From Pyrinomonadaceae bacterium (GTDB taxonomy: Bacteria; Acidobacteriota; Blastocatellia; Pyrinomonadales; Pyrinomonadaceae), in contig DATFHH010000149.1 in the NCBI GenBank assembly GCA_035248565.1, positions 2,497 through 66,496 of the forward strand: a stretch of 64,000 nt of DNA, read 5' to 3'. Numbering within the stretch: position 1 is the first letter of the stretch; every line of letters starts with the position of its first letter. Below are positions 1 to 64,000 of the stretch, in pieces. A model generated the notes under the pieces. That model did no database searches. It was given only the letters and a program-made list of their open reading frames with translations, and was not told the DNA's origin. The translations under genes and the position numbers were made by a program.

Positions 1-609
1 GACGATGCGATCTTCGATAATGGTTAACGGAGTTTCGCGGCCCAGAAATTCTTCCATCGAGGTTACTGGTTCGCCGTCGCAGGCGATGATTAGATCGAAA
101 TAATTGAGATCTGTGTTGACGTTGAGTGCAAAACCGTGCGTTGTGACCCAGCGTGCGATGTGTACGCCGATCGCTGCGACTTTGCCGCGTTGCGTGTGAA
201 CGCCAGTTAGACCTTCGATGCGAAAAGCCTCGATACCAAAATCGGCCATCGTGCGAATCAACACTTCTTCGAGATCGCGTACATACTTGTGGACATCTTC
301 CCGATCGGGACTAAGATTGATAATCGGATATCCGACCACCTGGCCCAACCCGTGATAGGTCACTTTTCCGCCGCGGTTGGTTTCAAACAGCGTAACGTTG
401 CGCGATTTGAGTTGTTCTTCGTTGAGAAGGACCGACGAGGTGTCGCCTCGGCGGCCGATGGTTAACGTGTGCGGGTGTTCGAGCAATAGAAGTGTGTCAG
501 GCTGGGTGCCATTTTTAACGGCCAGTTCAGTATCTTTCTGAGTTCTGAGCGCCGATTCATAGTCAACCAGGCCCAAACGTTGGACCAGCAGCTTTCTTTC
601 CTTCATCAT
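1..609 (-). CDS. lipB: octanoyltransferase LipB (3' end cut by window edge)
   Basis: Not in the ORF track because it runs off the window. Manual translation from ATG at 609: MMKERKLLVQRLGLVDYESALRTQKD..NRGGKVTYHGLGQVVGYPI..GKVAAIGVHIARWVTTHGFALNV. Shows LipB hallmarks (RGG-x-TYHG-x-GQ, K-x-AAIG). Confidence 0.85.
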   Translation of the reverse strand, partial: MMKERKLLVQRLGLVDYESALRTQKDTELAVKNGTQPDTLLLLEHPHTLTIGRRGDTSSVLLNEEQLKSRNVTLFETNRGGKVTYHGLGQVVGYPIINLSPDREDVHKYVRDLEEVLIRTMADFGIEAFRIEGLTGVHTQRGKVAAIGVHIARWVTTHGFALNVNTDLNYFDLIIACDGEPVTSMEEFLGRETPLTIIEDRIV

Positions 610-715
610 GCAACCAGAGCGTATACTCTCGGCGTCATTCTACCAGTCGCGTTGGTCTTTGGTACAATCACCCGCCAACCCAACTGAGAACAACTAGAAG
701 AGGAGACAAACTACC

Positions 716-1243
716 TTGAAACGAATCGTAATCACTTTAATGGCCACAATCCTTTTAATTCCCTCTTCCGCGTTCTCCCAATCGCGAACTCGGTCAACTA
801 CACGGTCCAAGACGCCGCCGGCCGCGACCCAAACTCAGCGCGCAGCCCAAGTGCGCACCGCGGGAGCGACGAAAGTTGCAGATCAAATCAAGTTTTTGTC
901 GCGGTTTATGTACCTGCTTGGCGGCGTGACTAGCGGCATCGCGCAAGTGGATGAGGCCGTGCGCCGCAATGAAGCGTCACCGGCCCTTGTCCAACAGAAT
1001 CAACAGAGCAAGGCAACCCTCAAATCGAGTATTGCGGGGTTTCGTGAGAGTCTGGATAAACTCGAGATCGAGTTTCGTGGGACACCGGAGCTTCAGCCTT
1101 ACTACATCAAACTCGCCGGCGTAGCCGCTGGGGCCGCGACCGCGGAAGAGCAGGCTGCAGCGAATCAGTTCGACGCCGCCGGCCGTACACTGCTCAATGT
1201 GATCAATCGATTGACGGACGTGCTGGTGGTCATGCGACAGTAA
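716..1243 (+). CDS. hypothetical secreted protein (signal peptide, Ala/Gln-rich)
   Basis: 175-aa ORF with a TTG start and GAGGAG upstream. N-terminus MKRIVITLMATILLIPSSAFSQS looks like a signal peptide. No family recognised. Confidence 0.55.
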   Translation: MKRIVITLMATILLIPSSAFSQSRTRSTTRSKTPPAATQTQRAAQVRTAGATKVADQIKFLSRFMYLLGGVTSGIAQVDEAVRRNEASPALVQQNQQSKATLKSSIAGFRESLDKLEIEFRGTPELQPYYIKLAGVAAGAATAEEQAAANQFDAAGRTLLNVINRLTDVLVVMRQ

Positions 1244-1284
1244 CCACAAAGAGGCACAAAGAGTTTCTTTTGTGCCTTTTGTGG

Positions 1285-2406
1285 CTATTGCTTCTTGGGG
1301 TAGTAGCCCTGGCGGGCGCGGACGCGCACGTCGCCGCGTGCCGGAACCGAAACCTGGATTCGCCTGAATACCCCCGGCGGCGCTTCGGCATTCGCGTAAT
1401 ACTGCAACAAGTACTGCCCGCGCAACTCCGCCGCAACCTGACGAAAGACTTTCTCGAGATCCTTATCGGAATCAGGCACGAAAGCAGTTCCCCCAGTCGT
1501 TTCGGCAATCGCTTCCATCCCGCTCTCCGCACGCATGCTGATCTGATTCAACTTCACCGACGGACCACCAGGATTGACGGAATAAAAGATCACGTCTGCC
1601 TTTTGCACTTCTTTTTGTACTTCCTGAACGGCGCGGCGGTGTTTTTCCTGCAAACCGGCGCGAGTGCTGGCGACAGTCTGCTGCCCGTTCTGCGCCGCGC
1701 GTGCTTCCGCAATCGATAAATCACGGATCTGTTCGCTGAAGTTGTCGTCGCCATCCGAGATCACCACGATAACTCGGCGGTAATTGCTCGGTGCCTTGTC
1801 TGTTAAATACTTTGCGGCTGCTGAGACGGTGTCGTAAAACGCGGTAGGCACCGGAGTCGTTGCAGCGGGAATCGTCAACATCTTGGCCGCGGATGTTTCC
1901 GCCGAAGCAAGCGGTTGGACCAACGTAGCTTTGTCGGTGATAGTAAAGATAGCAGCTCTATCGGACGGCTTCATCACTTGCTTCAAAAACGCGGCCGCAG
2001 CATCTTGTTGAAACGCGAAGAACCCTTTTTGACTGACGCTGCTCGAAACGTCAAACAACAGCGCGATCGCCAGAGGCACTTGCTCCGGATCGCCAATGCC
2101 GGAGATCTCCTGTTGCTTGCCTTCTTCCTGTAAACGAAAATCCGCAACCTGAAGTCCCTGCACGGCCTGACCCTGCTGATCGGTGACCGATACCGGCACC
2201 ATCACCAGGTTTGAAGTGAAGCGAACAACGTCGAGCTTTTCCTGCTCGGGCGGCTTTGGCGTCGGTGTTGGTTTTGCTTTCCAGGCCGGCGGAGGCGGCG
2301 GCAGATCTTTAACGGATTGCGCCTGAACAGCAGGCAGGCACAAAAAAACAGCCAGCACTCCGAAAAGGAATGCCGGCCGCAGAAATTTTTTCTCAACCCC
2401 CATCAT
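1285..2406 (-). CDS. VWA (von Willebrand factor A) domain secreted protein, acidobacterial VWFA-like
   Basis: FRLQEEGKQQEI..LAIALLFDVSSSV..VIVVISDGDDN is a MIDAS-type VWA pattern. Signal peptide MMGVEKKFLRPAFLFGVLAVFLCLPAVQAQS if the start is ATG 2406. The ORF is open to a GTG at 2454. Confidence 0.75.
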   Translation of the reverse strand: MMGVEKKFLRPAFLFGVLAVFLCLPAVQAQSVKDLPPPPPAWKAKPTPTPKPPEQEKLDVVRFTSNLVMVPVSVTDQQGQAVQGLQVADFRLQEEGKQQEISGIGDPEQVPLAIALLFDVSSSVSQKGFFAFQQDAAAAFLKQVMKPSDRAAIFTITDKATLVQPLASAETSAAKMLTIPAATTPVPTAFYDTVSAAAKYLTDKAPSNYRRVIVVISDGDDNFSEQIRDLSIAEARAAQNGQQTVASTRAGLQEKHRRAVQEVQKEVQKADVIFYSVNPGGPSVKLNQISMRAESGMEAIAETTGGTAFVPDSDKDLEKVFRQVAAELRGQYLLQYYANAEAPPGVFRRIQVSVPARGDVRVRARQGYYPKKQ

Positions 2407-2553
2407 CTGGACACCCTTCGAGTCTTGTCTCATGCCGCCAGATTTGCTGGCCACATGCTGCCTATCCTACCGCTTCTCTGACGGCATGATCCACGACTCT
2501 TTGGTGCCACGTCACATCCGCGGAGTTGCACTAATCAAATCCGCGATGCTTGA

Positions 2554-3585
2554 TTAGTTGCCCGAACCGGAACCCGAAGTGCCCGGATTCATCGTCGGCG
2601 CCGGGGATGTCAATCCCTTGTTCACAAGCAATTTGATTTCAACACGTCGATTCTGAGCACGGCCCTCACGCGATGTGTTGTCCGCCACCGGATTCATTTC
2701 ACCATAACCATACGGCGTTACGATTCGTCGCAGTGGGATATTGTGACTCTCAACCAGGTAACGAATGACGGCGTCAGCACGACGCTGGCTTAGCTGACGA
2801 TTGAGATTAACGCTTCCTCTTGAATCGGCATAACCAGAAACTTCAAGCACATAGCCCTTGGCATTCATTGCTTTGCTGGCGATGTCATCAAGTGTTGTCT
2901 TCGACTCAGGTGAAAGCACCGCACTGCCTGTCTTGAAGTTCACTGCGGCAGTATCCTGCGGTGTGTAGTCGTCCAAAGCCGAGATGCGCTCATTGGTCGC
3001 ATTAACGCCGGCGACGGCCGCATCAGCGGTTGCTTGCGCTGCTTTCGCGCCGCCACGGGCAGCGTTGGAAACAGCAGCCAACTCTTCCAACTGACCCGAA
3101 AGCCGCTGTGCATTGGCTTCAACCTGCGTCAACTTGTTTTCGGTGTCGGTTGCTCTCTCTTCGAGCGGCGCAGCTCGCGACTCAACAGCGCGTGCTGTCC
3201 GCATGTCTGTTTCGTTGAACCGGATCTTCTCGGCAAGCAGTTCGCCGGTAGAGTTCCCTCGTCCTTCAACCTCGAGGTTCAAGCCACGGAGGATGCTGGT
3301 CTGTGCATAGTTGCTGCCGCCGCGCAGGAACCCACCATGGGTCTTCACACTGGTCTTGTCGTCCAGGCGCACAACCGTATCCACGCCATTCATGTCACGG
3401 ACCGTAAATGTATCCGCATCACGTCGGGTAACCACGCCTTTGATTTTCATCTTTTGGCCGCTGGTCACGGTACGCGAACCGGCGGGGTTGGTTGTATCTT
3501 GTGCCAGGATTGGGGAGGCTGAGAAGACTAACAGGCAGGTAGTAAGCACTGCCGGGGCAAACATTTTATGTTTAGTGAATACCAT
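2554..3585 (-). CDS. OmpA family protein (coiled-coil middle, C-terminal OmpA/peptidoglycan-binding domain)
   Basis: C-terminus NFKTGSAVLSPESKTTLDDIA..GYADSRGSVNLNRQLSQRRADAVIRYL..NRRVEIKLL. AAGGAG Shine-Dalgarno before ATG 3585. Signal peptide present. Confidence 0.85.
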   Translation of the reverse strand: MVFTKHKMFAPAVLTTCLLVFSASPILAQDTTNPAGSRTVTSGQKMKIKGVVTRRDADTFTVRDMNGVDTVVRLDDKTSVKTHGGFLRGGSNYAQTSILRGLNLEVEGRGNSTGELLAEKIRFNETDMRTARAVESRAAPLEERATDTENKLTQVEANAQRLSGQLEELAAVSNAARGGAKAAQATADAAVAGVNATNERISALDDYTPQDTAAVNFKTGSAVLSPESKTTLDDIASKAMNAKGYVLEVSGYADSRGSVNLNRQLSQRRADAVIRYLVESHNIPLRRIVTPYGYGEMNPVADNTSREGRAQNRRVEIKLLVNKGLTSPAPTMNPGTSGSGSGN

Positions 3586-3850
3586 TGATTTTCTCCTTCA
3601 AACTAGTAACTGATTGACGCGCTCCTTGAGCCGCGCGTCCTCCTCAAGCTGTTCGTGGCGAGTCCTTGCTCCTCGCCTCCCGCGTATTAAATTTTGCGGA
3701 TGACATGTCTTAGAACTTCATCGGAGTTAAGTCAATAGCCTCCGCATTTCTTCATCTAATCACCACTTTATCGCAATGAATGAGTACACAGATATGCGCA
3801 GATTAACACGGATTAGAAACGATCTGTGTTAATCCGTGAAGATCTTTGGG

Positions 3851-5272
3851 CTAAAGTGAGAAATCGCCTGCCTCGAGTTGCTCTTTAATAAATGCCAGAA
3901 ATCTTTCAGCATCCGCGCCGTCAATCACGCGATGATCGAAGCTCAGCGCGAAATAGGCCATCCAGCGAATGCCGATGAAATCATCGCCGTCTGCGGTGGT
4001 CATGACCTTCGCGCGTTTCTCGATTTTTCCGATGCCCAGGATTGCCAGTTGCGGCTGGTTGATAATCGGTGTGCCGAATAGACCACCAAAGACGCCCGGA
4101 TTCGTAATGGTAAACGTTCCGCCGGTAACTTCGTCAGGTTTGAGTTGTTTGGTCCGCGCACGATCGGCGAGGTCATTTGCCGCGCGAGCGAGACCAGAAA
4201 TACTCAGATCATCAGCTCGTTTGATCACCGGGACGATCAACCCCCAGTCGAGCGCGACGGCCATGCCGAGATTGATGTCCTGCTTGTAAATGATCTGCTC
4301 ACCATTAACCTGCGCATTAAAAATCGGAAACTTCCGCAATGCTTTGTTCACAGCTTCGAAAATGAATGGCATGAACGTTAGCTTGGTGCCGGTGCGTTCG
4401 TAGAACGCATCGCGATGCTGGTCTCTGAGTCGCGCAATGCGCGTCATGTCAATCTCGTAAACGGTGGTGACATGCGCGGAGGTACGCCGAGACAGGACCA
4501 TGTGCTCGGCGATCTTCTTCCGCATCACGCTCATCTGTTCCACTCGATCGCCAACCTGTGGCTTCGGTGGCGACGGAGGAGGAATTTCATGGACCTGCGG
4601 TGCCGCAGACGGAGCGGGAGTTTCCGCTTTGCGTTGCGGCGGCGCGGCAGTAACGCCCGATTCGATGAAGCTGAGTATGTCGTTCTTGGTTACTCGACCA
4701 CTTAGACCAGTGCCTTCGAGTTGTGAAATGTCGACGCCGTGCTCCTGCGCGATCTTCCGAACTAACGGGCTTGACTTGGTCCGTCGAAGCTCTTCCGCAG
4801 TCGCAGTCGCTCCATCTTTCTTGGCCGGCGGCTCAGGTGTTCGAGCCGCGGTTGGTTTCGTTTCAACCGGTTCTGGCAGAGGAGGCGCAGCGGGTGTGGG
4901 TGGTTTTGGCGCTGGAGCTGGTGGTGGCGTGGTTGCTTGTGGCGCGGGCGGCGTTGGGGCTGGCGGCGTTGGCGCTGGCGCGGCAGGCTTGGCTTCAACA
5001 GGCTGGGTCTTCGCTGGTGCAGCCGCCGTCGACTGGTCTCCATCAAGCACAGCCACGACTGTATTTACTTCAACTGTCTCGCCTTCATTGAACCTGATCT
5101 CGGTCAATGTTCCCGCAGCGGGCGACGGAATCTCCGCGTCGACTTTGTCGGTCGAGATCTCAAACAGCGGCTCATCACGCTCGACACGCTCGCCAACTTT
5201 CTTCAACCATTTTGTAATCGTGCCCTCCGCAATGGACTCACCCATCTGAGGCATCACCACTTCAGTGCTCAT
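3851..5272 (-). CDS. 2-oxoacid dehydrogenase E2 (dihydrolipoamide acyltransferase), single lipoyl domain
   Basis: Lipoyl domain (EISTDKVDAEIPSP), long Pro/Ala linker, subunit-binding domain (SPLVRKIAQEHGVD), catalytic DHRVIDGA motif. Confidence 0.9.
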   Translation of the reverse strand: MSTEVVMPQMGESIAEGTITKWLKKVGERVERDEPLFEISTDKVDAEIPSPAAGTLTEIRFNEGETVEVNTVVAVLDGDQSTAAAPAKTQPVEAKPAAPAPTPPAPTPPAPQATTPPPAPAPKPPTPAAPPLPEPVETKPTAARTPEPPAKKDGATATAEELRRTKSSPLVRKIAQEHGVDISQLEGTGLSGRVTKNDILSFIESGVTAAPPQRKAETPAPSAAPQVHEIPPPSPPKPQVGDRVEQMSVMRKKIAEHMVLSRRTSAHVTTVYEIDMTRIARLRDQHRDAFYERTGTKLTFMPFIFEAVNKALRKFPIFNAQVNGEQIIYKQDINLGMAVALDWGLIVPVIKRADDLSISGLARAANDLADRARTKQLKPDEVTGGTFTITNPGVFGGLFGTPIINQPQLAILGIGKIEKRAKVMTTADGDDFIGIRWMAYFALSFDHRVIDGADAERFLAFIKEQLEAGDFSL

Positions 5273-5314
5273 CTCTTCTCCAGGAATCAGTGTTCATCTG
5301 CGCAAATCCGCGGC

Positions 5315-6343
5315 TCAATAAGCCGCCAGCTTGCGAGCCGCATCGACCACGCCCTTCGTTTGCGGCAAATAGTAATCTTCCAGCGGCGGTGAATATGGGA
5401 CCGGCGTATCGATCGAGCCAATGCGTATCACCGGCGCGTCGAGCCATTCAAAACACTCTTCCGCGAGCATCGCCGCTATCTCACCGCCAATGCCGCCAGT
5501 GCGCGAAGCTTCGTGCAGCACGATCGCTTTGCTCGTCTTCTTAACGCTCGCCAGTATCGCCGGTTTGTCGAGTGGCGCGAGCGTTCGCAAGTCCACGACT
5601 TCAACGTCCAAACCTTCTTTCTCGAGCTCTTCGGCAGCATCGAGCGCCGTCAACACCATCGCGCCAAAGGTGATGATGGTCAAATCGCGTCCCGCACGGG
5701 CCACGCGTGCTTTGCCGATCTCGACGATGTAATCATCCGAAGGTAATTCCTCGCGCAGTCGCGGCAGTCGATACAGCTTTTTGTGTTCGAAAAAGAGAAC
5801 CGGATCGGGATCGCGAATCGCGGCTTTGATCAAGCCTTTGGCGTCGTATGCCGTCGCAGGTTCGACAATCTTGAGTCCCGCCGTGTTCAGGAAAAACGCT
5901 TCCGCGTTCAGCGAATGAAACGGACCGGCTCGTACACCTGATCCACATGGGCCACGAAAGACGGCCGGAATTGCCGCGCCCCAACGATAACGACACTTCG
6001 CCGCGTAATTTGTAAGGAGATCAAAACCAGCAGAAATAAAATCGATAAACTGAAATTCGGCGACTGGCCGCATACCCATCAACGCCGCACCACACGCTGC
6101 GCCAACGATTGCGCCTTCGGAGATCGGCGTGTCGATTACGCGTTCTTTGCCAAATTCGTCGAACAAGCCGTCTGTGACTTTGAATGCACCACCGTAAACG
6201 CCCACGTCTTCGCCGATCACAAACACGGTCGGGTCGCGTTCCATCTCTTCCCAGATGCCCTGGCGAATTGCTTCAACCATCGTGGCCTGACCGCCACGTT
6301 CTGGGCGTGCGGATTTGTGTTCTTTTTTGACGGCAGTGGACAT
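5315..6343 (-). CDS. 2-oxoacid dehydrogenase E1 component beta subunit
   Basis: Transketolase-like pyrimidine-binding and C-terminal domains (VIGEDVGVYGGAFKVT..DTPISEGAIVG). ATG at 6343 preferred over the TTG at 6361. Confidence 0.9.
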   Translation of the reverse strand: MSTAVKKEHKSARPERGGQATMVEAIRQGIWEEMERDPTVFVIGEDVGVYGGAFKVTDGLFDEFGKERVIDTPISEGAIVGAACGAALMGMRPVAEFQFIDFISAGFDLLTNYAAKCRYRWGAAIPAVFRGPCGSGVRAGPFHSLNAEAFFLNTAGLKIVEPATAYDAKGLIKAAIRDPDPVLFFEHKKLYRLPRLREELPSDDYIVEIGKARVARAGRDLTIITFGAMVLTALDAAEELEKEGLDVEVVDLRTLAPLDKPAILASVKKTSKAIVLHEASRTGGIGGEIAAMLAEECFEWLDAPVIRIGSIDTPVPYSPPLEDYYLPQTKGVVDAARKLAAY

Positions 6344-6353
6344 CGTTAAATAC

Positions 6354-6770
6354 TCAGGCAACTCGCTTAACTGTTCTGATATCGTCAGGATTCACCAGCA
6401 GCCTTTCTCCTTTGGGATCTATGAACGCATCCAGTCCTTCGAGTGGAAATGCACCTAGCAAGACTTCTGACGTTTGTGGCAACACAACAGCTCTTACAGT
6501 AGTGGCACGATTCTCGAAACGCACCTCCACCGGACCGACGATGTCCACATCCAACCACGTTTCGTCGGCCATTTGGACGGTCCCCCGCCCAAGCACCCGC
6601 AAGTTCAGTCTTTTTTGGACGTCTTTGTTAATAACGAGATCCCACGCGCCACTGTCCACGAGCGCCCTGCAGGTAACTCTCCTTATTTCATCTTCTGGCA
6701 AAAATCCGCGCTGGTTGAGCGCTATATCATCTTCGCTTGTCAGCTCAATGTCCGCATACACATATCCCAT
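6354..6770 (-). CDS. retropepsin-like (clan AA) aspartic protease family protein
   Basis: MGYVYADIEL..CRALVDSGAWDLVI..LLGAFPLEGLDAFIDP. D-S-G-A motif in a ~138-aa protein. Strong GGAGGAAAAGGA SD before ATG 6770. The ORF is also open to ATG 6842. Confidence 0.62.
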   Translation of the reverse strand: MGYVYADIELTSEDDIALNQRGFLPEDEIRRVTCRALVDSGAWDLVINKDVQKRLNLRVLGRGTVQMADETWLDVDIVGPVEVRFENRATTVRAVVLPQTSEVLLGAFPLEGLDAFIDPKGERLLVNPDDIRTVKRVA

Positions 6771-6842
6771 TCCTTTTCCTCCGGTAAGTGAGGTACCAGT
6801 GGTACGTCGTCGATAACTATGGTTAGCTGGTTTGACTGTCAT

Positions 6843-7967
6843 TTATCCCTCCAGTACTTTCGGTCTAAACGCCGGCGGCACGATGTTGTTATCAAACACT
6901 CCATACGCCGCCTGCTCGCCTTCGGGCATCGGTGAAGACTCTGCCCAGGCGCAGTCTTCGTCAATCTCGCGGAGAACGCCCGCCACGATCTCCTCGAGCT
7001 TCTCTTTCGTCGCCAGGTTACATTCAAGCAAGTAACGCTCGTAACGATCGACGGGATCGTTATTCTTCTCCCACCACTCGATCTCACCCGGCGCAACGTA
7101 ACGCTGATCGTCGTGCTCCGCGTGTCCTTTACGACGATAGGTCTTCGCCTCAATCAATACCGCGCCACCGCCGCGTCGTGCATATTCGGCTGCCTGCTTT
7201 GTCACTTCATAACAAGCGACTACATCATTGCCGTCGACGACGTGCGCAGGTATGCCATAACCCGCTGCTTTCTCGGCGAGATCTCGCACGGCGGTTTGTA
7301 AATTCGTCGGCGTTGAATACGCGTAGTGGTTGTACTCGGCAATAACAATCAAAGGAAGTCGCTGCACGGCGGCGAAGTTGAGTCCTTCGTGAAAGGCGCC
7401 CGTGCTCATGCCGCCGTCGCCGATGTAAGCAACGGCAACAAACTTCTTCCTAAGCATGCGACCACCGAGAAGAATTCCACTCATCACGGGAATCATATCG
7501 CCCAGGTGAGAGATTGGACCAATGAATCCCTTCTGTACATCGCCGAAATGAATGTTGAGATCTTTTCCGCCGGAAGGTCCCCAGGCCTTGGCCATGTACT
7601 GCGCAAAGATCTCGCGCGGCCGAACTCCTTTTATGAGTACTGCGCCCAGATCTCTAATCAATGGAGTGACGAAATCCTGCGGCTGGAGTGCATAGGCACT
7701 GCCGACAGCCGTCGCCTCCTGGCCCAAGGAACGAAATACGCCGCCGACGACTTTGGTCTGGCGATAAAGATTCACGAGTCGTTCTTCGACTAATCTAGTG
7801 AGTTTTAGATAGCGATACAGTTCGAGATGCTGCTCTGGTTTGAGTGTGGTCTCGGTCGTACAGCTTAGCGGTTTGCCGTCAACTGCTTTGCGCGGCGCGT
7901 ATTTAGTGCTCACGCGCATCTGGAAACGCGGACGCGGTCGCCGGCGACGTTTGTTGGTTTTTTCCAT
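6843..7967 (-). CDS. 2-oxoacid dehydrogenase E1 component alpha subunit (TPP-dependent)
   Basis: TPP-binding GDGGMSTGAFHEGLNFAAV..IAEYNHYA. ATG 7967 (MEKTNKRRR) preferred, because the upstream ATG at 7985 lies inside repeat A1. Confidence 0.9.
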   Translation of the reverse strand: MEKTNKRRRRPRPRFQMRVSTKYAPRKAVDGKPLSCTTETTLKPEQHLELYRYLKLTRLVEERLVNLYRQTKVVGGVFRSLGQEATAVGSAYALQPQDFVTPLIRDLGAVLIKGVRPREIFAQYMAKAWGPSGGKDLNIHFGDVQKGFIGPISHLGDMIPVMSGILLGGRMLRKKFVAVAYIGDGGMSTGAFHEGLNFAAVQRLPLIVIAEYNHYAYSTPTNLQTAVRDLAEKAAGYGIPAHVVDGNDVVACYEVTKQAAEYARRGGGAVLIEAKTYRRKGHAEHDDQRYVAPGEIEWWEKNNDPVDRYERYLLECNLATKEKLEEIVAGVLREIDEDCAWAESSPMPEGEQAAYGVFDNNIVPPAFRPKVLEG

Positions 7968-7977
7968 AACATGAAGC

Positions 7978-8031
7978 CCATCCACAGATTACGCAGATTT
8001 CTGTTAAGTAATCTGCGTAATCTGTGGATGG
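7978..8031. repeat. Family A palindromic element, copy A1 (complete)
   Basis: CCATCCACAGATTACGCAGATT (7978-7999), 10-nt loop, then AATCTGCGTAATCTGTGGATGG (8010-8031). Perfect 22-bp inverted repeat between the lpdA stop and the E1alpha start. Confidence 0.9.
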
Positions 8032-8033
8032 CT

Positions 8034-9500
8034 TTAGATATGCACAGCGAGATCGTGAACGCCTTCGGCAGCTTCCATCACCGCCTCAGAAACAGTCGGA
8101 TGCGCGTGCATCGTTCGACCGAGTTCTTCAGCAGTTGATTCAAGCTGCATGGCAACGCAAGCTTCGGCGATCAACTCAGTGGCATGCGGGCCAATTATGT
8201 GCACACCCAAAATCTCGTCGTATTTCTTCTCGCTGACAACCTTGACGAAGCCTTCTTCCTCACCAAGTATGCGCGCTTTGCCTGACGCGGAAAACGGAAA
8301 TCTTCCAACCTTAACGTCGTAACCTTGTTCTTTCGCCTTCGCCTCAGTCAGTCCGACAGAGCCAATCTCCGGATCGCAGTAAGTGCAGTTTGGCACTAAA
8401 CGCAGATTGATCGGACGCACGTCCTTACGTCCGGCAAGATGCTCGACCGCGACTATCCCTTCCTTCGACGCCAGGTGGGCCAACAAAGGTGTCGGCACAA
8501 CGTCGCCGATAGCGTACACGCCTTTCTCGGCAGTCTGCTGATATTCGTCGACCTGAATAAAACCCTTTTCGACCTTGATCTTCGTGCCTTCGAGTCCGAG
8601 TCCCTGCGTGTAAGGCATTCGTCCGACAGCAACCAGCAACATCTCAGCTTCGAGACTCACCGGCTCGCCCTTCGATGTCTTGCCCGTAACACGCACGCCT
8701 GTTTCAGTCTTTTCCAGCTTCTGGAGTGTCGTGTCTACCTGCGTCTTGATTCCGCGTTTGCGGAAACTGCGTTCGAGCTCCTTTGACACCTCTTCATCTT
8801 CGAGCGGTACAATCTGTGGCAATAACTCGACAATTGTCGTTTCGGCGCCGAAACGTGAGTAGACCGAAGCAAACTCGACGCCGACTGCGCCACAACCCAT
8901 CACGATCAACGACTTCGGCACCTGTTGTAGATCGAGAATGTGATCGCTGTTTACAACCTTGTTGCCGTCAGTCTCAAATCCGGGAATAGGCCGCACGACT
9001 GAACCTGTAGCGATAATGATGTTCTTGGTTTGAAGTGTCTGCTTTTTTCCTTCCGCGTCGATGACTTCGACTTTACCCGGCAGCGCGAGCTTGCCCGTGC
9101 CTTTGAAGACTGTGACTTTGTTCTTCTTCATCAAATACTCGATGCCTTTCGAGTTCTTGAGCACGACTTTGTCTTTTCTCTTTTGCACGTCGGCGAAAGC
9201 TAATTGAATGGCTGAGGCTTGCACGCCAAAATCCGCTGCATGCTGCATCTGTTCGTAGATGTGGGCCGACATCAACATCTGCTTGGTAGGAATGCAACCG
9301 CGCAGTGTGCACGTGCCGCCGAGCCGGTTATCTTTCTCGATAATTGCAGTTTTAAGACCCAACTGACCGGCGCGAATCGCCGCCACATAACCGCCCGGTC
9401 CACTGCCAATAATCGTTACGTCAAACTGTTCGTTCGCCAATTTTGTAGGTATCTCCTCATGGGAGCAGTAATGAAATAAAAGACCGGGCATTATAATCAT
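8034..9500 (-). CDS. lpdA: dihydrolipoyl dehydrogenase (E3)
   Basis: FDVTIIGSGPGGYVAAIRAGQLG, redox-active GGTCTLRGCIPTK, C-terminal HAHPTVSE. True start may be downstream of ATG 9500 (a TTG before ANEQFDV is possible). Confidence 0.9.
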   Translation of the reverse strand: MIIMPGLLFHYCSHEEIPTKLANEQFDVTIIGSGPGGYVAAIRAGQLGLKTAIIEKDNRLGGTCTLRGCIPTKQMLMSAHIYEQMQHAADFGVQASAIQLAFADVQKRKDKVVLKNSKGIEYLMKKNKVTVFKGTGKLALPGKVEVIDAEGKKQTLQTKNIIIATGSVVRPIPGFETDGNKVVNSDHILDLQQVPKSLIVMGCGAVGVEFASVYSRFGAETTIVELLPQIVPLEDEEVSKELERSFRKRGIKTQVDTTLQKLEKTETGVRVTGKTSKGEPVSLEAEMLLVAVGRMPYTQGLGLEGTKIKVEKGFIQVDEYQQTAEKGVYAIGDVVPTPLLAHLASKEGIVAVEHLAGRKDVRPINLRLVPNCTYCDPEIGSVGLTEAKAKEQGYDVKVGRFPFSASGKARILGEEEGFVKVVSEKKYDEILGVHIIGPHATELIAEACVAMQLESTAEELGRTMHAHPTVSEAVMEAAEGVHDLAVHI

Positions 9501-9531
9501 TCAGCAAACTACAACACAAAAGGACCAGATC

Positions 9532-9900
9532 ATGAAGCATTCCGAAGGTTTCTTAAAACTAGTAGACGACGCAAAGAGCCGGATTCGAGAGGTGAGTGCG
9601 GACGAAACTCAGCGGCGAATGAGCGATGACAGCAACGTAAAACTGATCGACGTTCGCGAAGACAACGAGTGGAACGAAGCACATGCGAAGGGCGCAATGC
9701 ACCTTGGCAAGGGCGTCATTGAACGCGATGTTGAGAACACAATTCCCGACAAGAACGCGGAACTGATTCTCTACTGTGGCGGTGGTTATCGCTCGGCGTT
9801 AGCGGCAGACGCGCTACAAAAAATTGGCTATACAAACGTGTTTTCGATGGCTGGTGGCTGGAGGGCGTGGAAAGAAACAGGTGGTGACATCGAGAAATAA
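9532..9900 (+). CDS. rhodanese-like domain protein
   Basis: 122 aa with active-site loop YCGGGYRS and flanking rhodanese pattern (IDVREDNEW..GHA). Confidence 0.8.
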   Translation: MKHSEGFLKLVDDAKSRIREVSADETQRRMSDDSNVKLIDVREDNEWNEAHAKGAMHLGKGVIERDVENTIPDKNAELILYCGGGYRSALAADALQKIGYTNVFSMAGGWRAWKETGGDIEK

Positions 9901-9902
9901 AA

Positions 9903-9945
9903 CATCCACAGATTACACCGAAAAATCTGGCGTAATCTGTGGATG
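9903..9945. repeat. Family A element, copy A2 (internally deleted)
   Basis: CATCCACAGATTACACCGAAAAATCTGGCGTAATCTGTGGATG. Outer 14-bp arms are intact and the inner words are degraded. Sits between convergent stops 9900 and 9964. Confidence 0.8.
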
Positions 9946-9963
9946 CTCTAGCTTCCTGATTAC

Positions 9964-12900
9964 CTAGAACTCGAATCGAGCCGCAAACTGCACCTGGCGC
10001 TCGCGGAACAACGTGCTGTCAGCTCCAGTGACATTGCGGAATGGATTGGTTCCCGTGCCGTTAAAGGTCAACGTGGAACCGGACAAGTTATAGAGAGTGC
10101 CGTTAACAATGGTGACTTGAGTGCGGTTGAAAACGTTGAAGCCTTCTGCCAAGACCTCAAGTTTCATCCGTTCATTGAGGCTGAACCGGCGTGAAAGCCG
10201 CGCGTCAAGGTACCAGATGTTGGGTTGCTTGAAGAAGTTTCGCGGCACCAGCGCAAAGCGGTTCGCACCACCGGAACCATTCGCACCTCCGCCCGGAGTC
10301 TGATTGGAGGCGAAACCGAACGACTGCGGATTGATACTGTTGGCAATGTTTCCTGTAAATCGCTGGCCGGAGAACGCATTGAGAATCGGTGCGATGGTCC
10401 AACCGTTGAAAATGTGCTTTGCCGGTCCATCCGCGAACGGATTCGGATTGTAGACCACACTCGCCACAAGTTTCTGCCTGCGATCAAACGCCGAGAGTCC
10501 GCTCTCGCCCGACTGGTTAAAAGCATTGAAGGGTACATTGTTCGCAGTAAACGTTGTCGAGGTTTGACCGTTATCAGAAGCACGAGACAGCGTGTAGTTC
10601 GTCTGGAACTGCAGTCCCTTGGTCAACCGGCGATTCCCTTGCAATACCAACGCATGATACTTCGAATAGACGTCACTGCGGATTTCCGTGATCTGTTGGA
10701 ACGCGGTGTTCGGACGCGGTCCAACAAACAGCGGTGTTAGGTAAGTCTGCCCGGCGAATGGTCCACCAACAATGCTCAATGCAACCGTGCGTCTGGGCAG
10801 CGGCAGATTGGTGTCGACAAAGTTTGGCAACGAATTTCCGAAACTGCCGAGGTATGACGCAGAGACAACCGTGTTTCTCGCAATTTCACGTTCGATGATG
10901 AAATCCCACTGATGAATCTGCGGGAGCTGGAAATTGCTTGCAAAGTACTGCACTGCACCAACCGGCGGATTAGAAGCGGGCAGCAGGTTTGGATAAATCG
11001 GCAATAACGTGCAGTTATCGGCGCTGATGCTACTGCCCGTGCAGGCGGCCGGTAAGTTGCTGTTGCTCGTTGTGAACTGGCGCTGACCTTGATCGGTACC
11101 TACACCTGTATTAACAAGTGCGTTGTAAACCGTGGAGTTGATCACGCGCCCGTAATACAATCCCCAGCCACCGCGAATGCTTGTTTTGCCATCGCCGTTC
11201 AAATCGTAAGCAAAGCCGACGCGCGGTCCAAAGTTATTGCGATCGTCGACCTTGTTGTTTGTCTGCGGCAGCGCCGGATTAACGTTCACAGGATCGGGAT
11301 TGAGCTGGTACTCGTAACGCAGACCAAGATTCAAGGTGAATCTCGGACTGACGCGCCAGTCGTCCTGCACGAAGTAGTTAAAGTCGGTGGTCTTCATGTT
11401 GAGACCGAGAACACCAAATCCCTGGTTGAAGTTGCCGGCATAACACTTACCGACACGTCGCGTTGAGCTGACGCACAACCCGAGATTGCCGTTCGGCGTG
11501 GCCGAGAGCGCACGAATTGCGCCGTTGGTTTGGAAGTTGACGTAGTCGACGATGAAATCGGCGATTCCGGTAGTGGCTCCGGTGTAGTTGAACTCGCCAC
11601 CGGAGAAGCGCAGGTTATTGATGATGTCTTTGACAAAGTTGATGTCACCGCCAAACTTGACCGTGTGATTGCCGGAGGTAAGCGTCACTGTATCCGCAAA
11701 CTGCCAACGCCGTTCATCCGGAAACGCAGCACGCTCGAGGAACTCGGGCATACCAAACGAGAAGGTCGTCGCACCGACGAGAATTGTTTGCGGCGATCTG
11801 CCGCCAATGGCGTTCGTTGGCTCACCCGTGATCGGAGGCTGGCTAAATTGAAACTCGTTGTCGCGTCCCCACTGGAAGCGAAATTCGTTCAGCAGGTTGG
11901 GCGTTAGAGTAGAGGCGAGCTTCGTGTTTAGCGAATCGATCTGAACAAAGTCATCACCAAAATTATCGACCGCTCGTGTATTGGTCGCTTGCGTCTGAAT
12001 ACCTGCCGGCGAGGCCCAGCGCAGACGGTTGTAGCTCACTGTCAAAGTGTTTCTGTCATTCAGAACCCAATCCACTTTTGGTAAGAAGAGCTTTTGGTCG
12101 CCGGTCCTTGGGACCGCACCCGAAAGGCTGGCCAGGAAGCCAAGCGTGCTATCGATCTGTGCATTGGTCAGGCCGCGTGCAATCAGCGCGGTCCGATTGC
12201 TGGAGCTTAGGTTTAGGAAACCATTCTGACCAAACACCGCCAAACCGGGGAAGTTACGTTTCTGTTGATCGTAGCTGAAGAAAAAGAAAGCTTTGTCTTT
12301 TACGATTGGTCCACCGATCGTGCCGCCAAATTGGTGGCGCACGTCTGTCGGTTTGAAGCCTACCGAAGTAAAGATGCCATTGATTAATTCCTGACGGACT
12401 GCCAGTGGATTACGAGCGCCCCACTTGTTGTTGCGTTGATAGTAGAACGCACCACCGTGAAACTCGTTCGTACCACTCTTCGTGATTGCGTTGACCACGC
12501 CGCCCGCCGAACGGCCGTATTCTGCCGAGTAGCTGGAAGTGTTGACCTGAAACTCGCGAATAGCAGCCTGGCTGATGGAGTAGCTGATACGCGTTCGGCC
12601 ACGCTCTTCAGCGAAGAACGCCTGGTTGTTGTCGCCGCCGTCGATTGTGTTGTTGTTCAGCAGGCCGGAAATACCGCGGAAGCTGATCAAGCCAAATGTT
12701 CCATCAGGCACCGCACCTGGCGTCAGCAAGGCGAAGTTTGACCAGCGACGGCCGTTGATCGGCAGCTCGTTGATCGAAGTCTGATTGATGTTGGTTGAAA
12801 AGTCCTGCTGCGTGGTGTTGATGACAGGCGCCTCAGCAGTGACATCCACCTGGCCCGTTACGGGGCCAACCGCTAACGCGACTTCAAGACTTGTTTCGCG

Positions 12901-13203
12901 TCCGATTTCGACGGTCACGTTTTCCGTGGTCATGGGACTAAAACCAGAAGCATTCACGGTCACCGAATAGTTTCCGGGTTGCAGGTTTGCGACCTTGAAA
13001 CGTCCGGTGTCGTCGGTCGTCGCTGAATCTTCTTTATTGGTTCCGGTGTTCTTCACCGAAACTGCAGCGCCCGACACGACCTCTTTGGCAGGATTAGTAA
13101 CAACCCCGCCGATAGCGCCGGTGGTCGTCGACTGCGCAAACGCGACAGCGCTGAGAGCGAGCAATAACAGGCATACACAGAAGAGCTTTATTGCTTTCGA
13201 CAT
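9964..13203 (-). CDS. Oar-like TonB-dependent outer-membrane receptor (CarboxypepD_reg N-domain + plug + barrel), paralog 1
   Basis: Signal peptide. GRFKVANLQPGNYSVTV (carboxypeptidase regulatory-like fold). Plug region INELPINGRRW..ISFRGISG. C-terminal aromatic ..AARFEF. Confidence 0.85.
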   Translation of the reverse strand: MSKAIKLFCVCLLLLALSAVAFAQSTTTGAIGGVVTNPAKEVVSGAAVSVKNTGTNKEDSATTDDTGRFKVANLQPGNYSVTVNASGFSPMTTENVTVEIGRETSLEVALAVGPVTGQVDVTAEAPVINTTQQDFSTNINQTSINELPINGRRWSNFALLTPGAVPDGTFGLISFRGISGLLNNNTIDGGDNNQAFFAEERGRTRISYSISQAAIREFQVNTSSYSAEYGRSAGGVVNAITKSGTNEFHGGAFYYQRNNKWGARNPLAVRQELINGIFTSVGFKPTDVRHQFGGTIGGPIVKDKAFFFFSYDQQKRNFPGLAVFGQNGFLNLSSSNRTALIARGLTNAQIDSTLGFLASLSGAVPRTGDQKLFLPKVDWVLNDRNTLTVSYNRLRWASPAGIQTQATNTRAVDNFGDDFVQIDSLNTKLASTLTPNLLNEFRFQWGRDNEFQFSQPPITGEPTNAIGGRSPQTILVGATTFSFGMPEFLERAAFPDERRWQFADTVTLTSGNHTVKFGGDINFVKDIINNLRFSGGEFNYTGATTGIADFIVDYVNFQTNGAIRALSATPNGNLGLCVSSTRRVGKCYAGNFNQGFGVLGLNMKTTDFNYFVQDDWRVSPRFTLNLGLRYEYQLNPDPVNVNPALPQTNNKVDDRNNFGPRVGFAYDLNGDGKTSIRGGWGLYYGRVINSTVYNALVNTGVGTDQGQRQFTTSNSNLPAACTGSSISADNCTLLPIYPNLLPASNPPVGAVQYFASNFQLPQIHQWDFIIEREIARNTVVSASYLGSFGNSLPNFVDTNLPLPRRTVALSIVGGPFAGQTYLTPLFVGPRPNTAFQQITEIRSDVYSKYHALVLQGNRRLTKGLQFQTNYTLSRASDNGQTSTTFTANNVPFNAFNQSGESGLSAFDRRQKLVASVVYNPNPFADGPAKHIFNGWTIAPILNAFSGQRFTGNIANSINPQSFGFASNQTPGGGANGSGGANRFALVPRNFFKQPNIWYLDARLSRRFSLNERMKLEVLAEGFNVFNRTQVTIVNGTLYNLSGSTLTFNGTGTNPFRNVTGADSTLFRERQVQFAARFEF

Positions 13204-13254
13204 GGGGAACTCCTTATGCGGATGGGTTAATGACTGAATGCGCTCGACGCGCGA

Positions 13255-13283
13255 CTTCTACCACGCTTGGCCAGCTTTAGCAA
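13255..13283 (-). promoter_or_regulatory. putative sigma70-type promoter of receptor paralog 1
   Basis: Minus strand reads TTGCTA-17 nt-TAGAAG. The same architecture and flanking GCGTGrTAGAAGTCGCG are conserved upstream of paralog 2. Confidence 0.5.
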
Positions 13284-13326
13284 GGTTTTATTGGCCGAGG
13301 ATGGCGCCCAAATTTGAGGTTTTCTT

Positions 13327-13378
13327 CATCCACAGATTACACAGATTCTATTAAAACAAATCTGCGTAATCTGTGGAT
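13327..13378. repeat. Family A palindromic element, copy A3
   Basis: CATCCACAGATTACACAGATT, loop ctattaaaaca, then AATCTGCGTAATCTGTGGAT. Lies between the two receptor genes. Confidence 0.9.
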
Positions 13379-13391
13379 ACCGGATCGTTAC

Positions 13392-16300
13392 CTAAAACTC
13401 GAAGCGAACGGCTAATTGAATCTGACGTTCGCGGAAGAAAAAGCCATTCGAAAGGTCACTCGGCGTGCCGAACGTCGGATCGAAAGTCGCAACTACGTTC
13501 GAGCCGGACGTGGAGACCACATACATTCGGTTATTCACACCTGTCACCTGTGTGCGATTGAAAATGTTAAAGCCCTCGGCGAGTAATTCCAACTTCGCGC
13601 TTTCCTTTATCGTAAACCGGCGTGACAGGCGCAAGTCGACATACTTGATGGACGGCGTATGGAAGGCATTGTTTGGCGTTAAGGCGAAACGAAGCGAGCC
13701 GTTCGAACCATTAATGCCGCCTGCCGGACTGGCGCCGAAGACCGAGGAAGTACTAAAACTGTTCGTAACGGCGGTGTAGCGGAATCCTGAATACATATTG
13801 ACGATCGGTGCAATCGTCCATCCATTTAGGATCGCCTTGCCTGTGTTATTCAGACCGTTGAAGTTCGTGTTGTAAACGACACTCGCTACGAACTTATGCC
13901 GGCGATCGAAAGGTGAGAGACCGTTATCTGCCGTCGCGTCGAACGGGTCGAAAAGCGCTGAGAAGCCAGGCGTGAAGGTGGCTGAACTTTGCGATCCGCC
14001 ATTGTCCTGTGCTCTCGACAGCGTGTAGCTACTCTGAAACTGCAAGCCATGTGTCAGACGTCGGTTTGCCTGCAACACGAGGGCGTGATACTTGGTCGAG
14101 ATGCTGTCGCGGATTTCGAGAATATTGCCGAAGTTAGTGTTAGGCCTGGAGCCGCGATAATAAGGAAACACCCAGACGTTACCGGCGAATGGTCCATCGA
14201 GAATACTGATTCTACCCTCGCTGGAGGGGGGATTCAGATTCGTGTCGACGAACGTCGTCAAGTGATTTCCAAAACTGAACAGGTAGCTGGCTGACACTAC
14301 GGTGTTTCGCGCCACTTCGCGCTCAACGATCAGGTCTCCTTGATGGATGAGCGGATTTTGAAAACCATCTCTAAAGTAATTGACTGCCGCTGTTCCCAGA
14401 GGTGCGGAAGACAGAATATTCGGGAAAAGCGGAGCCGCCGGATTTCCTGCGGGGTCGGTAGCATTAGCACTACCGCACAGCGCGGCGGTACAGGCAGCTG
14501 GCACCGAGCTCAGTACCTGTCCGCTGTTAAGGCCGGTGTTGATCAGCGAGTTAATGATGATCGTGCCATTGATTCGGCCGTAGTAAATGCCGTATCCGCC
14601 ACGCAAGCTCGTCTTACCATCGCCACTCAGGTCTGCGGCAAAACCGATACGTGGTCCAAAATTGTTTTTATCACTCGGGCGGTTCCCGGTTTGCGGCAGA
14701 GCGGGATTCACCAGAAAAGGCTCCGGGAACTGTTCATAATCCCAACGCAATCCTAAATTGAGAGTTAGCCGCGGAGTAACGCGCCAATCGTCCTGTGCAA
14801 AGAAGGCCCAATCAGTTGTGTTGAATTGGAAACGCGGTGGGCCAAAGCCCTGTTGGTAATTGGCTGTGTAGCACTTTCCAGCGGTGCGCGTGCTCGTCGC
14901 ACATACTTTGTTCGCCGTTCGCAGGGAACCATTAGTACTGAAGTTTACATAATCAACGATGAAGTCGTTGATGTTGCCATAGGTATAGGCGCCGGCGCCC
15001 GTAAACAGATTTTCATCGATGTCGCGCACGCGGTTAATGTCAGTACCAACTTTGAACGTATGGTTGCCGGTCGAGTACGTAAGACTGTCTGCAAACTGGA
15101 ACCGCCTCTCATCCGGCAACGCAACGCGATCCAGGAAGTTGGCTTTGCCGAACGTTAGTCCGTTTGTCAATGTCACCTGCGGCGAGAAACCGTCTGCTGT
15201 GGTCGGCTCGCCCGGCAGTGGTGGTTGGGCAAACGCGGAGTCAAGCTCATCGGCCCACTGGAAACGAAACTCGTTGATGAGTTTGCTTGTTAGAGTCGAA
15301 GCGAGACGGAGATTGAGCGAGTCGATCTCGACGAAGTCATTACCAAAGCCTGCGCGGTCGCGCGTGACAGTCGCGCCGGTTTGAACTCCAGCGGGTGAAT
15401 TCCAACGCAAACGATTGTACGTGGCACTGAATTGGTGCTTTGAGTTGATGTGCCAATCCAGTTTCGGCAGGAACAGCTTTTGATCGCCTCGCCGTGGCGT
15501 TTCGCCGGTCAGGCTGTTAAGAAAGCCCAACGCGGAATCGATCTGTGTGTTGGTCAAGCCGCGTGCTGCGGCAGTAAGGGTGGTTCGGTTAACTGTATTC
15601 AGGTAACCCGGAGTGCTAAACACTGCGACGCCTGGGAAATTGCGCTTCTGCTGATCGTAGCTGAAGAAGAAGAACAGACTATCTTTGACGATTGGGCCAC
15701 CCACAGTTCCACCAAACTGATAGCGTACATCCTTTGGCTTTAACGCCTCTCTCGTCGAGACTCCGTTGACTAACCGATTTATAAAAGTATTCGGGTTGCG
15801 AGCGCCCCACTTGTTGTTGCGGTCGTAAAGAAAAGCGGAGCCGTGAAACTCATTGGTGCCCGACTTCGTGACGGCGTTGATAACACCGCCCGCCGAACGG
15901 CCATACTCGGCAGCGAAGTTTGAGGTGTTAACCTGAAATTCGCGAATGGCAGCCTGACTGATTGAATACGCACTACGAGTGCGTCCTCTCTCTTCCGAAA
16001 AGAAAGCCTGATTGTTGTCGCCACCGTCTACCGTGCTGTTGTTTAGCAGTCCAGAGATACCGCGAAAACTGATTAAGCCGAAATTACCATCGGGAACAGC
16101 GCTGGGTGTAAGAATTGCAAAATTGGACCACCGGCGCCCATTGACGGGAAGCTCATTGATCGACGTCTGATTAAGGTTGGTGGAAAAGTCTTGCTGAGTG
16201 GTATTGATTACTGGCGCTTCGGCAGTGACATCTACCGTACCTGTAACGGGGCCAACCACGAGCGCAACTTCAAGATTTGTCTCACGTCCGATTTCAACCA

Positions 16301-16589
16301 CGACATTTTCTACGGTGATTGGACTGAAGCCGGATGAGTTTACGGTTACGGAATAATTACCAGGTTGAAGGTTTGCAACCTTGAAACGGCCAGTGTCGTC
16401 AGTCGTGGCGCTGTCTTCTTTATTGGTGCCGATGTTCTTAACACTAACGGCGGCGCCGGGAACAACCTCTTTATTCGGATTACTAACGACCCCTCCGATT
16501 GAACCGGTGGTGGTCGACTGCGCAAAAGCTACCGTGCTAAGAATGAGCACGAACAAACTCACAAAAGAGAGCTTTACTATTCTCCACAT
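13392..16589 (-). CDS. Oar-like TonB-dependent outer-membrane receptor, paralog 2
   Basis: Start set at MWRIVKLSFVSLFVLILSTVAFAQS (ATG 16589, AAGGAG SD). The N-terminal ~150 aa are near-identical to paralog 1. Ends ..AVRFEF. Confidence 0.85.
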   Translation of the reverse strand: MWRIVKLSFVSLFVLILSTVAFAQSTTTGSIGGVVSNPNKEVVPGAAVSVKNIGTNKEDSATTDDTGRFKVANLQPGNYSVTVNSSGFSPITVENVVVEIGRETNLEVALVVGPVTGTVDVTAEAPVINTTQQDFSTNLNQTSINELPVNGRRWSNFAILTPSAVPDGNFGLISFRGISGLLNNSTVDGGDNNQAFFSEERGRTRSAYSISQAAIREFQVNTSNFAAEYGRSAGGVINAVTKSGTNEFHGSAFLYDRNNKWGARNPNTFINRLVNGVSTREALKPKDVRYQFGGTVGGPIVKDSLFFFFSYDQQKRNFPGVAVFSTPGYLNTVNRTTLTAAARGLTNTQIDSALGFLNSLTGETPRRGDQKLFLPKLDWHINSKHQFSATYNRLRWNSPAGVQTGATVTRDRAGFGNDFVEIDSLNLRLASTLTSKLINEFRFQWADELDSAFAQPPLPGEPTTADGFSPQVTLTNGLTFGKANFLDRVALPDERRFQFADSLTYSTGNHTFKVGTDINRVRDIDENLFTGAGAYTYGNINDFIVDYVNFSTNGSLRTANKVCATSTRTAGKCYTANYQQGFGPPRFQFNTTDWAFFAQDDWRVTPRLTLNLGLRWDYEQFPEPFLVNPALPQTGNRPSDKNNFGPRIGFAADLSGDGKTSLRGGYGIYYGRINGTIIINSLINTGLNSGQVLSSVPAACTAALCGSANATDPAGNPAAPLFPNILSSAPLGTAAVNYFRDGFQNPLIHQGDLIVEREVARNTVVSASYLFSFGNHLTTFVDTNLNPPSSEGRISILDGPFAGNVWVFPYYRGSRPNTNFGNILEIRDSISTKYHALVLQANRRLTHGLQFQSSYTLSRAQDNGGSQSSATFTPGFSALFDPFDATADNGLSPFDRRHKFVASVVYNTNFNGLNNTGKAILNGWTIAPIVNMYSGFRYTAVTNSFSTSSVFGASPAGGINGSNGSLRFALTPNNAFHTPSIKYVDLRLSRRFTIKESAKLELLAEGFNIFNRTQVTGVNNRMYVVSTSGSNVVATFDPTFGTPSDLSNGFFFRERQIQLAVRFEF

Positions 16590-16732
16590 ACTTGAGAACT
16601 CCTTAGGCAATGGATTGAACGTTGAACGCACCTCGACCCCTCGGGCTGCGCTGATAATTAGCCAAATTTGAGAGCACCTAAAACAATTCAAGCAGGATTG
16701 TTTACGCGAATGGCCTACTAAGCAAGACGCGA

Positions 16733-16761
16733 CTTCTATCACGCCCAGCTTGCATTCGCAA
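16733..16761 (-). promoter_or_regulatory. putative sigma70-type promoter of receptor paralog 2
   Basis: Minus strand reads TTGCGA-17 nt-TAGAAG followed by TCGCG, homologous to the 13255-13283 promoter. Confidence 0.5.
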
Positions 16762-16950
16762 GTCTAAGTCGTGATTGAACCTATTAAATCTTTATGACGC
16801 ATTATGAGTCGAGTGAAAGCCTGACCGGCCAATTGGCGGTCGAGAAAAACTCGCAAGAGCCGTGCCGGTTAAGATCTCGGGTGTTTCAGCAAGACGGCCG
16901 CCGTGATCCGCACAAGATTTTGGATTTGATCTAAAAATCGGGAGACAAAA

Positions 16951-16973
16951 TTAGCCGCGGATAAACGCGGATA
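16951..16973. repeat. Family C tandem-word element, copy C1
   Basis: TTAGCCGCGGATAAACGCGGATA, 7 nt downstream of the thiolase stop. Confidence 0.8.
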
Positions 16974-16979
16974 GTTTCT

Positions 16980-18161
16980 TCAAACGCGCTCCACGATCAT
17001 CGCGATGCCCTGACCCCCACCGATACACGCAGTCGCCAAACCATAGCGTCCGCCGCGACGATGAAGCTCATGCAACACTGTCAAAACGAGTCGCGTGCCC
17101 GTAGCTCCCAAAGGATGTCCCAGTGCGATAGCGCCGCCGTTAACATTCGTCCGCGCACGATCCAATCCCAACTCTTTCTCAACCGCCAGATACTGCGCCG
17201 CGAAAGCTTCGTTCACTTCCACGAGATCCATATCGCTTAACGATAATCCCGCCCTCGCGAGTGCGGAACGAGTTGCCGGCACCGGGCCAATGCCCATGAT
17301 CTCGGGCTCGACTCCCGCATATGCCCAACTCACAATCCGGCCCATCGGAGTGAGATCTCTCTGCTTCACAAACTCTTCACCCGCGATCACGAGCGCCGCT
17401 GCGCCGTCGACAATTCCCGACGCATTTCCCGCCGTGACAAAACCATCATGAGCAAACGCGGGTTTCAACTTGGCAAGACCTTCGAGTGTCGTTTCAGGTC
17501 TCGGATGATCGTCTTGATCGACTTGAATAGTTCCTTTACGCGTCTTCACTTCAACAGGAACAATCTCTTCAGCAAAGAAGCCTGCGTCTTTCGCACGCTT
17601 CGTCTCCTGCTGCGATCGCAACGCGTACTTGTCCTGCTCTTCGCGTGAGATCTCAAACTTGCGCGCAAGATTTTCCGCAGTGCCGGCCATCGGCGTGTTG
17701 CAGTAGGTATCAAGCAACGCAACCATCAAACTGTCTTCGAGTTTTCCCTGGCCCAACGCAAAACCTGAGCGCGCGCCACGAATGACGTGCGGCGCCTGCG
17801 ACATAGATTCCATGCCGCCAACCAAACACGTTTGCGCTTCGCCGAGCTGAATCATGTGCGCGCCTGACACGATCGACTGAATGCCACTGCCGCAGAGTCG
17901 ATTGACAGTCAGCGCGGGACGATCAAACGGGACGCCTGCTTTCAAAGCAACGTGACGAGCGCCGTAGATCGCGTCGCCCGAGGTCTGTAAGGCATTTCCG
18001 ATAACTGTGTGATCGATCTCGTCGGGGTTAATGTTTGTTGCTTCCAATGCACCACGCGCGGCGACTGCTCCGAGATCGATTGCCGATATATCTTTGAGCA
18101 CGCCGACATACTCGCCCATCGGCGTGCGCTTACCACCTAATATAAAAACGTCTTTACTCAT
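16980..18161 (-). CDS. acetyl-CoA C-acetyltransferase (thiolase II)
   Basis: MSKDVFILGGKRTPMG.., active-site NRLCGSGIQ, C-terminal GHPLGATGTRL and ACIGGGQGIAM. ATG 18161 chosen. Confidence 0.9.
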   Translation of the reverse strand: MSKDVFILGGKRTPMGEYVGVLKDISAIDLGAVAARGALEATNINPDEIDHTVIGNALQTSGDAIYGARHVALKAGVPFDRPALTVNRLCGSGIQSIVSGAHMIQLGEAQTCLVGGMESMSQAPHVIRGARSGFALGQGKLEDSLMVALLDTYCNTPMAGTAENLARKFEISREEQDKYALRSQQETKRAKDAGFFAEEIVPVEVKTRKGTIQVDQDDHPRPETTLEGLAKLKPAFAHDGFVTAGNASGIVDGAAALVIAGEEFVKQRDLTPMGRIVSWAYAGVEPEIMGIGPVPATRSALARAGLSLSDMDLVEVNEAFAAQYLAVEKELGLDRARTNVNGGAIALGHPLGATGTRLVLTVLHELHRRGGRYGLATACIGGGQGIAMIVERV

Positions 18162-18185
18162 CTGAATTCCTCTGTAAGAGATTTT

Positions 18186-18206
18186 GCCACAAAGAGTCGC
18201 AAAGAC
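18186..18206. repeat. Family D half element, copy D4
   Basis: GCCACAAAGAGTCGCAAAGAC, between the RDD-protein stop and the thiolase start. Confidence 0.6.
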
Positions 18207-18211
18207 ATAAA

Positions 18212-19033
18212 TCAAGCACTAAAGCGATGTTCCTGGAGATAGCGGTGCAGCAATTCTTCCAGAAAGCCTTCGTATGTAAACGTGGCTAGATCGTAGGCAG
18301 GTCGAATCTTGTAAAGAATCGGGATGGCAACTCGCCACGCCATCCACTGGCGCGGCACGTCAGATAGATCCCAACGACGGCGCAGAAACGTTTCCACTAC
18401 CTGAATCTCCGACTCCGTCAAACTGCCGAGGCTGGCAGTGAAGTCAACCGGCTTAAAAGATCGACGCAGCGCCGGATCGCTTACCGGTGTTGCAAAGACT
18501 TGCGAGAACTCCGGTGCTTCGGCTTCGCGTTCGCGAACGACAACAGTGCCCGCCACCATGTCGCCGATACGTTGATCGCGATTGGTTACAAACACAGAGA
18601 TCAGCCCGATCGAGTAGAACGGAAACGGCATCATGTCGAAACTGCGAAGCAGATTTCGCACTGACGCTTCCCAAAACGTGATCGGACGTCCATCTTCTCG
18701 AATCACGCGCAACTTCAACCAACGCTTGCCTGGAGTTTGTCCGCTCCAAATCCACTCGAAGAAGGCAAAGTAACCCGAGAACGTCAGAAACAGCAGCAGG
18801 ATCATCACGGCGTAGACCCACTTCGGCGCGCTCGACAGCGACTGTTCTACGGTCGAGTAGTTCGCCACGACCATCGAGGCGATGGCAATCAGCGCCAGCG
18901 ATAGACCTTGAATGGCGTGGTCTATCGCACAGGCGAGAAAGCGGTTGCCGATCGAGGCGAGTGCAAAATGCAGCGGCACGCGCTCGGGCGTCTCGATGAT
19001 CAGAATGTCTTCAGTTGCGACTGTCGCCGACAT
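18212..19033 (-). CDS. RDD family membrane protein
   Basis: N-terminal RDD-type domain (RFLACAIDHAIQ.., multiple TM helices, ..GKRWLKLRVIREDG). C-terminal soluble extension. Confidence 0.7.
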   Translation of the reverse strand: MSATVATEDILIIETPERVPLHFALASIGNRFLACAIDHAIQGLSLALIAIASMVVANYSTVEQSLSSAPKWVYAVMILLLFLTFSGYFAFFEWIWSGQTPGKRWLKLRVIREDGRPITFWEASVRNLLRSFDMMPFPFYSIGLISVFVTNRDQRIGDMVAGTVVVREREAEAPEFSQVFATPVSDPALRRSFKPVDFTASLGSLTESEIQVVETFLRRRWDLSDVPRQWMAWRVAIPILYKIRPAYDLATFTYEGFLEELLHRYLQEHRFSA

Positions 19034-19066
19034 AATCCGTCTTCATCCGCGTCATCCGCGGCTTAC
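19034..19066. repeat. Family C element, copy C2
   Basis: AATCCGTCTTCATCCGCGTCATCCGCGGCTTAC. Contains the tyrS stop and abuts the RDD-protein start codon. Confidence 0.85.
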
Positions 19067-20266
19067 TATTCTTACAAACCTGCGCTTTCCAACTTGGATC
19101 AAGTACGATCGATCTCCACTCAGCTCGACTTCGAAATCCGTTTGCGTCCGTCGTTCACCCTCGACATAAACTCCGCCTTGTTCGATCAGCCTCCGCGCTT
19201 CGGCCATCGAGGGCGCCAACGCGAGTTCGACCAACAACCGCGGCAACTTCCACGTTCCCGATTCCAACGCACGCTCCTCAACTTCCTCCGGCGCCTGCTT
19301 GTTTCGAAACATCGCATCAAACTCGGCTTCCGCCTTGCGCGCTTCAGCGTCCGAGTAAAAATCACTCACGATTAGTTTCGCGAGTTCGGCTTTGATGTCG
19401 CGCGGATTGCGCTGCCCGCGCTCGGCACTCTCGCGCAACGATCCTATCTGCGCGATCGAAAGATCGGTACATAGTTCGTAGTAACGCCACATCAATTCAT
19501 CGGAGATCGACATCACCTTGCCGAAGATCTCCTGCGGCGGCTCGTTGATGCCGATGTAGTTGCCTAAACTCTTCGACATCTTCTGCACGCCGTCAGTGCC
19601 TTCCAACAACGGCGTGATCACCGCGACCTGCGACTCCTGTCCATATTCTCTTTGCAGATTACGGCCCATCAACAAGTTGAACTTCTGATCAGTTCCGCCG
19701 AGTTCGACGTCGGCTTCGAGCGCAACCGAGTCGTAGGCCATCACCAATGGGTACATCACTTCGTGCAGCGCGAGCGGACGGTTCGCTTCGAGTCGTTGTT
19801 GAAAGTCATCGCGCTCGAGAATCTGTTTGACGGTGACGTGTGCTGCGAGTTTGAGAAATCCGGCCGAACCCAGCGTGTCCATCCAACGCGAGTTGAAATC
19901 GATGACTGTCTTTTCCGGGTCGAGTAGTTTGAAGATCTGGTGCTTGTAGGTTTCGGCGTTCGCGTTGATTTCGTCGCGCGTGAGTTGCGGCCGCGTAGCG
20001 TTCTTGCCTGACGGATCGCCGATCATGCCGGTGAAATCGCCGATCAAAAAGATCGCCGTGTGGCCCAGCTCTTGAAACGCGTGCAGCTTGCGGATCACGA
20101 CTGTATGGCCCAAATGGATGTCGGGGGCGGTTGGATCGGCGCCGAGTTTGACGCGCAGAGGCTTGCCAGTCTTGGCTGATTTCTCAAGCTTCGTGCGCAG
20201 CTCTGCGTCGCGAATAACCTCGGTGGTGCCTTTGCTTAGATATGCGAGTTGTTCGTCGATCGTCAT
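19052..20266 (-). CDS. tyrS: tyrosine--tRNA ligase
   Basis: HIGH motif (PDIHLGH), KMSKS motif (KMSKSLGN), C-terminal S4-like domain. ATG 20266 (MTIDEQLAYL). Confidence 0.9.
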   Translation of the reverse strand: MTIDEQLAYLSKGTTEVIRDAELRTKLEKSAKTGKPLRVKLGADPTAPDIHLGHTVVIRKLHAFQELGHTAIFLIGDFTGMIGDPSGKNATRPQLTRDEINANAETYKHQIFKLLDPEKTVIDFNSRWMDTLGSAGFLKLAAHVTVKQILERDDFQQRLEANRPLALHEVMYPLVMAYDSVALEADVELGGTDQKFNLLMGRNLQREYGQESQVAVITPLLEGTDGVQKMSKSLGNYIGINEPPQEIFGKVMSISDELMWRYYELCTDLSIAQIGSLRESAERGQRNPRDIKAELAKLIVSDFYSDAEARKAEAEFDAMFRNKQAPEEVEERALESGTWKLPRLLVELALAPSMAEARRLIEQGGVYVEGERRTQTDFEVELSGDRSYLIQVGKRRFVRIVSRG

Positions 20267-20314
20267 GAGCGAATAGAGTAGCTCAACTATTGAATGGTGC
20301 GCTATCCTCATTTC

Positions 20315-21184
20315 ATGGCTACTGAAACACCTGACATCAGTCCTCTTAGCAACTGCCGTCTGGCTTTTATCGGTTGCGGCGTGATGGCGGAAGCGATTAT
20401 CGCGGGACTACTGCGCAAGAAGTTGGTTGGTCCTGAACAGATCGTGGGCATTCATCCGCGGCAGGCTCGACGCGAAGAGATGCACGTGAAGTATGGCATC
20501 GAAATGTTTGAGCAGAACCGTGAGGCAGCACTGGCTAGCGCCCCTGAAACACCGGATGCTGGTTCGATGATCATCCTCGCAGTAAAACCGCAACGTCTTC
20601 ATCGCGTGCTGGAAGAACTGAAGGGTTCGCTGCATCCGGAGCAGCTCGTCATTTCAGTTGTTGCCGGTGCGAGGATTGAAACGATTTCCGATCATCTTTT
20701 GCACGCGCCGGTCGTGCGGACGATGCCAAACACGCCCGCACAGATCGGCGAAGGTGTAACTGCGTGGACCGCTAGTCCCGAGGTGAGTGCAAAGCAGGAG
20801 AGTCAGGTTCGTGCAATGCTCGACGCACTAGGCAAGGGTGTACATGTTGAAAACGAACGACAGATTGACATGGCAACCGCGCTGAGCTCCACTGGTCCTA
20901 CGTATATCTTTCTGGTGATGGAAGCGCTGGTTGATGCCGGTGTGCACATGGGCTTCTCGCGACACGTGGCCCAGGAGCTGGTCCATCAAATGATGCTCGG
21001 ATCGGTGTTGTTTGCGATCGAGTCGCACAAGCATCCAGCGGAGTTGCGAAACATGGTGACTTCGCCAGGCGGAACCTCGGCGGAAGCGATTTATCAGATG
21101 GAGAAGGGCAGCTTGCGAACGGTGATGTCGAAGGCTGTTTGGGCAGCGTATCAGCGCGCACAATCCCTCGGGGGAAAGATTTAA
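20315..21184 (+). CDS. proC: pyrroline-5-carboxylate reductase
   Basis: FIGCGVMAEAI Rossmann N-terminus and C-terminal VTSPGGTSAEAI motif. An alternative ATG exists at 20294. Confidence 0.88.
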   Translation: MATETPDISPLSNCRLAFIGCGVMAEAIIAGLLRKKLVGPEQIVGIHPRQARREEMHVKYGIEMFEQNREAALASAPETPDAGSMIILAVKPQRLHRVLEELKGSLHPEQLVISVVAGARIETISDHLLHAPVVRTMPNTPAQIGEGVTAWTASPEVSAKQESQVRAMLDALGKGVHVENERQIDMATALSSTGPTYIFLVMEALVDAGVHMGFSRHVAQELVHQMMLGSVLFAIESHKHPAELRNMVTSPGGTSAEAIYQMEKGSLRTVMSKAVWAAYQRAQSLGGKI

Positions 21185-21213
21185 TCTGCGTCACCGCGTT
21201 CATCCGCGGCTAA
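21181..21213. repeat. Family A/C hybrid element, copy C3
   Basis: TTAATCTGCGTCACCGCGTTCATCCGCGGCTAA. Carries both convergent stop codons (proC TAA 21182-21184, purN TAA 21181-21183 on the minus strand). Confidence 0.85.
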
Positions 21214-21771
21214 AACTAATGCTACCGCTTCGGAATACAACTGGTGTTCCTGCTCCAAAATTCTCGCCGACAACGTCTCTTCAGTATCATCCTCCATTAC
21301 GGGCACAATCCGCTGCGCGATGATTGGCCCACCATCAAGCGTCTCGTCGACAAAGTGCACCGTGCATCCACTCACCTTCACACCATGAGCGAGCGCTTGT
21401 CGCTGTGCGTCCAGCCCGGGAAACGCCGGCAGCAGACTTGGATGAATGTTCAATATTCGCCCCTTGAACGCCTCGATGAAGCACGGCGACAACAATCGCA
21501 TGTATCCCGCTAAGCAAACCAGGTCAACCTTCTGTTCTTGTAAGATCGAGATGATCTCGCGTTCGTGTTCTTCACGACTGCGACCACGGCGTTCGACCAC
21601 ACGCGTTTCGAGTTCACGTTCTTCTGCGAGTTGTAGCCCACGCGCATCAGCTTTGTCGCTGATCACGATCGCGATCTCAGCCTTTGGGATCTTTCCCACG
21701 CTGACAGCATCACTCAGCGCAAGCATGTTTGATCCACGACCGGAGATGAGAATCGCGATTCTTTTCTTCAC
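21181..21771 (-). CDS. purN: phosphoribosylglycinamide formyltransferase
   Basis: ILISGRGSN, NIHPSLLP, GCTVHFVDE..DGGPII motifs. GTG start. Confidence 0.9.
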   Translation of the reverse strand: MKKRIAILISGRGSNMLALSDAVSVGKIPKAEIAIVISDKADARGLQLAEERELETRVVERRGRSREEHEREIISILQEQKVDLVCLAGYMRLLSPCFIEAFKGRILNIHPSLLPAFPGLDAQRQALAHGVKVSGCTVHFVDETLDGGPIIAQRIVPVMEDDTEETLSARILEQEHQLYSEAVALVLAADERGDAD

Positions 21772-21776
21772 GAGAC

Positions 21777-22808
21777 TTAAATCAACACCTCACGATTCCC
21801 GCTTATCACTTTTCCGATCGTGTAAACAGTCTCGCTACGACCGCGCAGGTCATTCTCGACTGTTTCAGCATCACCGGGCGAGCAGACGATCACGATGCCG
21901 ATTCCCATGTTGAACGTGCGATACATTTCACTGTCAGAAACGTTTCCAAGTCGGCGCAAGAGTTCGAATAGAGGAGGTATGGTCCATGAGTCTCGTTGGA
22001 TCTTCACCGCTGTGCCGTGCGGTAGTATTCGCGGAATGTTGTCAGTCAATCCTCCGCCAGTGATGTGCGCCAGGCCTTTGATTACGCCTTTGTCGAGCAG
22101 ATCGTAGAGGGGTCTGAGATAACTGAGATGCGGCAGCAGCAACGCGTCGCCGGCAGTCATTTCCAGTTCCGGCAGGTGAGTCTGTGGCTCGTATCCTGCA
22201 ACTTCAAAAAAGAGCTTGCGAGCGAGTGAATATCCGTTTGTGTGTAGTCCAGCAGATGGCAAGGCAAGCAGAACATCGCCGGCAGAGATGGTTTTTCCGT
22301 CGATGATTTTTTCTCGATCGACAACGCCGACAATAAAACCTGCAATATCGTATTCACCGTCCTGATAAAAACCCGGCATCTCCGCCGTTTCTCCGCCCAA
22401 CAACACACAACCATTGTCACGACAACCATTCGTCACGCCTTCGACAATGCTCGCCACAACATCGGGCGATAATTTTCCCGTCGCAATGTAGTCGAGAAAG
22501 AATAGTGGTCGCGCGCCCTGGACCAGAATGTCGTTGACGCAATGATTGACGAGATCGCGGCCGACTGTGTTGTGCACGCCTGTCGCAAAAGCGATCTTGA
22601 GTTTCGTGCCGACGCCATCAGCTGACGCAACCAGTACCGGCTGCTTCAGCTTTGGAAATGCGGCGTCAAACATGCCGCCGAAGCTTCCGATCTCGGAAAG
22701 CGTACGATCGTTGAAGGTCTGTCGCGCGAGCTCCTTGATCCTGTCCGTTGCTCGCGTCGCGGCGTCGATGTCAACACCCGCATCGCTGTATGAAATCGGC
22801 TTTTTCAT
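21777..22808 (-). CDS. purM: phosphoribosylformylglycinamidine cyclo-ligase (AIR synthetase)
   Basis: MKKPISYSDAGVDID.., DGVGTK, GGETAEMPG motifs. ATG 22808 lies inside repeat C4. Confidence 0.9.
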   Translation of the reverse strand: MKKPISYSDAGVDIDAATRATDRIKELARQTFNDRTLSEIGSFGGMFDAAFPKLKQPVLVASADGVGTKLKIAFATGVHNTVGRDLVNHCVNDILVQGARPLFFLDYIATGKLSPDVVASIVEGVTNGCRDNGCVLLGGETAEMPGFYQDGEYDIAGFIVGVVDREKIIDGKTISAGDVLLALPSAGLHTNGYSLARKLFFEVAGYEPQTHLPELEMTAGDALLLPHLSYLRPLYDLLDKGVIKGLAHITGGGLTDNIPRILPHGTAVKIQRDSWTIPPLFELLRRLGNVSDSEMYRTFNMGIGIVIVCSPGDAETVENDLRGRSETVYTIGKVISGNREVLI

Positions 22809-22830
22809 CCGTGTTATCCGCGGCTTATTG
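22806..22830. repeat. Family C element, copy C4
   Basis: CATCCGTGTTATCCGCGGCTTATTG. Contains the stop of the ComEC-like gene and the ATG of purM. Confidence 0.8.
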
Positions 22831-23964
22831 ATTCTTTTTTGCCGGTCTCGGAGGTGGACCGAAGTCACCATACGCAATAAATCCCGACCGCGATGAATCA
22901 TCCTTCTGCGCGGTCCGGCCCGCCCAGAGATCCTCCGTCGTTTCCTTCGCCGTTTTAATCGTCATGTCATTCTCTTTGCCGCGCGTCGTAATCGTGATCT
23001 CGCCCTGCAAGTCAGTGCGATAGAGTTTCACGTTCGCTGCACGCAAACGATCGAGCACTGGCTGCGCCGGATGACCATAACGGTTCCACGCGCCGCACGA
23101 CACAATCGCCACTTCCGGCTTCACGCGATTCAAAAAATCAGCCGACGACGCGTACTTCGAACCGTGATGCGCGACTTTCAAAACCTTCACTTGCAGATCC
23201 AAGTCCTTCGTCAACAGTCGATGCTCAGTCTGACTTTCAGCATCACCTGCCAGCAACATCGAAAACGATCCATAATCCAAACGCGCCACGATCGAATTCG
23301 CGTTTACATCATTGCCGCCCGTGCTCATCTTGTCTTTCGTGAACATCGGTTCTGACGGCGCCAGGATAGTCAACAACACACCGCCACCGAGATCGTATTT
23401 GGTTCCCGGTCGCGCTTTTTCATAATGCGCGCCGCTGCCGTTCACCGCTGCTTTGTAATCGTCATAAAACTTAGTCAGCGATGCTGGTTTGTTTGACTTC
23501 GCAGTGGTCGGCGGTTTTTTGGCGGTCGTTTGCTTTTGACCCGCCGCGGCAGCGAGCTCCGGCGGCACAGCCGGCGGCTGACCATTGTCGATCACATTCA
23601 AAACTTTGACGGCTTTGAAAACTTCAGCAGCTCCGCCGATGTGGTCGGGATGTGGATGCGTGGCGATGAAATAGTCGACTTGCTGGATGTTGTAGCGCTT
23701 CAACGCGTCGACAACAACCTTGCCTTTCATCGTATCGCCGGCATCGACGAGCACCGTCTTGCCTGACGGTGAAGAGATGAGGATCGAATCGCCGTTGATT
23801 GGACCAACATCAAGTATGTGGATCGTCAGTTCGCCACCTGAAGCGGGCGGTGGCTGGCTCTTCCACCACGGAAGTACGTACTTCCAACCGACGAACGCCG
23901 CAGCTCCGGCTAAAACCAAAAGTACGGCAACTGCACAACCACAGCCTCTGGTAGCTCGTCCCAA
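22825..23964 (-). CDS. membrane-anchored MBL-fold hydrolase, ComEC/Rec2 C-terminal-domain-like
   Basis: N-terminal TM helix. HPHPDHIGG metallo-beta-lactamase motif, ..LLAGDAE.., HHGS. Low-complexity Ala/Pro/Lys/Thr insert. TTG start. Confidence 0.72.
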   Translation of the reverse strand: MGRATRGCGCAVAVLLVLAGAAAFVGWKYVLPWWKSQPPPASGGELTIHILDVGPINGDSILISSPSGKTVLVDAGDTMKGKVVVDALKRYNIQQVDYFIATHPHPDHIGGAAEVFKAVKVLNVIDNGQPPAVPPELAAAAGQKQTTAKKPPTTAKSNKPASLTKFYDDYKAAVNGSGAHYEKARPGTKYDLGGGVLLTILAPSEPMFTKDKMSTGGNDVNANSIVARLDYGSFSMLLAGDAESQTEHRLLTKDLDLQVKVLKVAHHGSKYASSADFLNRVKPEVAIVSCGAWNRYGHPAQPVLDRLRAANVKLYRTDLQGEITITTRGKENDMTIKTAKETTEDLWAGRTAQKDDSSRSGFIAYGDFGPPPRPAKKNQ

Positions 23965-23990
23965 TCTCGACCCGCCTCAAAAATTTTTTT

Positions 23991-24079
23991 GCCACAAAGA
24001 GGCACAAAAGTCACAAACGATTAATCAAGCTTAACGCTTCATCCCAAATGCATTTGTGCTTTTTGTGCTTCTTTGTGGC
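23991..24079. repeat. Family D inverted repeat, copy D2 (long form)
   Basis: GCCACAAAGAGGCACAAAAGTCACAAA (23991-24017), 33-nt spacer, then CATTTGTGCTTTTTGTGCTTCTTTGTGGC (24051-24079). Abuts the purF stop. Confidence 0.85.
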
Positions 24080-25495
24080 TCAAGTTACCGATTCATGGTC
24101 GCGTTCCCACATTGTTTCCGCTTCACTCGTGATGCGCGTGGGGTATTTCCCGTTCCAGCAAGCAACGCATGAGGAGTCGGGGCTGATTCCAGTCGCTGCA
24201 ATCATTCCTTCGAGCGACAGGTAACCAAGCGAGTCGGCCTCGATGAATTTGCGAATCTCTTCCACCGACATCTGCGCGGCGATCAGTTCAGACTTGTTTG
24301 GTGTATCGACGCCGTAGTAACACGGGCTGATCGTCGGCGGACAACTGATACGCACGTGAATCTCTTTCGCGCCCGCTTCACGCACCATGCGCACTATCTT
24401 CTTCGACGTCGTGCCGCGCACGATCGAGTCGTCGATCAAGACTACGCGTTTGCCGGTGATCAGATCTCGAACGGGATTGAGTTTTATTCGCACGCCAAAC
24501 GAACGAATCGATTGTCGCGGTTCGATGAAGGTCCGGCCAACATAGTGATTGCGAACCAGCCCAAAACGAAAACTCAGACCACTTTCAGCCGCATAACCGA
24601 TCGCCGCGACCACGCCCGAGTCAGGCACCGGAACGACGATGTCAGCATCCGCAGGCTGCTCGACTGCAAGTTGCCGGCCCATCTTGTGTCGCGACTTATT
24701 GATCGATTTACCGTAGATCAACGAATCAGGCCGCGCGAAATAGACGTGCTCGAACAGACACATCGAATGCTTGCGCGGCGGCAGCGGATTCGACGATCGC
24801 AAACCTTCTCGATCGATCACTATCATCTCGCCCGGTTCGACGTCGCGCACGTACTGAGCGTCGATCAAATCAAATGCACACGTTTCGGAAGCGATCACCC
24901 ACGCATCGCCAAGCCGTCCCAAAGCGAGCGGACGAAAGCCGCGACTATCGCGAATCGCGATCAGCTCCGTGGGCGTCAGGAAGAGCATCGAAAATGCGCC
25001 TTCCGTTTCGCACAAGACCTGCGGAATCGCCTCGCGGATGGGCGAGCGCGATCGGGCCACACCATGAAGCACGACCTCCGTGTCGGAAGTTGAAGAAAAG
25101 ATCGCGCCGTCGCGTTCGAGGCGTTGCCGCTCTTCGCGTGCGAATGGGAGATTGCCGTTGTGACAAACTGCGATCTGCCCGTGCTGGCAATTGACGAGAA
25201 ACGGCTGCGCTTCGAGCAACGACACCTCGCCGGCGGTTGAATAGCGCACGTGTCCAATCGCGCTCATGCCGCGCAAACGATCGAGATGCGTCTGACCAAA
25301 TGCTTCGGACACGTGACCCATCGCGCGTTCGAGACGCAGTTCGGCGCCGTCGGAAGCGACGATGCCGCACGACTCCTGACCTCGATGCTGCAGCGCGTAT
25401 AAACCGAGGTAAGTCAATCGCGCGGCTTCCGAATGTCCGTAGATTCCGAAAACACCACACTCTTCATGCAGTTTGTCGTTCTCGTTTTCAGTCAC
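24080..25495 (-). CDS. purF: amidophosphoribosyltransferase (propeptide + Fe-S type)
   Basis: MTENENDKLHEE|CGVFGIYG (Ntn Cys after an 11-residue propeptide), PRTase VLIDDSIVRGTT, Cys ligands CPPTISPCYYG and CVACWNG. GTG start. Confidence 0.92.
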   Translation of the reverse strand: MTENENDKLHEECGVFGIYGHSEAARLTYLGLYALQHRGQESCGIVASDGAELRLERAMGHVSEAFGQTHLDRLRGMSAIGHVRYSTAGEVSLLEAQPFLVNCQHGQIAVCHNGNLPFAREERQRLERDGAIFSSTSDTEVVLHGVARSRSPIREAIPQVLCETEGAFSMLFLTPTELIAIRDSRGFRPLALGRLGDAWVIASETCAFDLIDAQYVRDVEPGEMIVIDREGLRSSNPLPPRKHSMCLFEHVYFARPDSLIYGKSINKSRHKMGRQLAVEQPADADIVVPVPDSGVVAAIGYAAESGLSFRFGLVRNHYVGRTFIEPRQSIRSFGVRIKLNPVRDLITGKRVVLIDDSIVRGTTSKKIVRMVREAGAKEIHVRISCPPTISPCYYGVDTPNKSELIAAQMSVEEIRKFIEADSLGYLSLEGMIAATGISPDSSCVACWNGKYPTRITSEAETMWERDHESVT

Positions 25496-25542
25496 GCGTG
25501 GAGATTACTTTGCCTTCGCAAAGCTTTCAACTATAAAACAGA

Positions 25543-25570
25543 CATAGATTTCCGCAGATGAAGACGGATA
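25543..25570. repeat. Family A/C-like three-word element
   Basis: CATAGATTTCCGCAGATGAAGACGGATA. The ATG of the cytochrome c gene (25558) is inside the middle word. Confidence 0.5.
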
Positions 25571-25938
25571 TGGCTTTTGATATGATTCGAAACGTGATGC
25601 AGATTGCCTTGTCAGTATTGTTGATCATCGCTGTGAGTTGGCTGATCTACGCTAAAGCGAACACCGCGCGTCCAGCGCCGCAGTTGTATCGTCGCTATTG
25701 CATCTCGTGTCATGGAAATGACGGAAAGGCGAAGACTTCGAAAGGCAAGTTTAGCCATGCGCGCGATCTTTCTGACCCGCAGTGGCAAGCAGACGTCAGC
25801 GACGAACGCATCTTCAACTCGATCATGAATGGGCGCAATGTGCGCGGTAACATGCCCTCCTTTAGCAACAAACTGAATGAAAAAGAGGCCGACTCGCTGG
25901 TGGATTTTGTGCGCCAGCTTAAAGCACAGCAGCAGTAG
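25558..25938 (+). CDS. membrane-anchored c-type cytochrome (class I-like)
   Basis: N-terminal TM helix, CISCHG haem-binding motif, distal NMPSF Met. Confidence 0.7.
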   Translation: MKTDMAFDMIRNVMQIALSVLLIIAVSWLIYAKANTARPAPQLYRRYCISCHGNDGKAKTSKGKFSHARDLSDPQWQADVSDERIFNSIMNGRNVRGNMPSFSNKLNEKEADSLVDFVRQLKAQQQ

Positions 25939-25944
25939 CAATTC

Positions 25945-26439
25945 ATGTTTTCATTTCGCAGTTTAGTCATTCTCGCCTTGCAAGTCGGCTTATTGATCGT
26001 GCTCTTCGGTGCAGGTTGGGCGATCTATAGACAACTTCCTTCGAGCGCGGCGGACGTTAGATCCGATCAAAAGACCACGACACTGCAAATTATTATTCGA
26101 CAGCCTCCGGAGAGTGTTGGACCAGCGCTGGACGTCGCGGTGAGTCTTTACCCGGTGGATATTGTCGCGGTGCGTCACGAGTTCTTCACTGAGCCGCGTG
26201 CTGGTAAGCGCTTTGAAGATTTTCTGAAAGAGCGCATGAAAGGGCGTTCGCCGATCAATGCACAGTTGGACAAGCAAGGACAGGGATCGGTGACGTTGGC
26301 GCCCGGCAGTTGGTGGTTGCATGCGACGCTTTCCGGTGACGAACAGCTCGAGTGGCGTTTGCCGGTGACAGTCACCGGTGCGAGGCAAGTCGTCGAACTA
26401 ACACCTCAGAACGCCTACACGAGAAGCAAGACGTTTTAG
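25945..26439 (+). CDS. hypothetical membrane-anchored protein
   Basis: 164-aa ORF starting 6 nt after the cytochrome c stop. One N-terminal TM helix. No family recognised. Confidence 0.5.
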   Translation: MFSFRSLVILALQVGLLIVLFGAGWAIYRQLPSSAADVRSDQKTTTLQIIIRQPPESVGPALDVAVSLYPVDIVAVRHEFFTEPRAGKRFEDFLKERMKGRSPINAQLDKQGQGSVTLAPGSWWLHATLSGDEQLEWRLPVTVTGARQVVELTPQNAYTRSKTF

Positions 26440-26456
26440 CCACAAAAAGGCACAGA
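26439..26456. repeat. Family D half element, copy D3
   Basis: GCCACAAAAAGGCACAGA, fills the gap between stop 26437-26439 and ATG 26457. Confidence 0.6.
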
Positions 26457-27410
26457 ATGCTGGCACTGCGGGTACAGAACAAACATCTGGCAGTCGAAGA
26501 TGTCGCGAAGCCTCATCAACCTGACGAGGCGCTGGTGCGTGTGCTCTTGTCCGGCATCTGCAATACCGATCTCGAAATCGCGCGCGGCTACGCTGGTTTT
26601 AACGGCACGATCGGACACGAGTTTGTTGGCGTTGTTGAAGACAGCACCGATCGCAAACTCGTTGGTCAACGCATCGTCGGAGAAATAAACGCCGGCTGCG
26701 GCAAGTGCGATCTTTGTCGTGCAGGCGACTCCCGCCATTGCCCAAATCACACCGTGCTCGGCATCGTCGGCCGCGATGGCGCACACGCCGAGTTTCTTCA
26801 ACTTCCTGCACGAAACCTGTTGCTCGTTCCTGACAACATTACTGACGAACACGCAGTCTTTACTGAACCACTCGCTGCAGCGTGTGGAATTCTCGAGCGC
26901 GTCGCGATTTCGAAGTCAGATCGCGTTGCAGTGATCGGCGATGGCAAACTCGGACTGCTCTGCGCACAGGCGCTCGTGGTGACCGGCGCACAGTTGCTCC
27001 TCATCGGCAAACACGAATCCAAACTGCGCATCGTGGATAAGCGTGGCATCGAAACTACATCTCCGGAAGAAGCAGCCAAACGCCGGCGACAGTTTGACGT
27101 GGTTGTCGAAGCATCAGGCGCCGCAGCGGGTTTCGGACTCGCGCTCGATCTTCTTCGTCCAAAGGGTCAACTGGTCCTGAAATCCACTTTTCACGGCAAG
27201 ACAGAAATCGATGCCGCGCGGATCGTCGTTGACGAGATCTCAATCGTCGGTTCGCGTTGCGGGCGCTTCAAACCAGCCCTACATCTGTTACAGAAAGGCG
27301 CGGTCGACGTCGATAGTCTGATTAGCGAGGAATACCCGCTATCAAGAGGTGTTGATGCAATGCGCCGTGCCGCCATGAAAGGCGTGCTAAAAGTCCTGCT
27401 ACGACCATAG
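26457..27410 (+). CDS. zinc-dependent alcohol dehydrogenase family (MDR) oxidoreductase
   Basis: GICNTDLE..GHEFVGVV catalytic Zn motif and structural Zn CGKCDLCRAGDSRHC. ATG 26457 (MLALRVQNK). Confidence 0.85.
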   Translation: MLALRVQNKHLAVEDVAKPHQPDEALVRVLLSGICNTDLEIARGYAGFNGTIGHEFVGVVEDSTDRKLVGQRIVGEINAGCGKCDLCRAGDSRHCPNHTVLGIVGRDGAHAEFLQLPARNLLLVPDNITDEHAVFTEPLAAACGILERVAISKSDRVAVIGDGKLGLLCAQALVVTGAQLLLIGKHESKLRIVDKRGIETTSPEEAAKRRRQFDVVVEASGAAAGFGLALDLLRPKGQLVLKSTFHGKTEIDAARIVVDEISIVGSRCGRFKPALHLLQKGAVDVDSLISEEYPLSRGVDAMRRAAMKGVLKVLLRP

Positions 27411-27415
27411 ATTGA

Positions 27416-27514
27416 GCGCCTCCTTGGAGTGCGGCGGCTTGACGCCGCTTTGTTATCGATCACGCCCCGATCGAGGCCAAAGCGGCGTCAAGCCGCCGCA
27501 CTCCAAGGAGGTGC
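27416..27514. repeat. Family B element, copy B1 (34-bp perfect arms, 25-nt spacer)
   Basis: CCTCCTTGGAGTGCGGCGGCTTGACGCCGCTTTG (27419-27452), spacer ttatcgatcacgccccgatcgaggc, then CAAAGCGGCGTCAAGCCGCCGCACTCCAAGGAGG (27478-27511). Confidence 0.92.
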
Positions 27515-27597
27515 CTTCTTCTAATGGCAAATGGAAAACCCTTTCGCTATACTCTAGCCCTTTCCCTGGGCTTGGATTTTCCAGAAGGTGGTGAAAT

Positions 27598-29196
27598 ATG
27601 TTTGACGTTTCTCAGAACAGCTCGACGGACCAGGAACGGACCATTCTCCGGAAACTGCGCATCTGGATTGCCGCGCTGGCAGTTGCTTGTTTACTCGCTG
27701 GCATCGGCATCGGCGCGATGTTGTCAGGCCGGTCGACTATAGCGCAGTCTGAAGCGCAGATCGCGCGCGCTCCCGAAGCCTTGTCCGCCTCATTTGCCGA
27801 GATTGCGCGGCGCGTGGAGCCCGCCGTCGTCAACATTGAAACCACCCAGCCCCAGCTGGAAGTCAGCGAAAAGGACGAAGATAAAGAAGATCAGTCGTCG
27901 AACAATCCACTGCTTGACATGTTCCGGCGTCAACAGCGACGGCCCGCGCGCGGAGTCGGCAGCGGTTTTATCGTCAGTCCGAAAGGCTACATCCTGACGA
28001 ACTATCACGTGATCGAGGACGCTGCGCGAATCACAGTCGGTCTGCAATCAGGTGAAAAATATCGCGGCACGGTTGTTGGCTTTGATACTGAAACCGACGT
28101 AGCCGTGATCAAGATCGACACGCCAAAGGATCTTCCGACCGTGACTCTCGGCGATTCGAACGCCGCGCAGGTTGGTGATTGGGTACTCGCGATGGGTTCC
28201 CCGTTTGGTCTCGATCAAACGGTGACGGCGGGAATCATTTCCAAGAAAGAACGCGAGAGTCCGTACTTCAACGTCTTCCAGCGTTTTCTGCAAACTGACG
28301 CCGCCATCAATCGCGGCAACAGTGGTGGACCACTCGTCAACATGCGTGGCGAAGTGATCGGGATGAATTCGCAGATCGCGACTTCGACCGGTGACTACAA
28401 CGGTATCGGCTTCGCCCTGCCGGCCAATGAAACCAATTTCGTCTACAAGCAGTTGATCGCCCAAGGCAAAGTAAAGCGCGGATATCTCGGAATAACTCTC
28501 GACTCCGTGCATGACGAGTTTGCAAAAGTTTATGGTCTGCCCGAAGCGAAGGGCGCGATCATTACTCAGGTTGCGCCGATTGAAAACGGCCAACCCACGC
28601 CCGCAGCGAAAGCTGGTCTTCAAGCAAGCGACATAATCGTAGAGTTTGAAGGCACGCCGATCCTCAATGCACAGGATTTGATTCAGCGCGTTGCCAGTAC
28701 GCCTGTGGGCCAGCAAGTGACGCTGGTTTATCTGCGAGACAACAACGGCAAGATGGAACGGAAGACTGCAACCGTGGCCTTAGGCGAACGGCCTCCGTCA
28801 ACCACGCGCGAATGGGAAGAACCAACAAAAGCGACGCCGAAGACGAGCGATCCCCGCGGCAACGCTCTGCATCTTGGCGTCACACTCGCAGAACTGACTC
28901 CGCAACTGAGAACCGATCGACATCTCACGGACTTGCAGGGTCTTTACGTTAAAGATATCGATCCCAACGGCCTGCTCGCGGAAGTTCGCATTCCACCAAC
29001 AGGCACCCCGGCGTTAAACGAAGGCGACGTCATCAATCGCATCAACCGCACTCCAGTGACTTCACTCGCCGATTTTCAACGTGTGTTGAGTGGATTGAAG
29101 ACAGGCGATCCGATCGTCTTGAACATTACGAGAATTGTGCGAGATGCGAAAGGCGATCGACCGGTCCCGCTGATCGTGCAGTTTACTTATCAATAA
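27598..29196 (+). CDS. htrA: Do/DegP/HtrA family periplasmic serine protease with two PDZ domains
   Basis: TNYHVI (His), DVAVIK (Asp), GNSGGPL (Ser) triad. Two PDZ-like regions. N-terminal TM anchor. Confidence 0.9.
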   Translation: MFDVSQNSSTDQERTILRKLRIWIAALAVACLLAGIGIGAMLSGRSTIAQSEAQIARAPEALSASFAEIARRVEPAVVNIETTQPQLEVSEKDEDKEDQSSNNPLLDMFRRQQRRPARGVGSGFIVSPKGYILTNYHVIEDAARITVGLQSGEKYRGTVVGFDTETDVAVIKIDTPKDLPTVTLGDSNAAQVGDWVLAMGSPFGLDQTVTAGIISKKERESPYFNVFQRFLQTDAAINRGNSGGPLVNMRGEVIGMNSQIATSTGDYNGIGFALPANETNFVYKQLIAQGKVKRGYLGITLDSVHDEFAKVYGLPEAKGAIITQVAPIENGQPTPAAKAGLQASDIIVEFEGTPILNAQDLIQRVASTPVGQQVTLVYLRDNNGKMERKTATVALGERPPSTTREWEEPTKATPKTSDPRGNALHLGVTLAELTPQLRTDRHLTDLQGLYVKDIDPNGLLAEVRIPPTGTPALNEGDVINRINRTPVTSLADFQRVLSGLKTGDPIVLNITRIVRDAKGDRPVPLIVQFTYQ

Positions 29197-29214
29197 GATC
29201 ATTGCCAATAACTT

Positions 29215-30783
29215 ATGTCTCAGGCAAAAAAGGCAATCTCAAAAACCAGCGGGAAAATGGCGGCGCGCAACGCAGCCCGCGCGGCAGTCAAGACTTATCA
29301 AAACTACATCGACGGAAAATGGGTCGGCAGCCAATCAGGTGAGATGTTTGAAAACATCAACCCTGCCGATAACCGCGATGTTGTTGGACGTTTTCCTCTC
29401 TCAACCAGCGACGACGTTAATGCGGCTGTGAATGCCGCGCAAAATGCGTTCGATCGCTGGCGCAACACTCCCGCACCCAAGCGTGCGGAACTGCTGTTTC
29501 GTCTCGGCGAGATCCTGATCCACAACAAAGAACGCTTTACCGCCGACATGACACGCGAAATGGGTAAGGTCTTAAAAGAAGCCGGCGGCGACGTGCAGGA
29601 AGCGATTGACTGCACCTATTACACCGCGGGCGAAGGCCGGCGGCTTCACGGATTTACTTCACCGGCTGAGATGCGCGACAAGTTTGCGATGTGCGTGCGC
29701 CAACCGGTCGGTCTTTGCGGTTTGATTACGCCGTGGAATTTTCCGATGGCGATTCCGTCGTGGAAACTGATTCCAGCATTGATCTGCGGCAACACGGTCG
29801 TCATCAAACCCGCCGAAGACACGCCACTTTCAACCTACAATCTGGTCAAAGCATGCGAAGAAGCCGGCATTCCGCCGGGAGTCGTGAATCTCGTGACCGG
29901 CTATGGTGAAACTGTCGGCGCAGCAATGACCAATCATCCCGCGTTGCGCTTGATCTCATTCACCGGTTCGACTGAAACGGGTCGCATCGTCGCTTCCGCC
30001 TGTGCGGAGCGAAACGCGATCTGTTCGCTCGAGATGGGCGGCAAGAATGCCATCATCGTGATGGACGATGCCGATATTGACTTAGCTGTTGAGGGCGCCA
30101 TTTGGGGCGCCTTTGGTACGTCAGGACAGCGCTGCACTGCGTCGTCGCGGCTGGTGGTCCATAAGAAAGTTTACAAGCAGTTTGTAACGAAGCTGGTTGA
30201 AAACACGAAGGCGCTGCGGGTTGGCGATGGCGCGGATCCGAAGACTGACGTTGGCCCAGTCATAAACGCCGACGCAGTCGAGAAGATCATGGGTTACATC
30301 CGCATCGGACGCGACGATGACGGCGCTAAGCTGGCATGCGGCGGCAAACGACTCTCGCGCGGCGACTATGCCAACGGTCATTTCATCGAACCGACAGTCT
30401 TCGCCGATGCCGCTCCTGACATGCGCGTCTCTCAGGAAGAGATATTTGGACCAGTCACTACTGTCATTCCGGCAAACTCACTCGAAGAAGCGATTCAGAT
30501 CGCCAACGGAGTTCGTTACGGACTCTCGGCTGCCATCTATACGCAAAATGTCAATCGTGCGTTCAAAGCGATGAACGAGATGTACACCGGCATCTTCTAC
30601 GTCAATGCTTCAACCATCGGCGCTGAAGTGCACCTTCCTTTCGGGGGCACCAAAGCGACTGGTAATGGACATCGTGAAGCAGGCACGCAGGTGCTGGACA
30701 TCTTCTCTGAATGGAAGTCTATCTACGTCGACTTCAGTGGCAAGCTGCAACGCGCGCAGATTGATTTAATAGAATCTGCGTAA
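29215..30783 (+). CDS. NAD(P)-dependent aldehyde dehydrogenase family protein
   Basis: [10 protein letters not shown] (catalytic Glu) and [10 protein letters not shown] (catalytic Cys). 522 aa. Substrate not assignable from sequence. Confidence 0.88.
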
Positions 30784-30794
30784 TCTGTGGATGG
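30755..30794. repeat. Family A element, copy A4 (left outer arm missing)
   Basis: CGCAGATT, loop gatttaatag, then AATCTGCGTAATCTGTGGATGG. Encodes the last residues and stops of both convergent genes. Confidence 0.8.
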
Positions 30795-31194
30795 TTTTAA
30801 TCAGTTCTTCCGGCGACACCGGCTTCGCCAGAAACGCATTCACCTGCTCAGATTCGTCAGTCGAATTCTTCGGATCGAGCGCGCTCAACAAGATAATCGG
30901 TAAGTTGGTCAGATGCTGACTACTCCTCACAAAGCGGCACAACCCATACCCATCCAAATTCGGCATCAGCGCATCGGTAACTATCACGTCGACGCGCGCG
31001 GTCAGTAAAACTCTCATCGCCTCCAGACCATCGCCGGCAGAAATGACGTCGTAGCCGGCACGCTGAAGCACCACTTCGAGATAACGTCTGAGCGCAGGAT
31101 CGTCCTCGACCAACAAGACACACGGGCGCTGCTCGGGTGATTGTGCCGAGTGCAATCCATTGCCGGGTCTTTCCAGTTTATTCGATACGATCAT
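30766..31194 (-). CDS. stand-alone response regulator receiver (CheY-like)
   Basis: [11 protein letters not shown], ..[13 protein letters not shown].., ..LSAL.., AFLAKP receiver motifs. ATG 31194 preferred (ORF open to 31293). Confidence 0.75.
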
Positions 31195-31304
31195 GGCTGC
31201 TGCGCAGGACTTCCGCGGGCGTGAGGGCTCTGAAGGTCGGAGCCAGGGAGGACTCGCCAAATGCAGATTAGACTGACCCAACGTGATTGTCAATGTTTAA
31301 CGAA

Positions 31305-31335
31305 GTTATCCGCTCAATCCGTGTTTCATCTGCGG
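31305..31335. repeat. Family A/C-like three-word element
   Basis: GTTATCCGCTCAATCCGTGTTTCATCTGCGG, just downstream of the asnB-like stop (31345). Confidence 0.55.
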
Positions 31336-31344
31336 CAAAAGTCC

Positions 31345-33282
31345 TCAGTCGATAAAGGTGCGGTGCCAGAGCTCAAGCCCGAGGAGCTGAAAAACCTGCA
31401 AATTGTAGTCTTCACGGCCCGAAAAATTAGCTTCCAGCACCCGTTTGACGGCATTCGGACGGAAGATGCCGCGCCGCCTCACAGACTCCTCAGAGAGCAG
31501 ATCGTTAATCAACGGACGCAGAGGCCCGCGCAGCCAGGAGCGAATCGGCGCGCCGAAACCAGCCTTCTTTCGCCAAACCACGTCCTTGGGCAGCATGGTT
31601 TCCATGGCCCGCTTAAAGATGTACTTGCGCTTCAGTCCGCGCAGTTTCAATCGCGGCGGCATACGTGCCGCCATCTCGATCATCTCGCGATTGAGAAACG
31701 GCACTCGCACTTCGAGATTGGCGGCCATCGACGTCTTGTCAGTCGTCATCAGGTTTAGACAAGGCAGAAAAGTCTTTAAATCGACGTAAAGAAGTTGATT
31801 CAAAGGCGCCGCGTTCGTCACGCTCGCGAAGTAAAGGCGATGAGTCGAGTAAGGATCATAGTCGTGCGTGAGGGCGCGCCACTCATCTGAATACAGTCGC
31901 TGCTTCATCTCGTTCGTGAAGTAAGTGCCATAACCGAGATAACGATCTTCAAAGTCGAGCGCGGCACTGCGAGCAAACTTCTTCGCGTTGCGAAGCGGCG
32001 CAGTTAGTTTCCCTGGCAATCCGCCCGGCAACGCACCCGCAACTGTCTTCATCAACGGCCGTCGCAGCAGTTGCGGCACTGGATCGAATGCCGACGCAAT
32101 TTGCATCGCCATCTGGCGCGGATAGCCGGCAAACACTTCATCGCCTCCCATGCCCGAAAGCATCACCGTCAGAGTCTCACGTGCGACATGGGAAATGAGA
32201 TAACTCGGAATCGCCATGTCGATCGGCGGCTCTTCCATGTGATAGACCAGCTTCGGCAGCAGATCGGCGACCGATGGTTTCAACATGATCTCGTGATAGT
32301 CAGTCTGCAACTGCTCGTTGACGCGCCTGGCCCAACGCACGTCGTCGGGAATGATGTCATAACGCAGATCTTCGCTCTCGATGCCGACGGTGTACGTGCT
32401 GATTCGCTGGCCGTTGCTGTGGCGTTCCATCATCGCGACGATACCGGAAGAGTCGATGCCGCCTGAGAGAAACGATCCGAGTGGAACGTCGGCGACCATC
32501 TCCCTCTTTACGACGCGATCGAAAGTGTCGAGCACACGCTCGCGCCACCATGCCTCGTTCTTGCCTTCTTCGATCGTGTCGAATGAAACGTCCCACCATT
32601 GTTTCAGCGTCAGTTCGTCATGATGAAACTGAAGCAAGTGGGCCGGAGGCACAGTCTTCACGTTCGCAAACAACGTATTTGGATCCGGCGACCAGAGGAA
32701 CGTTAGAAACTGATGCAGCGCTTCGGGATTCAACTCAGGCTTCACTAAACCTGTTGCGAGGATTGCTTTGATTTCTGAGCCGAAGACAAACGTTGCGGAG
32801 GCATCGTCGCGGGCGGGAATGAACGTGTAGTAAAGCGGCTTAATGCCGACGTGATCGCGGACCAGCGTCAACATGCGTTGGTGGTTGTCCCAGACGGCGA
32901 AAGCAAACATGCCGTTGAGATGAGTTATCGCATCCCAGCTCCACTCCGAGACCGCCGCAAGCAAGACTTCGGCATCTGAATCGGTGCGGAAGTTATGGTC
33001 CAGGGTTTTTAATTGTTCGCGGAGTTCGCGATAGTTGTAGATCTCGCCGTTGAAAATGAGGACGTAACGGCCGTCGGCCGAGAGCATGGGTTCGTGACCC
33101 GCAGGACTCGTGTCGATGATCGCGAGCCGGCGATGGCCCAAACAGGCGCGCCGATTGTTTGAATCGATCGGCTCTGAAACCCAAACACCTTGATCGTCTC
33201 GACCGCGATGCTCCACACTCGCGAGCATCGGACCAATAAACTTCACCGGTTCGATGCCGACAATTCCTGCAATACCACACAT
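31345..33282 (-). CDS. asparagine synthase (glutamine-hydrolysing) family amidotransferase, paralog 1
   Basis: MCGIAGI Ntn-Cys start, GATase-II domain, PP-loop SFLSGGIDSS. Confidence 0.88.
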   Translation of the reverse strand: MCGIAGIVGIEPVKFIGPMLASVEHRGRDDQGVWVSEPIDSNNRRACLGHRRLAIIDTSPAGHEPMLSADGRYVLIFNGEIYNYRELREQLKTLDHNFRTDSDAEVLLAAVSEWSWDAITHLNGMFAFAVWDNHQRMLTLVRDHVGIKPLYYTFIPARDDASATFVFGSEIKAILATGLVKPELNPEALHQFLTFLWSPDPNTLFANVKTVPPAHLLQFHHDELTLKQWWDVSFDTIEEGKNEAWWRERVLDTFDRVVKREMVADVPLGSFLSGGIDSSGIVAMMERHSNGQRISTYTVGIESEDLRYDIIPDDVRWARRVNEQLQTDYHEIMLKPSVADLLPKLVYHMEEPPIDMAIPSYLISHVARETLTVMLSGMGGDEVFAGYPRQMAMQIASAFDPVPQLLRRPLMKTVAGALPGGLPGKLTAPLRNAKKFARSAALDFEDRYLGYGTYFTNEMKQRLYSDEWRALTHDYDPYSTHRLYFASVTNAAPLNQLLYVDLKTFLPCLNLMTTDKTSMAANLEVRVPFLNREMIEMAARMPPRLKLRGLKRKYIFKRAMETMLPKDVVWRKKAGFGAPIRSWLRGPLRPLINDLLSEESVRRRGIFRPNAVKRVLEANFSGREDYNLQVFQLLGLELWHRTFID

Positions 33283-33303
33283 AATCTGTGTAATCTGTGG
33301 ATG
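33283..33303. repeat. Family A half element, copy A5
   Basis: AATCTGTGTAATCTGTGGATG, exactly fills the gap between the oxidoreductase stop (33306) and the asnB-like ATG (33282). Confidence 0.75.
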
Positions 33304-33305
33304 TT

Positions 33306-35459
33306 TCAGAGTTCGAAGGGTCTACGCTCGCGCAGTGAATCAAGCACTCGGAAAGTGGCCCTCGTGGTAGCCGCTAACTCATCGAGAGCGATCGGAACAG
33401 CTCCGCCGGCAAGCACGTTCGAACAAACCGCACGCACCTGCGCCTGCTGACCTTTGTCTTGTGCCTTCATCGTCAACTGCTCCTCACGCCCGTCTTTGTA
33501 GAGCGTCGCACGTCGAAAGTCATCGAGCACAAAGACTCTTCCCGCGCCAAATATCTCCACGCGTTCCTTCGCCAACGATTTGTCGCCCTCGCTCAGATAC
33601 GCCACCGCGCCATTCGAACCATCAGCGAAACGCAGCGTAATGAAAACAGAGTCAGCATCGACGATCTTGCTCGACTTCGCACTTAGCGACTCCGCAAAGA
33701 CCGACACAGGTTGCGCGCCCGTCACATATTGTATGAAGTCGATAAAGTGACAGACCTCGCCAAGGATTCGGCCACCACCTTCTTCAGCGTCCTGCATCCA
33801 GTGCTCGTTCGGAATGCGGCCGGCATTCACTCGATAAAGAACCGAGAGGGGAGCGTCGCAGTGGGCAAAGAACTCTTTTGCGCGTTGTCCGAGCGGCGCG
33901 AACCGGCGATTGAATCCGACCATCAGTTTGGCGGTTGAACTCTTTGCTGCGTCGAGGACCGATTCGAGCTGCGCGTCGTTGAGTGCGAGTGGCTTCTCGA
34001 CGAAGACGTGCTTGTTGCGTTCCAGGGCTTTGCGCGCGAGTTCAGCGTGTGTGGCGTTTCGTGTGCCGATGACGACGAGATTCACACTCGCGTCGTCGAG
34101 CACTTCATCAGCACTCGAAACGGCATAGGCGAAACCAAATCGTTTCCCTACGTTCTGTGCGGAAACCCCTGTCGCAGTAGCTATCGAGCGGAGTTCAACT
34201 CCCTCGTTTTTGAAGTGCGGCAGCAACATCGCCGGAACGTAACCACCTGCGCCAATCACTCCTAAAACGATCGACTTCTCGGACTTCCTTGCTGCCGGCG
34301 CCGCGCCCAGCGAGACTTTCCGGACGACTTCCGCTTCCGGATCGTAATTGAGCACCACGCCCAGATAAGGTTCCTGCACATCTCCCGAGATCAAACGATA
34401 AGCATGCTCCGCTTCGGTGATCGGGAAGCGGTGAGTCGTCAGGCGCTCAACATCGACGCGCCTGTCGCCGACGAGTTGCAGAAAGCTCTCGATGTTTCGA
34501 TTCTCCGTCCAGCGCACGTAAGGTAGCGGATAATCATGACCTCTCTCTTCGTAATCGGGATCATAACGGCCTGGTCCATACGACATCGACACGATCAGTT
34601 TTAATTCGCGACTGAAGAAAGGCGCGCGTGGAATGTCCATTCCGGTCATGCCCACGACGATCACACGGCCTTTCAAACGCGATACTTGCGCCGCCAACTC
34701 GACTGGCTGGTTCGAATCAGTTGCGGCTGTGATCAGCACCGCGTCAGCGCCGTGACCGCGAGTCCACGTCTCGATCTCTCTTGCCGCATCTTCATTCGAA
34801 ACCAGAGCTCTATCAGCGCCCAACTCGAGCGCCAGCGAAACTCGCGACTGCTCCAGCTCTAAACCGAACACGCGACACCCATTCGCCTTCAGCAGTTGAA
34901 CCGTAAGTTGGCCCACTAAACCGAGACCGATCACCACGACCGATTCGCCAAGCGTCGGTTCAGCAAGCCGGACGCCTTGCAAAGCGATCGCGCCCAACGT
35001 GCCGTATGCCCCCGACTCAAAGCTCACGTCGTCAGGAAGATGAACACAAAGATTCTTCGGCACCGACAACACTTCCGCATGCGCAGCAAAACCAACGCCC
35101 GCACAAGCAACGCGATCTCCTATCTGAAACTCCGTCACGTCATCCGCGACGGCTGAAACTATACCCGCAGCGCTGTATCCCAACGCCTGCGACGCGGCCA
35201 TCTTGTCGCGCACCGATGCAAACGTGTTGAGTAGTCCCTCATTTTTGACTTTCGCGACTACAGCCTTGACGAGATCAGGTCTTTGCCGTGCTTCCTGGAC
35301 CAGTCCTTTGCTGACGAGTTCAACCGCGGCGCGCTCGGTCCCGGCGCTAATCAACGAAGCGACCGTACGCACCAACACTCGGCCCTTCTGCAACGCAGGC
35401 ACCGGCACTTCACCAACAAATGGCCGCCCCGTCTTCCTATTTTGCAGAACCTGTTTCAT
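33306..35459 (-). CDS. bi-domain oxidoreductase (N-terminal MDR/Zn-ADH-like + C-terminal Gfo/Idh/MocA)
   Basis: N-terminal half has an MDR fold (VVIGLGLVGQL Rossmann). C-terminal half has VIGAGGYV..FVEKPLA, typical of Gfo/Idh/MocA. Confidence 0.8.
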   Translation of the reverse strand: MKQVLQNRKTGRPFVGEVPVPALQKGRVLVRTVASLISAGTERAAVELVSKGLVQEARQRPDLVKAVVAKVKNEGLLNTFASVRDKMAASQALGYSAAGIVSAVADDVTEFQIGDRVACAGVGFAAHAEVLSVPKNLCVHLPDDVSFESGAYGTLGAIALQGVRLAEPTLGESVVVIGLGLVGQLTVQLLKANGCRVFGLELEQSRVSLALELGADRALVSNEDAAREIETWTRGHGADAVLITAATDSNQPVELAAQVSRLKGRVIVVGMTGMDIPRAPFFSRELKLIVSMSYGPGRYDPDYEERGHDYPLPYVRWTENRNIESFLQLVGDRRVDVERLTTHRFPITEAEHAYRLISGDVQEPYLGVVLNYDPEAEVVRKVSLGAAPAARKSEKSIVLGVIGAGGYVPAMLLPHFKNEGVELRSIATATGVSAQNVGKRFGFAYAVSSADEVLDDASVNLVVIGTRNATHAELARKALERNKHVFVEKPLALNDAQLESVLDAAKSSTAKLMVGFNRRFAPLGQRAKEFFAHCDAPLSVLYRVNAGRIPNEHWMQDAEEGGGRILGEVCHFIDFIQYVTGAQPVSVFAESLSAKSSKIVDADSVFITLRFADGSNGAVAYLSEGDKSLAKERVEIFGAGRVFVLDDFRRATLYKDGREEQLTMKAQDKGQQAQVRAVCSNVLAGGAVPIALDELAATTRATFRVLDSLRERRPFEL

Positions 35460-35461
35460 GC

Positions 35462-35495
35462 TTATCCGCGTTCATCCGCGGTCATCCGCGGCTAA
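35462..35495. repeat. Family C element, copy C5 (three words)
   Basis: TTATCCGCGTTCATCCGCGGTCATCCGCGGCTAA. Contains the glycosyltransferase stop (35472). Confidence 0.9.
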
Positions 35496-36668
35496 AACTC
35501 TTTGGATCAACTCACTAACCCACTCCGCGCGCGCGTCCCACGTGCCCGAAGCGACCGCCGCCTGTCGTCGCGCGGCCGCGTTCGCATCCGTGTCATGAAG
35601 GGCTTCATCGACTAACCGAATAAAGTCATCTCGCGTGCGGGCGATCCTGAGAATGTCGCGCATCGGTTCGTACTCCGGCAACGGCGAGATGACGACTGGC
35701 TTTCCCGTCGCGAGGTACTCCCGAACTTTAATCGCCGAGCCGTAACTCGTAAAAGACTGCTCAGTTTCCCACGGCAACACGCAAACGTCGAATCCCGCAG
35801 CGTAAGACGGAAGATCGTTATAAGCAACGGGTGGCAGAAAATGAACATTCGGTAAGGCCTCAATGTCGAGACCACGCGAGCGATTGCCGATAAATATCCA
35901 TTGCCACTCAGGACGCTCCTGAGAGGCGCGCTTGATTAATTCCTGGTCCACCAACCACGGCTCAATCGCTCCAAAGTAACCCAAACGAGGTCGCGGCAGC
36001 CTCATGATCTCAGGCGCTACAGCTCTTTCTGCGACACGTCGCCAGTGTTCAAAATCAACACCTTGCTCGAGTAAATGCGATCGTTCACATCCGCGCGTCG
36101 CTTCCGTAAAAAGTTTTCGACCCGAATAGAAAATCAGATCCGCGGCGTCGATGGCGCCTTCGTGAAGCTTGCGTATCAATGCCGGATCCGTAGCATGATC
36201 CATCGTGTTTGCATCATACTTGTCTGAGACTTGATAGACCACCATCGATTCATCGAGCGTGCCGATCATATCGGCAGCGGTGGGAATAGCGATCCACAGA
36301 ATCGGCTTTTTCAGACCACGGCTCCGCGCGAGACGTTTGATTTGCGCTCCGATCAAACGCCGGTTCATCGTTCGCGCTGCTGCCGTGCCGAAAAAAGGTA
36401 AACTGGCGGGCGAGACAACGGTGATACCTTCGTCTGTTTGTCGCGCGAGTTTGGAATAACTGCCGAGCTTGCGCTTGATTCGCGGCAGCAGATCTTTGTG
36501 CGCCAGACCAGGGAGACCCATCGAGATGGAGTTGACGAAGATCACTTTGTTTCCGGCGCGCGCAAACTTGCGCATCAGGTGTGCCTTGGAGTGCGGGTGG
36601 TGATACCACCAGTCTTCTCCACCAAAACAGATTATCGATTGGTCGCGCAGCATTCGATCCGTAAGCAT
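35472..36668 (-). CDS. glycosyltransferase (GT1/GT4-like, TuaH-like N-terminus)
   Basis: IICFGGEDWWYHHPHSKAHL.. N-terminus and C-terminal GT-B region (..REYLATGKPVVISPL..). ATG 36668 lies in repeat C6. Confidence 0.72.
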   Translation of the reverse strand: MLTDRMLRDQSIICFGGEDWWYHHPHSKAHLMRKFARAGNKVIFVNSISMGLPGLAHKDLLPRIKRKLGSYSKLARQTDEGITVVSPASLPFFGTAAARTMNRRLIGAQIKRLARSRGLKKPILWIAIPTAADMIGTLDESMVVYQVSDKYDANTMDHATDPALIRKLHEGAIDAADLIFYSGRKLFTEATRGCERSHLLEQGVDFEHWRRVAERAVAPEIMRLPRPRLGYFGAIEPWLVDQELIKRASQERPEWQWIFIGNRSRGLDIEALPNVHFLPPVAYNDLPSYAAGFDVCVLPWETEQSFTSYGSAIKVREYLATGKPVVISPLPEYEPMRDILRIARTRDDFIRLVDEALHDTDANAAARRQAAVASGTWDARAEWVSELIQRVLAADDRG

Positions 36669-36687
36669 CCACGTTAATCCGCGGCCC
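36666..36687. repeat. Family C element, copy C6
   Basis: CATCCACGTTAATCCGCGGCCC. Holds the methyltransferase stop (36674) and the glycosyltransferase ATG (36668). Confidence 0.7.
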
Positions 36688-37459
36688 TGACTTTCGCGAC
36701 ACACAATCCCGATACCCCAAACGGCAGGTTCATATATCGCAAAACCCAACTCTCCGCCCCAAACAGTCTCCCCAGAATTCCGTTGAGCGCCGGCGCATTG
36801 ATGTTGTTCTCACTCGACGTTCGGATCCCGGTTAACTGCATCAACTTTCTCACCATCAGAATCGGCAGAAAGAACGTGATGTTCGCGTAGGTCATGCGCT
36901 CAACTTCAAACCCAGCCTGTTCGAGCACGCGGCGCAGTTGTGGTAGACGATAGCGCCGGCGGTGATTGCTGACTTCATCCTGCACGCCCCATAAAAACAT
37001 GAACGTCGGCACAAACAGCAACACTCGTCCGCCCGGTCGCAACACTCGTCGCATCTCACTCAAGCCCGCCAGATCGTCGTCCATGTGTTCGACGACATCA
37101 AACGCCGTCACTAAGTCAAACGTGGCGTCCTCGTAAGGAAGTTCTTCGCCTGCGCCGAGCCGTACTTTGTCGAGTCCGCGTTCTCGACAGAACGCCAGCG
37201 CGTCCTCTGACACGTCGACGCCTTCCGCGTCTCCATACTTCGAAAGCAAAAGCAGATTCGCGCCGGTGCCGCAGCCTACGTCGAGAATACGCGGACGTCG
37301 ATCCGTTACACGACGACAGATATCTTCGAGGAAGCTGGCGATGATCTTTCGTCTGCCGGTGTACCACCAATGCGACTGCTCCACGCGAAAGAGAATCGGG
37401 TACGTGTGCTCCATCATCTCGCGGGGGAGCGGATTTGCGATATCGGAACGTAATTTCAT
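36674..37459 (-). CDS. class I SAM-dependent methyltransferase
   Basis: Motif I ILDVGCGTGANL. Post-I and motif II are consistent (DLVTAFDVVEH). Confidence 0.85.
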   Translation of the reverse strand: MKLRSDIANPLPREMMEHTYPILFRVEQSHWWYTGRRKIIASFLEDICRRVTDRRPRILDVGCGTGANLLLLSKYGDAEGVDVSEDALAFCRERGLDKVRLGAGEELPYEDATFDLVTAFDVVEHMDDDLAGLSEMRRVLRPGGRVLLFVPTFMFLWGVQDEVSNHRRRYRLPQLRRVLEQAGFEVERMTYANITFFLPILMVRKLMQLTGIRTSSENNINAPALNGILGRLFGAESWVLRYMNLPFGVSGLCVAKVRAAD

Positions 37460-37465
37460 GAAATA

Positions 37466-37489
37466 TTAGCCGCGGATGACGCGGATTAA
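37466..37489. repeat. Family C element, copy C7 (opposite orientation to C5)
   Basis: TTAGCCGCGGATGACGCGGATTAA. Encodes ..IRVIRG* of the upstream membrane protein. Confidence 0.9.
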
Positions 37490-38830
37490 GCCGTTGACAC
37501 CAGCGCCCGCGAAAACAATTAACAAGGCGTGCATCGGTAGCACGTAGCGAATCTCAGTGTGCGCGGCTGTGCCTGGAACTAGATAGTAAAGTACGGTCAA
37601 GAGCAACAAACAAGTCAACCTCCAATTCGTTCGCGCCGCGACGTAAATTCCAAAGGCAGCCAACGGTAAGAACAGATAACGCACAACACTCTGAATCATA
37701 CCGAGCAAATTCACGGCCGCGGCGAGCACTCCGCCCTGCCACTGCGGCGACAAGCATTTCCTGCTCGTCACGTTGATGCCACTCGTTCCACAATACGGCA
37801 CCGGATCGCCGCCGCCGACTTTCAGCATGCCCCACATCCGGCCGGCCATCACGCCGATATACCAGATCTTATGTTGCCAAATAAATGCCATCGCTTCACG
37901 CGTTCGTTCGCGGTCGCGGCGAATTCCGTCAGGCCATTGCGGGTCGAGTGGAACGCCGGGCGGCAAGTTCATCTTCACGCGCTCGCGTTCGACCATCTTG
38001 TCATCTCCGAAAATGAATCCACCGCTTCTGCCCAATTCTGTTTCGCCAAGACCTTCCCACAAATTCACGCCGATCGTTCCACCGGTCGGAGTGAAATCAG
38101 GAAAGACGAAGTAGTTGCGTATAACTATCGGCGCGATCGTGACGAATGTTCCGAGTACAACTGCACCACTGAGTTTTAGTTTGCTTCGCCACGTCGTTTG
38201 CACAAAAACGAGCAGCCCGATGGCCCATGCGAAACATAAAAACAACGGATTCACCCGCAGCCAGCAAGCGATGCCGAGCGTCACGCCCGCCGCCAATGCG
38301 AGCCACACCTTCCTTCGTTGTGCGGCGAGCAGCAACAGCCAGTTGCCACCAAGCACAAACCACGTCGTCGGCATATCAGCCGACGGATAAGCCGCATACA
38401 ACGCAAATAGTGGTGACAGCGCAACCAAAAAACCACTCGCGATTGCGACGCGCCAACCGAATACACTAGCGGCGATTCCTCCGATCAAAAACAACGAAAG
38501 AATCAGATCGGCAAACCACAATACGATCTGAACTGAATAAGCTGAACGTTCGCCGGAGAGCTTGTAGATCAGCGCCACCAACGCGGGAAACGCCGGCGGA
38601 TATTGAACGAGGTCAGTGCGAGTAGGATCGTCGATCCAAAAGAGCTTTTGCCGGCCGTCGAGAATATCGCGTGCTTGTCGATCGAATTTTGCGTAAGAGC
38701 CAACTTGAAACCAACCTGGATCGTTGAGGTGCGCACGCATGAAATGCAGCGTGAGGACACGCACGCTAATCATGATTAGCAGCAACGTAAGGAGAGCTCC
38801 GGATGAACGCGGATGAAGGCGAATCGTCAT
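37466..38830 (-). CDS. polytopic membrane protein, GT-C/GT39-like glycosyltransferase or polymerase candidate
   Basis: 454 aa with more than 10 predicted TM helices and a periplasmic loop after TM1 (YAKFDRQARDILDG..FWIDDPTR). ATGA overlap with the upstream methyltransferase stop. Confidence 0.6.
   Translation of the reverse strand: MTIRLHPRSSGALLTLLLIMISVRVLTLHFMRAHLNDPGWFQVGSYAKFDRQARDILDGRQKLFWIDDPTRTDLVQYPPAFPALVALIYKLSGERSAYSVQIVLWFADLILSLFLIGGIAASVFGWRVAIASGFLVALSPLFALYAAYPSADMPTTWFVLGGNWLLLLAAQRRKVWLALAAGVTLGIACWLRVNPLFLCFAWAIGLLVFVQTTWRSKLKLSGAVVLGTFVTIAPIVIRNYFVFPDFTPTGGTIGVNLWEGLGETELGRSGGFIFGDDKMVERERVKMNLPPGVPLDPQWPDGIRRDRERTREAMAFIWQHKIWYIGVMAGRMWGMLKVGGGDPVPYCGTSGINVTSRKCLSPQWQGGVLAAAVNLLGMIQSVVRYLFLPLAAFGIYVAARTNWRLTCLLLLTVLYYLVPGTAAHTEIRYVLPMHALLIVFAGAGVNGLIRVIRG
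38799..38819. repeat. Family C words inside coding sequence, copy C8
   Basis: CCGGATGAACGCGGATGAAGG. Its complement encodes residues LHPRSSG (5-11) of the membrane protein. Confidence 0.6.
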
Positions 38831-39636
38831 TTGATGGCGGTGACGATCACGTTCCAGCCGATCTTTTTTTGCAGTGTCTCAAACATTGATTCGGAAACAA
38901 GTGGTGAGAGGAAGCGTAGTTCAGCGCGTGTTAACTGTTCTACTTCGACCTTCACGTCCGTGAACTGGCTGAAGAGCTCGCGCGCCTTTCGCCTGCTGTA
39001 GACTTTCACCAGTGGCCGCGCGTCGTGATCGCTGTGTTCGATCACGCGGCTCATTATTTCTTCCGCCGATCGTCCACGCAAAAACTCAGCGCCCAGCAAC
39101 CCGCGTCGCAAAACGATCTCGATCCAGTAGTTCAATGAGTTGCGATGGTAAAGCATCACTTTCGCCATGCCACCTGGCCGAAGCACACGATGCACTTCGC
39201 GTATCGCTCCGGCGGTATCGGGCGTGTGATGCAACACTCCGTTGGAGTAGACCACGTCGAAACTCTCGTCGCGAAACGGCAAATGCTCGCCGTCGGAAAT
39301 CATGAACGCGCCGTCAGCGTCGTATAGCTTGAAACGATGCCGAGTGATTTCGATCGAGCGCGGCGTCAGATCGATGCCGACGCACCGTGCTCCGTTGCGC
39401 GAAAACTGCAACAGGTCAGTGCCCATGCCGCAACCAATCTCGAGCAACTTTGCACCACGAAACTTTTCAAAGTCCATCACGCGTGGCATCCACGGTGCAT
39501 ACTCTGTGTAGCGATGTCGCTCGATAGCATCAAAAAACTCGCGCGTGCCGAGCTCGTGTTCGCGATCGTATTCAGCACCACAGGGATCCTGTGCCCAGTG
39601 CTCGCGAGCGCGAAGCTTTTCTTCAGCCAAGCTCAT
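38827..39636 (-). CDS. class I SAM-dependent methyltransferase
   Basis: Motif I LLEIGCGMGTDL, ..VVYSNGVLHH.., RVLRPGG. Confidence 0.85.
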   Translation of the reverse strand: MSLAEEKLRAREHWAQDPCGAEYDREHELGTREFFDAIERHRYTEYAPWMPRVMDFEKFRGAKLLEIGCGMGTDLLQFSRNGARCVGIDLTPRSIEITRHRFKLYDADGAFMISDGEHLPFRDESFDVVYSNGVLHHTPDTAGAIREVHRVLRPGGMAKVMLYHRNSLNYWIEIVLRRGLLGAEFLRGRSAEEIMSRVIEHSDHDARPLVKVYSRRKARELFSQFTDVKVEVEQLTRAELRFLSPLVSESMFETLQKKIGWNVIVTAIK

Positions 39637-39640
39637 CTGG

Positions 39641-41269
39641 TCAATCCTGCCGCAGGTTTTGATACGCCTCTAACACGCGCCGCGCATTGTGCGCCCAGGT
39701 AAAATTCTCGACGACAACTTCCCTCGCTCTCGCGCCCAATTTCTTCCTCAACTCAGCCGACTGAACCAGTTCGATGATAGCCGCCACGAGCTCTTTCACA
39801 TTTCCCGGTTCCACCAACAATGCTGTTTCTTTATCACTCAGGACTTCGCCGATCTGTCCGAGTCGACTCGCAACGATCGCCTTCCCCATCGCCATGTACT
39901 CAAATACTTTCGTCGGCGAACCAAAGAACTCGCTTCCGTCGGCGAGCGGCACGTGAGGAGCGACGAGTATGTCGCAGGCATCGAGCAGCGCCGGCACTCG
40001 ATCGTGCGCCACCGCGCCAGTAAAGATCACTCTGCCTTCGCGCGTTTCAACTTCCAGCTCTTTTTGGACTTCCGCAAGCAAACTGCCGCTTCCGATCAGC
40101 AGAAACCGCACCGGCAACTCACTCGAAATCGATTTGATTGCCGCAGCGAGCTTTTCGACGCCGTGCCATGGACCAAACGTCCCGACAAAACCAGCCGCCA
40201 CGTCATCGTCGTTCAATCCTAATTCGCGTCGCGCCGCGGCGCCCCCAACACCCGGTCGAAAACGTTCTACGTCAACACCATTCGGATTAACGACGATCTT
40301 GCTCGTGTCAACTCCGCGCGCCTCGAGATTCCGGCGCTCAACCTCAGAGACGACAAAAATACGCGCCGCAGCGTCAAGGTTCAATCGTTCGTAACGTTCC
40401 AACAGATCCAGCCGTCCGACTCGGTCCCAGTGTCGCCCAACCCACACCTCGGAACCGTTGTATTCGAGAAACAGCGGCCGCTTCGTGCGCAGGGCCGCAA
40501 CCACGCCGGCCCAACTGAACCGCGCATATCGTTGGTAAATAAAATCCGGCCGAGCGCGCTCGACAAGCGGCACTGCGCCACGCGTGAATACGAGATTGTT
40601 ATGAATATCGAAAAGTGCGCGCGTGCCACCGCCGGGTTGCGGCGGGACGACGGTAAACCGATCGTTCGCCGCCTCTATCCCCGCGATCAGATCGTTGCTG
40701 ATAATGTGCACTTGAACACCGAGTGCCTCGAGCGCTTCGACCACACCTTTAATATGACTCGCGGCGCCGCCCGCCTGCGTGCCTGGTCCTGGCGTGGCGC
40801 GAAGGTAAACAACTCGAGAGGCGTTTTTTTTGGACGGCTTTGCGTGGCCGCTCGTAGAATTCTTCTGAACTTCTTGTTCAAGCCTCAACAATTCACAGCG
40901 CGACTGCGCGACATCAGTCGCACCCGTTAACGTTTCACGGCTCAGCCGAACCGGCGCGCCGGCGAGCAGATTCGCTCGCGACTTGCGCACCAGTCCACCA
41001 TGCGCGTCGATCATCAATACTTCGCGAGCTCCGGCGAGTGCACCAAACAGCATGAACAGATGTTGTCCGCGTTGCCACGGCAATCGTTCTGTCGCAATCG
41101 CCAGCACGTCCGGACGCAACGCGCGCAACGACTTCAAACGTTTCAAATGACTACCAGTCTCAAATTCAGCGCGCGAGATGAGATCGATCGAGCATTGGGG
41201 ATAGAGTTGGACCAATTGGTCTTGCCAGCGAGACAAGTCGCCGCTGAGTGCCAGCAGAACAACCTTCAT
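39641..41269 (-). CDS. glycosyltransferase family 1/4 with ~190-aa N-terminal domain of unknown function
   Basis: GT-B C-terminal region with EFFGSPTKVFEYMAMGKAIVAS (E-x7-E). ATG 41269 forms an ATGA overlap with the flippase stop. Confidence 0.8.
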   Translation of the reverse strand: MKVVLLALSGDLSRWQDQLVQLYPQCSIDLISRAEFETGSHLKRLKSLRALRPDVLAIATERLPWQRGQHLFMLFGALAGAREVLMIDAHGGLVRKSRANLLAGAPVRLSRETLTGATDVAQSRCELLRLEQEVQKNSTSGHAKPSKKNASRVVYLRATPGPGTQAGGAASHIKGVVEALEALGVQVHIISNDLIAGIEAANDRFTVVPPQPGGGTRALFDIHNNLVFTRGAVPLVERARPDFIYQRYARFSWAGVVAALRTKRPLFLEYNGSEVWVGRHWDRVGRLDLLERYERLNLDAAARIFVVSEVERRNLEARGVDTSKIVVNPNGVDVERFRPGVGGAAARRELGLNDDDVAAGFVGTFGPWHGVEKLAAAIKSISSELPVRFLLIGSGSLLAEVQKELEVETREGRVIFTGAVAHDRVPALLDACDILVAPHVPLADGSEFFGSPTKVFEYMAMGKAIVASRLGQIGEVLSDKETALLVEPGNVKELVAAIIELVQSAELRKKLGARAREVVVENFTWAHNARRVLEAYQNLRQD

Positions 41270-42516
41270 CCACGCAAACTCCCCAGCACAAAGACTTCTG
41301 TGAACGAACGTCCGGTGCTGGTGTGAAAGTGCAAAGCGACCAGTGCGAAGATCGCAGCGTAACTGATCGTCGAAGCGATCGCAGCACCCTGTGCGCCGAA
41401 GCGCGGCACTAGCCCAAAAACCAGAATCAGGTTCAACACTAACGTAATAACCCAATAGATCGGGATCGCACGAGGCAGTCCGAGAGCGTTGAAGTGTTGG
41501 ACCAGCACCGATTCCAAACCCATGAGATAAACGCCGGGCAAGAGGATCAGCAGCAACTTAGTCGCGTCGGCGAACACGTTGCCGTACACCAGCGGCAATA
41601 ACAGGCTCAACGGCACTGCAGCCAGGCAACAGATAAACATGATCAGCGTCGTGTAGCGTGTGACCAAACAAGTCGTCTCACCACGCGCGTCCTGTTCGGC
41701 AGTAACCCTCGGAAACAGTAATGTTGCAATCACACCCGGCAACAGCATCAACAAAAGCGCGAATTGCGAAGCGACACTGTAAACACCGGCTTCGGCGGCC
41801 CCACGAAAATGATTGACGACGAGCAAGTCGGCGCGGAGGATGATCGCACCCGCCAGAATCGAAATATGAAACTTGATGCCGTAGGTGATCATGCGTCGCA
41901 GCAGAGTCACGTCAGCTCGCCATTGCGATTGCGCGAGGTTCTTGGCGGAAGCCACCAGCAGCGAACCGATAACGATACTGACCAAAATGCTGGCGACGGT
42001 GTTGAACGTCACCAGCGTTTTTAGTCCGCTGCTGAGAACGATCAGAGCCAGCAGCGCATTGATCAGTACAAACGATTGTCCCGCGAGATCGAGCAGATTG
42101 AACTCTTTTATTTTTCCAACCGCGAGCAGAATGTTTAGCCCAATCAATGCGATCAGTTGAAAAGGAATTGAGATCGCCGCGATGCGAATGAGTTCAGGTG
42201 AGACGAAGCCAAACCAGTCGGCACAAAGCGAGGCCATTACACTTAACGCGATTGCGAGAATCGAGCCGATGACGAGAGCAAAAATCAGCGAGTTGATCGC
42301 GGCAGAGCGGAAGCGCGCCTGGTCCTGCGCGATGAAATAAGTATTCGAAGAAGGAAGACCAAAACTGCCGAGCTGAACGATTGTTGCCACTGCGACGTTG
42401 ATGACGGCCAACTGACCGACTCCCTCAGCCCCAAGCCATCGCGCCACGATGATGCCCGCGGCCACGCTGTTGAAGATCATTAGCAGACGTGTCGCGAAGG
42501 TCCATGCAACTTTCAT
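41266..42516 (-). CDS. wzx: Wzx-type polysaccharide flippase (MOP superfamily)
   Basis: ~416 aa with about 12-14 TM helices, typical polysaccharide-biosynthesis (PST) protein pattern. ATG 42516 lies in the left arm of repeat A6. Confidence 0.78.
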   Translation of the reverse strand: MKVAWTFATRLLMIFNSVAAGIIVARWLGAEGVGQLAVINVAVATIVQLGSFGLPSSNTYFIAQDQARFRSAAINSLIFALVIGSILAIALSVMASLCADWFGFVSPELIRIAAISIPFQLIALIGLNILLAVGKIKEFNLLDLAGQSFVLINALLALIVLSSGLKTLVTFNTVASILVSIVIGSLLVASAKNLAQSQWRADVTLLRRMITYGIKFHISILAGAIILRADLLVVNHFRGAAEAGVYSVASQFALLLMLLPGVIATLLFPRVTAEQDARGETTCLVTRYTTLIMFICCLAAVPLSLLLPLVYGNVFADATKLLLILLPGVYLMGLESVLVQHFNALGLPRAIPIYWVITLVLNLILVFGLVPRFGAQGAAIASTISYAAIFALVALHFHTSTGRSFTEVFVLGSLRG

Positions 42517-42555
42517 CCACAGATTACGCAGATTTAATCTGTGTAATCTGTGGAT
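42514..42555. repeat. Family A palindromic element, copy A6 (almost no loop)
   Basis: CATCCACAGATTACGCAGATT, t, then AATCTGTGTAATCTGTGGAT. Overlaps the asnB-like stop (42524) and the wzx start. Confidence 0.9.
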
Positions 42556-44482
42556 TGCTTCTGTCGATCCAACGCTCATACCAGAGGCTCAAATTCAGTA
42601 ATGCCCAAAGATGAAATCCCCAATCTTTCGTCTGCCTGCGGTGCTCATCCAACATGCGGCCGACAAACCCGTAATCGAGTAGATCTCGCCTGCGCATGGT
42701 CGAGTTCATCACATGTTCGTCAAACCATCCTCCGAGACTTTCTCTAAACCACTCACGCACGGGTGCGCCAAAACCGCGTTTGCGTTCGTAAAGCAAATCG
42801 CGCGGCAGGACCTCTTCGAGCGCGCGTTTGAGAATGTGTTTGCCGCTCGCCCCTTCGACCTTCAAAGAGCGCGGCAAACCGAGCGCGTATTCAACGAGGT
42901 GATGATCGAGAAACGGCACGCGCGCCTCGACGCTCGTCGCCATCGTGATCTTATCAACTCGCATCAACAACAGTTCCGGTAGGCGCAGTTTCAACTCGAG
43001 ATAAGTCATGCGCGCCAGGAAATCCGAGTCGGGCCGCTCTCGCTCGACGTGCTTTAGATACGACTCGACCACCCGCAGCGATGAGAGACCATTCAAACGT
43101 TCGCGGATTTGCTGGGAAAGCACTCGCGGTTTGAAAGTCTCGTCGTAGACCACCACGCCACCCCAAAACAACGGCTCGTCAGCGCCGAGGCGGCGGATCA
43201 ACTCGATCGCCGCGCGTTTGCGACCGGTGGCTTCAAGCGCCGGTCGCGAAAGATTTGAGATCGCGCGACGCAATGAAAGTGGCAACGCTTCAGCGTGTCG
43301 CCAAAAATTCTCATAGATGCGCAAATGGCGCACGTAATTTTCATATCCGCTAAAGATCTCGTCTGACCCTTCGCCGACCTGGACCACGATGGTTCCCGAA
43401 TCGCGCGCCAACTTTGAAACGTAATAAAGCGGCACGCAAACCGGATCGGCGATCGGCTCGTCCTGATGAAACACCATTTGCGGCAGAAAGTCGTGCATCT
43501 CTTTTTCGGAGATGATCACTTCGTGATGGTTCGTGCCAAACTCTTTTGCGATTCGACGTGCGGGTTCCAGCTCGTTCAGGTATTCGGCGTCACTGAAGCC
43601 GACCGTAAATGTTTCAACAGGGCGCGACATCTGTTCCGACATCAACGCGACGTTTGCAGACGAATCAACGCCGCCTGACAGAAAAACTCCGAACGGCACG
43701 TCAGACATCATCCGTTTGCGAATCGAGTCGCGTAGCAGTCGAAGGATTTCGGCGCGCTGCTCTTGTTCGTCACGTGCGATAGTTTGTTGCGGAGGAAGCG
43801 CATCCCAGTATCGCTGCATGTTGAGCGAACCGTCGCGCTTGACGATCAAAGTATGACCTGCGGGGAGCTTGTGGATGTCGCGAAACAGCGTGGTTGGCGC
43901 TGGAGTAGTTAAAAAAGTGAGGTAGTGATAGAGCGCTTGCTCGTCGATGTCGGGTGTTACTGCCGGATGTTGCAGGATCGATTTGATCTCTGACGCGAAA
44001 ATGAAACGCCCGTCCTTGTGATAGAAGTAGAGCGGTTTGACTCCGACGCGATCGCGAACGAGCACGAGTCGTTCTTTACGTGCGTCCCACAACGCGATCG
44101 CATAATCACCTTCGATCTCGTGAATGAAATCGAGGCCGCGTTCTTCGTAAAGATGCAGAATGGTTTCAGAGTCGGTGCGGGAGGCGTATTTGTGCCCACG
44201 CTTTTCGAGATCAGCGCGTAGTAACGCGTGGTTGTAGATCTCGCCGTTGAAGACGAGCCAAGTGTCTTCGTCACAGCCGTGCATCGGTTGATGACCGGCG
44301 GCGGAGAGGTCGATGATCGAGAGCCGCCTAAAACCAAAACCTCCCCGACGATCGTCAAAGATCAACTCACCGGCGTCATCCGGTCCGCGATGGACCATCT
44401 CATCACGCATACGCGCGAGGAGCGACTCTTCAATCGAGCTCTCACTCGCCCCGTATTCCCAAACTCCACAAATCCCACACAT
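42524..44482 (-). CDS. asparagine synthase (glutamine-hydrolysing) family amidotransferase, paralog 2
   Basis: MCGICGVW start and PP-loop VFLSGGVDSS. The last 10 codons (NPQITQIKSA*) are repeat A6. Confidence 0.88.
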   Translation of the reverse strand: MCGICGVWEYGASESSIEESLLARMRDEMVHRGPDDAGELIFDDRRGGFGFRRLSIIDLSAAGHQPMHGCDEDTWLVFNGEIYNHALLRADLEKRGHKYASRTDSETILHLYEERGLDFIHEIEGDYAIALWDARKERLVLVRDRVGVKPLYFYHKDGRFIFASEIKSILQHPAVTPDIDEQALYHYLTFLTTPAPTTLFRDIHKLPAGHTLIVKRDGSLNMQRYWDALPPQQTIARDEQEQRAEILRLLRDSIRKRMMSDVPFGVFLSGGVDSSANVALMSEQMSRPVETFTVGFSDAEYLNELEPARRIAKEFGTNHHEVIISEKEMHDFLPQMVFHQDEPIADPVCVPLYYVSKLARDSGTIVVQVGEGSDEIFSGYENYVRHLRIYENFWRHAEALPLSLRRAISNLSRPALEATGRKRAAIELIRRLGADEPLFWGGVVVYDETFKPRVLSQQIRERLNGLSSLRVVESYLKHVERERPDSDFLARMTYLELKLRLPELLLMRVDKITMATSVEARVPFLDHHLVEYALGLPRSLKVEGASGKHILKRALEEVLPRDLLYERKRGFGAPVREWFRESLGGWFDEHVMNSTMRRRDLLDYGFVGRMLDEHRRQTKDWGFHLWALLNLSLWYERWIDRSNPQITQIKSA

Positions 44483-44515
44483 AATCCGTTACAAATCCGC
44501 GTTATCCGCGGCTAA
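44481..44515. repeat. Family C element, copy C9
   Basis: ATAATCCGTTACAAATCCGCGTTATCCGCGGCTAA. Holds the heparinase-like stop (44489) and abuts the asnB-like ATG (44482). Confidence 0.85.
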
Positions 44516-46366
44516 CACCCACTTAATCTTGCGCGGCCTACCTGAAATGCGCCAGCACGCCGCCAACGATTCCTTCATTTCACCATAGTCCCGCGATACC
44601 GCCGGCCTCTCCAACACCGCCTCAAGCTCGGTAATTATTCTCAATCGAGCATCACCCATGCGCGCCTCAACACCCTCACCCGTCAGCTTTACCTCAACCT
44701 CCGGCGCGAAATGAAATCTCACCTCGTAATCATGCTCGCCTTCACCAAAAAACTCGTCCTCAATTAACCAACGCCGCTCACGCTTCTCGAACGTAACCGA
44801 CCGCCGGTGAACGACCGAATATCCATAGTGTTCCGCAACAACCTTGTCAAAGTCGTCGCTTGTTTTCCACTCCAGCACACGCGGCTTCGCTTCATTTCCG
44901 ATCACAAACGGCATTTGCGGATCAATCGTATTCTGCTCTTTGCCGTCGATCTTCACCGTTGAATGATACGCAGTCGAACGAAAGTCATGACGCTTCTGAA
45001 GATCGGCGGAATAGACATACGTTCCGGGATCGATAATGAACGCGTGCCCGCCGGCCGAGACCTCGATGCTCAGCGCATCATTGTGTCCATGCGACCCTCG
45101 ACCATTTATTCCCGCATCACTCGCGTTGAAGTAAAGATAGAGATCGCCATCGCGCATGATGTAAGTGCCCGCATGCGGAAACGCCTTCGACACCGCGCAT
45201 GTCTCGAGATCATCGAAGACAGTCGAGCCGATCGCCAAAAGATAAGCGTGGTCATCGGCGCGGCGACGCACAAATGGTAGAACCTGTCCGCTATCTGTAT
45301 CACCAATCAGGGGAGCAAATCCGTCCGGGCGTAAGTACGCAGAAATGTATACCAGCATTTGCCGCAACTTGGCCCAATACCGCGCTTCGATCTCGACATT
45401 GTTGGCGCGGCAAAGCAGAAATGAATAGAGAAACAGTTCCGTAACGAAGCGATGATAGCCGGTTGACGCTTCGAAATCTGCTCCGTCACCAAGCACCTGC
45501 TTGTCCATCTCGCGGAGCATTTCGTTCAAGCCAAAATCGCGCCACTCTTCAGCGGCACGAAGCTCCGGCAGCATCAGTCCCAACCAGAGCAGTCCCACGA
45601 CATCGGAGAGGTAGTGGTTGCTGGTGGCAATGTAAGAGAACTCGAGATTGCGTCGTATATATTTGCCATGCTGCTGGAGCAGTTGCAGAAAGTGCAACAG
45701 AAAATCGGCAGTCAATTCCGGCGAATGCCGGAACGTTTCAAATGCCGCCACCAAATTCATCGCACGCAGTGCCACTTCCATGGCACAGGTCCAGTTTGGA
45801 CCACGCCCGTAAGGATTTTGCTCGACCCAGCTGCCGACTTGTGCAAAAAACTCGGCGGCATGTCGCTCATCTTTCGTCAGCGAGTAAGCACTGGCGAGCA
45901 TGAGGAAATGGCCCAGGCGGTTCAGCTCCCACAGCACGCGCACATCTGAACCATCGTTGCGCATTAACTTGATATCGCGATGGTAATCCAGCGACCAAAC
46001 ATAATTTGAAAGCGGATCGCGCGTCCATTGAATGTCTTTACCGAAACACTTCTCGCCGAAACCGAGCAAAGGCCACGAATGATCGTTAACGATGCGGTTT
46101 GCCGAAGAGAGCAGCTCTGCCGCGTCTTGCTCGACAACCATGTCAAAGAGCTTCGCCTGACGAGCACTACGAAAGTGCGCCAGCAATTCATCCGCGCTCA
46201 TGCCTGCGAAACTACTCGTTAGCGCCAGTGGTTCATTGTCGTTTAGACCGGCGCGTTCTTTCCGTTGCTGAAGCGACACTCGACTACGCCGCCAGGCTTC
46301 GAGCGCCGCGGTCGTCAGTTTCACTTCTCCTCTAACTGCGCGTTTGATTTTCTTTAGAACTGCCAT
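44489..46366 (-). CDS. heparinase II/III-like (alginate-lyase-fold N-domain + heparinase II/III C-domain) protein
   Basis: ~625 aa. WELNRLGH.., ..NHYLS.., HGHNDALS motifs resemble heparinase II/III family members commonly found in O-antigen/EPS clusters (recognition from memory). Confidence 0.7.
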   Translation of the reverse strand: MAVLKKIKRAVRGEVKLTTAALEAWRRSRVSLQQRKERAGLNDNEPLALTSSFAGMSADELLAHFRSARQAKLFDMVVEQDAAELLSSANRIVNDHSWPLLGFGEKCFGKDIQWTRDPLSNYVWSLDYHRDIKLMRNDGSDVRVLWELNRLGHFLMLASAYSLTKDERHAAEFFAQVGSWVEQNPYGRGPNWTCAMEVALRAMNLVAAFETFRHSPELTADFLLHFLQLLQQHGKYIRRNLEFSYIATSNHYLSDVVGLLWLGLMLPELRAAEEWRDFGLNEMLREMDKQVLGDGADFEASTGYHRFVTELFLYSFLLCRANNVEIEARYWAKLRQMLVYISAYLRPDGFAPLIGDTDSGQVLPFVRRRADDHAYLLAIGSTVFDDLETCAVSKAFPHAGTYIMRDGDLYLYFNASDAGINGRGSHGHNDALSIEVSAGGHAFIIDPGTYVYSADLQKRHDFRSTAYHSTVKIDGKEQNTIDPQMPFVIGNEAKPRVLEWKTSDDFDKVVAEHYGYSVVHRRSVTFEKRERRWLIEDEFFGEGEHDYEVRFHFAPEVEVKLTGEGVEARMGDARLRIITELEAVLERPAVSRDYGEMKESLAACWRISGRPRKIKWVLAADNADL

Positions 46367-46388
46367 CAATGGAGTGTTTGAATCGGGC

Positions 46389-46482
46389 GTCTCCTTGGAG
46401 TGCGGCGACCTGGCGCCGCTTTGTTATCGATCAAGCGTGACCGATATTAAAGCGGCGCCAGGCCGCCGCACTCCAAGGAGAC
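46389..46482. repeat. Family B element, copy B2
   Basis: GTCTCCTTGGAGTGCGGCGACCTGGCGCCGCTTT (46389-46422), 26-nt spacer, then AAAGCGGCGCCAGGCCGCCGCACTCCAAGGAGAC (46449-46482). One arm mismatch. The wecB stop is inside the right arm. Confidence 0.92.
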
Positions 46483-47586
46483 ACCCAGTTCACTCTCTTC
46501 GAGCGCATTGAGGATACGCTCAGAGGTGCGCCCATCCCAAAGAGGCGGCTGGCGGGTAGCCCTTTTTGCCGAACCATTTAAGGCGGCGGTCGCTTCGGCG
46601 ATGATCCTGGCAGTGTCAGTGCCGACGATGACATTTGTGCCTATCTCGACGGTGATCGGGCGTTCCGTATTTTCCCGCAGCGTGAGGCAGGGAATACCGA
46701 GCGCGGTCGTCTCTTCCTGAATACCGCCGGAGTCTGTCAGCACCAGTCGCGCGCTGCTCGAGAGGTTCAGAAAGTCGAGATAACCGAGCGGATCGATAGT
46801 GCGCAACTCTTTTATCGATTCGACTCGATTGCTCAAACCGAGTTCAGCGATTGTCTTGCGTGTTCGCGGGTGCACTGGAAACAGGATCGGTACCTTCTGT
46901 GCGATCACTTCCAGCGCGGCGAGGATTCGCTCGAACGAGTCGCGCAGATCGACATTTGATGGTCGATGAAGCGTTAGCAGCGCGTAATCAGCCCCGCTGA
47001 GGCCGAGCTTTTCTCTCGTGCGCAGATCTCGCGCTGTTTCGAGGTTTTTTTGCAGCGAGTCGATCATCACATTGCCGACCAGACGAATTCGTTCGCGCGG
47101 GATTCCTTCGGCGAGCAGGTTCTCGTCAGCATCGTGCGACGGCGTGAAAAGCAGATCGGCGATCTGATCGGTGAGCAGCCGGTTGATCTCTTCCGGCATC
47201 GACCGATCGCGGCTGCGTAGTCCCGCTTCAACGTGCGCCACCTTTACGCCCAACTTCACACAAACAAGCGCGCAAGCAAGTGTTGAGTTAACGTCGCCAA
47301 CGACCAAAACCCAGTCAGGTTTTTCGCGCAGCACGACCGGTTCGAAGCGTTCCATCACCGCTGCGGTTTGAGCGGCATGCGAAGCGGAGCCAACGCCGAG
47401 ATGAGTGTCAGGTTGCGGCAGATCGAGATCGTGAAAAAACGAATCAGACATTGCTGAGTCGTAATGTTGGCCGGTGTGAACGACGAGCGGTTGAAAGCGC
47501 GTGGGACGCCGCTTCATTGCGGCGACAATGGGCGCCACCTTCATGAAGTTGGGCCGCGCGCCGACAACATTTATCACTTTCAGCAT
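46447..47586 (-). CDS. wecB: UDP-N-acetylglucosamine 2-epimerase (non-hydrolysing)
   Basis: VVGARPNFMK, ..VHTGQHYD.., VVGDVNSTLA, HVEAGLRS, TDSGGIQEE motifs. The C-terminal SLECGGLAPL* comes from repeat B2. Confidence 0.9.
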   Translation of the reverse strand: MLKVINVVGARPNFMKVAPIVAAMKRRPTRFQPLVVHTGQHYDSAMSDSFFHDLDLPQPDTHLGVGSASHAAQTAAVMERFEPVVLREKPDWVLVVGDVNSTLACALVCVKLGVKVAHVEAGLRSRDRSMPEEINRLLTDQIADLLFTPSHDADENLLAEGIPRERIRLVGNVMIDSLQKNLETARDLRTREKLGLSGADYALLTLHRPSNVDLRDSFERILAALEVIAQKVPILFPVHPRTRKTIAELGLSNRVESIKELRTIDPLGYLDFLNLSSSARLVLTDSGGIQEETTALGIPCLTLRENTERPITVEIGTNVIVGTDTARIIAEATAALNGSAKRATRQPPLWDGRTSERILNALEESELGVSLECGGLAPL

Positions 47587-47598
47587 TGATCGTTTGTA

Positions 47599-47627
47599 GC
47601 CACAGATGACGCGGATGAAGACAGATT
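47599..47627. repeat. Family A/C hybrid three-word element, copy C10
   Basis: GCCACAGATGACGCGGATGAAGACAGATT, between the dehydrogenase stop (47629) and the wecB ATG (47586). Confidence 0.75.
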
Positions 47628-47628
47628 T

Positions 47629-48963
47629 CTACAGCCGTATGATGCGTGCCTTGCTCTGGCGCCGCACATCACCATTCAACGCGTTGCGTGTGTCGACGAT
47701 CACCGATGCCAGCGAACACACGTGTTTGTAGTCGATGCCGCTGTGGTCGGTGACAATAATCACGCAATCGGCCGACTTTAACTCTTCATCGGTGAGCGGC
47801 ACGGAGCTGATCGGCTCATGCGTCGCCTCTGTATGCGCGTCGTCAAACCGCAGCTCGCTCACAAATGGATCGTGATAACGAACGTTCGCGCCTTTCGCAC
47901 GGAGCCGGTCGATGATCGAGAGCGCCGGACTCTCACGCACGTCGTTGATGTCGCGCTTGTATGCCACACCAAGCAGCAATACATTCGATCCTTTCATCGA
48001 CTTGCACTCGTCGTTGAGCCCGTCAGAAACGAGTTGGACGACGTGCTCTGGCATGCGCGAATTGACTTCTTCAGCAAGACTGATGAAACGCGAATCAAAA
48101 CCGTGCTGCCTCGCCTTCCACGACAAATAGTGCGGATCGAGTGGGATGCAGTGGCCGCCAATCCCAGGGCCCGGATAAAAAGGCATAAAACCAAACGGCT
48201 TGGTAGCAGCCGCGCGGATTACTTCCCACGTATCGATATTGAGCGCATAACAAAGCCGCGCCATCTCGTTGGCCATGCCGATGTTGACCGCGCGAAAAGT
48301 GTTCTCCAAAAGCTTCGCGGCTTCCGCAACACGCGCCGAGCTGACAGCGTGAACGTCGTTGACGATCTGTGAATACAAGTGCGCCGCAACCTCAGTGGAG
48401 TCGTCTGTCACGCCACCGACGACCTTCGGAATGTTGTGCGTCATAAACTGAGGATTGCCTGGATCGACGCGTTCGGGTGAAAACGCCAGCAGGAAATCCT
48501 GGTCGAGTTTCAAGCCGGTCTGCTCGAACATCGGCAGCAGCACTTCATCGGTTGTGCCGGGATAAGTGGTCGACTCCAGAATTACCAGATGGCCGCGACG
48601 AAGTCGCTTCGTGATCTGCTCGGCCGCAGCGAAGATGTAAGAGACGTCCGGTTCTTTTGTTTTGCGCAGCGGCGTGGGCACGCAGATGATGATCGCGTCG
48701 CACTCGCTGAGATGACTGAAATCTGTTGTGGCGCGCAGACGCTTCGCATCGACAACTTGCTTCAATCGCTGCGACGACACGTCGCCGATGTAAGAGACGC
48801 CTTCATTGATGCTGCCGGCTTTGGTTTCGTCTACTTCAAAGCCGGTGCCCGTGAAACCTTTGGAGGCAAACTCGACTATCAAAGGCAAACCAACATATCC
48901 AAGACCAATCACGCCGACGTGCGCCTGTTTGTTTGTTATTCGACTAATCAGTTCGTTCTTCAT
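47629..48963 (-). CDS. UDP-N-acetyl-hexosamine (ManNAc/GlcNAc) 6-dehydrogenase, WecC/WbpA-like
   Basis: VIGLGYVGLPL Rossmann fold and catalytic GIGGHCIPLDP. Adjacent to wecB. ATG 48963 (MKNELISRI). Confidence 0.87.
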   Translation of the reverse strand: MKNELISRITNKQAHVGVIGLGYVGLPLIVEFASKGFTGTGFEVDETKAGSINEGVSYIGDVSSQRLKQVVDAKRLRATTDFSHLSECDAIIICVPTPLRKTKEPDVSYIFAAAEQITKRLRRGHLVILESTTYPGTTDEVLLPMFEQTGLKLDQDFLLAFSPERVDPGNPQFMTHNIPKVVGGVTDDSTEVAAHLYSQIVNDVHAVSSARVAEAAKLLENTFRAVNIGMANEMARLCYALNIDTWEVIRAAATKPFGFMPFYPGPGIGGHCIPLDPHYLSWKARQHGFDSRFISLAEEVNSRMPEHVVQLVSDGLNDECKSMKGSNVLLLGVAYKRDINDVRESPALSIIDRLRAKGANVRYHDPFVSELRFDDAHTEATHEPISSVPLTDEELKSADCVIIVTDHSGIDYKHVCSLASVIVDTRNALNGDVRRQSKARIIRL

Positions 48964-48967
48964 AGAA

Positions 48968-49030
48968 CCATCCACAGATTACGCAGATTATACATTACAC
49001 AGATCTGTGAAATCTGTGTAATCTGTGGAT
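48968..49030. repeat. Family A element, copy A7 (nested/composite)
   Basis: CCATCCACAGATTACGCAGATT (48968-48989), then an inner ATTACACAGATCTGTGA with 12-nt palindrome CACAGATCTGTG (48998-49009), then AATCTGTGTAATCTGTGGAT (49011-49030). Sits in a divergent intergenic region. Confidence 0.9.
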
Positions 49031-49034
49031 AAAA

Positions 49035-50552
49035 ATGAGCCGGGAACCCCCCAAACTCGTCCGTGGCCTGAGCCTGCTGGACGCAACGATGATCGTCGTG
49101 GGCTCGATGATCGGTTCCGGCATCTTTATCACCTCGGCGGAATCATCGCGGCTGGTGGGCTCACCTGGCTGGCTAATCGCAGCCTGGGCTCTCGGCGGCG
49201 TGCTCACGATCACCGGCGCACTGTGTTGTGCGGAGCTGGCAGCGATGTGGCCGCGCGCCGGCGGCCAATACGTCTTTCTGCGAGAAGCTTATGGTCCATC
49301 GGTCGGATTTCTCTTCGGCTGGGGCCTGTTTCTGATTATTCAATCAGGCACCATTGCGGCGGTCGCGGTCGCTTTTGCGAATTTCACTGGCGCGCTCACT
49401 GATTTGATCTCAGCCGAACGTTATCTCATTCCACCACTCGTACTGATAAAACCATTCACGATCGGCCAACTCTCATTCAATGGTTACGCGTTGAGTCTGT
49501 CAACCCAGCAACTTCTCGCAGTTGTAATGATTCTCTTTCTCACTATTATCAACACACGCGGACTGCAAACCGGCAAGATTATTCAGAACACATTTACTTT
49601 TACAAAAACCGCCGCGCTGGTCGGATTGATTTTGATCGGACTGATTCTCGGCTGGAATCACGGCAGTGCGGCTTACACGTCGTCGTGGTGGCAACCGTGG
49701 CAGAACGGTTGGAGACCTTCCGCATCGGAGGTTTGGTTTAATCCGGCGGGCCAGGGTCTGCTCGTTCTGGCGCTCTTGATGTTGCTTGGCCGCGCGATGG
49801 TTGGGCCACTCTTCGCGCAATCCGCCTGGAACAACGTGACGTTCACGGCCGGCGAAGTGCGAGAGCCCGGTAAGAACTTACCGCGCGCGTTGTTGCTCGG
49901 TTGTGGTCTGGTAGTGACTTTGTATCTGCTGGCGAACCTGGCTTACGTCGTGACGCTGCCCTTAGCGGGCATTCAGAACGCGCCGCAGAATCGAGTTGCG
50001 ACAGCGGTGATGCAAGCAGTGCTTGGCCCAAGCGGCGCCATCATCATGGCGATCGCGATCATGATCTCCACATTTGGTTGTAATAATGGACTGATACTCG
50101 CCGGCGCGCGTGTTTACTTTGCCATGGCGAGAGATGGGCTCTTCTTCAAACGAGTGGACAGCGTAAACAAGCATCATGTGCCGGCCGTGGCACTGATTGC
50201 ACAGGGCGTGTGGGCGGCGTTTCTGGTGCTTCCTCGCACCGTAACGAGCAATCGACAGACAGGCGCGTACACCTTTGGCAACGTTTACACGCAGTTGCTG
50301 GAGTACATCGTTTCGGCGGATCTGATCTTTTACGTGTTGATGGTGGGAGCGGTGATAGTGATGCGCCGCAAAGCGCCGGAGATTGAGCGGCCGTATCGAA
50401 CGTTTGGATATCCGATCGTGCCGCTGATTTATCTCTTGATTGCGGGATTGTTTATTGTTGATTTAGCGGTGCTGGCGCCGTCCACGTCGGGGATTGGGTA
50501 TTTGCTGGTGGCTACAGGCGTTCCGATCTATTTCGTTTGGAGCCGCGGATAA
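49035..50552 (+). CDS. APC superfamily amino acid permease
   Basis: 505 aa with about 12 TM helices. N-terminal GSMIGSGIF signature of amino acid/polyamine/organocation transporters. Confidence 0.85.
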   Translation: MSREPPKLVRGLSLLDATMIVVGSMIGSGIFITSAESSRLVGSPGWLIAAWALGGVLTITGALCCAELAAMWPRAGGQYVFLREAYGPSVGFLFGWGLFLIIQSGTIAAVAVAFANFTGALTDLISAERYLIPPLVLIKPFTIGQLSFNGYALSLSTQQLLAVVMILFLTIINTRGLQTGKIIQNTFTFTKTAALVGLILIGLILGWNHGSAAYTSSWWQPWQNGWRPSASEVWFNPAGQGLLVLALLMLLGRAMVGPLFAQSAWNNVTFTAGEVREPGKNLPRALLLGCGLVVTLYLLANLAYVVTLPLAGIQNAPQNRVATAVMQAVLGPSGAIIMAIAIMISTFGCNNGLILAGARVYFAMARDGLFFKRVDSVNKHHVPAVALIAQGVWAAFLVLPRTVTSNRQTGAYTFGNVYTQLLEYIVSADLIFYVLMVGAVIVMRRKAPEIERPYRTFGYPIVPLIYLLIAGLFIVDLAVLAPSTSGIGYLLVATGVPIYFVWSRG

Positions 50553-50572
50553 ACGCGGATGACGCGGATTAT
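50541..50572. repeat. Family C element, copy C11 (three words)
   Basis: AGCCGCGGATAAACGCGGATGACGCGGATTAT. Holds both convergent stops (permease TAA 50550-50552, polymerase TAA 50569-50571 on the minus strand). An inverted word TCATCCGCGA follows at 50582-50591. Confidence 0.88.
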
Positions 50573-52344
50573 TTTACCCATTCATCCGCGATTTCAGTTT
50601 CGACTTTAATGGGCACCGTCTTCAGGTATTCCTGGCCCGCGGCGCACATCAGGCGTTCGACTTTTTCAGCAACTGCCTGCGCTTCATCAGCATCCGTCTC
50701 GACGACAATCTCATCATGAATGATGTTCACGATCTGTGCGTTCGTATCGCTTAATTCTTCTTTCAACAACTTGAGCGCGCGTTTCAGGATGTCAGCACTT
50801 GTGCCTTGAATCGGCGTGTTCTTCCCGTTGCGTTGCGTCATCGAGATCTGTTGTCGATCATTTTCGTCGTAACGAAAGCGCACCAGACGTCCCGAGGCCG
50901 TGCGCGCCTGCCGCTCACTGACTGCGCGGTTCGCCGCGTCGCGCAAGTAAGCATCCAGTTGCCGATACGTCGCAAAATAGCGGCGCAACACGTTCTCAGC
51001 ATCTGGCACGCTCAAGCCAGTCATCATCGCAAAGCGTTGCGCGCCGATGCCATAAACCACACCGAAGTTCAATCGCTTTGCAAAATCACGCTGCTCTTTT
51101 GTGACCTGGTCCAGCGAAGCGTTGAAGACCTGCGCGGCCGTCACACGATGAAGATCCGCGCCGGAATTGAAAGCCTCCATGAAACCGCGATCGCCGGAAA
51201 ACTCCGCCAGGATTCGCAACTCGATCTGCGAATAGTCGGCGATGATCAACTTTCGTCCTTCCGGATAACCACTGAAACATCGCCGGTATTCGATCGTGTG
51301 CGGCACCTGCTGAATATTCGGATTCGTGCAGGCGAACCGGCCGGTTGGCGCGCCGATTTGGCGGAAGTCGGCATGCAGTCGCTTCGTCATGGGATTGATC
51401 ATCTCGATCATGTTCTCGCCGTAACTCGTGAGCGCCTTCTGCACAGTGCGATACTCGAGCAACGTTCCGATGATCGGATATTCCGCCGCGAGTGGCTGGA
51501 GTTTCCAGTTGCGCGTCGATTCAGGGACCGGAATGCCGAGGCGGGTCAGTGCTTTAGTCAACTGCTGCTGCGAATCAAGGTTGATGTCTTCGCGCTGTGG
51601 TCCACCAAACAACGAACCTTGCGACGATTCTTCCGCCAGCACTTCCTGCAACTGTTCGGCAAGCTCGCGCCGCCGTTTTTCGACAATGCTCAACTGCTCG
51701 AGCCAGCGGTCCTTGTGCATGTAAAAGCCAGCCAACTCGATGTCGACCACCGGCATCACGCATTCAAATTCGAGTTGCGCACACCTCACCAGGGACTCGG
51801 CTTTTAGTCTCTCGATCAACTTCTCACGCAGCGGCAGCAGGATGGCGGCGTCGCGCGCGGCGTATTCCAGTTGGGCTTCAGACAACTCGAAATTCCAGTC
51901 GCTCAAACGTTCGGTTTTGTCGACAGATTGATTTAGATAACGACTGGCGACTGTTTCGAGCCCGTGGCGTTCTTCGATGTCGCCCGCGCCGACGAGTTGA
52001 CTTGCCAGCAACGTATCGAACAGTCCACCAAGATCGACGCCGAGATTGTGCTTGATGAATTTCGCGTCGAACTTTGCGTTGTGCGCGATCTTGATTGGGC
52101 GTGGAGCAGCGAGGAGTCGTCGCAGTGGCGCGAGTGCTTCGCTCTTCGCTGCGTCGCCGTTGCTGAAGTGATCGAAGTCGAAGATGAAAACGCAATCAGG
52201 CCCGGCGAGTTGGAGTAGTCGCAATCGCGAGGTAAATGGATCGAGTTCGGTGGTTTCGGTGTCGAGCCCCACGACGGGTTGGGTCGTGAGGGTTTCAATT
52301 GCTTTCCGAACTTCTTCGGCAGTTTTGATTATTTGATAATTCAT
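50569..52344 (-). CDS. family A DNA polymerase, Klenow-like (3'-5' exonuclease + polymerase, no 5' nuclease domain)
   Basis: Exo I VGLDTETT, Exo II AHNAKFD, Exo III YAARDA. Pol motif A DYSQIELR, motif B RDFAKRLNFGVVYG, motif C HDE. 591 aa. Confidence 0.88.
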   Translation of the reverse strand: MNYQIIKTAEEVRKAIETLTTQPVVGLDTETTELDPFTSRLRLLQLAGPDCVFIFDFDHFSNGDAAKSEALAPLRRLLAAPRPIKIAHNAKFDAKFIKHNLGVDLGGLFDTLLASQLVGAGDIEERHGLETVASRYLNQSVDKTERLSDWNFELSEAQLEYAARDAAILLPLREKLIERLKAESLVRCAQLEFECVMPVVDIELAGFYMHKDRWLEQLSIVEKRRRELAEQLQEVLAEESSQGSLFGGPQREDINLDSQQQLTKALTRLGIPVPESTRNWKLQPLAAEYPIIGTLLEYRTVQKALTSYGENMIEMINPMTKRLHADFRQIGAPTGRFACTNPNIQQVPHTIEYRRCFSGYPEGRKLIIADYSQIELRILAEFSGDRGFMEAFNSGADLHRVTAAQVFNASLDQVTKEQRDFAKRLNFGVVYGIGAQRFAMMTGLSVPDAENVLRRYFATYRQLDAYLRDAANRAVSERQARTASGRLVRFRYDENDRQQISMTQRNGKNTPIQGTSADILKRALKLLKEELSDTNAQIVNIIHDEIVVETDADEAQAVAEKVERLMCAAGQEYLKTVPIKVETEIADEWVK

Positions 52345-52349
52345 ATAAA

Positions 52350-52399
52350 GCCATCCACAGATTACACAGATTAATCAATCTGCGTAATCTGCGGATGGC
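52350..52399. repeat. Family A palindromic element, copy A8
   Basis: GCCATCCACAGATTACACAGATT, aatc, then AATCTGCGTAATCTGCGGATGGC (two A/G differences between arms). Contains the MFS stop (52375). Confidence 0.9.
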
Positions 52400-53583
52400 T
52401 TCACAAAGATCAACAGCAGCACGGCAGCAGTTGCACCCATAACTGCGCTGACCAGAAACGCCGTTGTCGGTCCTTTCCAATCCCAAATCATACCCATCAA
52501 CAGCGAAGCAGGAAACACCGTGATACCGAAAGCAAGATTGTACAAGCCATACGCGGTGCCGCGTTGTTCCGGACGCACAAGATCCGCCACCAACGCCTTC
52601 TCAGCGCCCTCCGCCAACCCAAAGTAAAGACCGTAAATCAAAAACAGAATCCACAGCGACGCTTTGCTCGTCGCAAAGGCAAATCCGGCGTAAACAGCCG
52701 CGTACAATGCCCATCCCGAAACGATCAAACTCTTGCGTCCAAACCGATCTGAAAGATCTCCACCAAACAGCGAACTCAGAACTTTGCTGCCATGATGAGC
52801 GGCCCAAAGCAACGGCACCATCGCGGTCGACACTCCTGTGTTCGTCGCCCGCAAGATGAGAAAACTGTCAGATGAGTTTGAAAGGGTGAACAGCGCAAGC
52901 ACAAGCAGAAAGCGTTTGAAGTTGTTGTCAAAACCACGCAGCGTGAATCTCGGAATCTCCGCTCCTCGTGGCGCTTGCACCGGCGACTCGCGCATGAAAA
53001 AGATCGCGACTAACACTGCCATGAATGCCGGCACTGACGCGATGAGGAATATCCGTGTGAACTCACCCGCAGTCGGAAAGCCGTAGTTAGCAACGAATAG
53101 AACGACAAGTAAGTAGCCGATAAGTGGTCCAATAACCGCGCCCGCGTGGTCCATCGCACGATGAAAACCAAACGCGAGTCCGCGTTGCGAGATGTTGACT
53201 GTGTCGGCGATCATCGCATCACGCGGGGCTGTCCGCACTCCCTTACCGACGCGATCGGTCAGCCGGATCGCAAGCACCTGTGTCCACGATTGAGCAAACG
53301 CTAAAAGAGGACGCGCAATCGATGCGAGCGAGTAACCGGCGACGACCAGCAGCTTTCGTTTTGCAAGCCGATCGCTGAGATAACCGGCAAATAGTTTCAG
53401 CAGACTTGATATCGACTCGGCGAGTCCCTCGATGATCCCGATCGCTCTAGCTGAAGCGCCCAGAGTCATCGTGAGAAAGACGGGCAGCAGCGGATAAATG
53501 ATCTCGCTCGAGGCGTCGTTGAGCAGGCTAACCAGACCAATCGCGACTACGTTTCGTGGAAGACTGCGATACCGGCCCCACAA
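52375..53583 (-). CDS. MFS transporter
   Basis: About 12 TM helices and an MFS loop motif (DRLAKRK). The ORF is open to ATG 53694, but that would overlap queF by ~100 nt. A TTG at 53583 is proposed, so the start is uncertain. Confidence 0.72.
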   Translation of the reverse strand: MWGRYRSLPRNVVAIGLVSLLNDASSEIIYPLLPVFLTMTLGASARAIGIIEGLAESISSLLKLFAGYLSDRLAKRKLLVVAGYSLASIARPLLAFAQSWTQVLAIRLTDRVGKGVRTAPRDAMIADTVNISQRGLAFGFHRAMDHAGAVIGPLIGYLLVVLFVANYGFPTAGEFTRIFLIASVPAFMAVLVAIFFMRESPVQAPRGAEIPRFTLRGFDNNFKRFLLVLALFTLSNSSDSFLILRATNTGVSTAMVPLLWAAHHGSKVLSSLFGGDLSDRFGRKSLIVSGWALYAAVYAGFAFATSKASLWILFLIYGLYFGLAEGAEKALVADLVRPEQRGTAYGLYNLAFGITVFPASLLMGMIWDWKGPTTAFLVSAVMGATAAVLLLIFVKPSADYAD

Positions 53584-53590
53584 ACCTGTT

Positions 53591-53971
53591 TCAGTTTTTC
53601 CTGGTGTAAGAGGCACGAACGATCGTCTTGATGTTTCCGCGGACGTGAAAGTCACCTTCGATTTCGACGCGCAAAGGATCGCATGCGGCGACAAAGTCTT
53701 CGAGAATTATGTTGATTACGTGCTCGTGAAAGATCTTTACGTTTCGGAATGAGTTTATGTAGAGCTTCAGACTCTTGAGCTCGATGCATTGCTCGTTTGG
53801 AACGTATTCGATCCGGATAGTGGCGAAATCAGGGAAGTCTGAGAACGGACAGATCGCGGTGAACTCGGTCATCTCGAAATTGATTTTGATTTCGCGACCC
53901 GGAAATTCATAGGCGAACGTTTCCAGCAGAAATAGATTCATCTCCTCGCGCGGCGTCGACTGGATTTCCAT
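53591..53971 (-). CDS. queF: NADPH-dependent 7-cyano-7-deazaguanine reductase (type I QueF)
   Basis: Catalytic Cys in [13 protein letters not shown] and the QueF motif [13 protein letters not shown]. Confidence 0.88.
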
Positions 53972-54000
53972 TGCCGGATCTTAACCCATCCGCACAAGCG

Positions 54001-54098
54001 GCGCCTCCTTGGAGTGCGGCGGCCTGGCGCCGCTTTGGCCTCGATCAAGCGCCATCGATAACAAAGCGGCGTCAAGCCGCCGCACTCCAAGGAGGCGC
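54001..54098. repeat. Family B element, copy B3 (inverted orientation relative to B1/B2)
   Basis: GCGCCTCCTTGGAGTGCGGCGGCCTGGCGCCGCTTTG (54001-54037), 24-nt spacer (reverse complement resembles the B1 spacer), then CAAAGCGGCGTCAAGCCGCCGCACTCCAAGGAGGCGC (54062-54098). A single CCATCCGCACA word lies just outside at 53986-53996. Confidence 0.92.
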
Positions 54099-54863
54099 TC
54101 AACTCAACGCTGCACGATTGCCACGGCCTATGGCGAAGATCTTGATCAGCACGAGGCCGGCGACAAAACCACCAACGTGCGCCGCGTACGCAACGCCACC
54201 TTGTTGTGAGCCGCCGCCAAACACGCCCAAACCACTGATCAACTGAAACGCGAACCAGATCCCGATTGCCACCCACGCAGGAACAGCTGTGAGAAAGCGG
54301 AAGAGAATCACCGTAACCCGCCTTGAAGGATAAAGCAGGATGTAACCACCCAACACTCCTGAAATCGCTCCCGATGCGCCGAGACTCGGAACCAGCAGAC
54401 TGCTTTGATCCGTCGCGAACGCTGCCGTTGCAAACACATGGGCCAACGAAGCGAGCACTCCGCAAATTAAGTAGAAGAAAAGATATCTTGTATGGCCCAG
54501 GCGATCCTCGATGTTGTCGCCGAAGATCCAGAGGAAGAGCATGTTGCCTCCGATGTGCAAAATGCTTCCGTGCATGAACATCGACGTGAACAGCGTCGTG
54601 TAGACTGAAACCGGCGTTACAGCCAATCCGGGTTGCAGGAGTCGTTGTCCCGTAATTGCATCAACTACCACATGGCTTTGAGTAACGACGTCGTGACCCG
54701 TAATAATCTCCAAAGGCACGGTTGAAAACGCATACGTAAATTGAGTGTCGCTTCCGAGCTTCTGTAGAACAACAAAGACAAAGATATTCAGGGCAATGAT
54801 CCCGTAGTTGATAATCGGCGTGATCGTTCTGTCTGAGTTGTCGTCGTACAGCGGAAGAACCAT
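54099..54863 (-). CDS. rhomboid family intramembrane serine protease
   Basis: HIGGNMLFL (H..N) and GASGAISGVLG (catalytic Ser) motifs. 6 TM helices. Confidence 0.88.
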   Translation of the reverse strand: MVLPLYDDNSDRTITPIINYGIIALNIFVFVVLQKLGSDTQFTYAFSTVPLEIITGHDVVTQSHVVVDAITGQRLLQPGLAVTPVSVYTTLFTSMFMHGSILHIGGNMLFLWIFGDNIEDRLGHTRYLFFYLICGVLASLAHVFATAAFATDQSSLLVPSLGASGAISGVLGGYILLYPSRRVTVILFRFLTAVPAWVAIGIWFAFQLISGLGVFGGGSQQGGVAYAAHVGGFVAGLVLIKIFAIGRGNRAALS

Positions 54864-54883
54864 GGTCCTCTTACCTCATCCCG

Positions 54884-54923
54884 ATGTGACGCGGATTCTA
54901 ACGCCTGTTGTATGCGCAGATTA
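54884..54923. repeat. Family A/C-like words (degenerate)
   Basis: GATGTGACGCGGATT...TGCGCAGATTA, between the transporter stop (54945) and the rhomboid ATG (54863). Confidence 0.45.
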
Positions 54924-54944
54924 TGACGTGGCTGTTACAAAGAG

Positions 54945-56390
54945 TTAATCCATGCCACGGTCCGCGAGCGAAACACCTGCATGAACCAGCGCAGGCTCGT
55001 GCGGCTTCAGCAATTCGTAGCCCTCCGAACGCGCGACGTATGTTGCGGCCGTAATGTCGCCGGTAACGTTCAGCGTGGTGCGACACATATCGCATAAACG
55101 ATCGACTCCGAGGATGATCGCGATCAAAGCTGGATTGACACCGATCGTAACCAGCACTCCAATAATGAACGGTATCGAGCCTGAAGGTACGCCCGCCGTT
55201 CCGATGCCGCCGAGAATCGCCAGATAGACCACCATCAACTGTTGGCCCAGGCTGAGATCGACGCCTGCAAGCTGGGCCAGAAATAACACGGTGACTCCTT
55301 CGTACAGCGCCGTGCCGTTCTGATTTGCAGTGGCGCCGACAGTCAGCACGAAGCTGTTGATCTCCTGTGGCACTCCGAGGTTCTGTTCTGACACTCGCAG
55401 CGCTGTCGGTAGCGTAGCGTTAGATGAGGAGGTTGAGAAGGCGGTCAGTATTACAGTCTTTATTCGTCTGAAAAACTCCAGCGGAGACATGCGCGACAGG
55501 AAATAGATCGAGAGCGAGTAAACGCCAAACATGTGTATCGCCAGGCCAAGCAACACAGTGACGACAAACCACGCCAGCGCTTGCAGCAGGTCCAATCCAA
55601 ACCGCGCGGTGTTGTTAAAGAGCAGGCACGCCACCGCGTACGGCGCAAACTTCATAATGATCTCAATGATCTTCGCCGTGATCTCGTAAATGCCCTCGAG
55701 GACGCGCAACACCGGCGCGGTGACAGTCACGGGCAGCAGCGTGATCGCAATTCCAACGACCAGTCCGAAAAACATGAGGTGAAGCATGTTTGGATCTTCC
55801 TTGCCCGACACAGCATAGAAAGGATTTTTCGGAACGATCGTTTCGACTACAGCCATCAGAGGCTTGGGAGTCGCGCCGCTTGCCTGCTTTGCAGCTTCGA
55901 CGTTTTTGGTAGCATCGCCGGCGTAACGTTGTTGCAGCGCTGCTGAGGTGTTTGGATCGATGCGCTTGCCGGGCTGGATCGTGTTAGCGAGAGTGATGCC
56001 AATCGCAACCGAGATTGCGGAGATTACGAGACAATAACCAAACGACTTAAGACCAACGCGCCCGAGTTTGCGAATATCGCCTATGCCGGCAACGCCTACG
56101 ACGAGTGAAGAAAACACCAACGGCACGACGATCATCAGCAGCAGTCGCAGAAATAACTGGCCGACCGGCTGCGTGACGTTGTCGACGATCCAGACGACGC
56201 GCGGATGATCGCCGCCCCAAAAACGATTTACAGCAATGCCTGCGATCACGCCGACTGCGAGGCCAATGAGAATGCGTGTGTGAAGCGGCATGCCTTTCGG
56301 CTTGTCGGGAGTCTCTTCGTCGAGATCGGTTGCTATCTCGCGCTCGAATGCGTCTCGAGCGACTCGGTTTTGGTCTTCTTTTTCCGGCAT
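54945..56390 (-). CDS. dicarboxylate/amino acid:cation symporter (DAACS family)
   Basis: Typical SSSNATLP, ..TVGATANQNGTALY.., ..DRLCDMCRTTLNVTGD motifs of GltP/DctA-type carriers. Confidence 0.88.
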   Translation of the reverse strand: MPEKEDQNRVARDAFEREIATDLDEETPDKPKGMPLHTRILIGLAVGVIAGIAVNRFWGGDHPRVVWIVDNVTQPVGQLFLRLLLMIVVPLVFSSLVVGVAGIGDIRKLGRVGLKSFGYCLVISAISVAIGITLANTIQPGKRIDPNTSAALQQRYAGDATKNVEAAKQASGATPKPLMAVVETIVPKNPFYAVSGKEDPNMLHLMFFGLVVGIAITLLPVTVTAPVLRVLEGIYEITAKIIEIIMKFAPYAVACLLFNNTARFGLDLLQALAWFVVTVLLGLAIHMFGVYSLSIYFLSRMSPLEFFRRIKTVILTAFSTSSSNATLPTALRVSEQNLGVPQEINSFVLTVGATANQNGTALYEGVTVLFLAQLAGVDLSLGQQLMVVYLAILGGIGTAGVPSGSIPFIIGVLVTIGVNPALIAIILGVDRLCDMCRTTLNVTGDITAATYVARSEGYELLKPHEPALVHAGVSLADRGMD

Positions 56391-56393
56391 TGG

Positions 56394-57302
56394 TTATCGA
56401 CCCCAGCGCAGTTTGTCGCGCAACACGTCGAAATAGTTTCGATTCATCGGTTGAATGAGATTGAAAGTCGTGCGGCTTTTGCGAATCGTCACTTTATCTT
56501 CCGGTTCGAGGGGAAATCCAACTTGTCCGTCGAGCGTCAATGCAACCTCTTCATGCTCAGTCTTCAGCAACAACTCGATCTCGGCATTGTCCGGCACGAC
56601 GATGGGACGGTTGGAAAGCGTAAACGGACAAATCGGAGTTATGACCACTGCATTCATTGAGGGAAAGATTACTGGTCCACCGGCGGAGAGGTTGTAAGCG
56701 GTCGAGCCTGTGGGCGTTGAAACGATCAAGCCGTCAGCGCGGAACGAATTAACAAAGTGGCGGTTAAGATAAGCTTCGATCTCGATGATGCGGGCCAGCG
56801 CTGATTTGTTGATTACAACATCGTTGAGAACACGATTACTTGTAATGACGATGTCGCCGCGACGAAGCTCCACCGACAGCATGACGCGTTTATCGAGTTG
56901 GTAATTGCCCGCGAGGATCGACTCGAGCGCGCTGTAAAGTTCTTCAATGCGAAACTCGGCGAGATAGCCGAGGCCGCCGTAGTTGACTCCGAGTACCGGC
57001 ACTTCCTGATCGCCGATCGTCCGCGCGGTGGCGATCATCGTTCCGTCGCCGCCGAGCACGAGGATCAAATCGACCTTGTCGGCGAGTTTGTCCTCTTGAA
57101 CTTCATCGACCGGACAGCCGGTCTGGTGCTCGATGCGTTCGCGCTCGATTTCCGGACCACCGACGAGCTGAATGTTTCGCTCGGCAAGCCACACGACCAG
57201 CTCGCAGATCGTCTTCAGGGCGTCAGGTTGGTGCGGTTTAAGGACGATGCCTATCCGCGTGATTGGCGACATTTGCGTTGCAGGATACGCATCCGTGTTC
57301 AT
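56394..57302 (-). CDS. nadK: NAD+ kinase
   Basis: LVLGGDGTMI motif, NxGxLGFL-like NYGGLGYL, C-terminal beta-sandwich domain. ATGA overlap with the tlyA stop. Confidence 0.9.
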   Translation of the reverse strand: MNTDAYPATQMSPITRIGIVLKPHQPDALKTICELVVWLAERNIQLVGGPEIERERIEHQTGCPVDEVQEDKLADKVDLILVLGGDGTMIATARTIGDQEVPVLGVNYGGLGYLAEFRIEELYSALESILAGNYQLDKRVMLSVELRRGDIVITSNRVLNDVVINKSALARIIEIEAYLNRHFVNSFRADGLIVSTPTGSTAYNLSAGGPVIFPSMNAVVITPICPFTLSNRPIVVPDNAEIELLLKTEHEEVALTLDGQVGFPLEPEDKVTIRKSRTTFNLIQPMNRNYFDVLRDKLRWGR

Positions 57303-57322
57303 CCGCGCAAATCCGCGGCTAA
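57289..57322. repeat. Family C element, copy C13 (three words)
   Basis: GCATCCGTGTTCATCCGCGCAAATCCGCGGCTAA. Spans the tlyA stop / nadK start overlap. Confidence 0.88.
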
Positions 57323-58057
57323 TTCATACAAAACGAGGAACTCCACATTTCCTTCCGCGCCTTTAATTGGCGACTCAATCACGTTCACAACTCTCAACCC
57401 AAGCGCCGTCGCCGCACGGTTGACTTCCTCAATCACCCGCGCTCGCTTTTCCGCATTGCGGACAATGCCGCCACTGCCAACCTCTCCTTTACCAACCTCA
57501 AACTGTGGTTTGATTAGCGTCACGATCGAGCCATCATCCACCAGCAACGGAACGATCGCCGGCAGCACTTTCGTCACCGAAATAAACGATACGTCGATCA
57601 CCGCCAGATCAAATCTCTGCGGAAAGTCTTCGGGTTTCAGATATCTCGCATTCACACCTTCTCTAACTTCCACGCGCGCATCGTTGCGCAGTCGCCAGTC
57701 AATTTGGTTGTGTCCCACGTCAAGAGCAACAACTCTCTTCGCGCCATGTTGCAGCAGACAGTCAGTAAATCCACCGGTTGAAGCGCCAACGTCGAGACAC
57801 GTCAGTCCTCGAACGTCGATCTGAAACTCGCGCAGTGCGGCTTCGAGTTTCAGTCCGCCGCGTCCGACGTAACGAGTCGTCGGATCCTCAGCGCCTTTAA
57901 CGCGAATTGTTGAGTTTGTATCGAACAGGTAGGAAGGTTTTTCGACGCGCTGGTCGTTGACGAGCACCACTCCGGCCATCACCATCGCCTGGGCTTTGGT
58001 GCGCGATTCGGCGAGGCCTCGCTCGACGAGCAGTTTATCGATACGCTCACGCTTCAC
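57299..58057 (-). CDS. tlyA: TlyA family rRNA (cytidine-2'-O)-methyltransferase
   Basis: N-terminal S4 domain (RIDKLLVERGLAESRTKAQ) and FtsJ-like MTase (CLDVGASTGGFTDCLL). GTG start. Confidence 0.88.
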   Translation of the reverse strand: MKRERIDKLLVERGLAESRTKAQAMVMAGVVLVNDQRVEKPSYLFDTNSTIRVKGAEDPTTRYVGRGGLKLEAALREFQIDVRGLTCLDVGASTGGFTDCLLQHGAKRVVALDVGHNQIDWRLRNDARVEVREGVNARYLKPEDFPQRFDLAVIDVSFISVTKVLPAIVPLLVDDGSIVTLIKPQFEVGKGEVGSGGIVRNAEKRARVIEEVNRAATALGLRVVNVIESPIKGAEGNVEFLVLYELAADLRG

Positions 58058-58097
58058 AGGACTTACAGGATAATCTTTATCATGTAAATCCTGGTAC

Positions 58098-58349
58098 TTA
58101 AGCGCGTCGCGTCACGGCCCGCGGCGTGTCACTCAAGCGCAACTCCGCGGCGCACTCGTGACACAACCAGACGAGTATGTGTGGCGCATCGGACCAAAAG
58201 AATGAACTCACCTTGCCTGCTACTCTCACCGCATCGTCGACGCGTAACCGCTGCAACGCCTGAATATAAAACGCCCCATTGTAGAAATCACCATCCGCGC
58301 CTTCGTCACGATGAATACACTCCCGCTCACGAAACATCTGCCTGGTCAT
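58098..58349 (-). CDS. hypothetical small protein (Cys/His-containing)
   Basis: 83-aa ORF with ATG start. Contains ECIH and CHEC. No family recognised, so coding status is uncertain. Confidence 0.35.
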   Translation of the reverse strand: MTRQMFRERECIHRDEGADGDFYNGAFYIQALQRLRVDDAVRVAGKVSSFFWSDAPHILVWLCHECAAELRLSDTPRAVTRRA

Positions 58350-58487
58350 AATGTTTCACCATATTCCTCGCGCCACCCGCGCGAAATATGAACGTTATTC
58401 AAGTGTCGGGAAATTGTTACTGTGTGAGTTGAAAAACAGGGCACCCACCTGGTTGGAGTCAGATGATGCCATTCGATCAGGTTCTCG

Positions 58488-59105
58488 TCAATACGGTTTT
58501 TTGCGACCCTCGAATATCTCATCCAGGTTCGAGAGATCGCGCTCGTCGTGGTGATCGGCACGGTTGCGGCGCTCGCGCCTCATCACGCGACGTGCGCGTC
58601 GTTCCTGCCACTGATCGTAAAGCACGGCGTCGCGAATCTGTTGAAGCTGGTCTTCCTCGCTCACGTTTGGCAGATCGCGGGGCTCAATCGATTCTGAAGG
58701 ACGTTTCACTACGGCTCTACGTTTAACGACTGGATCTTTCTTCGGTGCGTCTGTCGCAGTGACAGAACTATCTGCAGGATTCTCAGCCGCCGATACTTCG
58801 CTCATGACGCTTTCATCTACCGGTAACGGGGCTGTGGTGACCACCGGCGTCGCGATTTGAGTACCTAAGTTGGAAGCAGTTCGCAGTCTCAGATACGCAG
58901 CCAACAGTGCCGAACCGGCGCCCAGCAACATCGCGAGCGCAAACGCGCCGCCCAGAAACCAGTGTCTGCGATGTCTCACCCTCGCGTTGATTTTTTCCAG
59001 AGGCACGACTGGCCGCGCCGTCAGAATCGTTCGCTCGTCATCGAATTGCGGCGACAGTGGCGGCACAGAGGTTTCGGGTGAGTTCTCCAACGTGTATTCG
59101 TTCAT
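58488..59105 (-). CDS. hypothetical single-pass membrane protein
   Basis: ~205 aa. Basic stretch then TM helix (HWFLGGAFALAMLLGAGSALLAAYL). C-terminus is Arg/Asp-rich. No family recognised. Confidence 0.5.
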   Translation of the reverse strand: MNEYTLENSPETSVPPLSPQFDDERTILTARPVVPLEKINARVRHRRHWFLGGAFALAMLLGAGSALLAAYLRLRTASNLGTQIATPVVTTAPLPVDESVMSEVSAAENPADSSVTATDAPKKDPVVKRRAVVKRPSESIEPRDLPNVSEEDQLQQIRDAVLYDQWQERRARRVMRRERRNRADHHDERDLSNLDEIFEGRKKPY

Positions 59106-59232
59106 CTTCAATTGCTACTCGGAAATCGTTGCAATCACGAGGCCACGCCATTTTTGGTACGGTTTGAGTGGGGAGAAGGACGAAAATCTTCCGATTTGGT
59201 GCACTAAAACAACGCGCTGGTTGTTGTGATTT

Positions 59233-59247
59233 TTAGCCGCGGCTTAA
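59233..59247. repeat. Family C core (near-palindromic single unit), copy C14
   Basis: TTAGCCGCGGCTTAA. Encodes ..SRG* of dxs on the minus strand. Confidence 0.6.
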
Positions 59248-61155
59248 AAACCCAGTTTTGGCCCGGCGCTCATCCAGCACTTCGATGCTCTCTCGGACGC
59301 GGTTGTAAATTCCGTCAGCATCGAGGCCGTACTTGGCAAGCAGTAACTTGGCGTCGCCATGCGTGATCAACCGATCCGGGACTCCCATTCGCACTACGCG
59401 AACTTTGTCTTGCAGACCATTCTCTTCGAGCAGCTCGACTATCGCTGAGCCGAAACCACCCGCAAGATATGCTTCTTCAACGGTAACGATCAGTCGCTTC
59501 GTTCGGGCCAGCGCTAGCAGCAATGGCGCGTCGAGCGGCTTCGCAAACCTGGCGTTGACGACAGTGGTTTCGATCCGGTCCTTCGCGAGATGCTCGGCAG
59601 CAGCAAGCGACGGATGGGCCATCGCACCGTAAGCGACAATCGCGACCTCGCCGCCATCGCGCAATATCTCGCCTTTTCCGATCTCGAGCAGTTCAGGTTC
59701 GCGATCGATCGGAACGCCGACGCCATTGCCACGCGGATAACGCATCGCGGCTGGTCCGGTGTGCTCGATCATCGTGAACAACATGTCGCGCATCTCGCCT
59801 TCATCTTTCGGCGCCATCAAGATGATGTTTGGAACGGCACGCAGGTACGCGATATCGAGTAAACCGTGATGAGTTTGTCCGTCGCCGCCGGCGATGCCGC
59901 CGCGGTCGAGACAGAACTTAACATTCAGATCCTGAATGCAGACGTCGTGAATGACTTGATCGAAAGCGCGCTGGAGAAAAGTTGAATAGATCGCGCAGAC
60001 TGGGATCAGTCCCTCGCACGACATACCGGCAGCGAAAGTGACGCAATGTTGCTCGGCGATGCCCACGTCAAACGCGCGATCGGGAAACTTCTCGAGCGCG
60101 GTGCAAATGCCCGTGCCGTCGGGCATGGCAGCAGTCAAAGCGACGACCTTCGGGTTCTTTTCCATCAACTGGCTAAGCGTGTCGCCAAATACAGAGGTAT
60201 AAGTCGGAGCTTTGGCCGAACTTTTGTGTGGTTTGCCAGTGGCGAGATCGAATGGACCGGTTGCATGCCAGCGATAGTAATCAGGCTCAATTTGCGGAAA
60301 ACCTTTTCCTTTCGTGGTCAGTGCATGAACGATGACTGGTCCATCCTTGATCTGTTTCGCTTCTTCGAGCGCGGCAACGAGTGCGCGCGGATTATGTCCG
60401 TCAACATAGCCGATGTACTTGAACCCGAGCTCGTGCACCAGCGCGCCCGGCAATACCGCGGCCGCGATGACGTCCTTCATCGTCTTGGCCGCGTGATGCA
60501 GACGCTCGCCGACTGAAGGAATCGCTAACAACTTCTCTTCCACTTCGTCTTTGAAACGATGATAGCCGTGTGCGCCGCGAATGCGATTCAGGTAACCCGT
60601 CAACGCTCCAACGGCGGGCGCGATCGACATCTGATTGTCGTTGAGTACGACGATGAGACGGCTCTTCAAGTGACCGGCCTGGTTAATCGCTTCCATCGCC
60701 ATGCCGCCTGCGAGTGAAGCGTCGCCGATCAGCGCGACGACGTGATGATCCTCGCCTTTGCGGTCGCGTGCGATGGCCATTCCGAGCGCGGCGGAAAGCG
60801 ACGTCGATGCGTGACCTGCGCCAAACGTGTCGTACTCCGATTCGTCGCGCCGCAGAAAACCGCTAATGCCGCCGTACTGTTTGATGGTCGGGAGTAACTC
60901 TCGACGACCAGTCAGGATCTTGTGTGCATAGGCTTGATGTCCGACGTCCCACACCAGACGGTCGCGGGGCGTGTCGAAGGCGTAATGCAGCGCGACGGCT
61001 AGTTCGACGGCGCCGAGTGACGCGCCGGTGTGACCGCCTACACGAGACATGGTCTCGAGGATGTAGGTGCGAATCTCGTCGGAGACTGTTCGTAACTGAT
61101 CGATTGGTAAAGCCCGCAGGTCGGCTGGCGAGTTAATACTCTCAAGAAGCGTCAT
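59233..61155 (-). CDS. dxs: 1-deoxy-D-xylulose-5-phosphate synthase
   Basis: GHTGASLG, GDASLAGGMAMEA (TPP GDG..N), transketolase-like domains. ATG 61155 (MTLLESINSPADL) preferred over the TTG at 61176. Confidence 0.92.
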   Translation of the reverse strand: MTLLESINSPADLRALPIDQLRTVSDEIRTYILETMSRVGGHTGASLGAVELAVALHYAFDTPRDRLVWDVGHQAYAHKILTGRRELLPTIKQYGGISGFLRRDESEYDTFGAGHASTSLSAALGMAIARDRKGEDHHVVALIGDASLAGGMAMEAINQAGHLKSRLIVVLNDNQMSIAPAVGALTGYLNRIRGAHGYHRFKDEVEEKLLAIPSVGERLHHAAKTMKDVIAAAVLPGALVHELGFKYIGYVDGHNPRALVAALEEAKQIKDGPVIVHALTTKGKGFPQIEPDYYRWHATGPFDLATGKPHKSSAKAPTYTSVFGDTLSQLMEKNPKVVALTAAMPDGTGICTALEKFPDRAFDVGIAEQHCVTFAAGMSCEGLIPVCAIYSTFLQRAFDQVIHDVCIQDLNVKFCLDRGGIAGGDGQTHHGLLDIAYLRAVPNIILMAPKDEGEMRDMLFTMIEHTGPAAMRYPRGNGVGVPIDREPELLEIGKGEILRDGGEVAIVAYGAMAHPSLAAAEHLAKDRIETTVVNARFAKPLDAPLLLALARTKRLIVTVEEAYLAGGFGSAIVELLEENGLQDKVRVVRMGVPDRLITHGDAKLLLAKYGLDADGIYNRVRESIEVLDERRAKTGFLSRG

Positions 61156-61214
61156 CTTGGCCGCATTGTACTCCAATCGCTAAGTTTTGCTAACGCGTAG
61201 CGACTTCATGATGC

Positions 61215-61243
61215 AAAGTACTCTACTGTGCTTCGATTGTCAA
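61215..61243 (-). promoter_or_regulatory. possible dxs promoter
   Basis: Minus strand reads TTGACA-17 nt-TACTTT. The -35 is the mirror half of the palindrome shared with the tRNA promoter. The -10 is weak. Confidence 0.3.
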
Positions 61244-61249
61244 TTAAAT

Positions 61250-61277
61250 TTGACAATCCGCGACTGCCGACTAGAAT
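61250..61277 (+). promoter_or_regulatory. sigma70-type promoter of tRNA-Ser
   Basis: TTGACA (61250-61255), 16 nt, TAGAAT (61272-61277), about 24 nt upstream of the mature tRNA 5' end. Confidence 0.7.
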
Positions 61278-61300
61278 TGGTCTTCGCCGAATTGCGGCAC

Positions 61301-61391
61301 GGAGATGTGGCCGAGTGGCTGAAGGCGGCGGTTTGCTAAACCGTTAAGGGTCAAAAGCCCTTCACAGGTTCGAATCCTGTCATCTCCGCCA
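61301..61391 (+). tRNA. tRNA-Ser (anticodon GCU), class II with long variable arm, CCA encoded
   Basis: Acceptor GGAGATG/CATCTCC. Anticodon stem GCGGT/ACCGT with loop TTGCTAA. Variable arm AAGGG..CCCTT. T-arm ACAGG-TTCGAAT-CCTGT. G discriminator plus CCA. Confidence 0.9.
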
Positions 61392-61396
61392 GAAAC

Positions 61397-61495
61397 CCAC
61401 CAAAAAAAAGCACAAAAAGCTCGAATGATTTTCAGGTGGATCTTTTTCGCCTTTTGTGCTTTTTTGTGGCTTGAAGTTTGTGCCTCTTTGTGGCC
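61397..61495. repeat. Family D composite, copy D5 (inverted repeat plus extra half copy)
   Basis: CCACCAAAAAAAAGCACAAAAAGC (61397-61420), then GCCTTTTGTGCTTTTTTGTGGC (61449-61470), plus GTTTGTGCCTCTTTGTGGCC (61476-61495). Ends 1 nt before the gltX ATG. Confidence 0.8.
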
Positions 61496-61496
61496 C

Positions 61497-62987
61497 ATGT
61501 CTGTTCGAGTACGTTTCGCTCCATCGCCGACCGGCTACCTCCATATCGGCGCCGCACGTTCGGCGCTCTTCAACTGGCTCTACGCGCGTAAGACCGGCGG
61601 CAAATTCCTGCTGCGCATCGAAGATACCGATCTTCAACGCTCAACCGAAGAATCCACTCGCTCGATCATCGAAGGCCTCGAGTGGCTCGGACTCGATTAC
61701 GACGAAGACCTCGTTTTCCAGTCGGCCAATGCACCGCAACACAGGGCCGCCGCAAATCGGCTTCTCGAAGAAGGCAAGGCGTATCGCGATTTCATACCGA
61801 AGGAACAACGCGACGACAAACAGGTGAAGCAGACGATCGCCGAACGTGCACGTGCGAATACGATGGAGGGCGTGGACCAGCGCAGCAATCCGTTTCGCGA
61901 GCTATCCAAAGAAGAATCAGATCGGCGTGCCGCAGCGGGCGAACCGTTTGCGATCCGCTTGAAAGTGCCCACGCACGGGCAGACAAGATTTGACGACATT
62001 GTTTACGGACCGCAGGAGCGCAGTTACGCGGAGATTGAAGACCTGGTGTTGCTGCGTTCTGATGGTCATCCGCTTTACAACCTGTCGGTCGTCATCGATG
62101 ACATCTCGATGGGCATCACGCACGTCATACGCGGTCAGGACCATCTCACCAACACACACAAGCAGGTCCTTTTGTACGAGGCTTTGGGCGCAAAAGTGCC
62201 GCAGTTTGCACACTTGCCGCTGATACTTGCTCCGAACAAAGGCAAACTGTCAAAACGCAAGCACGGCGAGGTTGTATCGCTGACAACTTATCGCGATCGT
62301 GGTTTTGTACCGGCCGCATTTCGCAACTTTCTGGCGCTGCTTGGCTGGTCGCCGCCTGAAGGCAAGGAGATTCTCAGCAAAGAGGAGTTGGTCCAGTATT
62401 TTTCGCTGGAAGGAATTGGCCGCGCCAATGCGATCTTCAATTTTCACGAGAACGACCCGCGCCGTTGGACCGACGACAAGGCGCTGTGGATGAATGCCGA
62501 GTACATTCGCACGATGCCGCTCCACGAGTTGTTGCCGATGGTCAAAGCGGAGTTTCGTGCAAACAAACTCTGGCGCGAAGAGTATGATGATGAAGACCGC
62601 GAGTGGTTTAGTAAGACGGTCGATCTAATTCGCCAGCGCTACTTTACTTTGAAAGATTTTTCTTCGCAGGGACGGGCTTACTTTTCCGACGATTTCGATT
62701 TTGATGAAGCGGCAGTCAATAAGAACTTGCGAAAAGAGCCGCAGTTACGCGAGTTGCTGAATGGACTCGCGGACAAGCTCGAAACGGTTGAGCCGTTCAA
62801 CGCAGAGACTGCGGAAGCGGCGTTGCGCGGTTTTGCCGATCAGGCGGGAGTGAAGGCTGGTTTGCTGATAAACGGATCGCGTACGATGCTGACGGGACAA
62901 GCAGTTGGACCATCGATGTTCGAAATCTTCGAGGTGCTCGGCCGCGACCGCTCGGTGCAACGATTGCGAAGCGGCCTGCCGTGGTGA
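61497..62987 (+). CDS. gltX: glutamate--tRNA ligase
   Basis: RFAPSPTGYLHIGAAR (HIGH) and KLSKRK (KMSKS). ATG 61497 (MSVRVRFAPSP). Confidence 0.92.
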   Translation: MSVRVRFAPSPTGYLHIGAARSALFNWLYARKTGGKFLLRIEDTDLQRSTEESTRSIIEGLEWLGLDYDEDLVFQSANAPQHRAAANRLLEEGKAYRDFIPKEQRDDKQVKQTIAERARANTMEGVDQRSNPFRELSKEESDRRAAAGEPFAIRLKVPTHGQTRFDDIVYGPQERSYAEIEDLVLLRSDGHPLYNLSVVIDDISMGITHVIRGQDHLTNTHKQVLLYEALGAKVPQFAHLPLILAPNKGKLSKRKHGEVVSLTTYRDRGFVPAAFRNFLALLGWSPPEGKEILSKEELVQYFSLEGIGRANAIFNFHENDPRRWTDDKALWMNAEYIRTMPLHELLPMVKAEFRANKLWREEYDDEDREWFSKTVDLIRQRYFTLKDFSSQGRAYFSDDFDFDEAAVNKNLRKEPQLRELLNGLADKLETVEPFNAETAEAALRGFADQAGVKAGLLINGSRTMLTGQAVGPSMFEIFEVLGRDRSVQRLRSGLPW

Positions 62988-62990
62988 AAA

Positions 62991-63012
62991 CCATCCAGAG
63001 ATTACGCAGATT
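62991..63012. repeat. Family A half element, copy A9
   Basis: CCATCCAGAGATTACGCAGATT (one substitution in the outer word). No inverted partner. Starts 3 nt after the gltX stop. Confidence 0.7.
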
Positions 63013-63024
63013 AGGGGGCTGTTA

Positions 63025-63654
63025 ATGATGAAGGTGATTATTTTTTTACTAATGTGTGGCGTTGTCTTGGCCCAGAATTCAAATTCATCAAGCACACCGC
63101 CAAGCCGCCAACGAACCACAAATACAAACCGCGCGACGCCGACTCCAACGCCCACTCCACAGCCCACACCGAAGAGGCCCGCGGCTGCACCGCAAGAAGT
63201 ACCTGGCTCCGACGCCGTGCTCGCCGCGTTCAATAGTCTGCTCGATGGCATCCGGCACGCGAACGTCAACGAAGTAATGTCTGCTTACTGGAATTCTCCA
63301 CGTCTGAGTCTTTTCAACTACAACGGCAGTGTGACGAAAGGTTGGGAGCAGGTGCGCAACAACCGCCAGAGCTCGTATCCCGAGATCAAAGACGTGAAGC
63401 TCGACGTGCGCGATGTTTCAGTCACCATGCTCGGACGAGACGGCGCTGTCGTTACTTGCCAGTGGACACAGTCACAAAACTACAAAGGCACGCCTGAAAC
63501 GGTGACCGGCCGCATGACATTGGTTTTCAAACGATTCGGCACAGCCTGGAAAGCTATTCATTTGCACTCTTCGCCCGATAATCCGAATCCGGCAGTCATT
63601 CCGCCGTCGGAACAGCGACCATCTCCGTCTCCGTCGCCTTCGCCCACACCTTGA
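63025..63654 (+). CDS. secreted SnoaL-like/DUF4440-like (NTF2 fold) protein with Pro/Thr-rich linker
   Basis: Signal peptide MMKVIIFLLMCGVVLAQ. ..AYWNSPRLSLFNYNGSVTKGWEQV..VTCQWTQ..GRMTLVFKRFGTAWKAIHLHSS resembles NTF2-like DUF4440 proteins (from memory). Confidence 0.6.
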   Translation: MMKVIIFLLMCGVVLAQNSNSSSTPPSRQRTTNTNRATPTPTPTPQPTPKRPAAAPQEVPGSDAVLAAFNSLLDGIRHANVNEVMSAYWNSPRLSLFNYNGSVTKGWEQVRNNRQSSYPEIKDVKLDVRDVSVTMLGRDGAVVTCQWTQSQNYKGTPETVTGRMTLVFKRFGTAWKAIHLHSSPDNPNPAVIPPSEQRPSPSPSPSPTP

Positions 63655-64000
63655 TAGGTGAGCACCTCCTTGGAGTGCGCCGACTTGTCGGCGCTTTGGC
63701 CAAAGCGGTGCCAAGGCACCGCACTCCAAAGAGGAGCCTTGATCGTCGACGCGCCCGCGCCGGCGAGAATGATCAAGAACGGAAAGATCTCGACCGCATA
63801 ACGCGGTTCGGGATTTTCGAGCGTCGCGAAGAAACCGAGCCGCAAGAAGATCAGCAGCACCGCGAGCAGCAACCATCTTCTTGCGTTGGGATCTCTTGAA
63901 CGCCAGAGCAACCAACCACCAAGCACCCCCAACAAAGAGTAGAGCCCAGTCAACCCGGCAAACAGCGGCAGCCAATACTGCTGATGAATGTCATAGTCGA
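63558..64000 (-). CDS. C-terminal part of a polytopic membrane protein (5' end outside window); annotated stop probably an artefact of read-through into repeat B4
   Basis: Frame is open from the window edge (..DYDIHQQYWLPLFAGLTGLYSLLGVLGGWLLW..EPRYAVEIFPFLIILAGAGAS). After ~63736 the frame runs through repeat B4 and overlaps the convergent gene by ~100 nt before the stop at 63558. Confidence 0.5.
   Translation of the reverse strand, partial: DYDIHQQYWLPLFAGLTGLYSLLGVLGGWLLWRSRDPNARRWLLLAVLLIFLRLGFFATLENPEPRYAVEIFPFLIILAGAGASTIKAPLWSAVPWHRFGQSADKSAHSKEVLTYQGVGEGDGDGDGRCSDGGMTAGFGLSGEECK
63665..63734. repeat. Family B element, copy B4 (no spacer, diverged arm interiors)
   Basis: CCTCCTTGGAGTGCGCCGACTTGTCGGCGCTTTGG (63665-63699) directly followed by CCAAAGCGGTGCCAAGGCACCGCACTCCAAAGAGG (63700-63734). 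Confidence 0.88.

Follow-up and report, generated by a model that had tools for sequence, protein, structure and literature searches.

Short palindromic repeats, probably selfish elements of the REP/MITE kind, occupy most gene junctions in a stretch of Pyrinomonadaceae DNA

In the stretch of 64,000 nucleotides analyzed here (the window), which belongs to the genome of a soil Pyrinomonadaceae bacterium, most gene junctions hold short hairpin-forming repeats or half copies of them. With a probability of roughly 0.7, we regard these as selfish DNA of the REP/MITE kind, non-autonomous, in decay and akin to elements of the IVS type. We catalogued 36 elements, matching the approximately 36 copies of the preliminary description; they occupy 35 of the 50 gene junctions, and one more lies at the window end. 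In our own catalogue of the window, all five convergent and 29 of the 40 co-directional junctions hold an element, and one of the five divergent junctions does. The earlier statement that element-free junctions are mainly divergent promoter gaps and junctions of 18 nt or less needs one correction: the divergent gap at 48966–49034 does hold an element. The depletion in divergent gaps and the full occupancy of the convergent ones would also fit a benefit to the host (termination, mRNA stabilization). With all families summed, the density is one element per 1.8 kb. Intergenic DNA amounts to 2,826 nt (4.4%) of the window, 1,693 nt being repeat elements; the coding share of the genome, as read from the window, is 95.6%.

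The comparison with shuffled sequence that had been suggested confirmed the enrichment: we observed 13 family A half-sites (≤3 mismatches) vs 0.00 in shuffles, nine family B matches vs 0.29, seven family D matches vs 0.04 and 32 copies of the word YATCCGCG vs 8.7 (highest single shuffle, 16). The possibility raised earlier that the window is a local oddity does not hold; further copies lie upstream of its start in the identical assembly extending past it, and its relatives carry many additional repeat families beyond A–D.

Full copies of families A, B and D are predicted to form hairpins of −22 to −103 kcal/mol (z −5 to −18). Full A palindromes are located at 7974–8035 (between the Lpd and E1-alpha genes; −40.8 kcal/mol, z −12), 9903–9949 (convergent gap; −26 kcal/mol), 13326–13380 (−32.8 kcal/mol), 42511–42559 (−26 kcal/mol), 48966–49034 (−33.1 kcal/mol) and 52346–52403 (−43.6 kcal/mol, z −12.8). 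The asnB2 stop lies within the copy at 42511–42559, whose right arm TGTGGATG forms the next start codon; the copy at 48966–49034 fills the 71-nt gap that separates two divergent start codons. Single A-type arms are found at 30773–30796 (minus strand; common to the 3′ ends of two convergent ORFs), 33283–33305 (minus strand; the whole gap, TGA/AACATCCACAGATTACACAGATT/ATG) and 62988–63012 (plus strand; immediately 3′ of the gltX stop). Family B forms long hairpins at 27416–27514 (−93.3 kcal/mol, z −15; one small GCGGCG..CGCCGC hairpin per arm), 46379–46492 (−102.8 kcal/mol, z −18; overlapping the end of an epimerase ORF) and 54001–54098 (−86.9 kcal/mol), and a short variant lies at 63662–63737. 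Family D is represented by a full palindrome at 1244–1284, which exactly fills the gap between two convergent stops (TAA/.../CTA; −22.5 kcal/mol, z −5.3), a palindrome with a 35-nt loop at 23991–24079 (−45.1 kcal/mol), a palindrome with an extra arm between tRNA-Ser and gltX at 61400–61496 (−29.6 kcal/mol), and two plus-strand single arms, at 18178–18207 and 26440–26456, the latter being the entire 17-nt gap.

C-type elements are mostly single arms. Those on the minus strand are at 2511–2553 (degenerate, two ATCCGCG words immediately 3′ of the OmpA-gene stop), 5291–5314 (coding strand TGA/GCCGCGGATTTGCGCAGATGA), 19034–19066 (the tyrS ORF terminates within it, ..AGC CGC GGA TGA), 21182–21214 (three words in the convergent proC/purN gap, read through by the purN ORF), 22806–22827 (TAA/GCCGCGGATAACACGGATG, the last word being the purM start codon), 35460–35495 (three words; the upstream ORF terminates within and the next ATG is 3 nt downstream), 36663–36690 (word CGTGGATG probably provides the glycosyltransferase gene that follows with its start codon), 44483–44515 and 57292–57322 (a tlyA-like ORF terminates within, ..LAADLRG-stop). 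Plus-strand arms lie at 16950–16979 (TTAGCCGCGGATAAACGCGGATAG, with a 5-bp CCGCG/CGCGG mini-hairpin), 37466–37495 (opposite orientation; the ORF end ..IRVIRG-stop falls at GGCTAA) and 38795–38826 (degenerate words at a methyltransferase/PMT_2 junction). An element of three words and one inverted word occupies the convergent gap at 50541–50592, and a minimal palindrome with C termini only, TTTTTAGCCGCGGCTTAAAAA, is located at the dxs stop (59227–59252). A/C hybrid arms are present at 31310–31341 (minus strand; coding strand GCCGCAGATGAAACACGGATTGAGCGGATAAC) and 47596–47628 (plus strand; GTAGCCACAGATGACGCGGATGAAGACAGATTT); a degenerate A/C palindrome lies 3′ of the E2-gene stop (3787–3848; −18.8 kcal/mol, z −3.9), and degenerate A/C words at 54884–54923 (plus strand).

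A and C cannot be kept apart as families: the CRCRGAT word and its 2–3 nt spacer are common to both, hybrid arms exist, and together they form a single continuum of tandem words. One arm consists of 2–4 tandem words of 9–10 nt each. Family D follows the same grammar, with CACAAAG plus a spacer as its word; family B is instead a REPIN-like pair of small hairpins. The words of all four families described earlier are present, but the division is too rigid: A and C merge, half copies derive from full palindromes by deletion, and relatives fill these slots with six or more further word families.

The elements begin 0–3 nt 3′ of stop codons, often supply the stop codon themselves and sometimes supply the start codon. 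The precision of their boundaries follows from how little of this compact genome is intergenic (4.4%), from the way elements adjoin or provide stops, and from compaction by deletion, so the earlier remark that gene models do not explain it was too strong. Likewise, density and precision "far beyond ordinary REP/BIME occupancy" was an overstatement; presence/absence and family replacement at orthologous junctions are how selfish repeats of the known REP/MITE type behave.

The elements are not conserved signals. We compared the MBL-to-purM junction across ∼80 orthologous loci of close relatives (76–89% amino acid identity); the slot is empty in ∼11 of the 80, at least nine different families occur across the others, and some loci, such as L192 and L195, retain a deletion remnant. 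Similar turnover was observed at the tyrS-to-RDD (19034–19066), purF-to-MBL and purN/proC junctions. L122 and L124 are 97% identical, and still hold different repeat families. The suggested presence/absence comparison therefore revealed both polymorphism and family replacement. The slot at 22806–22827 is empty in L128, and that at 23991–24079 in both L128 and L143. Alignment pairs the half arms at 18178 and 26440 with full palindromes in L128 (for 18178, the full D palindrome also persists in L143), and the slot of 21182–21214 likewise holds a full palindrome in L128. Internal deletion thus turns full palindromes into single arms and scars. Between near-identical genomes no transposition was caught; the sole clean event is of the deletion type, as in L131 vs L165 (98.9% identical), where 47 nt between GAT repeats are deleted in one of the two.

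The A arm (a 19-nt motif) is present in more than 15 phylum-level groups, in more than 119 stretches of GTDB genomes and in 78 viral-contig stretches; carriers include cultured Oligosphaera, Asticcacaulis and one Gemmataceae isolate. In other genomes, word-type arms enclose genes of the GxxExxY nuclease (PF13366, PD-(D/E)XK family) at five independent loci and, at L055, one gene of the 23S-rRNA-IVS protein (PF05635). At the cca locus, the GxxExxY gene is flanked by A arms in at least nine Pyrinomonadaceae-lineage contigs, and a deltaproteobacterium has a GxxExxY remnant inside A arms. This cca-linked gene is a long-term vertical resident, and its arms could stem from one old insertion. A second GxxExxY clade, from Desulfobacteraceae-type and Prevotellaceae contigs, has perfect 22–26-nt arms of CGCAAAG words. 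Protein identity is 47–79% within a clade vs 32–41% between clades, and the arm family tracks the clade. Inverted repeats of such strength surround four of 400 random small ORFs vs all five GxxExxY loci, the link drawing on two clades of the protein and a few independent loci. For families B, C and D, no ORF link was found.

REP/BIME/REPIN systems with their RAYTs are known from E. coli, Pseudomonas and Stenotrophomonas (SMAG). Like these, the window repeats are short, high-copy and extragenic, often form inverted pairs, follow stops, are few in divergent gaps, differ in sequence from lineage to lineage and show rapid turnover. That they are classical REPs or REPINs, single-stranded hairpins spread by a RAYT (Y1 HUH transposase) encoded once elsewhere, is possible, but we hold it tentatively at best. 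Family B has the REPIN architecture of two inverted units, each with its own 6–7-bp GC hairpin, and in the copy at 63662 both small hairpins diverge from the other copies with self-complementarity kept. In C monomers, TTAG, TAAG or TGAG, once GTAG, stands ahead of a 5-bp CCGCG/CGCGG hairpin and resembles the GTAG tag of REPs (PMC3733652), and bona fide GTAG REPs (GTAGGGGCGGCC...) occupy the MBL-to-purM slot in L143, L194 and L198. However, A and D monomers lack an internal hairpin, the arms are tandem words instead of one imperfect stem, and the tag is TTAG/TAAG/TGAG plus CC instead of a fixed GTAG. The A arm is near-identical across phyla and phages, whereas REPs are usually species-specific; the summed density reaches the upper end of what has been reported. 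As described earlier, the window has no transposase or RAYT gene: transposase, HUH, PDDEXK_3 and Y1_Tnp domains are absent from the 50 window proteins scanned, and no mobilizing gene was found within the window or 6 kb past its edge. As RAYTs are single-copy genes, not finding one in 70 kb means little. A RAYT seed had no match in window ORFs, nor beside word-type arms in 2.2 Mb of retrieved loci, where the enclosed ORFs are PF13366 and PF05635 and not HUH. A candidate RAYT-like fragment in L070, flanked by GTAGCGGCGG... REPs, matched only a seed sequence and was not confirmed by Pfam.

It is rather improbable that the repeats are ordinary MITEs, internally deleted copies of DDE insertion sequences of the IS630/Tc1-like (TA) or IS5/IS1031-like (TNA) type, with the word arrays as subterminal transposase-binding repeats. 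Most full palindromes do have TA at both edges (TA/GCC...GGC/TA; TA/GACAGG...CCTGTC/TA; ATA/GGTCC...GGACC/TAT), nested elements are flanked by TAA...TAA, and A arms in other phyla often enclose MITE-like units of 100–210 nt. Direct TGAG repeats flank the purF-to-MBL element at 23991–24079 and, compared with the empty L128 site, are a possible target duplication. Target-site duplication is nevertheless hard to read, because TA and TNA read the same on both strands and may simply belong to the inverted repeat, and because stop codons obscure the flanks. Against MITEs, A-arm flanks in other phyla show no consistent duplication, no arm pair in the 2.2 Mb encloses a transposase (the long inner distances contain ordinary or phage genes), and the repeats have no match in 72,556 plasmids.

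Host signals under selection at gene ends (terminators without a T-tract, hairpins that process or stabilize RNA, or translational coupling), kept similar by gene conversion and not by mobility, are more doubtful still. The bias toward convergent and co-directional junctions, the very stable stems, the tight spacing to stops, the supplied start codons and the refilling of the same slots across lineages would all suit them, as would a phage-like contig in which A palindromes stand between consecutive genes. However, empty slots in close relatives show GTGA, TAATG or TAGATG overlaps and no compensating structure, and loci of 97% identity differ in family. Single arms occur in both orientations relative to transcription (11 vs 6), many copies are half arms or scars without a fold, and relatives have in-frame copies within coding sequence, 3′ of the signal-peptide part of a secreted-protein ORF between purF and MBL. 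None of the elements is followed by a T-tract, and hairpins with T-runs are not enriched in positions 1–20000 (33 vs 25.7 ± 5.1 expected), which bears out the earlier view that the repeats are something other than ordinary intrinsic terminators.

Sites for a universal factor (DnaA, DNA-uptake sequences or RNase E sites, AG/AUU), identical across phyla by convergence, are very improbable: the outer 9-mer TTATCCACA that ends some A arms (e.g. 49024–49032) is a perfect DnaA box, many loci with TGTGGATAA share this arm end, a 9–10-nt periodicity would put the words on one helix face and the motif spans many phyla, but the most frequent A-arm variant, ATCCGCA, is a mismatched box, the two outermost positions are variable (CC, TC, GT, AC, CA, TT), the same slots are taken by many word families unrelated to one another, a genome with thousands of DnaA boxes is implausible, and there is no strand bias of the uptake/KOPS kind.

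Selfish repeats related to IVS-type elements thus remain our preferred reading. Intervening sequences of 23S rRNA with an S23p (PF05635) ORF are known from Leptospira, Coxiella and Salmonella. Like them, the repeats discussed here have inverted arms that pair into a long stem, with or without a small ORF inside; those intervening sequences are regarded as selfish and horizontally transferred, and the PF05635 gene of L055 lies between word-type arms. The Coxiella IVS is selfish, is excised by RNase III, carries an S23p ORF and has a variable number of tandem GACAGAT heptamers in its 5′ region upstream of the ORF (PMC4990558). GACAGAT is close to the CACAGAT and CGCAGAT words found here. Different from the 23S elements, which occupy rRNA helices 25 or 45, the repeats described here are located at the ends of protein-coding genes or in the gaps separating them, and an ORF is lacking in most; where A arms do enclose one, it encodes a PD-(D/E)XK (GxxExxY) protein and not S23p. 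Correia elements (CREE/NEMIS) of Neisseria likewise are small and bounded by terminal inverted repeats; they are gene-proximal and co-transcribed, with TA ends, RNase III-cut hairpins and no known transposase; they differ in their size (100–155 bp), restriction to Neisseria, IHF site, promoter-like termini and lack of a tandem-word grammar. As with the Rickettsia RPE and intragenic REP/ERIC copies, palindromic repeats are tolerated in-frame, here in the ORF between purF and MBL of relatives; sequences and hosts are different, and intragenic copies are exceptional here.

The kind of element is already known; what appears to be undescribed is the grammar of the words, the spread across phyla and the association with GxxExxY genes. 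In a genome this compact, such elements survive only where tolerated: directly after or across stops, in convergent gaps, rarely in promoter gaps and, in-frame, in the linker of one secreted protein. The window copies may be ORF-less miniatures of IVS-type arm–ORF–arm elements, mobilized in trans, possibly by a resident GxxExxY nuclease; a resident gene flanked by its own repeats would parallel a RAYT with its REPINs. By analogy with the 23S IVS, their long perfect stems in transcripts would be substrates of RNase III and may thereby cut or stabilize segments of mRNA.

We tabulated 36 repeat elements in the window after the gene starts had been revised by orthologue alignments. Elements occupy 29 of 40 co-directional, all five convergent and one of five divergent junctions; one more lies at the window end. 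The coding density is ∼95.6%; intergenic DNA measures 2,826 nt (4.4%), the elements together 1,693 nt, and more than half of the non-coding DNA consists of junction repeats. The preliminary description had reported four families (A–D) at the junctions, and this observation was confirmed, as its words far exceed chance: compared to shuffled sequence, we counted 13 A half-sites (0 expected), 9 copies of the B word (0.29 expected), 7 of the D word (0.04 expected) and 32 of the C word YATCCGCG (8.7 expected). Single arms point either with or against transcription, and the bias is weak (11 versus 6). The window is 52–57% G+C, and one ENA contig, which reaches 6 kb past the window start, is 100% identical to it over 15,272 nt. 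Ten window proteins have exact, full-identity matches in the public protein collection, annotated to a Pyrinomonadaceae MAG (Acidobacteriota; HJP948xx) on a 73-kb contig. All 50 predicted proteins have housekeeping or envelope functions; the genes include the pyruvate dehydrogenase complex, purF/purM/purN, tyrS, proC, gltX, dxs and one polysaccharide cluster. One retropepsin-like aspartyl protease gene (PF13650/PF13975; 6354–6842, minus strand) is located between the E1-alpha and E1-beta genes; its gaps in the pyruvate dehydrogenase operon are 0 and 10 nt, and the identical ENA contig agrees.

Families A and C are built by the same grammar: from the outer end ..AGCC, two to four CRCRGAT words with a 2–3-nt spacer run in tandem. 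The words are CACAGATTA and CGCAGATTA in A, and CGCGGATAA and CGCGGATGA in C; A/C hybrid arms are found at 47596–47628 and 31310–31341. Like A and C, D has a 9–10-nt period, and its words are CACAAAG. B is a ∼100-nt hairpin, which contains one GCGGCG-N6-CGCCGC hairpin within each arm; in the short B copy at 63662, both small hairpins are altered and each is still self-complementary. A, B and D occur as inverted pairs. The arms of the terminal inverted repeats are 20–55 nt in length and 79–96% complementary. Full A, D and B copies fold very stably (−22 to −103 kcal/mol, z −5 to −18); single C arms form just one 5-bp CCGCG/CGCGG mini-hairpin. Rfam searches at gathering and permissive thresholds returned only tRNA-Ser, plus chance miRNA-like hairpin matches on the palindromes.

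The elements fit closely to the stop and start codons. Their outer ends lie 0–3 nt from stop codons (TAA followed by CCACAAAG, TGA followed by GCCGCGGAT or AACATCCACAG), and the D element at 1244–1284 exactly fills the gap between two convergent stops. Several ORFs enter an element and end on its stop (..TTA GCC GCG GAT GAC CGC GGA TGA), which explains odd annotated C-termini such as ..AADDRG; ..LAADLRG and ..IRVIRG are also repeat-derived. At no fewer than three sites (purM, the glycosyltransferase at 36668 and the flippase at 42516), the last word (..GGATG) provides the downstream start codon. As reading frames continue through the repeats, many first-in-frame starts (for example purM, thiolase, ADH and gltX) are artefactual. 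At 48964–49034, the start codons of the divergent UDP-glucose dehydrogenase and amino-acid permease genes are 71 nt apart; one A palindrome fills the whole gap, each arm stopping 4 nt short of a start codon. At 61301–61496, one D-type palindrome begins 9 nt past tRNA-Ser(GCT), and an extra arm reaches the gltX start codon.

Using the MBL-fold protein encoded beside purM (22825–23964) as query, we retrieved 80 orthologous loci from metagenomes, with 76–89% identity and conserved synteny. The MBL-to-purM slot is empty in ∼11 of the 80, where the genes overlap by GTGA, TAATG or TAGATG. Elsewhere it is occupied by C-type arms or palindromes, GCCACAGATTACACGG palindromes, ACAGGATTTACAAGATT elements, or GGTCCTAT, CATTTGCCATTT or CAAAGAACAAAG words, and in some loci by a GC-rich hairpin, GTAG-type REPs, D or B. 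Two of the loci, L122 and L124, are 97% identical in nucleotide sequence, yet they carry different repeat families. The same turnover was observed at tyrS-to-RDD, purF-to-MBL and purN/proC, so that the presence/absence polymorphism raised in the preliminary description is borne out at these junctions and at MBL-to-purM, together with family replacement; particular families are preferred by lineage at neighbouring slots. At least four slots differ between the window and its closest relative (L128). Half arms at 18178 and 26440 of the window align to full palindromes in L128, and a 47-nt deletion between GAT repeats separates two loci that are 98.9% identical (L131 and L165). We conclude that single arms are products of decay.

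The empty purF-to-MBL site has the sequence ..TGAG/CGAGG, and the window has ..TGAG-element-TGAG/GCGGG; the repeated TGAG is possibly a 4-nt target duplication. In one relative (L141), a D element with an unrelated loop is located at the same point as the window's element, which may reflect repeated insertion or a precise loss. The 80 loci yielded only nine clean indels, of which the best was a deletion. Nested copies are flanked by TAA...TAA; TA and TNA flanks are ambiguous, being self-complementary. No consistent target duplication was found at A-arm flanks in other phyla. Judged from these alignments, the junction comparisons rule out a conserved regulatory site, and the gain, loss and replacement reveal the turnover that is typical of selfish repeats.

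Two genes also vary among the relatives. Most relatives (L120–L199; for example L133, 9372–10001) contain an extra gene between purF and MBL for a secreted protein of ∼180–210 residues; Pfam gave no match for it, and the window, L128 and the related locus L143 lack the gene. Right behind its signal peptide it carries in-frame palindromes of differing families, an insert that is absent in other relatives. One alanine-dehydrogenase-like gene is located between the response-regulator and aldehyde-dehydrogenase genes in L128 (2067–3303), L141 (1812–3092) and other relatives; the window lacks it, and the two flanking ORF ends overlap in an A arm.

The exact 19-mer of A, ATCTGYGTAATCTGYGGAT, occurs in at least 119 stretches of the species-representative genome set. 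The matches listed belong to Acidobacteriota, Planctomycetota, Verrucomicrobiota, Lentisphaerota-like taxa, Nitrospirota, Alpha-, Beta-, Gamma- and Deltaproteobacteria, Chloroflexota, Armatimonadota, Gemmatimonadota, Bacteroidota, Spirochaetota, WOR-3, NC10 and Desantisbacteria. Closed chromosomes and cultured strains, such as Oligosphaera ethanolica DSM 24202 and Asticcacaulis biprosthecium C19, are among the carriers. Among the loci retrieved, B, C and D were mainly found in Acidobacteriota, the genome-set scan having used the A 19-mer. In all A-motif loci, the GGAT end is 0–25 nt from the neighbouring gene boundary, and a third tandem word usually comes before the motif. A arm pairs are mostly 0–130 nt apart and often bound 100–210-nt units, whose interiors are unrelated or hold other word palindromes nested in the loop. 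The A palindrome had no match in the plasmid collection; the motif was found in 78 stretches of viral contigs. In one IMG/VR phage-like contig (L272, 3400–4360), three consecutive genes are separated by A-type palindromes and their TAA/TGA stops overlap ATCCGCAG; repeats of the host type have thus spread into phage operons.

To look for cargo, we scanned all ORFs of the retrieved loci. Between word-type inverted repeats we found GxxExxY (PF13366) genes or remnants, and one gene for a 23S rRNA intervening sequence (IVS) protein (PF05635, locus L055). Homologues of the pseudogene in locus L088 lie downstream of cca in at least nine Pyrinomonadaceae-lineage contigs, with 70–92% identity; all cca-linked GxxExxY genes have A arms on both sides, the TAA of the ORF being inside the right arm. 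One deltaproteobacterial MAG contains a C-terminal remnant of this clade inside A arms. A second GxxExxY clade is flanked by perfect 22–26-nt CTCACGCAAAGGCGCAAAGACGCTAA arms, and its Prevotellaceae member has 57-nt arms with the same words. Inverted repeats of such strength flank five of five independent GxxExxY loci, compared to 1% of random small ORFs. The GxxExxY proteins are 47–79% identical within one arm type and 32–41% identical between arm types. The window copies themselves contain no ORF. PF13366, listed as a family of unknown function, has been transferred between phyla multiple times (PMC3424549). In Coxiella, the 23S IVS is selfish, is excised by RNase III and encodes the S23p ORF; in its 5′ region, upstream of the ORF, it contains tandem GACAGAT heptamers in variable number (PMC4990558), the same kind of word arm as here.

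Our tentative reading, to which we give a probability of about 0.3, is that the word-type palindromes (at least A and the CGCAAAG family) are non-autonomous partners of a resident GxxExxY gene (PD-(D/E)XK) located between the same arms, are related to the ORF-bearing 23S IVS, and have spread horizontally over more than 15 phylum-level groups and phages. The window repeats would plausibly be miniatures of IVS-type arm-ORF-arm elements, and the resident nuclease could plausibly act in a RAYT-like role. The cca-linked GxxExxY gene could equally be a single old insertion; its long vertical residence between its own repeats mirrors RAYT biology. In 23S IVSs, a stem surrounds an optional small ORF (S23p/PF05635), an arrangement found in the related loci and not in the window. 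Different from the IVSs, which sit in helix 25 or 45 of the rRNA, the window elements are located at protein-gene junctions, and the window has no rRNA.

Mobilisation may instead be RAYT-based or DDE-based, especially for B and C. The B arms, each with its own hairpin, are REPIN-like. REP/REPINs are imperfect palindromes of 20–40 nt, extragenic and numerous, many of them in inverted pairs, and the 36 window copies, with inverted pairs in A, B and D, fit this pattern. REP/REPINs have a conserved unpaired 5′ tetranucleotide tag (GTAG or CGTC) adjoining the stem (PMC3733652); the outer ends here read TTAG, TAAG, TGAG or ATAG plus CC, and GTAG once (47596), a reading confounded by the stop codon. 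REP/REPIN-RAYT systems contain a cognate Y1 HUH gene flanked by the same repeats, but no transposase, HUH or PDDEXK_3 domain was found in the 50 window proteins, in line with the preliminary description, and no RAYT-like ORF was found beside word arms in 2.2 Mb of retrieved loci. An E. coli YafM-like RAYT seed (approximate query sequence) had no match in the window. One Chthoniobacterales MAG (L070, 1385–1919) contains a degraded ORF, weakly similar to this seed and flanked by inverted GTAGCGGCGGTCTC.. REPs; by its sequence it is possibly a classical REPtron with ordinary GTAG REPs, and Pfam gave no confirmation of the fragment. Like MITEs, the window elements have terminal inverted repeats, but an autonomous IS with the same termini was not found between any arm pair; pairs 250–4000 nt apart enclose only ordinary or phage genes and no transposase.

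Rho-independent terminators combine a GC-rich hairpin with a U/T tract. T runs are absent from the element flanks and canonical hairpin-plus-T-run sites are not enriched over 1–20000 (33 versus 25.7 ± 5.1), which upholds the earlier remark that the elements are not simply intrinsic terminators. DUS/USS are one fixed, species-specific 9–12-mer genome-wide, whereas the repeats here comprise many families with variable words across phyla. On sequence grounds alone, a DnaA-box reading of TTATCCACA, a resemblance to the 16S rRNA 3′ end, a consensus pause and an RNase E site were each weighed and rejected: neither the words nor the outer bases are constant, and the slots are also used by unrelated families.

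Taken together, our observations firmly support a view of the junction repeats as non-autonomous palindromic DNA that is rapidly gained, lost and replaced, decays by deletion and, in this highly compact genome, is tolerated at gene ends only. They are REP/MITE-like, a kind already known. In the literature searched, no paper contains these exact words, and the REP, MITE and GxxExxY papers do not mention these families; as far as this literature shows, neither the word grammar nor the A arm shared across phyla nor the link between GxxExxY and IVS appears to have been described. From stem stability and the IVS precedent, we infer that RNA-level effects would include RNase III cutting and 3′-end protection. 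Small palindromic repeats influence how operons are expressed, lead gene callers astray and are markers of genome dynamics. The window is an extreme case, in which genes take stop and start codons from repeats, different families succeed one another in the same slots, and several ORFs acquire false C-termini (..AADDRG) or false upstream starts. If the partnership with GxxExxY is true, the repeats and the nuclease would form a REPIN/RAYT-like host-parasite system that uses another nuclease fold. A very large family listed as 'unknown' would thereby gain a function, the origin of the IVS stems would be explained, and REP-like DNA would acquire a new class of mobilising enzyme and a link to the long-unexplained 23S IVS.

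Follow-up and report, generated by a model that had tools for sequence, protein, structure and literature searches.

The window analysed here, a 64,000-nt stretch of Pyrinomonadaceae DNA, carries short repeats mostly between or at the ends of its genes, and the question that they raise is whether they belong to one system and, if so, which. The first-pass annotation had sorted them into families A, C and D, all built of tandem words of 9-10 nt with a C-R-C-R-R-A core, and had taken hybrid copies as a sign of one evolving superfamily or recognition grammar. Shared architecture and hybrids are confirmed: the five copies that it singled out (5293-5317, 21181-21213, 25543-25570, 47599-47627 and 52350-52399) all read in the sequence as claimed. 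The window has 35 chains of two or more C-R-C-R-R-A cores spaced 9-10 nt apart, versus 4.4 +/- 2.2 expected from dinucleotide shuffling (100 shuffles), and 7 chains of three or more cores versus 0.03 by shuffling, and the pattern CCRCRGATKAYRCRGAT, with one mismatch at most, has 19 matches versus 0.02 expected, so that the shared core clearly exceeds what base composition would give. Most core chains in the window (28 of 35) are intergenic or at gene ends, and 19 of its 49 gene junctions hold one by the strict criterion of at least two cores. Of the inverted pairs in the window, six are A-type, one is mixed and three are D-type, and the arms, like those of the wider superfamily described below, consist of two or three tandem words at 9-10-nt spacing around a C-R-C-N-R-A core. 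The elements are as follows, with the strand given for single arms.

1244..1284: D-type hairpin (CCACAAAGAGGCACAAAG), convergent genes on either side
3787..3838: mixed hairpin with the words CACAGAT, CGCAGAT and CACGGAT
5294..5317, minus strand: C/A hybrid solo arm (GCCGCGGATTTGCGCAGATGA)
7978..8031: A-type hairpin, both arms CCACAGATT then ACGCAGATT; -41 kcal/mol, z -10.6
9903..9945: A-type hairpin whose inner words are degenerate, convergent genes on either side
13328..13378: A-type hairpin, 14 nt past the stop of the TonB-receptor-like gene that lies upstream
16951..16974, plus strand: C-type solo arm, antisense to the genes on either side
19034..19066, minus strand: C-type solo arm of three words at the tyrS / RDD gene junction
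21183..21213, minus strand: C/A hybrid solo arm at the convergent ends of the purN and P5CR genes
22806..22827, minus strand: C-type two-word arm forming the entire MBL-purM spacer (TAA-GCCGCGGATAACACGG-ATG)
23991..24079: D-type hairpin, three words per arm, 35-nt loop, at the purF / MBL gene junction
25543..25569, plus strand: hybrid arm (CATAGAT, CGCAGAT, GACGGAT) entering the start of a cytochrome c gene
30772..30794, minus strand: A-type solo arm, convergent genes on either side
31306..31338, minus strand: hybrid solo arm of three words (CCGCAGATG, ACACGGATT, GAGCGGATA)
33283..33303, minus strand: A-type solo arm filling the gap from stop to ATG (TGA-AACATCCACAGATTACACAGATT-ATG)
35462..35495, minus strand: C-type solo arm of three words, from stop codon to next ATG
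36656..36687, minus strand: degenerate C-type arm
37466..37489, plus strand: C-type arm antisense to a gene, encoding its final residues and stop (..LIRVIRG and stop)
42515..42555: A-type hairpin, loop of 1 nt, overlaps the end of a gene
44483..44515, minus strand: C-type solo arm of three words, from stop codon to next ATG
47597..47627, plus strand: A/C hybrid arm of three words (CCACAGATG, ACGCGGATG, AAGACAGATT)
48970..49030: A-type hairpin, right arm of three words, between divergent genes, ending 4 nt before the ATG at 49035
50540..50571, plus strand: C-type arm of three words at convergent gene ends
52350..52399: A-type hairpin, arms with CCACAG and CCGCAG; -46.8 kcal/mol
57290..57322, minus strand: C-type arm of three words at a junction where genes overlap
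61397..61469: D-type hairpin immediately after tRNA-Ser
61474..61495, minus strand: D-type solo arm (GGCCACAAAGAGGCACAAAC)

The predicted read-through of the words into repeated tripeptides was also correct, and is seen in database proteins (e.g., the tails ..NLRESAQSAD and IRVICG..IRVIRV).

The unit had been described as two, sometimes three, words. The tandem 9-10-nt words stand, and the canonical number is three, found in 45 of 57 arms from an unbiased sample selected by GxxExxY genes (see below), with a spacing of 9 or 10 nt. The word core is C-R-C-N-R-A (e.g., CRCAGATT, CGCGGATG or CACAAAGA). The outer end of the arm is sharp, (T)TA[T/G]CC; inverted pairs, which can form hairpins, are arranged with these ends outward, and single arms also occur. 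For a check of the core free of search-pattern bias, arrays were anchored solely on three GAT triplets at a 9-10-nt period, and the unconstrained upstream positions still read C-R-C-R (C 63%, A/G 75%, C 66%, A/G 71%), so the core is no artefact of the search pattern. Among the arms in about 200 kb of Pyrinomonadaceae DNA, 35 were pure CAGAT, 9 pure CGGAT and 9-10 mixed; A-C mixtures are thus about as frequent as pure C arms, which makes A and C a continuum. The A/G alternation that was said to separate them is real at both R positions of the core, and these positions being weakly constrained, A and C would be drifting sub-lineages of one grammar. Hybrid copies therefore link A with C as proposed, whereas in the same 200 kb D words are seldom mixed with A or C inside a single arm; D is tied to both by its architecture, its outer end (A/T)GCC, and the junctions and gene association that it has in common with them. 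Mismatches between paired arms show no G.U bias (39 vs 39) and are mostly transversions in the variable linkers, while the word cores are conserved and base pairs are not kept. Without an RNA-type compensatory signature, the arms fit a grammar better than a structure.

Some familiar identities were rejected for these elements. They are contiguous 9-10-mers, two or three per arm and dispersed, not the 28-37-nt repeats with unique spacers of a CRISPR array. A DnaA-box cluster fails because, of 14 A-type arm ends in the window, just one reads the 9-mer TTATCCACA. Their stems are long and stable as in intrinsic terminators, but a T-run is inconsistent in the flanks read directly. No element matched an Rfam covariance model at the gathering score, where the search returned only tRNA (sub-threshold matches were spurious miRNA models), and we found no description of the element in Rfam or in the literature searched.

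We compared orthologous junctions with those of four relatives whose PurM is 87-92% identical. At one and the same junction there may be no element, a single arm, a complete hairpin or words of another type. The tyrS / RDD site (19034..19066) carries in relatives a single arm, a full hairpin or one of D type; the purN / P5CR site (21183..21213) has a full hairpin in relative L281; and the MBL-purM site (22806..22827) is empty in L281 and L282, where the genes overlap at GTGA. Differing or absent elements at the same junctions indicate fast turnover, and the swapping of A-, C- and D-type elements between close relatives agrees with a single superfamily. Computed folds give the hairpins -26 to -47 kcal/mol (z -8 to -13). 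Of 150 arms, 59 lie within 40 nt of the stop of a long ORF, and solo arms often fit exactly between a stop codon and the ATG that follows. Either strand of the outer end contains a stop codon (TTAGCC / GGCTAA), and ATG occurs in the words (GGATGA). Copies occur in both orientations, also between divergent genes; between co-directional genes, solo arms are in sense about 12 times versus 3 in antisense, an excess that hints at selection for a host-level role.

Outside the window, the repeats are associated with a gene. We fetched 61 loci of the GxxExxY family (PF13366/TIGR04256; 27,784 clusters at 50% identity) by protein similarity alone, independently of the repeats. Inverted flanking arrays of three tandem words (score of at least 30) were present at 42 of the 61 genes versus 0 of 84 shifted controls, and exact arrays of a 5-mer repeated three times at 49 of 61 versus 8 of 84. 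These flanks include A-, C- and D-like words and related types, so that the claim of one superfamily, or one recognition grammar, is supported by independently sampled genes and on a far larger scale than could be seen from the window. The commonest layout is plus arm, gene, minus arm; a complete cassette in other genomes, which span many phyla, is about 0.5 kb long and consists of an arm, the GxxExxY gene (about 125 aa), whose final codons are often inside the downstream arm, and an inverted arm. Cultured isolates provide examples in Sphingomonas (fabD-GxxExxY-fabG, with CGCGAAG words) and Gemmatirosa (a CGCGGAT hairpin). Word type tracks protein phylogeny, the nearest protein neighbor having the same type in 51 of 59 cases versus 20 expected. 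Co-inheritance alone could give rise to such covariation.

In about 1.6 Mb of arm-selected loci, GxxExxY alone recurs across genomes as an ORF family inside arm pairs, and no other enzyme family was recurrently enclosed by arms or next to them. Counting against the cassette reading proposed below, only a small fraction of all arms comes with a gene, and neither the 64-kb window nor the 200 kb of Pyrinomonadaceae DNA contained a GxxExxY gene. Extra hairpins often adjoin cassettes, and one locus (L188, 4273-4440) has a GxxExxY gene with an internal deletion between A-type arms. An unrelated four-helix-bundle gene family has the identical cassette architecture with other words, and hence the enclosed protein need not be the word reader. 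The GxxExxY protein models as a Cas4/RecB-like PD-(D/E)XK nuclease: the predicted structure (pLDDT 93) has its best PDB matches in Cas4 SSO0001, lambda exonuclease, MGME1 and RecE, D67, E77, K79 and Q91..Y95 are conserved, and the catalytic motifs are intact.

Genome stretches with identical 20-mers, many of these in inverted pairs, number more than 119 and represent more than 10 phyla, and viral stretches with them number 79; MAGs binned as archaeal also gave matches. Variant usage is very skewed, four variants making up 122 of 150 genome arms, and the commonest variant globally is CCGCAG. Arms are carried by viral contigs, with a GxxExxY gene in just one viral locus, and also lie between phage genes in contigs with no detected GxxExxY gene.

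Considering these data, we propose, with a probability of about 60%, that the A, C and D copies of the window are gene-less members (hairpins and solo arms) of the GxxExxY cassette superfamily. They would be miniature or orphan derivatives of cassettes, as the deletion at L188 illustrates for one element. The repeated words would be recognition sites, most likely for the nuclease of the cassette, in cis as well as in trans; the data point to this nuclease as the candidate word reader, rather than to a nucleoid-associated protein as the first-pass annotation had suggested, and we infer that it moves the arms. Copies would then pile up and turn over at gene junctions, where they may be tolerated because their outer ends bring stops on both strands and their words bring ATG, so that an element can replace an overlapping stop/start junction. 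A broader reading, which we advance tentatively, is that GxxExxY genes and three-word inverted arrays form a previously unrecognised mobile or selfish class, driven by a Cas4/RecB-type nuclease and spread over more than 10 bacterial phyla, that seeds very many gene-less hairpins and solo arms; by bringing in stops and starts, these would remodel operon junctions. On this reading, both the huge orphan protein family and the ubiquitous 'NLRNLW / IRVIRG / PQITQI' pseudo-peptides in annotations would be accounted for.

Very stable hairpins, closeness to stop codons and mostly sense solo arms reaching from a stop to the next ATG would also suit host cis-acting RNA or DNA signals (factor-independent terminators or attenuators, stabilisers of mRNA 3' ends, RNase III sites or intercistronic translation signals) selected at junctions and shared or exploited by GxxExxY cassettes, as would the arms between phage genes in contigs lacking a detected GxxExxY gene. 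We consider this unlikely, since a U-tract is not consistent, Rfam has no match, arm-to-arm differences carry no G.U or compensatory signature, and solo arms cannot form a hairpin; moreover, a junction may be empty in some relatives and hold other types elsewhere, and both orientations are used, also between divergent genes. An agent other than the nuclease might instead mobilise or generate the arrays (an unlinked RAYT-like HUH or other transposase, or replication slippage, template switching or gene conversion), the GxxExxY gene, like the four-helix-bundle gene, being a selfish passenger that homes into the loops of arm pairs already in place. Two unrelated small genes with a common architecture, the vast excess of gene-less over gene-bearing pairs and the extra hairpins beside cassettes speak for it, and a nuclease targeting a multicopy repeat would likewise yield covariation of protein and word. 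Direct-repeat lengths in 128 pairs equaled those of the shuffled control; this lack of target-site duplications also favors it, and, with the absence of any other transposition footprint, counts against our proposal. This account is doubtful, and of the alternatives it is the one that we take most seriously; against it, the 1.6 Mb of arm-selected loci revealed no second enzyme family, the features of RAYT-type REPs (GTAG tag, self-palindromic unit) are absent, and the miniature element at L188 clearly arose from a cassette by deletion.

If the words were binding sites of a chromosomal DNA-binding or nucleoid-associated protein about one helical turn apart, the 9-10-bp period, the three sites per arm and the conservation of cores over variable linkers would follow. 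This seems improbable, because identical 20-mers that are patchy, high-copy, common to many phyla and present or absent at orthologous sites fit mobile DNA better than a regulon, no candidate protein emerged, and the likeness to DnaA boxes fails. Chance, base composition or three unrelated repeat families can be put forward only from the shortness of the words, and are refuted by the shuffles and by the shifted controls of the GxxExxY sample; the hybrids and the common gene association and junctions also speak against them.

If the link between the repeats of the window and the cassettes holds, it would provide the first functional context for a huge uncharacterised family (about 28,000 clusters) and explain short intergenic repeats at a large share of the junctions of soil and sediment bacteria from many phyla. 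In annotations, arms cause false starts and C-terminal tails as well as spurious small ORFs; arms also break assemblies. The stops and starts that they bring to operon junctions enable them to rewire translational coupling. Both the nuclease and the 9-10-nt word code are amenable to a direct in vitro test.

Several known systems resemble the one proposed. 23S rRNA intervening sequences contain a small PF05635 ORF bounded by inverted repeats and are excised by RNase III. They resemble our cassettes in having a small selfish-looking ORF and inverted repeats able to form a long stem, and the PF05635 genes that we fetched are also flanked by inverted tandem-word arrays; however, the elements of the window sit among protein genes rather than within rRNA, and the words differ. 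Mycobacterial MIRUs, lineage-restricted units of 40-100 bp in tandem arrays, likewise sit in intercistronic operon gaps with stop and start codons overlapping those of their neighbors, but have neither the inverted-arm architecture nor an associated nuclease gene. Cyanobacteria reportedly have STRR heptamer arrays and 'small dispersed repeats' (work attributed to Mazel and colleagues in 1990 and Elhai and colleagues in 2008), which are similar as short tandem intergenic words and very small repeats that look mobile and sit within hairpins, and different in their words and periods; we know of no enzyme that mobilises them and of no link to GxxExxY. With MITEs, the elements have in common terminal inverted repeats, subterminal words resembling binding sites, a variable interior, miniature gene-less copies and origin by internal deletion (demonstrable here for L188), but they lack target-site duplications and a DDE transposase, a length of just 40-60 nt is usual for many copies, which have little besides their arms, and solo arms are frequent.

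REP/REPIN elements together with RAYT (TnpA-REP) genes form REPtrons (Bertels & Rainey 2011, PMC3116915; Di Nocera et al. 2013, PMC3733652), of which the GxxExxY system would be a functional analogue, a PD-(D/E)XK counterpart. Both have short extragenic high-copy repeats that stand singly or in hairpin-forming inverted doublets; a small single gene flanked by inverted repeats whose sequence covaries with the protein; gene-less copies far outnumbering gene copies; and no target-site duplication. The arms are not REP units, being neither self-complementary nor tagged with GTAG or CGTC, and the enclosed ORF belongs to PF13366, not Y1_Tnp. A REP is a self-palindromic unit of 20-40 nt with a GTAG/CGTC tag, whereas the unit here is three direct words of 9-10 nt; RAYT is an HUH/Y1 transposase, whereas the enzyme here is a predicted Cas4/RecB-like PD-(D/E)XK nuclease; and here the same words recur across many phyla. 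If the link holds, it would add to RAYT/REPIN a second, mechanistically different lifestyle of a single gene plus thousands of miniature repeats.

The first-pass annotation had proposed that three short repeat types of the window, families A, C and D, are made of tandem 9- to 10-nt words with a common C-R-C-R-R-A core, and all the copies that it cited are present in the sequence exactly as described. Two or three words form an arm, and arms occur either as inverted pairs (hairpins) or unpaired (solo arms). In this DNA of 55% G+C, the two-word degenerate pattern CCRCRGATKAYRCRGAT has 19 matches with at most one mismatch (0.02 expected), and there are 35 chains of the core at 9- to 10-nt spacing versus 4.4 ± 2.2 in dinucleotide shuffles (for chains of three or more cores, 7 versus 0.03). 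Most of these chains (28 of 35) are intergenic or at gene ends, and with the strict chain criterion they occupy 19 of the 49 gene junctions. Arrays anchored only on GAT (three times) still have C, R, C, R at the free upstream positions; therefore, the shared core is not an effect of base composition. Folded as RNA, the hairpins of the window reach -26 to -47 kcal/mol (z -8 to -13). The PurM of the window is 100% identical to a Pyrinomonadaceae (Acidobacteriota) protein, and the TonB-receptor architecture agrees with an origin in a MAG of this family. No repeat polymorphism was found between the window and a 99.99% identical piece of an ENA metagenome contig.

Repeat families of the window
A-type, CCACAGATT followed by ACRCAGATT: six hairpins and two solo arms; inverted pairs are the main form, with loops of 1 to 11 nt
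C-type, GCCGCGGATG followed by ACGCGGAT..: nearly all solo arms of two or three words
D-type, CCACAAAGAG followed by GCACAAAG: three hairpins and one solo arm
Family B, a fourth repeat family of ~100-nt palindromes (GCGCCTCCTTGGAGTGCGGCGGC...GCCGCCGCACTCCAAGGAGG, arms 79 to 91% complementary) with no tandem-word build and with AAGGAGG (Shine-Dalgarno-like) within each outer end: 27416-27514, 46379-46492, 54001-54098 and 63662-63737

A single grammar unites families A, C and D. In ~200 kb of Pyrinomonadaceae DNA we found 35 arms with only CAGAT, 9 with only CGGAT and 9 to 10 mixed ones, and since the mixed arms link the pure types, A and C form a continuum. Of all core positions, the one in which they differ is under the weakest constraint, and any of the four bases can occupy it in the arrays that flank GxxExxY genes (described below). 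Intermediates are common between A and C, but D is rarely mixed: D and GAT words seldom share an arm. Like A/C, D has the same period, arms of three words, an outer end of (A/T)GCC and a tendency to form inverted pairs. CpG decay as the whole source of the A/G variation was ruled out by the asymmetric global usage of R (61 to 73% G at the first, 92% A at the second), both being CpG positions of CCGCGG.

The same arrays bracket genes of the GxxExxY family, coding for a predicted nuclease, in many phyla. Three loci selected by their arms enclosed an ORF of ~125 aa that proved to be a GxxExxY protein (TIGR04256, E = 2e-41; PF13366 PDDEXK_3, E = 3e-38). As a non-circular sample, 80 metagenome loci were chosen by protein similarity alone, 61 of them with enough flank, and 84 positions shifted within the same loci served as control. 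Inverted flanks (local alignment score ≥30) were present in 42 of the 61 loci and in 0 of the 84 controls, and arrays of an exact 5-mer three times at 8- to 11-nt spacing in 49 of 61 versus 8 of 84. Three words per arm were found in 45 of 57 flanking arms, spaced by 9 (57 times) or 10 nt (46 times). The most frequent layout of these cassettes is arm(+)-gene-arm(-), with 6 to 80 nt between the upstream arm and the gene, and 2 to 30 nt between the alignable part of the gene and the downstream arm; the C-terminal tail of the protein (..NLRESA, ..NLRKSA) is often encoded by the arm.

Words flanking GxxExxY genes
A: CRCAGATT
C: CGCGGATG, CGCAGATG
D-like: CGCCAAGA, CGCAAAGG, CACAAAGA
Further types: CACGGATT; CACGAATT; CGCAGAGA; ACAGAATT; ACGAAACA

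Gene and arms evolve as a unit: word type agrees between nearest protein neighbors in 51 of 59 cases, where 20 would be expected, and loci with the GAT type range from 35 to 69% G+C. In ~1.6 Mb of arm-selected loci, GxxExxY is the sole ORF family recurrently enclosed by arm pairs across genomes; the other ORFs between arms are ordinary host or phage genes, and no transposase or RAYT was found there. Two cases come from cultured isolates. In Gemmatirosa kalamazoonensis a three-word CGCGGAT hairpin adjoins the GxxExxY gene, and in Sphingomonas parapaucimobilis YK209 a cassette with CGCGAAG-word arms lies precisely between fabD and fabG (L295, NZ_CP155749.1 482518-483641, a complete replicon in an 880-kb record of the plasmid collection); the latter would suit experiments.

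A search of the PDB with the GxxExxY sequence profile gave no significant match; the fold search was the informative one. The AlphaFold2 model (pLDDT 93, pTM 0.86) best matched Cas4 SSO0001 (4ic1; E = 8e-5, TM 0.61), followed by lambda exonuclease, MGME1, RecE and the nuclease domains of AddAB/AdnAB. The residues of a D..ExK triad (D67, E77, K79; numbered as in L196 / P0003) and of a QxxxY motif (Q91, Y95) show little or no variation, and the protein fits a predicted active RecB/Cas4-type nuclease. The family comprises 27,784 clusters at 50% identity and was described in a survey of PD-(D/E)XK enzymes as of unknown function and with many horizontal transfers (PMC3424549).

Gene-less derivatives of the cassette exist. 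At L188 4273-4440, an internally deleted GxxExxY gene (profile positions 2-14 joined to 85-117) is found between A-type arms, and this element is a miniature derivative. The hairpins and solo arms of the window would likewise be orphan or miniature members of the cassette superfamily, and their words putative recognition sites, most likely for the cassette nuclease. No GxxExxY remnants were detected in the window or in the Pyrinomonadaceae relatives examined, nor any target-site duplication or palindromic extension at the flanks beyond chance. The two arms of a cassette differ mainly by transversions at linker positions, and no excess of G.U-compatible differences was found on either strand (39, 39 and 106); selection for an RNA hairpin was rejected on this lack of G.U bias and of a transition excess. 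It is the word core that is conserved and not the pairing, which argues for word recognition and against selection on an RNA helix.

Orthologous junctions are occupied differently in different genomes. In four Pyrinomonadaceae relatives (L281-L284), whose PurM is 87 to 92% identical to that of the window, the gene order cytochrome c / purF-(hyp)-MBL-purM-purN / P5CR / tyrS-RDD-thiolase is kept.

Contents of orthologous junctions
tyrS-RDD: C solo arm in the window and L281; full CACGGAT hairpin in L283; D-type hairpin in L282; decayed arm in L284
MBL-purM: C arm in the window; empty in L281 and L282, the genes overlapping at GTGA; D-like hairpins in L283 and L284
purN / P5CR: hybrid solo arm in the window; full C/A hybrid hairpin in L281; CAGGATT arm in L282; CACAGAT/CACGGAT arm in L283; 225-nt element with ACAGGATT/ACAGAATT arms in L284
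RDD-thiolase: empty in the window; D-type hairpins in L281 and L284

Since contents differ at orthologous junctions, elements must be gained and lost quickly there, and A/C-type and D-type elements can stand in for each other at a given junction. This interchange, together with the A-, C- and D-like arrays that all flank GxxExxY genes, bears out the earlier proposal of one superfamily or recognition grammar. Solo arms are plausibly half-deleted hairpins. Three relatives have between purF and MBL an extra gene of 179 to 214 aa without Pfam match (L282 2796-3335, L283 2681-3292, L284 2645-3289), absent from L281 and from the window, where this gap (23965-24079) holds a D-type hairpin.

Beyond this genome, the pattern ATCCRCRGATKAYRCRGATT was found in 79 stretches of IMG/VR and in more than 119 (a lower bound) of species-representative genomes, with ~70 random matches expected in 596 Gb by our own arithmetic. 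According to record titles, the carriers belong to Verrucomicrobiota, Planctomycetota, Acidobacteriota, Chloroflexota, Pseudomonadota, Desulfobacterota (titled Desulfobacteraceae or Deltaproteobacteria), Nitrospirota, Candidatus Methylomirabilia, Armatimonadota, Gemmatimonadota, Spirochaetota, Lentisphaerota (an Oligosphaera isolate), Bacteroidota (Prevotellaceae) and Candidatus Desantisbacteria, plus two archaeal MAGs. Among the matches listed, 122 of 150 genome arms are four of the 64 possible variants, and many matches are inverted pairs; therefore, these elements are homologous and not chance matches. Their outer boundary is sharp (ttt/ATCC), and after the two words that the pattern specifies comes a third, weaker one. 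Loop lengths of paired arms are continuous, from 0 to >150 nt. Where the interior is longer, it often consists of nested inverted arrays built from other short words, such as TCGGATT, GGAATCGG, CTGCTTT, CACGAAGA and CAAAGTA (L099 2373-2583, L104 ~5006-5100, L120 ~7650-7744, L161 1992-2254, L194 ~3570-3667), and the longer elements look modular. In the IMG/VR viral contigs (L002-L080), A-type arms or hairpins lie between phage structural genes, in at least 79 stretches.

Solo arms of the window often span the entire distance from a stop codon to the next start, as in TAA-GCCGCGGATAACACGG-ATG upstream of purM and TGA-AACATCCACAGATTACACAGATT-ATG upstream of an asparagine-synthase-family gene (PF00733). 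The outward end of C and D arms, TTAGCC, provides a stop on either strand (TAG and TAA), and a stop triplet is found at most 6 nt outside 18 of 38 arms (background, 12%). A-type arms of the window end in CATCC, giving an outward-facing ATG on the opposite strand (e.g., at 7978, 42512 and 52350); the global A-type flank is TTT/ATCC, versus CATCC in this genome. GTG within arms (CTGTGG; 7983-7985, 48973-48975) also serves as start in mechanical ORF calls, and ORFs 6843-7985 and 47629-48975 are probably over-extended at their 5' ends because their called starts are such GTGs. Database proteins can likewise have arm-encoded heads or tails, such as the N terminus IRVICG..IRVIRV of P0030. At 61301-61495, a D-type hairpin begins no more than 6 nt past tRNA-Ser(GCT), with one more D solo arm beyond it; the start called for the next ORF, at 61425, falls inside that hairpin and is probably wrong.

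Several functions were considered for the arms and rejected or set aside. Of the 14 ends of A-type arms, just one carries the DnaA box TTATCCACA, which was rejected. CsrA sites, Shine-Dalgarno or anti-SD mimicry and RNase E sites were considered from the sequence and set aside; A-type words have no GGA, and their complementarity to the 16S 3' end is poor. Rfam, at gathering score and at a permissive E-value, has no family for these elements (only tRNA-Ser was found), and the matches of miRNA models to the hairpins are sub-threshold and meaningless.

Another gene, unrelated to GxxExxY, is found in cassettes of the same design. PF05635 is the 23S rRNA IVS protein / Avd-like family, and its four-helix-bundle genes are also flanked by inverted tandem-word arrays, of purine-rich words (AGGGATT, AGGGAGG), at L131 432-935 and in L285, L287, L288, L289, L291 and L292. 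In three of these loci a CRISPR-like array surrounds the cassette, which sits in a "spacer" position; the repeat is ~36 to 37 nt (..CTTGATGAATAAAGGATTGCGAC) with a period of 74 to 79 nt (L289 26-293, 991-1033; L291 1-360, 848-1060; L292 41-98, 547-571, 608-665).

Two rival explanations are still alive. Mobilization could depend on a different agent, the small genes being passengers that home into arm pairs, or the arms could have a host-level role at gene junctions. Both are sustained by the PF05635 family, with its like cassettes and purine-rich words, by the phage contigs, where a protein-based scan found the GxxExxY gene in only one locus, and by the sense-orientation bias of the solo arms. 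That the window copies are members of one superfamily with the GxxExxY cassettes is compatible with either. We would put somewhat less than even odds on the cassettes being a nuclease-driven, genuinely new class of mobile element.

Full-text searches on the repeat strings, repeats in the carrier phyla, GxxExxY/PF13366, PF05635, Cas4-like proteins with REPIN/MITE, and STRR/SDR turned up no account of such arrays or of a connection with GxxExxY. The arrays may be related to cyanobacterial STRR and small dispersed repeats. Target-site duplication is part of the definition of MITEs and is absent here. Of known systems, REP/REPIN with RAYT comes closest; the elements described here have neither the GTAG/CGTC palindromic unit nor an HUH transposase. 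The GxxExxY system would resemble REPIN/RAYT in behavior but differ from it in enzyme and in the design of the repeats, and systems that pair interspersed hairpin repeats with a small enzyme gene of their own are a kind already known.

Follow-up and report, generated by a model that had tools for sequence, protein, structure and literature searches.

What makes unrelated proteins encoded by neighboring genes end in the same short peptides? For the window (the entire stretch of 64,000 nucleotides that was analyzed), a preliminary description had listed 14 gene ends with such tails and proposed that repeats encode both the last codons and the stop. The window is a contig sequence from the MAG of a soil acidobacterium in the family Pyrinomonadaceae, and the annotation of its proteins points to the same family. 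Translation of the open reading frame ends recovered all 14 tails at the genes named, the gene identities agreed with Pfam matches, and each of the 14 stretches, stop included, was part of a dispersed repeat copy.

The repeats fall into several families, none of which matched an Rfam family. Family A consists of TTAGCC followed by 2-3 tandem 9-nt units CGCGGATNA, and is mostly a single, weakly folding arm in the window but a full hairpin in some relatives. Family B is a hairpin of ATCCACAGATTACGCAGATT, a loop, and the reverse complement, while in family C a REP-like unit with a small stem-loop of its own forms an inverted doublet of ~110 nt. The pattern proved wider than previously described, as a fourth family of hairpins based on CCACAAAGAGGCACAAAG (D) and one copy of an E-type unit (CAGGAYTTACA, a unit family that relatives carry as well) are also involved. 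Hairpin energies were -41 and -27 (B), -104 (C), and -27 (D) kcal/mol, with z-scores of -5.6 to -18. The elements that encode tails are as follows, with each tail given up to its stop codon:

19034-19065, minus strand: A array of three units, filling the entire spacer from the tyrS stop to the RDD ATG
19052-19063, minus strand: tyrS tail SRG (AGC CGC GGA TGA) by translation, inside the array above
21181-21214, minus strand: A arm between convergent purN and proC; purN tail LAADERGDAD (21181-21213); the proC stop adjoins
30755-30801: B element common to ALDH (plus strand) and a response regulator (minus strand), genes overlapping by 18 nt
30766-30783, plus strand: ALDH tail LIESA, in the B element 30755-30801
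30766-30798, minus strand: response regulator tail IHRLRRFY, in the same B element
35460-35495, minus strand: A array of three units; GT1 tail LAADDRG (35472-35495); ends a few nt from the next gene's ATG
36655-36686, minus strand: A array; methyltransferase tail RAAD (36674-36685)
37466-37490, plus strand: A array TTAGCCGCGGATGACGCGGATTAAG; its complement codes the GT-C tail IRVIRG (37466-37486)
42507-42560: B hairpin; asnB2 tail NPQITQIKSA (42524-42556) made of arm, loop and far arm; fold -27.1 kcal/mol, z = -7
44483-44515, minus strand: A array; heparinase-like tail LAADNADL (44489-44515); runs up to the asnB2 ATG (..GGATTATG)
46377-46492: C element, ~110-nt inverted doublet; wecB tail GVSLECGGLAPL (46447-46485; reads ..SLECGGLAPL) in one arm; fold -103.6 kcal/mol
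50541-50552, plus strand: APC permease tail WSRG, at the start of A array 50539-50598
52344-52405: B hairpin; MFS tail PSADYAD (52375-52398) crosses one arm and stops in the loop
57291-57322, minus strand: A array of three units; tlyA tail LAADLRG (57299-57322)
59233-59250, minus strand: minimal palindrome TTAAGCCGCGGCTAA, a footprint-like A remnant, with dxs tail LSRG (59233-59247)

A collapsed site similar to the dxs palindrome, TTAGCCGTCTAA, is found in relative L166. The elements had also been said to carry stops in several frames on both strands. This holds only partly for the family A consensus, which contains stops in two of three sense frames but in only one of three antisense frames, and it fails for the family B arm, which, read as CATCCACAG..., contains no stop in any frame, so that B tails terminate in the loop or far arm. 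A-type fusions use all three frames, which fits frame-blind insertion.

RG is the C-terminal dipeptide of 7 of the 50 window proteins, compared to 0.27 expected from the frequency of RG dipeptides (P = 1.2e-8), and three proteins end in AD and another three in SA. Repeats make up 2.9% of the window and contain at least 14 of the stop codons (binomial P = 9e-11). With hand-drawn element intervals, the stop lies inside a repeat or is its terminal triplet in 25 of 50 genes, purN included; eight further stops are 0-3 nt and five more 4-12 nt from one, so that 38 of 50 contain the stop in a repeat or have one within 12 nt. In 16 genes the stop is directly flush with the element, and all three stop triplets occur. 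Small palindromic repeats occupy almost every intergenic gap of the window and often reach the last few codons. The remaining elements are:

1244-1287: D hairpin between convergent genes, both stops flush (TAA/CCACAAAG..GTGG/CTA); fold -26.7 kcal/mol, z = -5.6
3787-3848: mixed A/B-unit hairpin, 2 nt past the E2 stop
5286-5317, minus strand: A array adjoining the E1-beta stop (TGA/GCCGCGGAT)
7971-8040: B hairpin adjoining the E3 (lpd) stop (TAA/AGCCATCC); fold -41.2 kcal/mol, z = -11
9896-9951: B hairpin between convergent rhodanese and OMP1; identical in an independent Logan assembly
13320-13385: B hairpin past the OMP2 stop; interval end at 6 nt, arm itself from 14 nt
16951-16975, plus strand: A arm 4 nt past the thiolase stop; orientation opposite to that in relatives at this site
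18186-18207, minus strand: degenerate D arm in the RDD/thiolase spacer; full D hairpin there in relative L172
22800-22827, minus strand: A array; supplies the MBL gene's TAA stop; last unit CACGGATG contains the purM ATG (22804-22806)
23990-24082: D hairpin 2 nt after the purF TGA (TGAGC/CACAAAG); missing in L172
25553-25572, plus strand: two A-like units, ending in the cytochrome c ATG
26437-26460, plus strand: D half element; terminus is the TAG stop of hypothetical gene 25945-26439
27408-27524: C element straight after the ADH stop (TAG/ATTGAGCGCC); missing in L172
31305-31340, minus strand: A-like array, 4 nt past the asnB1 stop
33274-33305, minus strand: B half element from the ADH-GFO stop to the asnB1 ATG (..AGATTATG)
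38790-38826, plus strand: A-like array in the methyltransferase-2/GT-C spacer
47596-47628, plus strand: A/B-like array GTAGCCACAGATGACGCGGATGAAGACAGATTT adjoining the UDP-Glc dehydrogenase stop
48957-49032: B hairpin in the divergent UDP-Glc dehydrogenase/APC spacer
53996-54107: C element; terminal triplet is the rhomboid stop TGA
58057-58093: E-type hairpin made of CAGGAYTTACA units, immediately 5' of tlyA
61399-61506: D-type cluster just 3' of tRNA-Ser (61301-61391); overlaps the gltX ORF start
62985-63013, plus strand: B half element at the gltX stop (TGA/AAACCATCCAGAG)
63655-63740: C element directly 3' of a SnoaL-like gene; two arms with different mini-hairpins, each internally paired

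Orthologues were compared for 10 of the 14 genes (tyrS, purN, ALDH, tlyA, dxs, MFS, APC, methyltransferase, response regulator, and wecB). In all ten, homology breaks off where the repeat-encoded residues begin or shortly before, and the relatives have other, mutually similar termini, indicating that the repeats have replaced or extended native ends, as had been proposed, and now provide the stop codon. The 80 tyrS relatives, all from Pyrinomonadaceae or Acidobacteriota, mostly end in RVRG[E/S/T], with RVRGRG, RVKSRG, and RVKNRG in close relatives. Relatives terminate in QIDVESPQ for ALDH, RAKPxRVLS for dxs, and ALEEFAPVS, EEFDHA or similar for wecB; homology of tlyA with about 30 relatives extends to FLALY(E), and MFS relatives read VKP followed by unrelated residues. 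The methyltransferase comparison involves a single relative, 71% identical, with the terminus LCVARRVD (L066). For purN, the core EAVAxVL is followed by a species-specific tail; distant relatives and solved PurN structures run ~15-20 aa longer (~20 aa for the structures), and about 15-20 ancestral residues have been lost. The same tails also turn up in other species on other genes; for instance, the MBL gene there ends in KKAADERR and tyrS in RVRAAD.

It is very improbable that the tails are instead ancestral, or assembly or annotation artefacts, with a coincidental likeness to the repeats. Such a reading could draw on the IHRL[R/H]R of the response regulator, which resembles a normal receiver-domain helix and is common to dozens of relatives, many of them closer than the distant ones ending in LLATCATHLQSR. 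It could also draw on the WSR of the APC permease, which is probably native given that its relatives end in IWRRKG and FVWSRKK.., leaving only about 1-2 residues that are clearly repeat-derived. QID of ALDH and VKP of MFS are probably native codons with a chance match to the repeat as well. Against this stand the different ends of the ten sets of orthologues and the strong enrichment of RG ends and of stops in repeats; moreover, the ORF ends are read straight from the DNA, an ENA soil-MAG contig matches the first 19.9 kb of the window at 100% identity, and 3.2 kb therein is identical in the Logan assembly of another run. The orthologue comparison ruled out ancestral tails for most genes.

Comparison of relatives also revealed turnover of the elements. 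L172 has none after purF, after ADH, or at the MBL/purM junction, where it has a GTGA stop/start overlap; in the window, the repeat at purM appears to supply a new start codon in addition. At 26437-26460, L172 has a full hairpin (TTTAGCC..GGCTAAA) compared to the half in the window, and the purN/proC junction carries a full hairpin in L172, a single arm in the window and L163, and the footprint TTAGCCGTCTAA in L166. At the thiolase 3' end, opposite arms are retained in the window and in relatives, and the repeat family found at this post-stop position varies from species to species. The tyrS junction array is shorter by exactly one 9-nt unit in L163, and L053 reads TAACACGGATAACACGGATG, an exact 9-nt duplication, in place of the TAACACGGATG of many relatives.

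This duplication and deletion could suggest that the arrays arose purely by in-place slippage of native 9-nt sequence, with no mobile element and with a shared favored motif behind the likeness between loci. Some native ends are already unit-like, and microhomology links gene end and repeat end at tyrS (CGCGGA, native CGC GGA), ALDH (CGCAGATT), APC (AGCCGC, native AGC CGC), and MFS (AAGCCA). However, 20-40-nt arms and the 110-nt C elements recur with 82-100% identity at unrelated loci, and close relatives differ in having or lacking entire hairpins. Nor does the motif mark starts or stops in general: only 15% of ACGGATG sites lie ahead of likely gene starts, and in many cases these are one same orthologous locus. 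We therefore regard a purely local origin as improbable.

The position of the hairpins bears on two further explanations. Of the 53 hairpins located in co-directional spacers of 150 nt or more, 44 are closer to the stop (median 18 vs 174 nt), and where at least 60 nt is free, 14 of 54 begin no more than 5 nt from the stop, compared to 1.9 expected under uniform placement or 3.8 with placement confined to the half of the spacer next to the stop; junctions from related genomes are orthologous and not independent samples, so that these counts are inflated. Insertion machinery that recognizes stop sites or their immediate context would produce such a bias through targeting and not through selective filtering, and both the 16 flush stops and the D hairpin 2 nt past the purF TGA, where L172 has none, could be read in this way. 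Nonetheless, hairpins are about equally frequent in divergent (33/151) and co-directional (149/642) junctions, many copies sit not at the stop but within the last codons, neither a fixed target triplet nor a target-site duplication was seen at the elements, and promoter or 5'-UTR constraint on the start-proximal side would produce a similar skew. Targeting of stops thus seems unlikely.

The same bias, together with the 38 of 50 gene ends that have an element within 12 nt, might instead reflect selection of the hairpins as non-canonical terminators, mRNA stabilizers or insulators between cistrons, with incidental tails. The unrelated families at the thiolase post-stop position across species are consistent with this idea, as is the presence in each C arm of a GC-rich mini-hairpin with four covarying pairs and TTTG(T)T behind it, in both orientations. 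On the other hand, the sense strand has no excess of G.U over A.C mismatches (131 vs 114), which would be the RNA-level signature, and T-tail terminator-like sites do not clearly outnumber those in shuffled sequence (33 vs 25.7±5.1 and 33 vs 23.0±4.4), with few coinciding with elements. Family A is mostly a weakly folding single arm, elements also occur within obvious operons and divergent spacers, and arms are lost freely between close relatives. Functional punctuation of 3' ends is accordingly possible but rather doubtful.

Based on these data, it is likely that REP/MITE/STRR-like interspersed palindromic repeats saturate the gene junctions and that copies running into gene ends leave the tails as tolerated by-products. 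Since the junctions are only a few nt long, copies come to lie flush with a stop or within the upstream gene's last codons, and are afterwards altered by arm loss, slippage of 9-nt units and small indels. A reading frame entering a repeat continues to the first in-frame stop, be it the TAG/TAA of the terminus, the TGA/TAA of a unit spacer, or the TAA/TGA of a loop or far arm, yielding a stereotyped tail for each family and frame (SRG, LAAD.., IRVIRG, ..SADYAD, ..IHRLRRFY, or ..SLECGGLAPL). Start codons could be replaced by the same process, as at purM. The repeats presumably spread as REP/MITE-like selfish DNA, and the tails may be tolerated because extreme C-termini are dispensable. With no target-site duplication seen, it is from dispersal and presence/absence differences only that the repeats appear to be mobile; no transposase or RAYT gene was found, and an approximate RAYT query, a weak test, had no match in 2.2 Mb of sequence. 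Some observations sit less easily with by-products: the stop-proximal excess of hairpins needs an added constraint on promoter-proximal DNA, the different families at the thiolase site could mean selection for function, and the microhomology at several junctions hints at a more specific mechanism.

Repeat-supplied stops are not new in kind, given published reports of GTAG REPs whose termini supply TAG stops and of TAACTGA repeats that overlap stop codons in other bacteria. In this genome, unrelated proteins share C-terminal tails that are encoded by repeats, and it is the repeats that provide their stops.

Translation of the 3′ ends of all long ORFs in the window reproduced exactly each of the 14 C-terminal tails quoted in the preliminary description, and a comparison of repeats across the window placed all 14 tail-coding stretches within dispersed-repeat copies, as had been proposed. 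Pfam matches identify the genes as tyrS, amino-acid permease (APC), dxs, PMT_2/GT-C, GT1 glycosyltransferase, tlyA, purN, heparinase II/III-like, methyltransferase, MFS transporter, asparagine synthase (two genes), aldehyde dehydrogenase (ALDH), a receiver-domain protein (the response regulator) and wecB. RG forms the C-terminal end of 7 of the 50 window proteins, compared to 0.27 expected (P=1.2e-8), and at least 14 stop codons fall within repeats that make up 2.9% of the window (P=9e-11). With element intervals that we drew ourselves, 25 of the 50 stops, including that of purN, lie inside a repeat or constitute its terminal triplet, while a further 8 lie 0-3 nt from a repeat and 5 more at 4-12 nt. 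Approximately 36 copies are present in the 64 kb, and 31% of the non-coding bases are repeat. The pattern is also wider than first noted, since a further interspersed family, D, and one hairpin of the E type are involved alongside families A, B and C.

In family A, TTAGCC precedes a head-to-tail run of two or three 9-nt units (CGCGGATNA), the last of which is degenerate, and the arrays often finish at the ATG of the next gene (..GGATTATG). This family is mostly a non-palindromic single arm, and single A arms fold weakly. Family B is a hairpin of 41-60 nt (ATCCACAGATTACGCAGATT, a loop and the reverse complement), family D is a hairpin of B-like design on CCACAAAGAGGCACAAAG, and family C is an inverted doublet of ~110 nt. 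Fold energies were -41 and -27 kcal/mol for B, -27 for D and -103.6 for C, with z-scores of -5.6 to -18; the stems of B and D hairpins span 19-29 bp, and each C arm carries a 7-bp mini-hairpin. Tandem units were found in 27 arrays, at 2-3 units per array and a spacing of 9-10 nt. The C-arm mini-hairpin is GC-rich and flanked by invariant TTGGAGT and TTTG, and among 12 arms four of its seven pairs show compensatory changes and 93% of cells are paired, a level that no shuffle out of 500 attained. Family C is therefore REP/REPIN-like: an inverted doublet in which each arm has a covarying small stem-loop and conserved flanks. In the copy at 63655-63740, the stems differ between the two arms, each of which is internally paired.

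Family C arms with their own stem-loop in the window (also present in the related loci L007, L018 and L094)
27415-27457, C arm
46386-46428, C arm
54000-54042, C arm
63661-63738, C arms

Family D copies in the window
1244-1287, D copy
18186-18207, D copy (half-element)
23990-24082, D copy
26437-26460, D copy (half-element)
61399-61506, D-type arm cluster

Family D, which the preliminary description did not name, shares TTAGCC/GGCTAA-type termini with family A, and at five gene ends the stop is flush with a D copy or is its terminal triplet. The D-type arm cluster directly follows tRNA-Ser(GCT) (61301-61391) and overlaps the beginning of the gltX ORF, so the true gltX start is uncertain. The single E-type hairpin of the window (58057-58093, just upstream of tlyA) is built from CAGGAYTTACA units, a family common in relatives, where it yields tails such as ..GQDLQD on purN. 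A B hairpin follows each of two tandem paralogues encoding large outer-membrane beta-barrel proteins (9964-13203 and 13392-16742; CarboxypepD_reg + OMP_b-brl_4, segments 73-76% identical), and a repeat occupies about three-quarters of the gene junctions in the long polysaccharide biosynthesis cluster at 31345-48975, all on one strand, which comprises two asnB genes, glycosyltransferases, methyltransferases, a flippase, the heparinase-like gene, wecB and UDP-glucose dehydrogenase. A likeness to the DnaA box 9-mer TTATCCACA is seen in the 9-nt units CATCCACAG and TTATCCGCG, for example in a family B arm at 7980-7988 and a family A unit at 22812-22820; this resemblance is probably coincidental. 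A scan of the window with Rfam 15 returned no match to the repeats above the gathering score, the sole match being tRNA-Ser at 61301-61388.

Comparison with orthologues shows that the tails are not ancestral: for the 10 of the 14 genes compared, relatives end differently. The other four (GT-C, GT1, heparinase-like and the second asnB) all lie in the variable polysaccharide gene cluster and have no close orthologue among the compared loci, the GT-C matches being only 57-58% identical. Relatives of tyrS terminate in ..GKRRFVRVRG[E/S/T/N], versus ..RIVSRG in the window, and about ten carry other unit-derived ends at that site (RVRAAD, ..SAADLRG, GNTD). ALDH relatives terminate in ..RAQIDVESPQ, which differs from the window terminus, and dxs relatives in ..RAKPxRVLS. 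Homology of tlyA with its relatives runs to ..FLALY(E), MFS relatives have ..VKP in common and diverge beyond it, and the single methyltransferase relative found terminates in ..ARRVD. The wecB relatives terminate in ..ALEEF[A/D]xx, and the ~10 extra residues in the window come from a C arm. For the APC permease, relatives terminate in ..WRRKG or ..WSRKK.., so that no more than the final one or two residues of the window's WSRG are clearly new. Distant relatives of the response regulator terminate in ..LLATCATHLQSR, and dozens of closer ones have KTIHRL[R/H]R.., implying that an old B arm has been fixed within the coding region. This gene and ALDH are convergent with an 18-nt overlap (30766-30783), both stopping inside one B element, and the native ALDH sequence CGCAGATT serves as the partner of the B-element arm.

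The conserved core of PurN within the clade stops at ..EAVAxVL, and the residues downstream are species-specific, in some cases just 2-4 unrelated ones, while distant relatives retain ..SGxYEIxGRRVxRK at the terminus and solved PurN structures extend ~20 residues beyond window residue 186-189. The PurN of this clade (21181-21771 in the window) is missing 15-20 C-terminal residues compared to distant relatives and all solved structures and may be a naturally truncated yet functional GAR transformylase. The tails derive from the repeats and either replace or extend the native C-termini; we infer that they are tolerated by-products of repeats crowded into very short junctions. In tyrS, ALDH, APC and MFS, the native gene end shares microhomology with the repeat end, which we regard as a lead on mechanism rather than a result.

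A genome scan with tyrS provided 80 loci, nearly all titled Pyrinomonadaceae or Acidobacteriota (72-87% protein identity, largely syntenic), and, to follow individual junctions, close relatives were obtained via RDD-protein homologues, the closest found having 84-93% DNA identity. The window proteins carry NCBI Pyrinomonadaceae annotation; the first 19.9 kb match an ENA soil-MAG contig at 100% identity, and a stretch of 3.2 kb inside them is identical in a Logan assembly. For strain-level polymorphism, exact-protein look-ups of tyrS and purN were empty, and that of rhodanese recovered no genome but the window's own. Where purN and proC converge, the related locus L172 has a complete A hairpin (TTAGCC and three units, a loop, three reversed units and GGCTAA), the window and L163 retain the purN-side A arm alone, and L166 is reduced to TTAGCCGTCTAA, similar to the window's minimal palindrome at the end of dxs. 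Where the thiolase gene ends, the window retains the arm opposite to that retained in L166 and L172, and the D half-elements of the window (26437-26460 and 18186-18207) are full hairpins in L172. The tyrS junction of L163 is shorter by exactly one 9-nt unit, and in L053 a 9-nt sequence present in many relatives is exactly duplicated there. Neither the D hairpin that follows purF nor the C element that follows ADH is present in L172, and at the element-free MBL/purM junction of L172 the genes overlap in a GTGA stop/start, whereas in the window an A array provides both a new TAA stop for MBL and a new ATG for purM (22804-22806, within 22797-22813), the latter inside the last A unit CACGGATG. Starts, and not just stops, can thus come from a repeat.

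These comparisons establish that the repeats turn over quickly through arm loss, unit slippage and changes in presence or absence, and they appear to spread as selfish DNA of a REP, MITE or STRR-like kind. Between occupied and empty sites (the window versus L172 or L166), no consistent target duplication was found, with GC at purF and TTA..TAA at purN as possible cases. Pfam scans found no transposase gene in the window, and a tblastn search with an E. coli RAYT query in the window and ~2.2 Mb of relatives, which is a weak test, gave a best E value of 0.96.

Hairpin position was surveyed in the window and 80 loci (1.31 Mb), with ORFs serving as proxies for gene models outside the window. We detected 264 strong hairpins, and at a looser threshold 640 versus 128 in shuffled sequence; the arms of 118 of the 264 (45%) are periodic at 7-11 nt, with tandem units of 7-10 nt belonging to many unrelated families. 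At co-directional junctions, 102 hairpins were stop-proximal and 47 start-proximal, counts that include orthologous junctions and so come from non-independent samples. The same qualification applies where co-directional spacers were at least 150 nt, with 44 of 53 hairpins closer to the stop, and where free space was at least 60 nt, with 14 of 54 hairpins starting within 5 nt of the stop versus 1.9 expected under uniform placement. Divergent junctions carried hairpins at about the same frequency as co-directional ones. The stop-proximal bias could arise from targeting, as the preliminary description had raised for the elements, from selection for a 3′-end function or from promoter-proximal constraint.

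Several functional readings were considered and rejected. Terminator-like sites numbered 33, not convincingly above the 25.7±5.1 and 23.0±4.4 of shuffles, and T tails were absent; flagged repeats were limited to part of the C arms, a few A copies and one copy each of B and D. Selection at the RNA level would be expected to leave an excess of G.U on the sense strand, and G.U and A.C mismatches were symmetric. The ACGGATG motif is modestly enriched at starts, as a start-codon signal in the units would predict, but much of this comes from one orthologous locus, and Shine-Dalgarno sites of the AGGAG type are better start predictors. The idea that GGA motifs mark CsrA sites was discarded, since GGA is absent from families B and D. 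A TTAGCC terminus holds for A and D of this clade, but with 8 of 526 hairpin ends family-wide it is not a superfamily signature. It also seems improbable to us that the repeats constitute a lineage-wide system placed at stops by homing, or selected as a 3′-end signal read by a protein in a 9-nt register. Were this so, the system would continually rewrite the C-termini and start codons of neighbouring genes across Pyrinomonadaceae, and would explain both the swapping of unrelated families at one post-stop position and the microhomology of native gene ends to repeat ends.

The rewriting of gene ends by repeats is itself a known phenomenon, from which families A-D differ in the absence of a tag and in their tandem-unit arms; a search of the literature on Acidobacteria repeats and MITE-encoded ends found no description of them. 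REPs tagged with GTAG/CGTC are high-copy short palindromes, mostly intergenic, near or overlapping coding regions and preferentially downstream of genes (Di Nocera, De Gregorio and Rocco 2013, PMC3733652). The window repeats are likewise short, mostly intergenic imperfect palindromes in many copies, near or overlapping genes and preferentially downstream, with family A, which is chiefly single-armed, mostly excepted. However, the GTAG/CGTC tag is missing: A and D have TTAGCC termini (with one GTAGCC copy at 47596), B is untagged and C has GGAGT ahead of its stem. Moreover, the arms of A, B and D are tandem 9-10-nt units, unlike the one imperfect palindrome of REPs, and only family C has the organization of a REPIN. 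A canonical GTAG REP (GTAGGGGCGGCCCTCTGTGGCCGCCC) was observed after the MBL gene of the related locus L019, and N-terminal extensions of the wecB database homologues P0282, P0285, P0293 and P0348 (e.g., ATEGHPYK and GRPRRAAPTK) look like mis-called starts within a repeat of the GTAG-REP type.

Cyanobacterial STRR heptamers are short tandem intergenic repeats. Repeats of the TAACTGA heptamer occur in Beggiatoaceae, cyanobacteria and Bacteroidetes in tandem between a stop and the next start (MacGregor 2015, PMC4679880), and in 13 BOGUAY ORFs partial or complete copies overlap the upstream stop (PMC4679880), because the unit carries stops. The window arrays are similarly head-to-tail intergenic units, within the 5-11-nt size range of such repeats, and tandem copies of 7-9-nt units fill a stop-to-start gap of a few nucleotides in both. 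Unlike those heptamers, however, they are usually one arm of a palindrome with only 2-3 units of 9-10 nt, several unrelated unit families lie side by side, and the A unit has stops in two of the three frames, TAACTGA in every frame. MITE-type elements that alter coding ends or are inserted in frame include the palindromic elements of Rickettsia and the Correia elements of Neisseria. Such elements are also described for Coxiella (MITEs; PMC5896051) and enterobacteria (RU/ERIC; PMC2759123), where consequences for protein evolution and intragenic copies are raised, and the window repeats resemble these small non-autonomous palindromes in giving host genes amino acids, stops or starts. The window repeats are palindromic throughout, and no signature of terminal inverted repeats with a consistent target duplication was found; most copies are far shorter than those MITEs (25-60 nt), and their effect is confined to the last C-terminal residues and one start codon, with no internal insertion.

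To our knowledge, terminators in Acidobacteria are poorly known, and the tight post-stop position of the repeats offers a testable case for 3′-end signals in this phylum. The ends and starts of proteins predicted from these MAGs are partly repeat-derived, so stereotyped tails and false N-terminal extensions pass into database families; the repeats can also serve as markers of recent genome change. The orthologue evidence shows that interspersed repeats can repeatedly overwrite the last residues of conserved housekeeping enzymes in an abundant soil group, with ~15-20 ancestral residues lost from PurN and new sequence at the ends of tyrS, dxs and ALDH.
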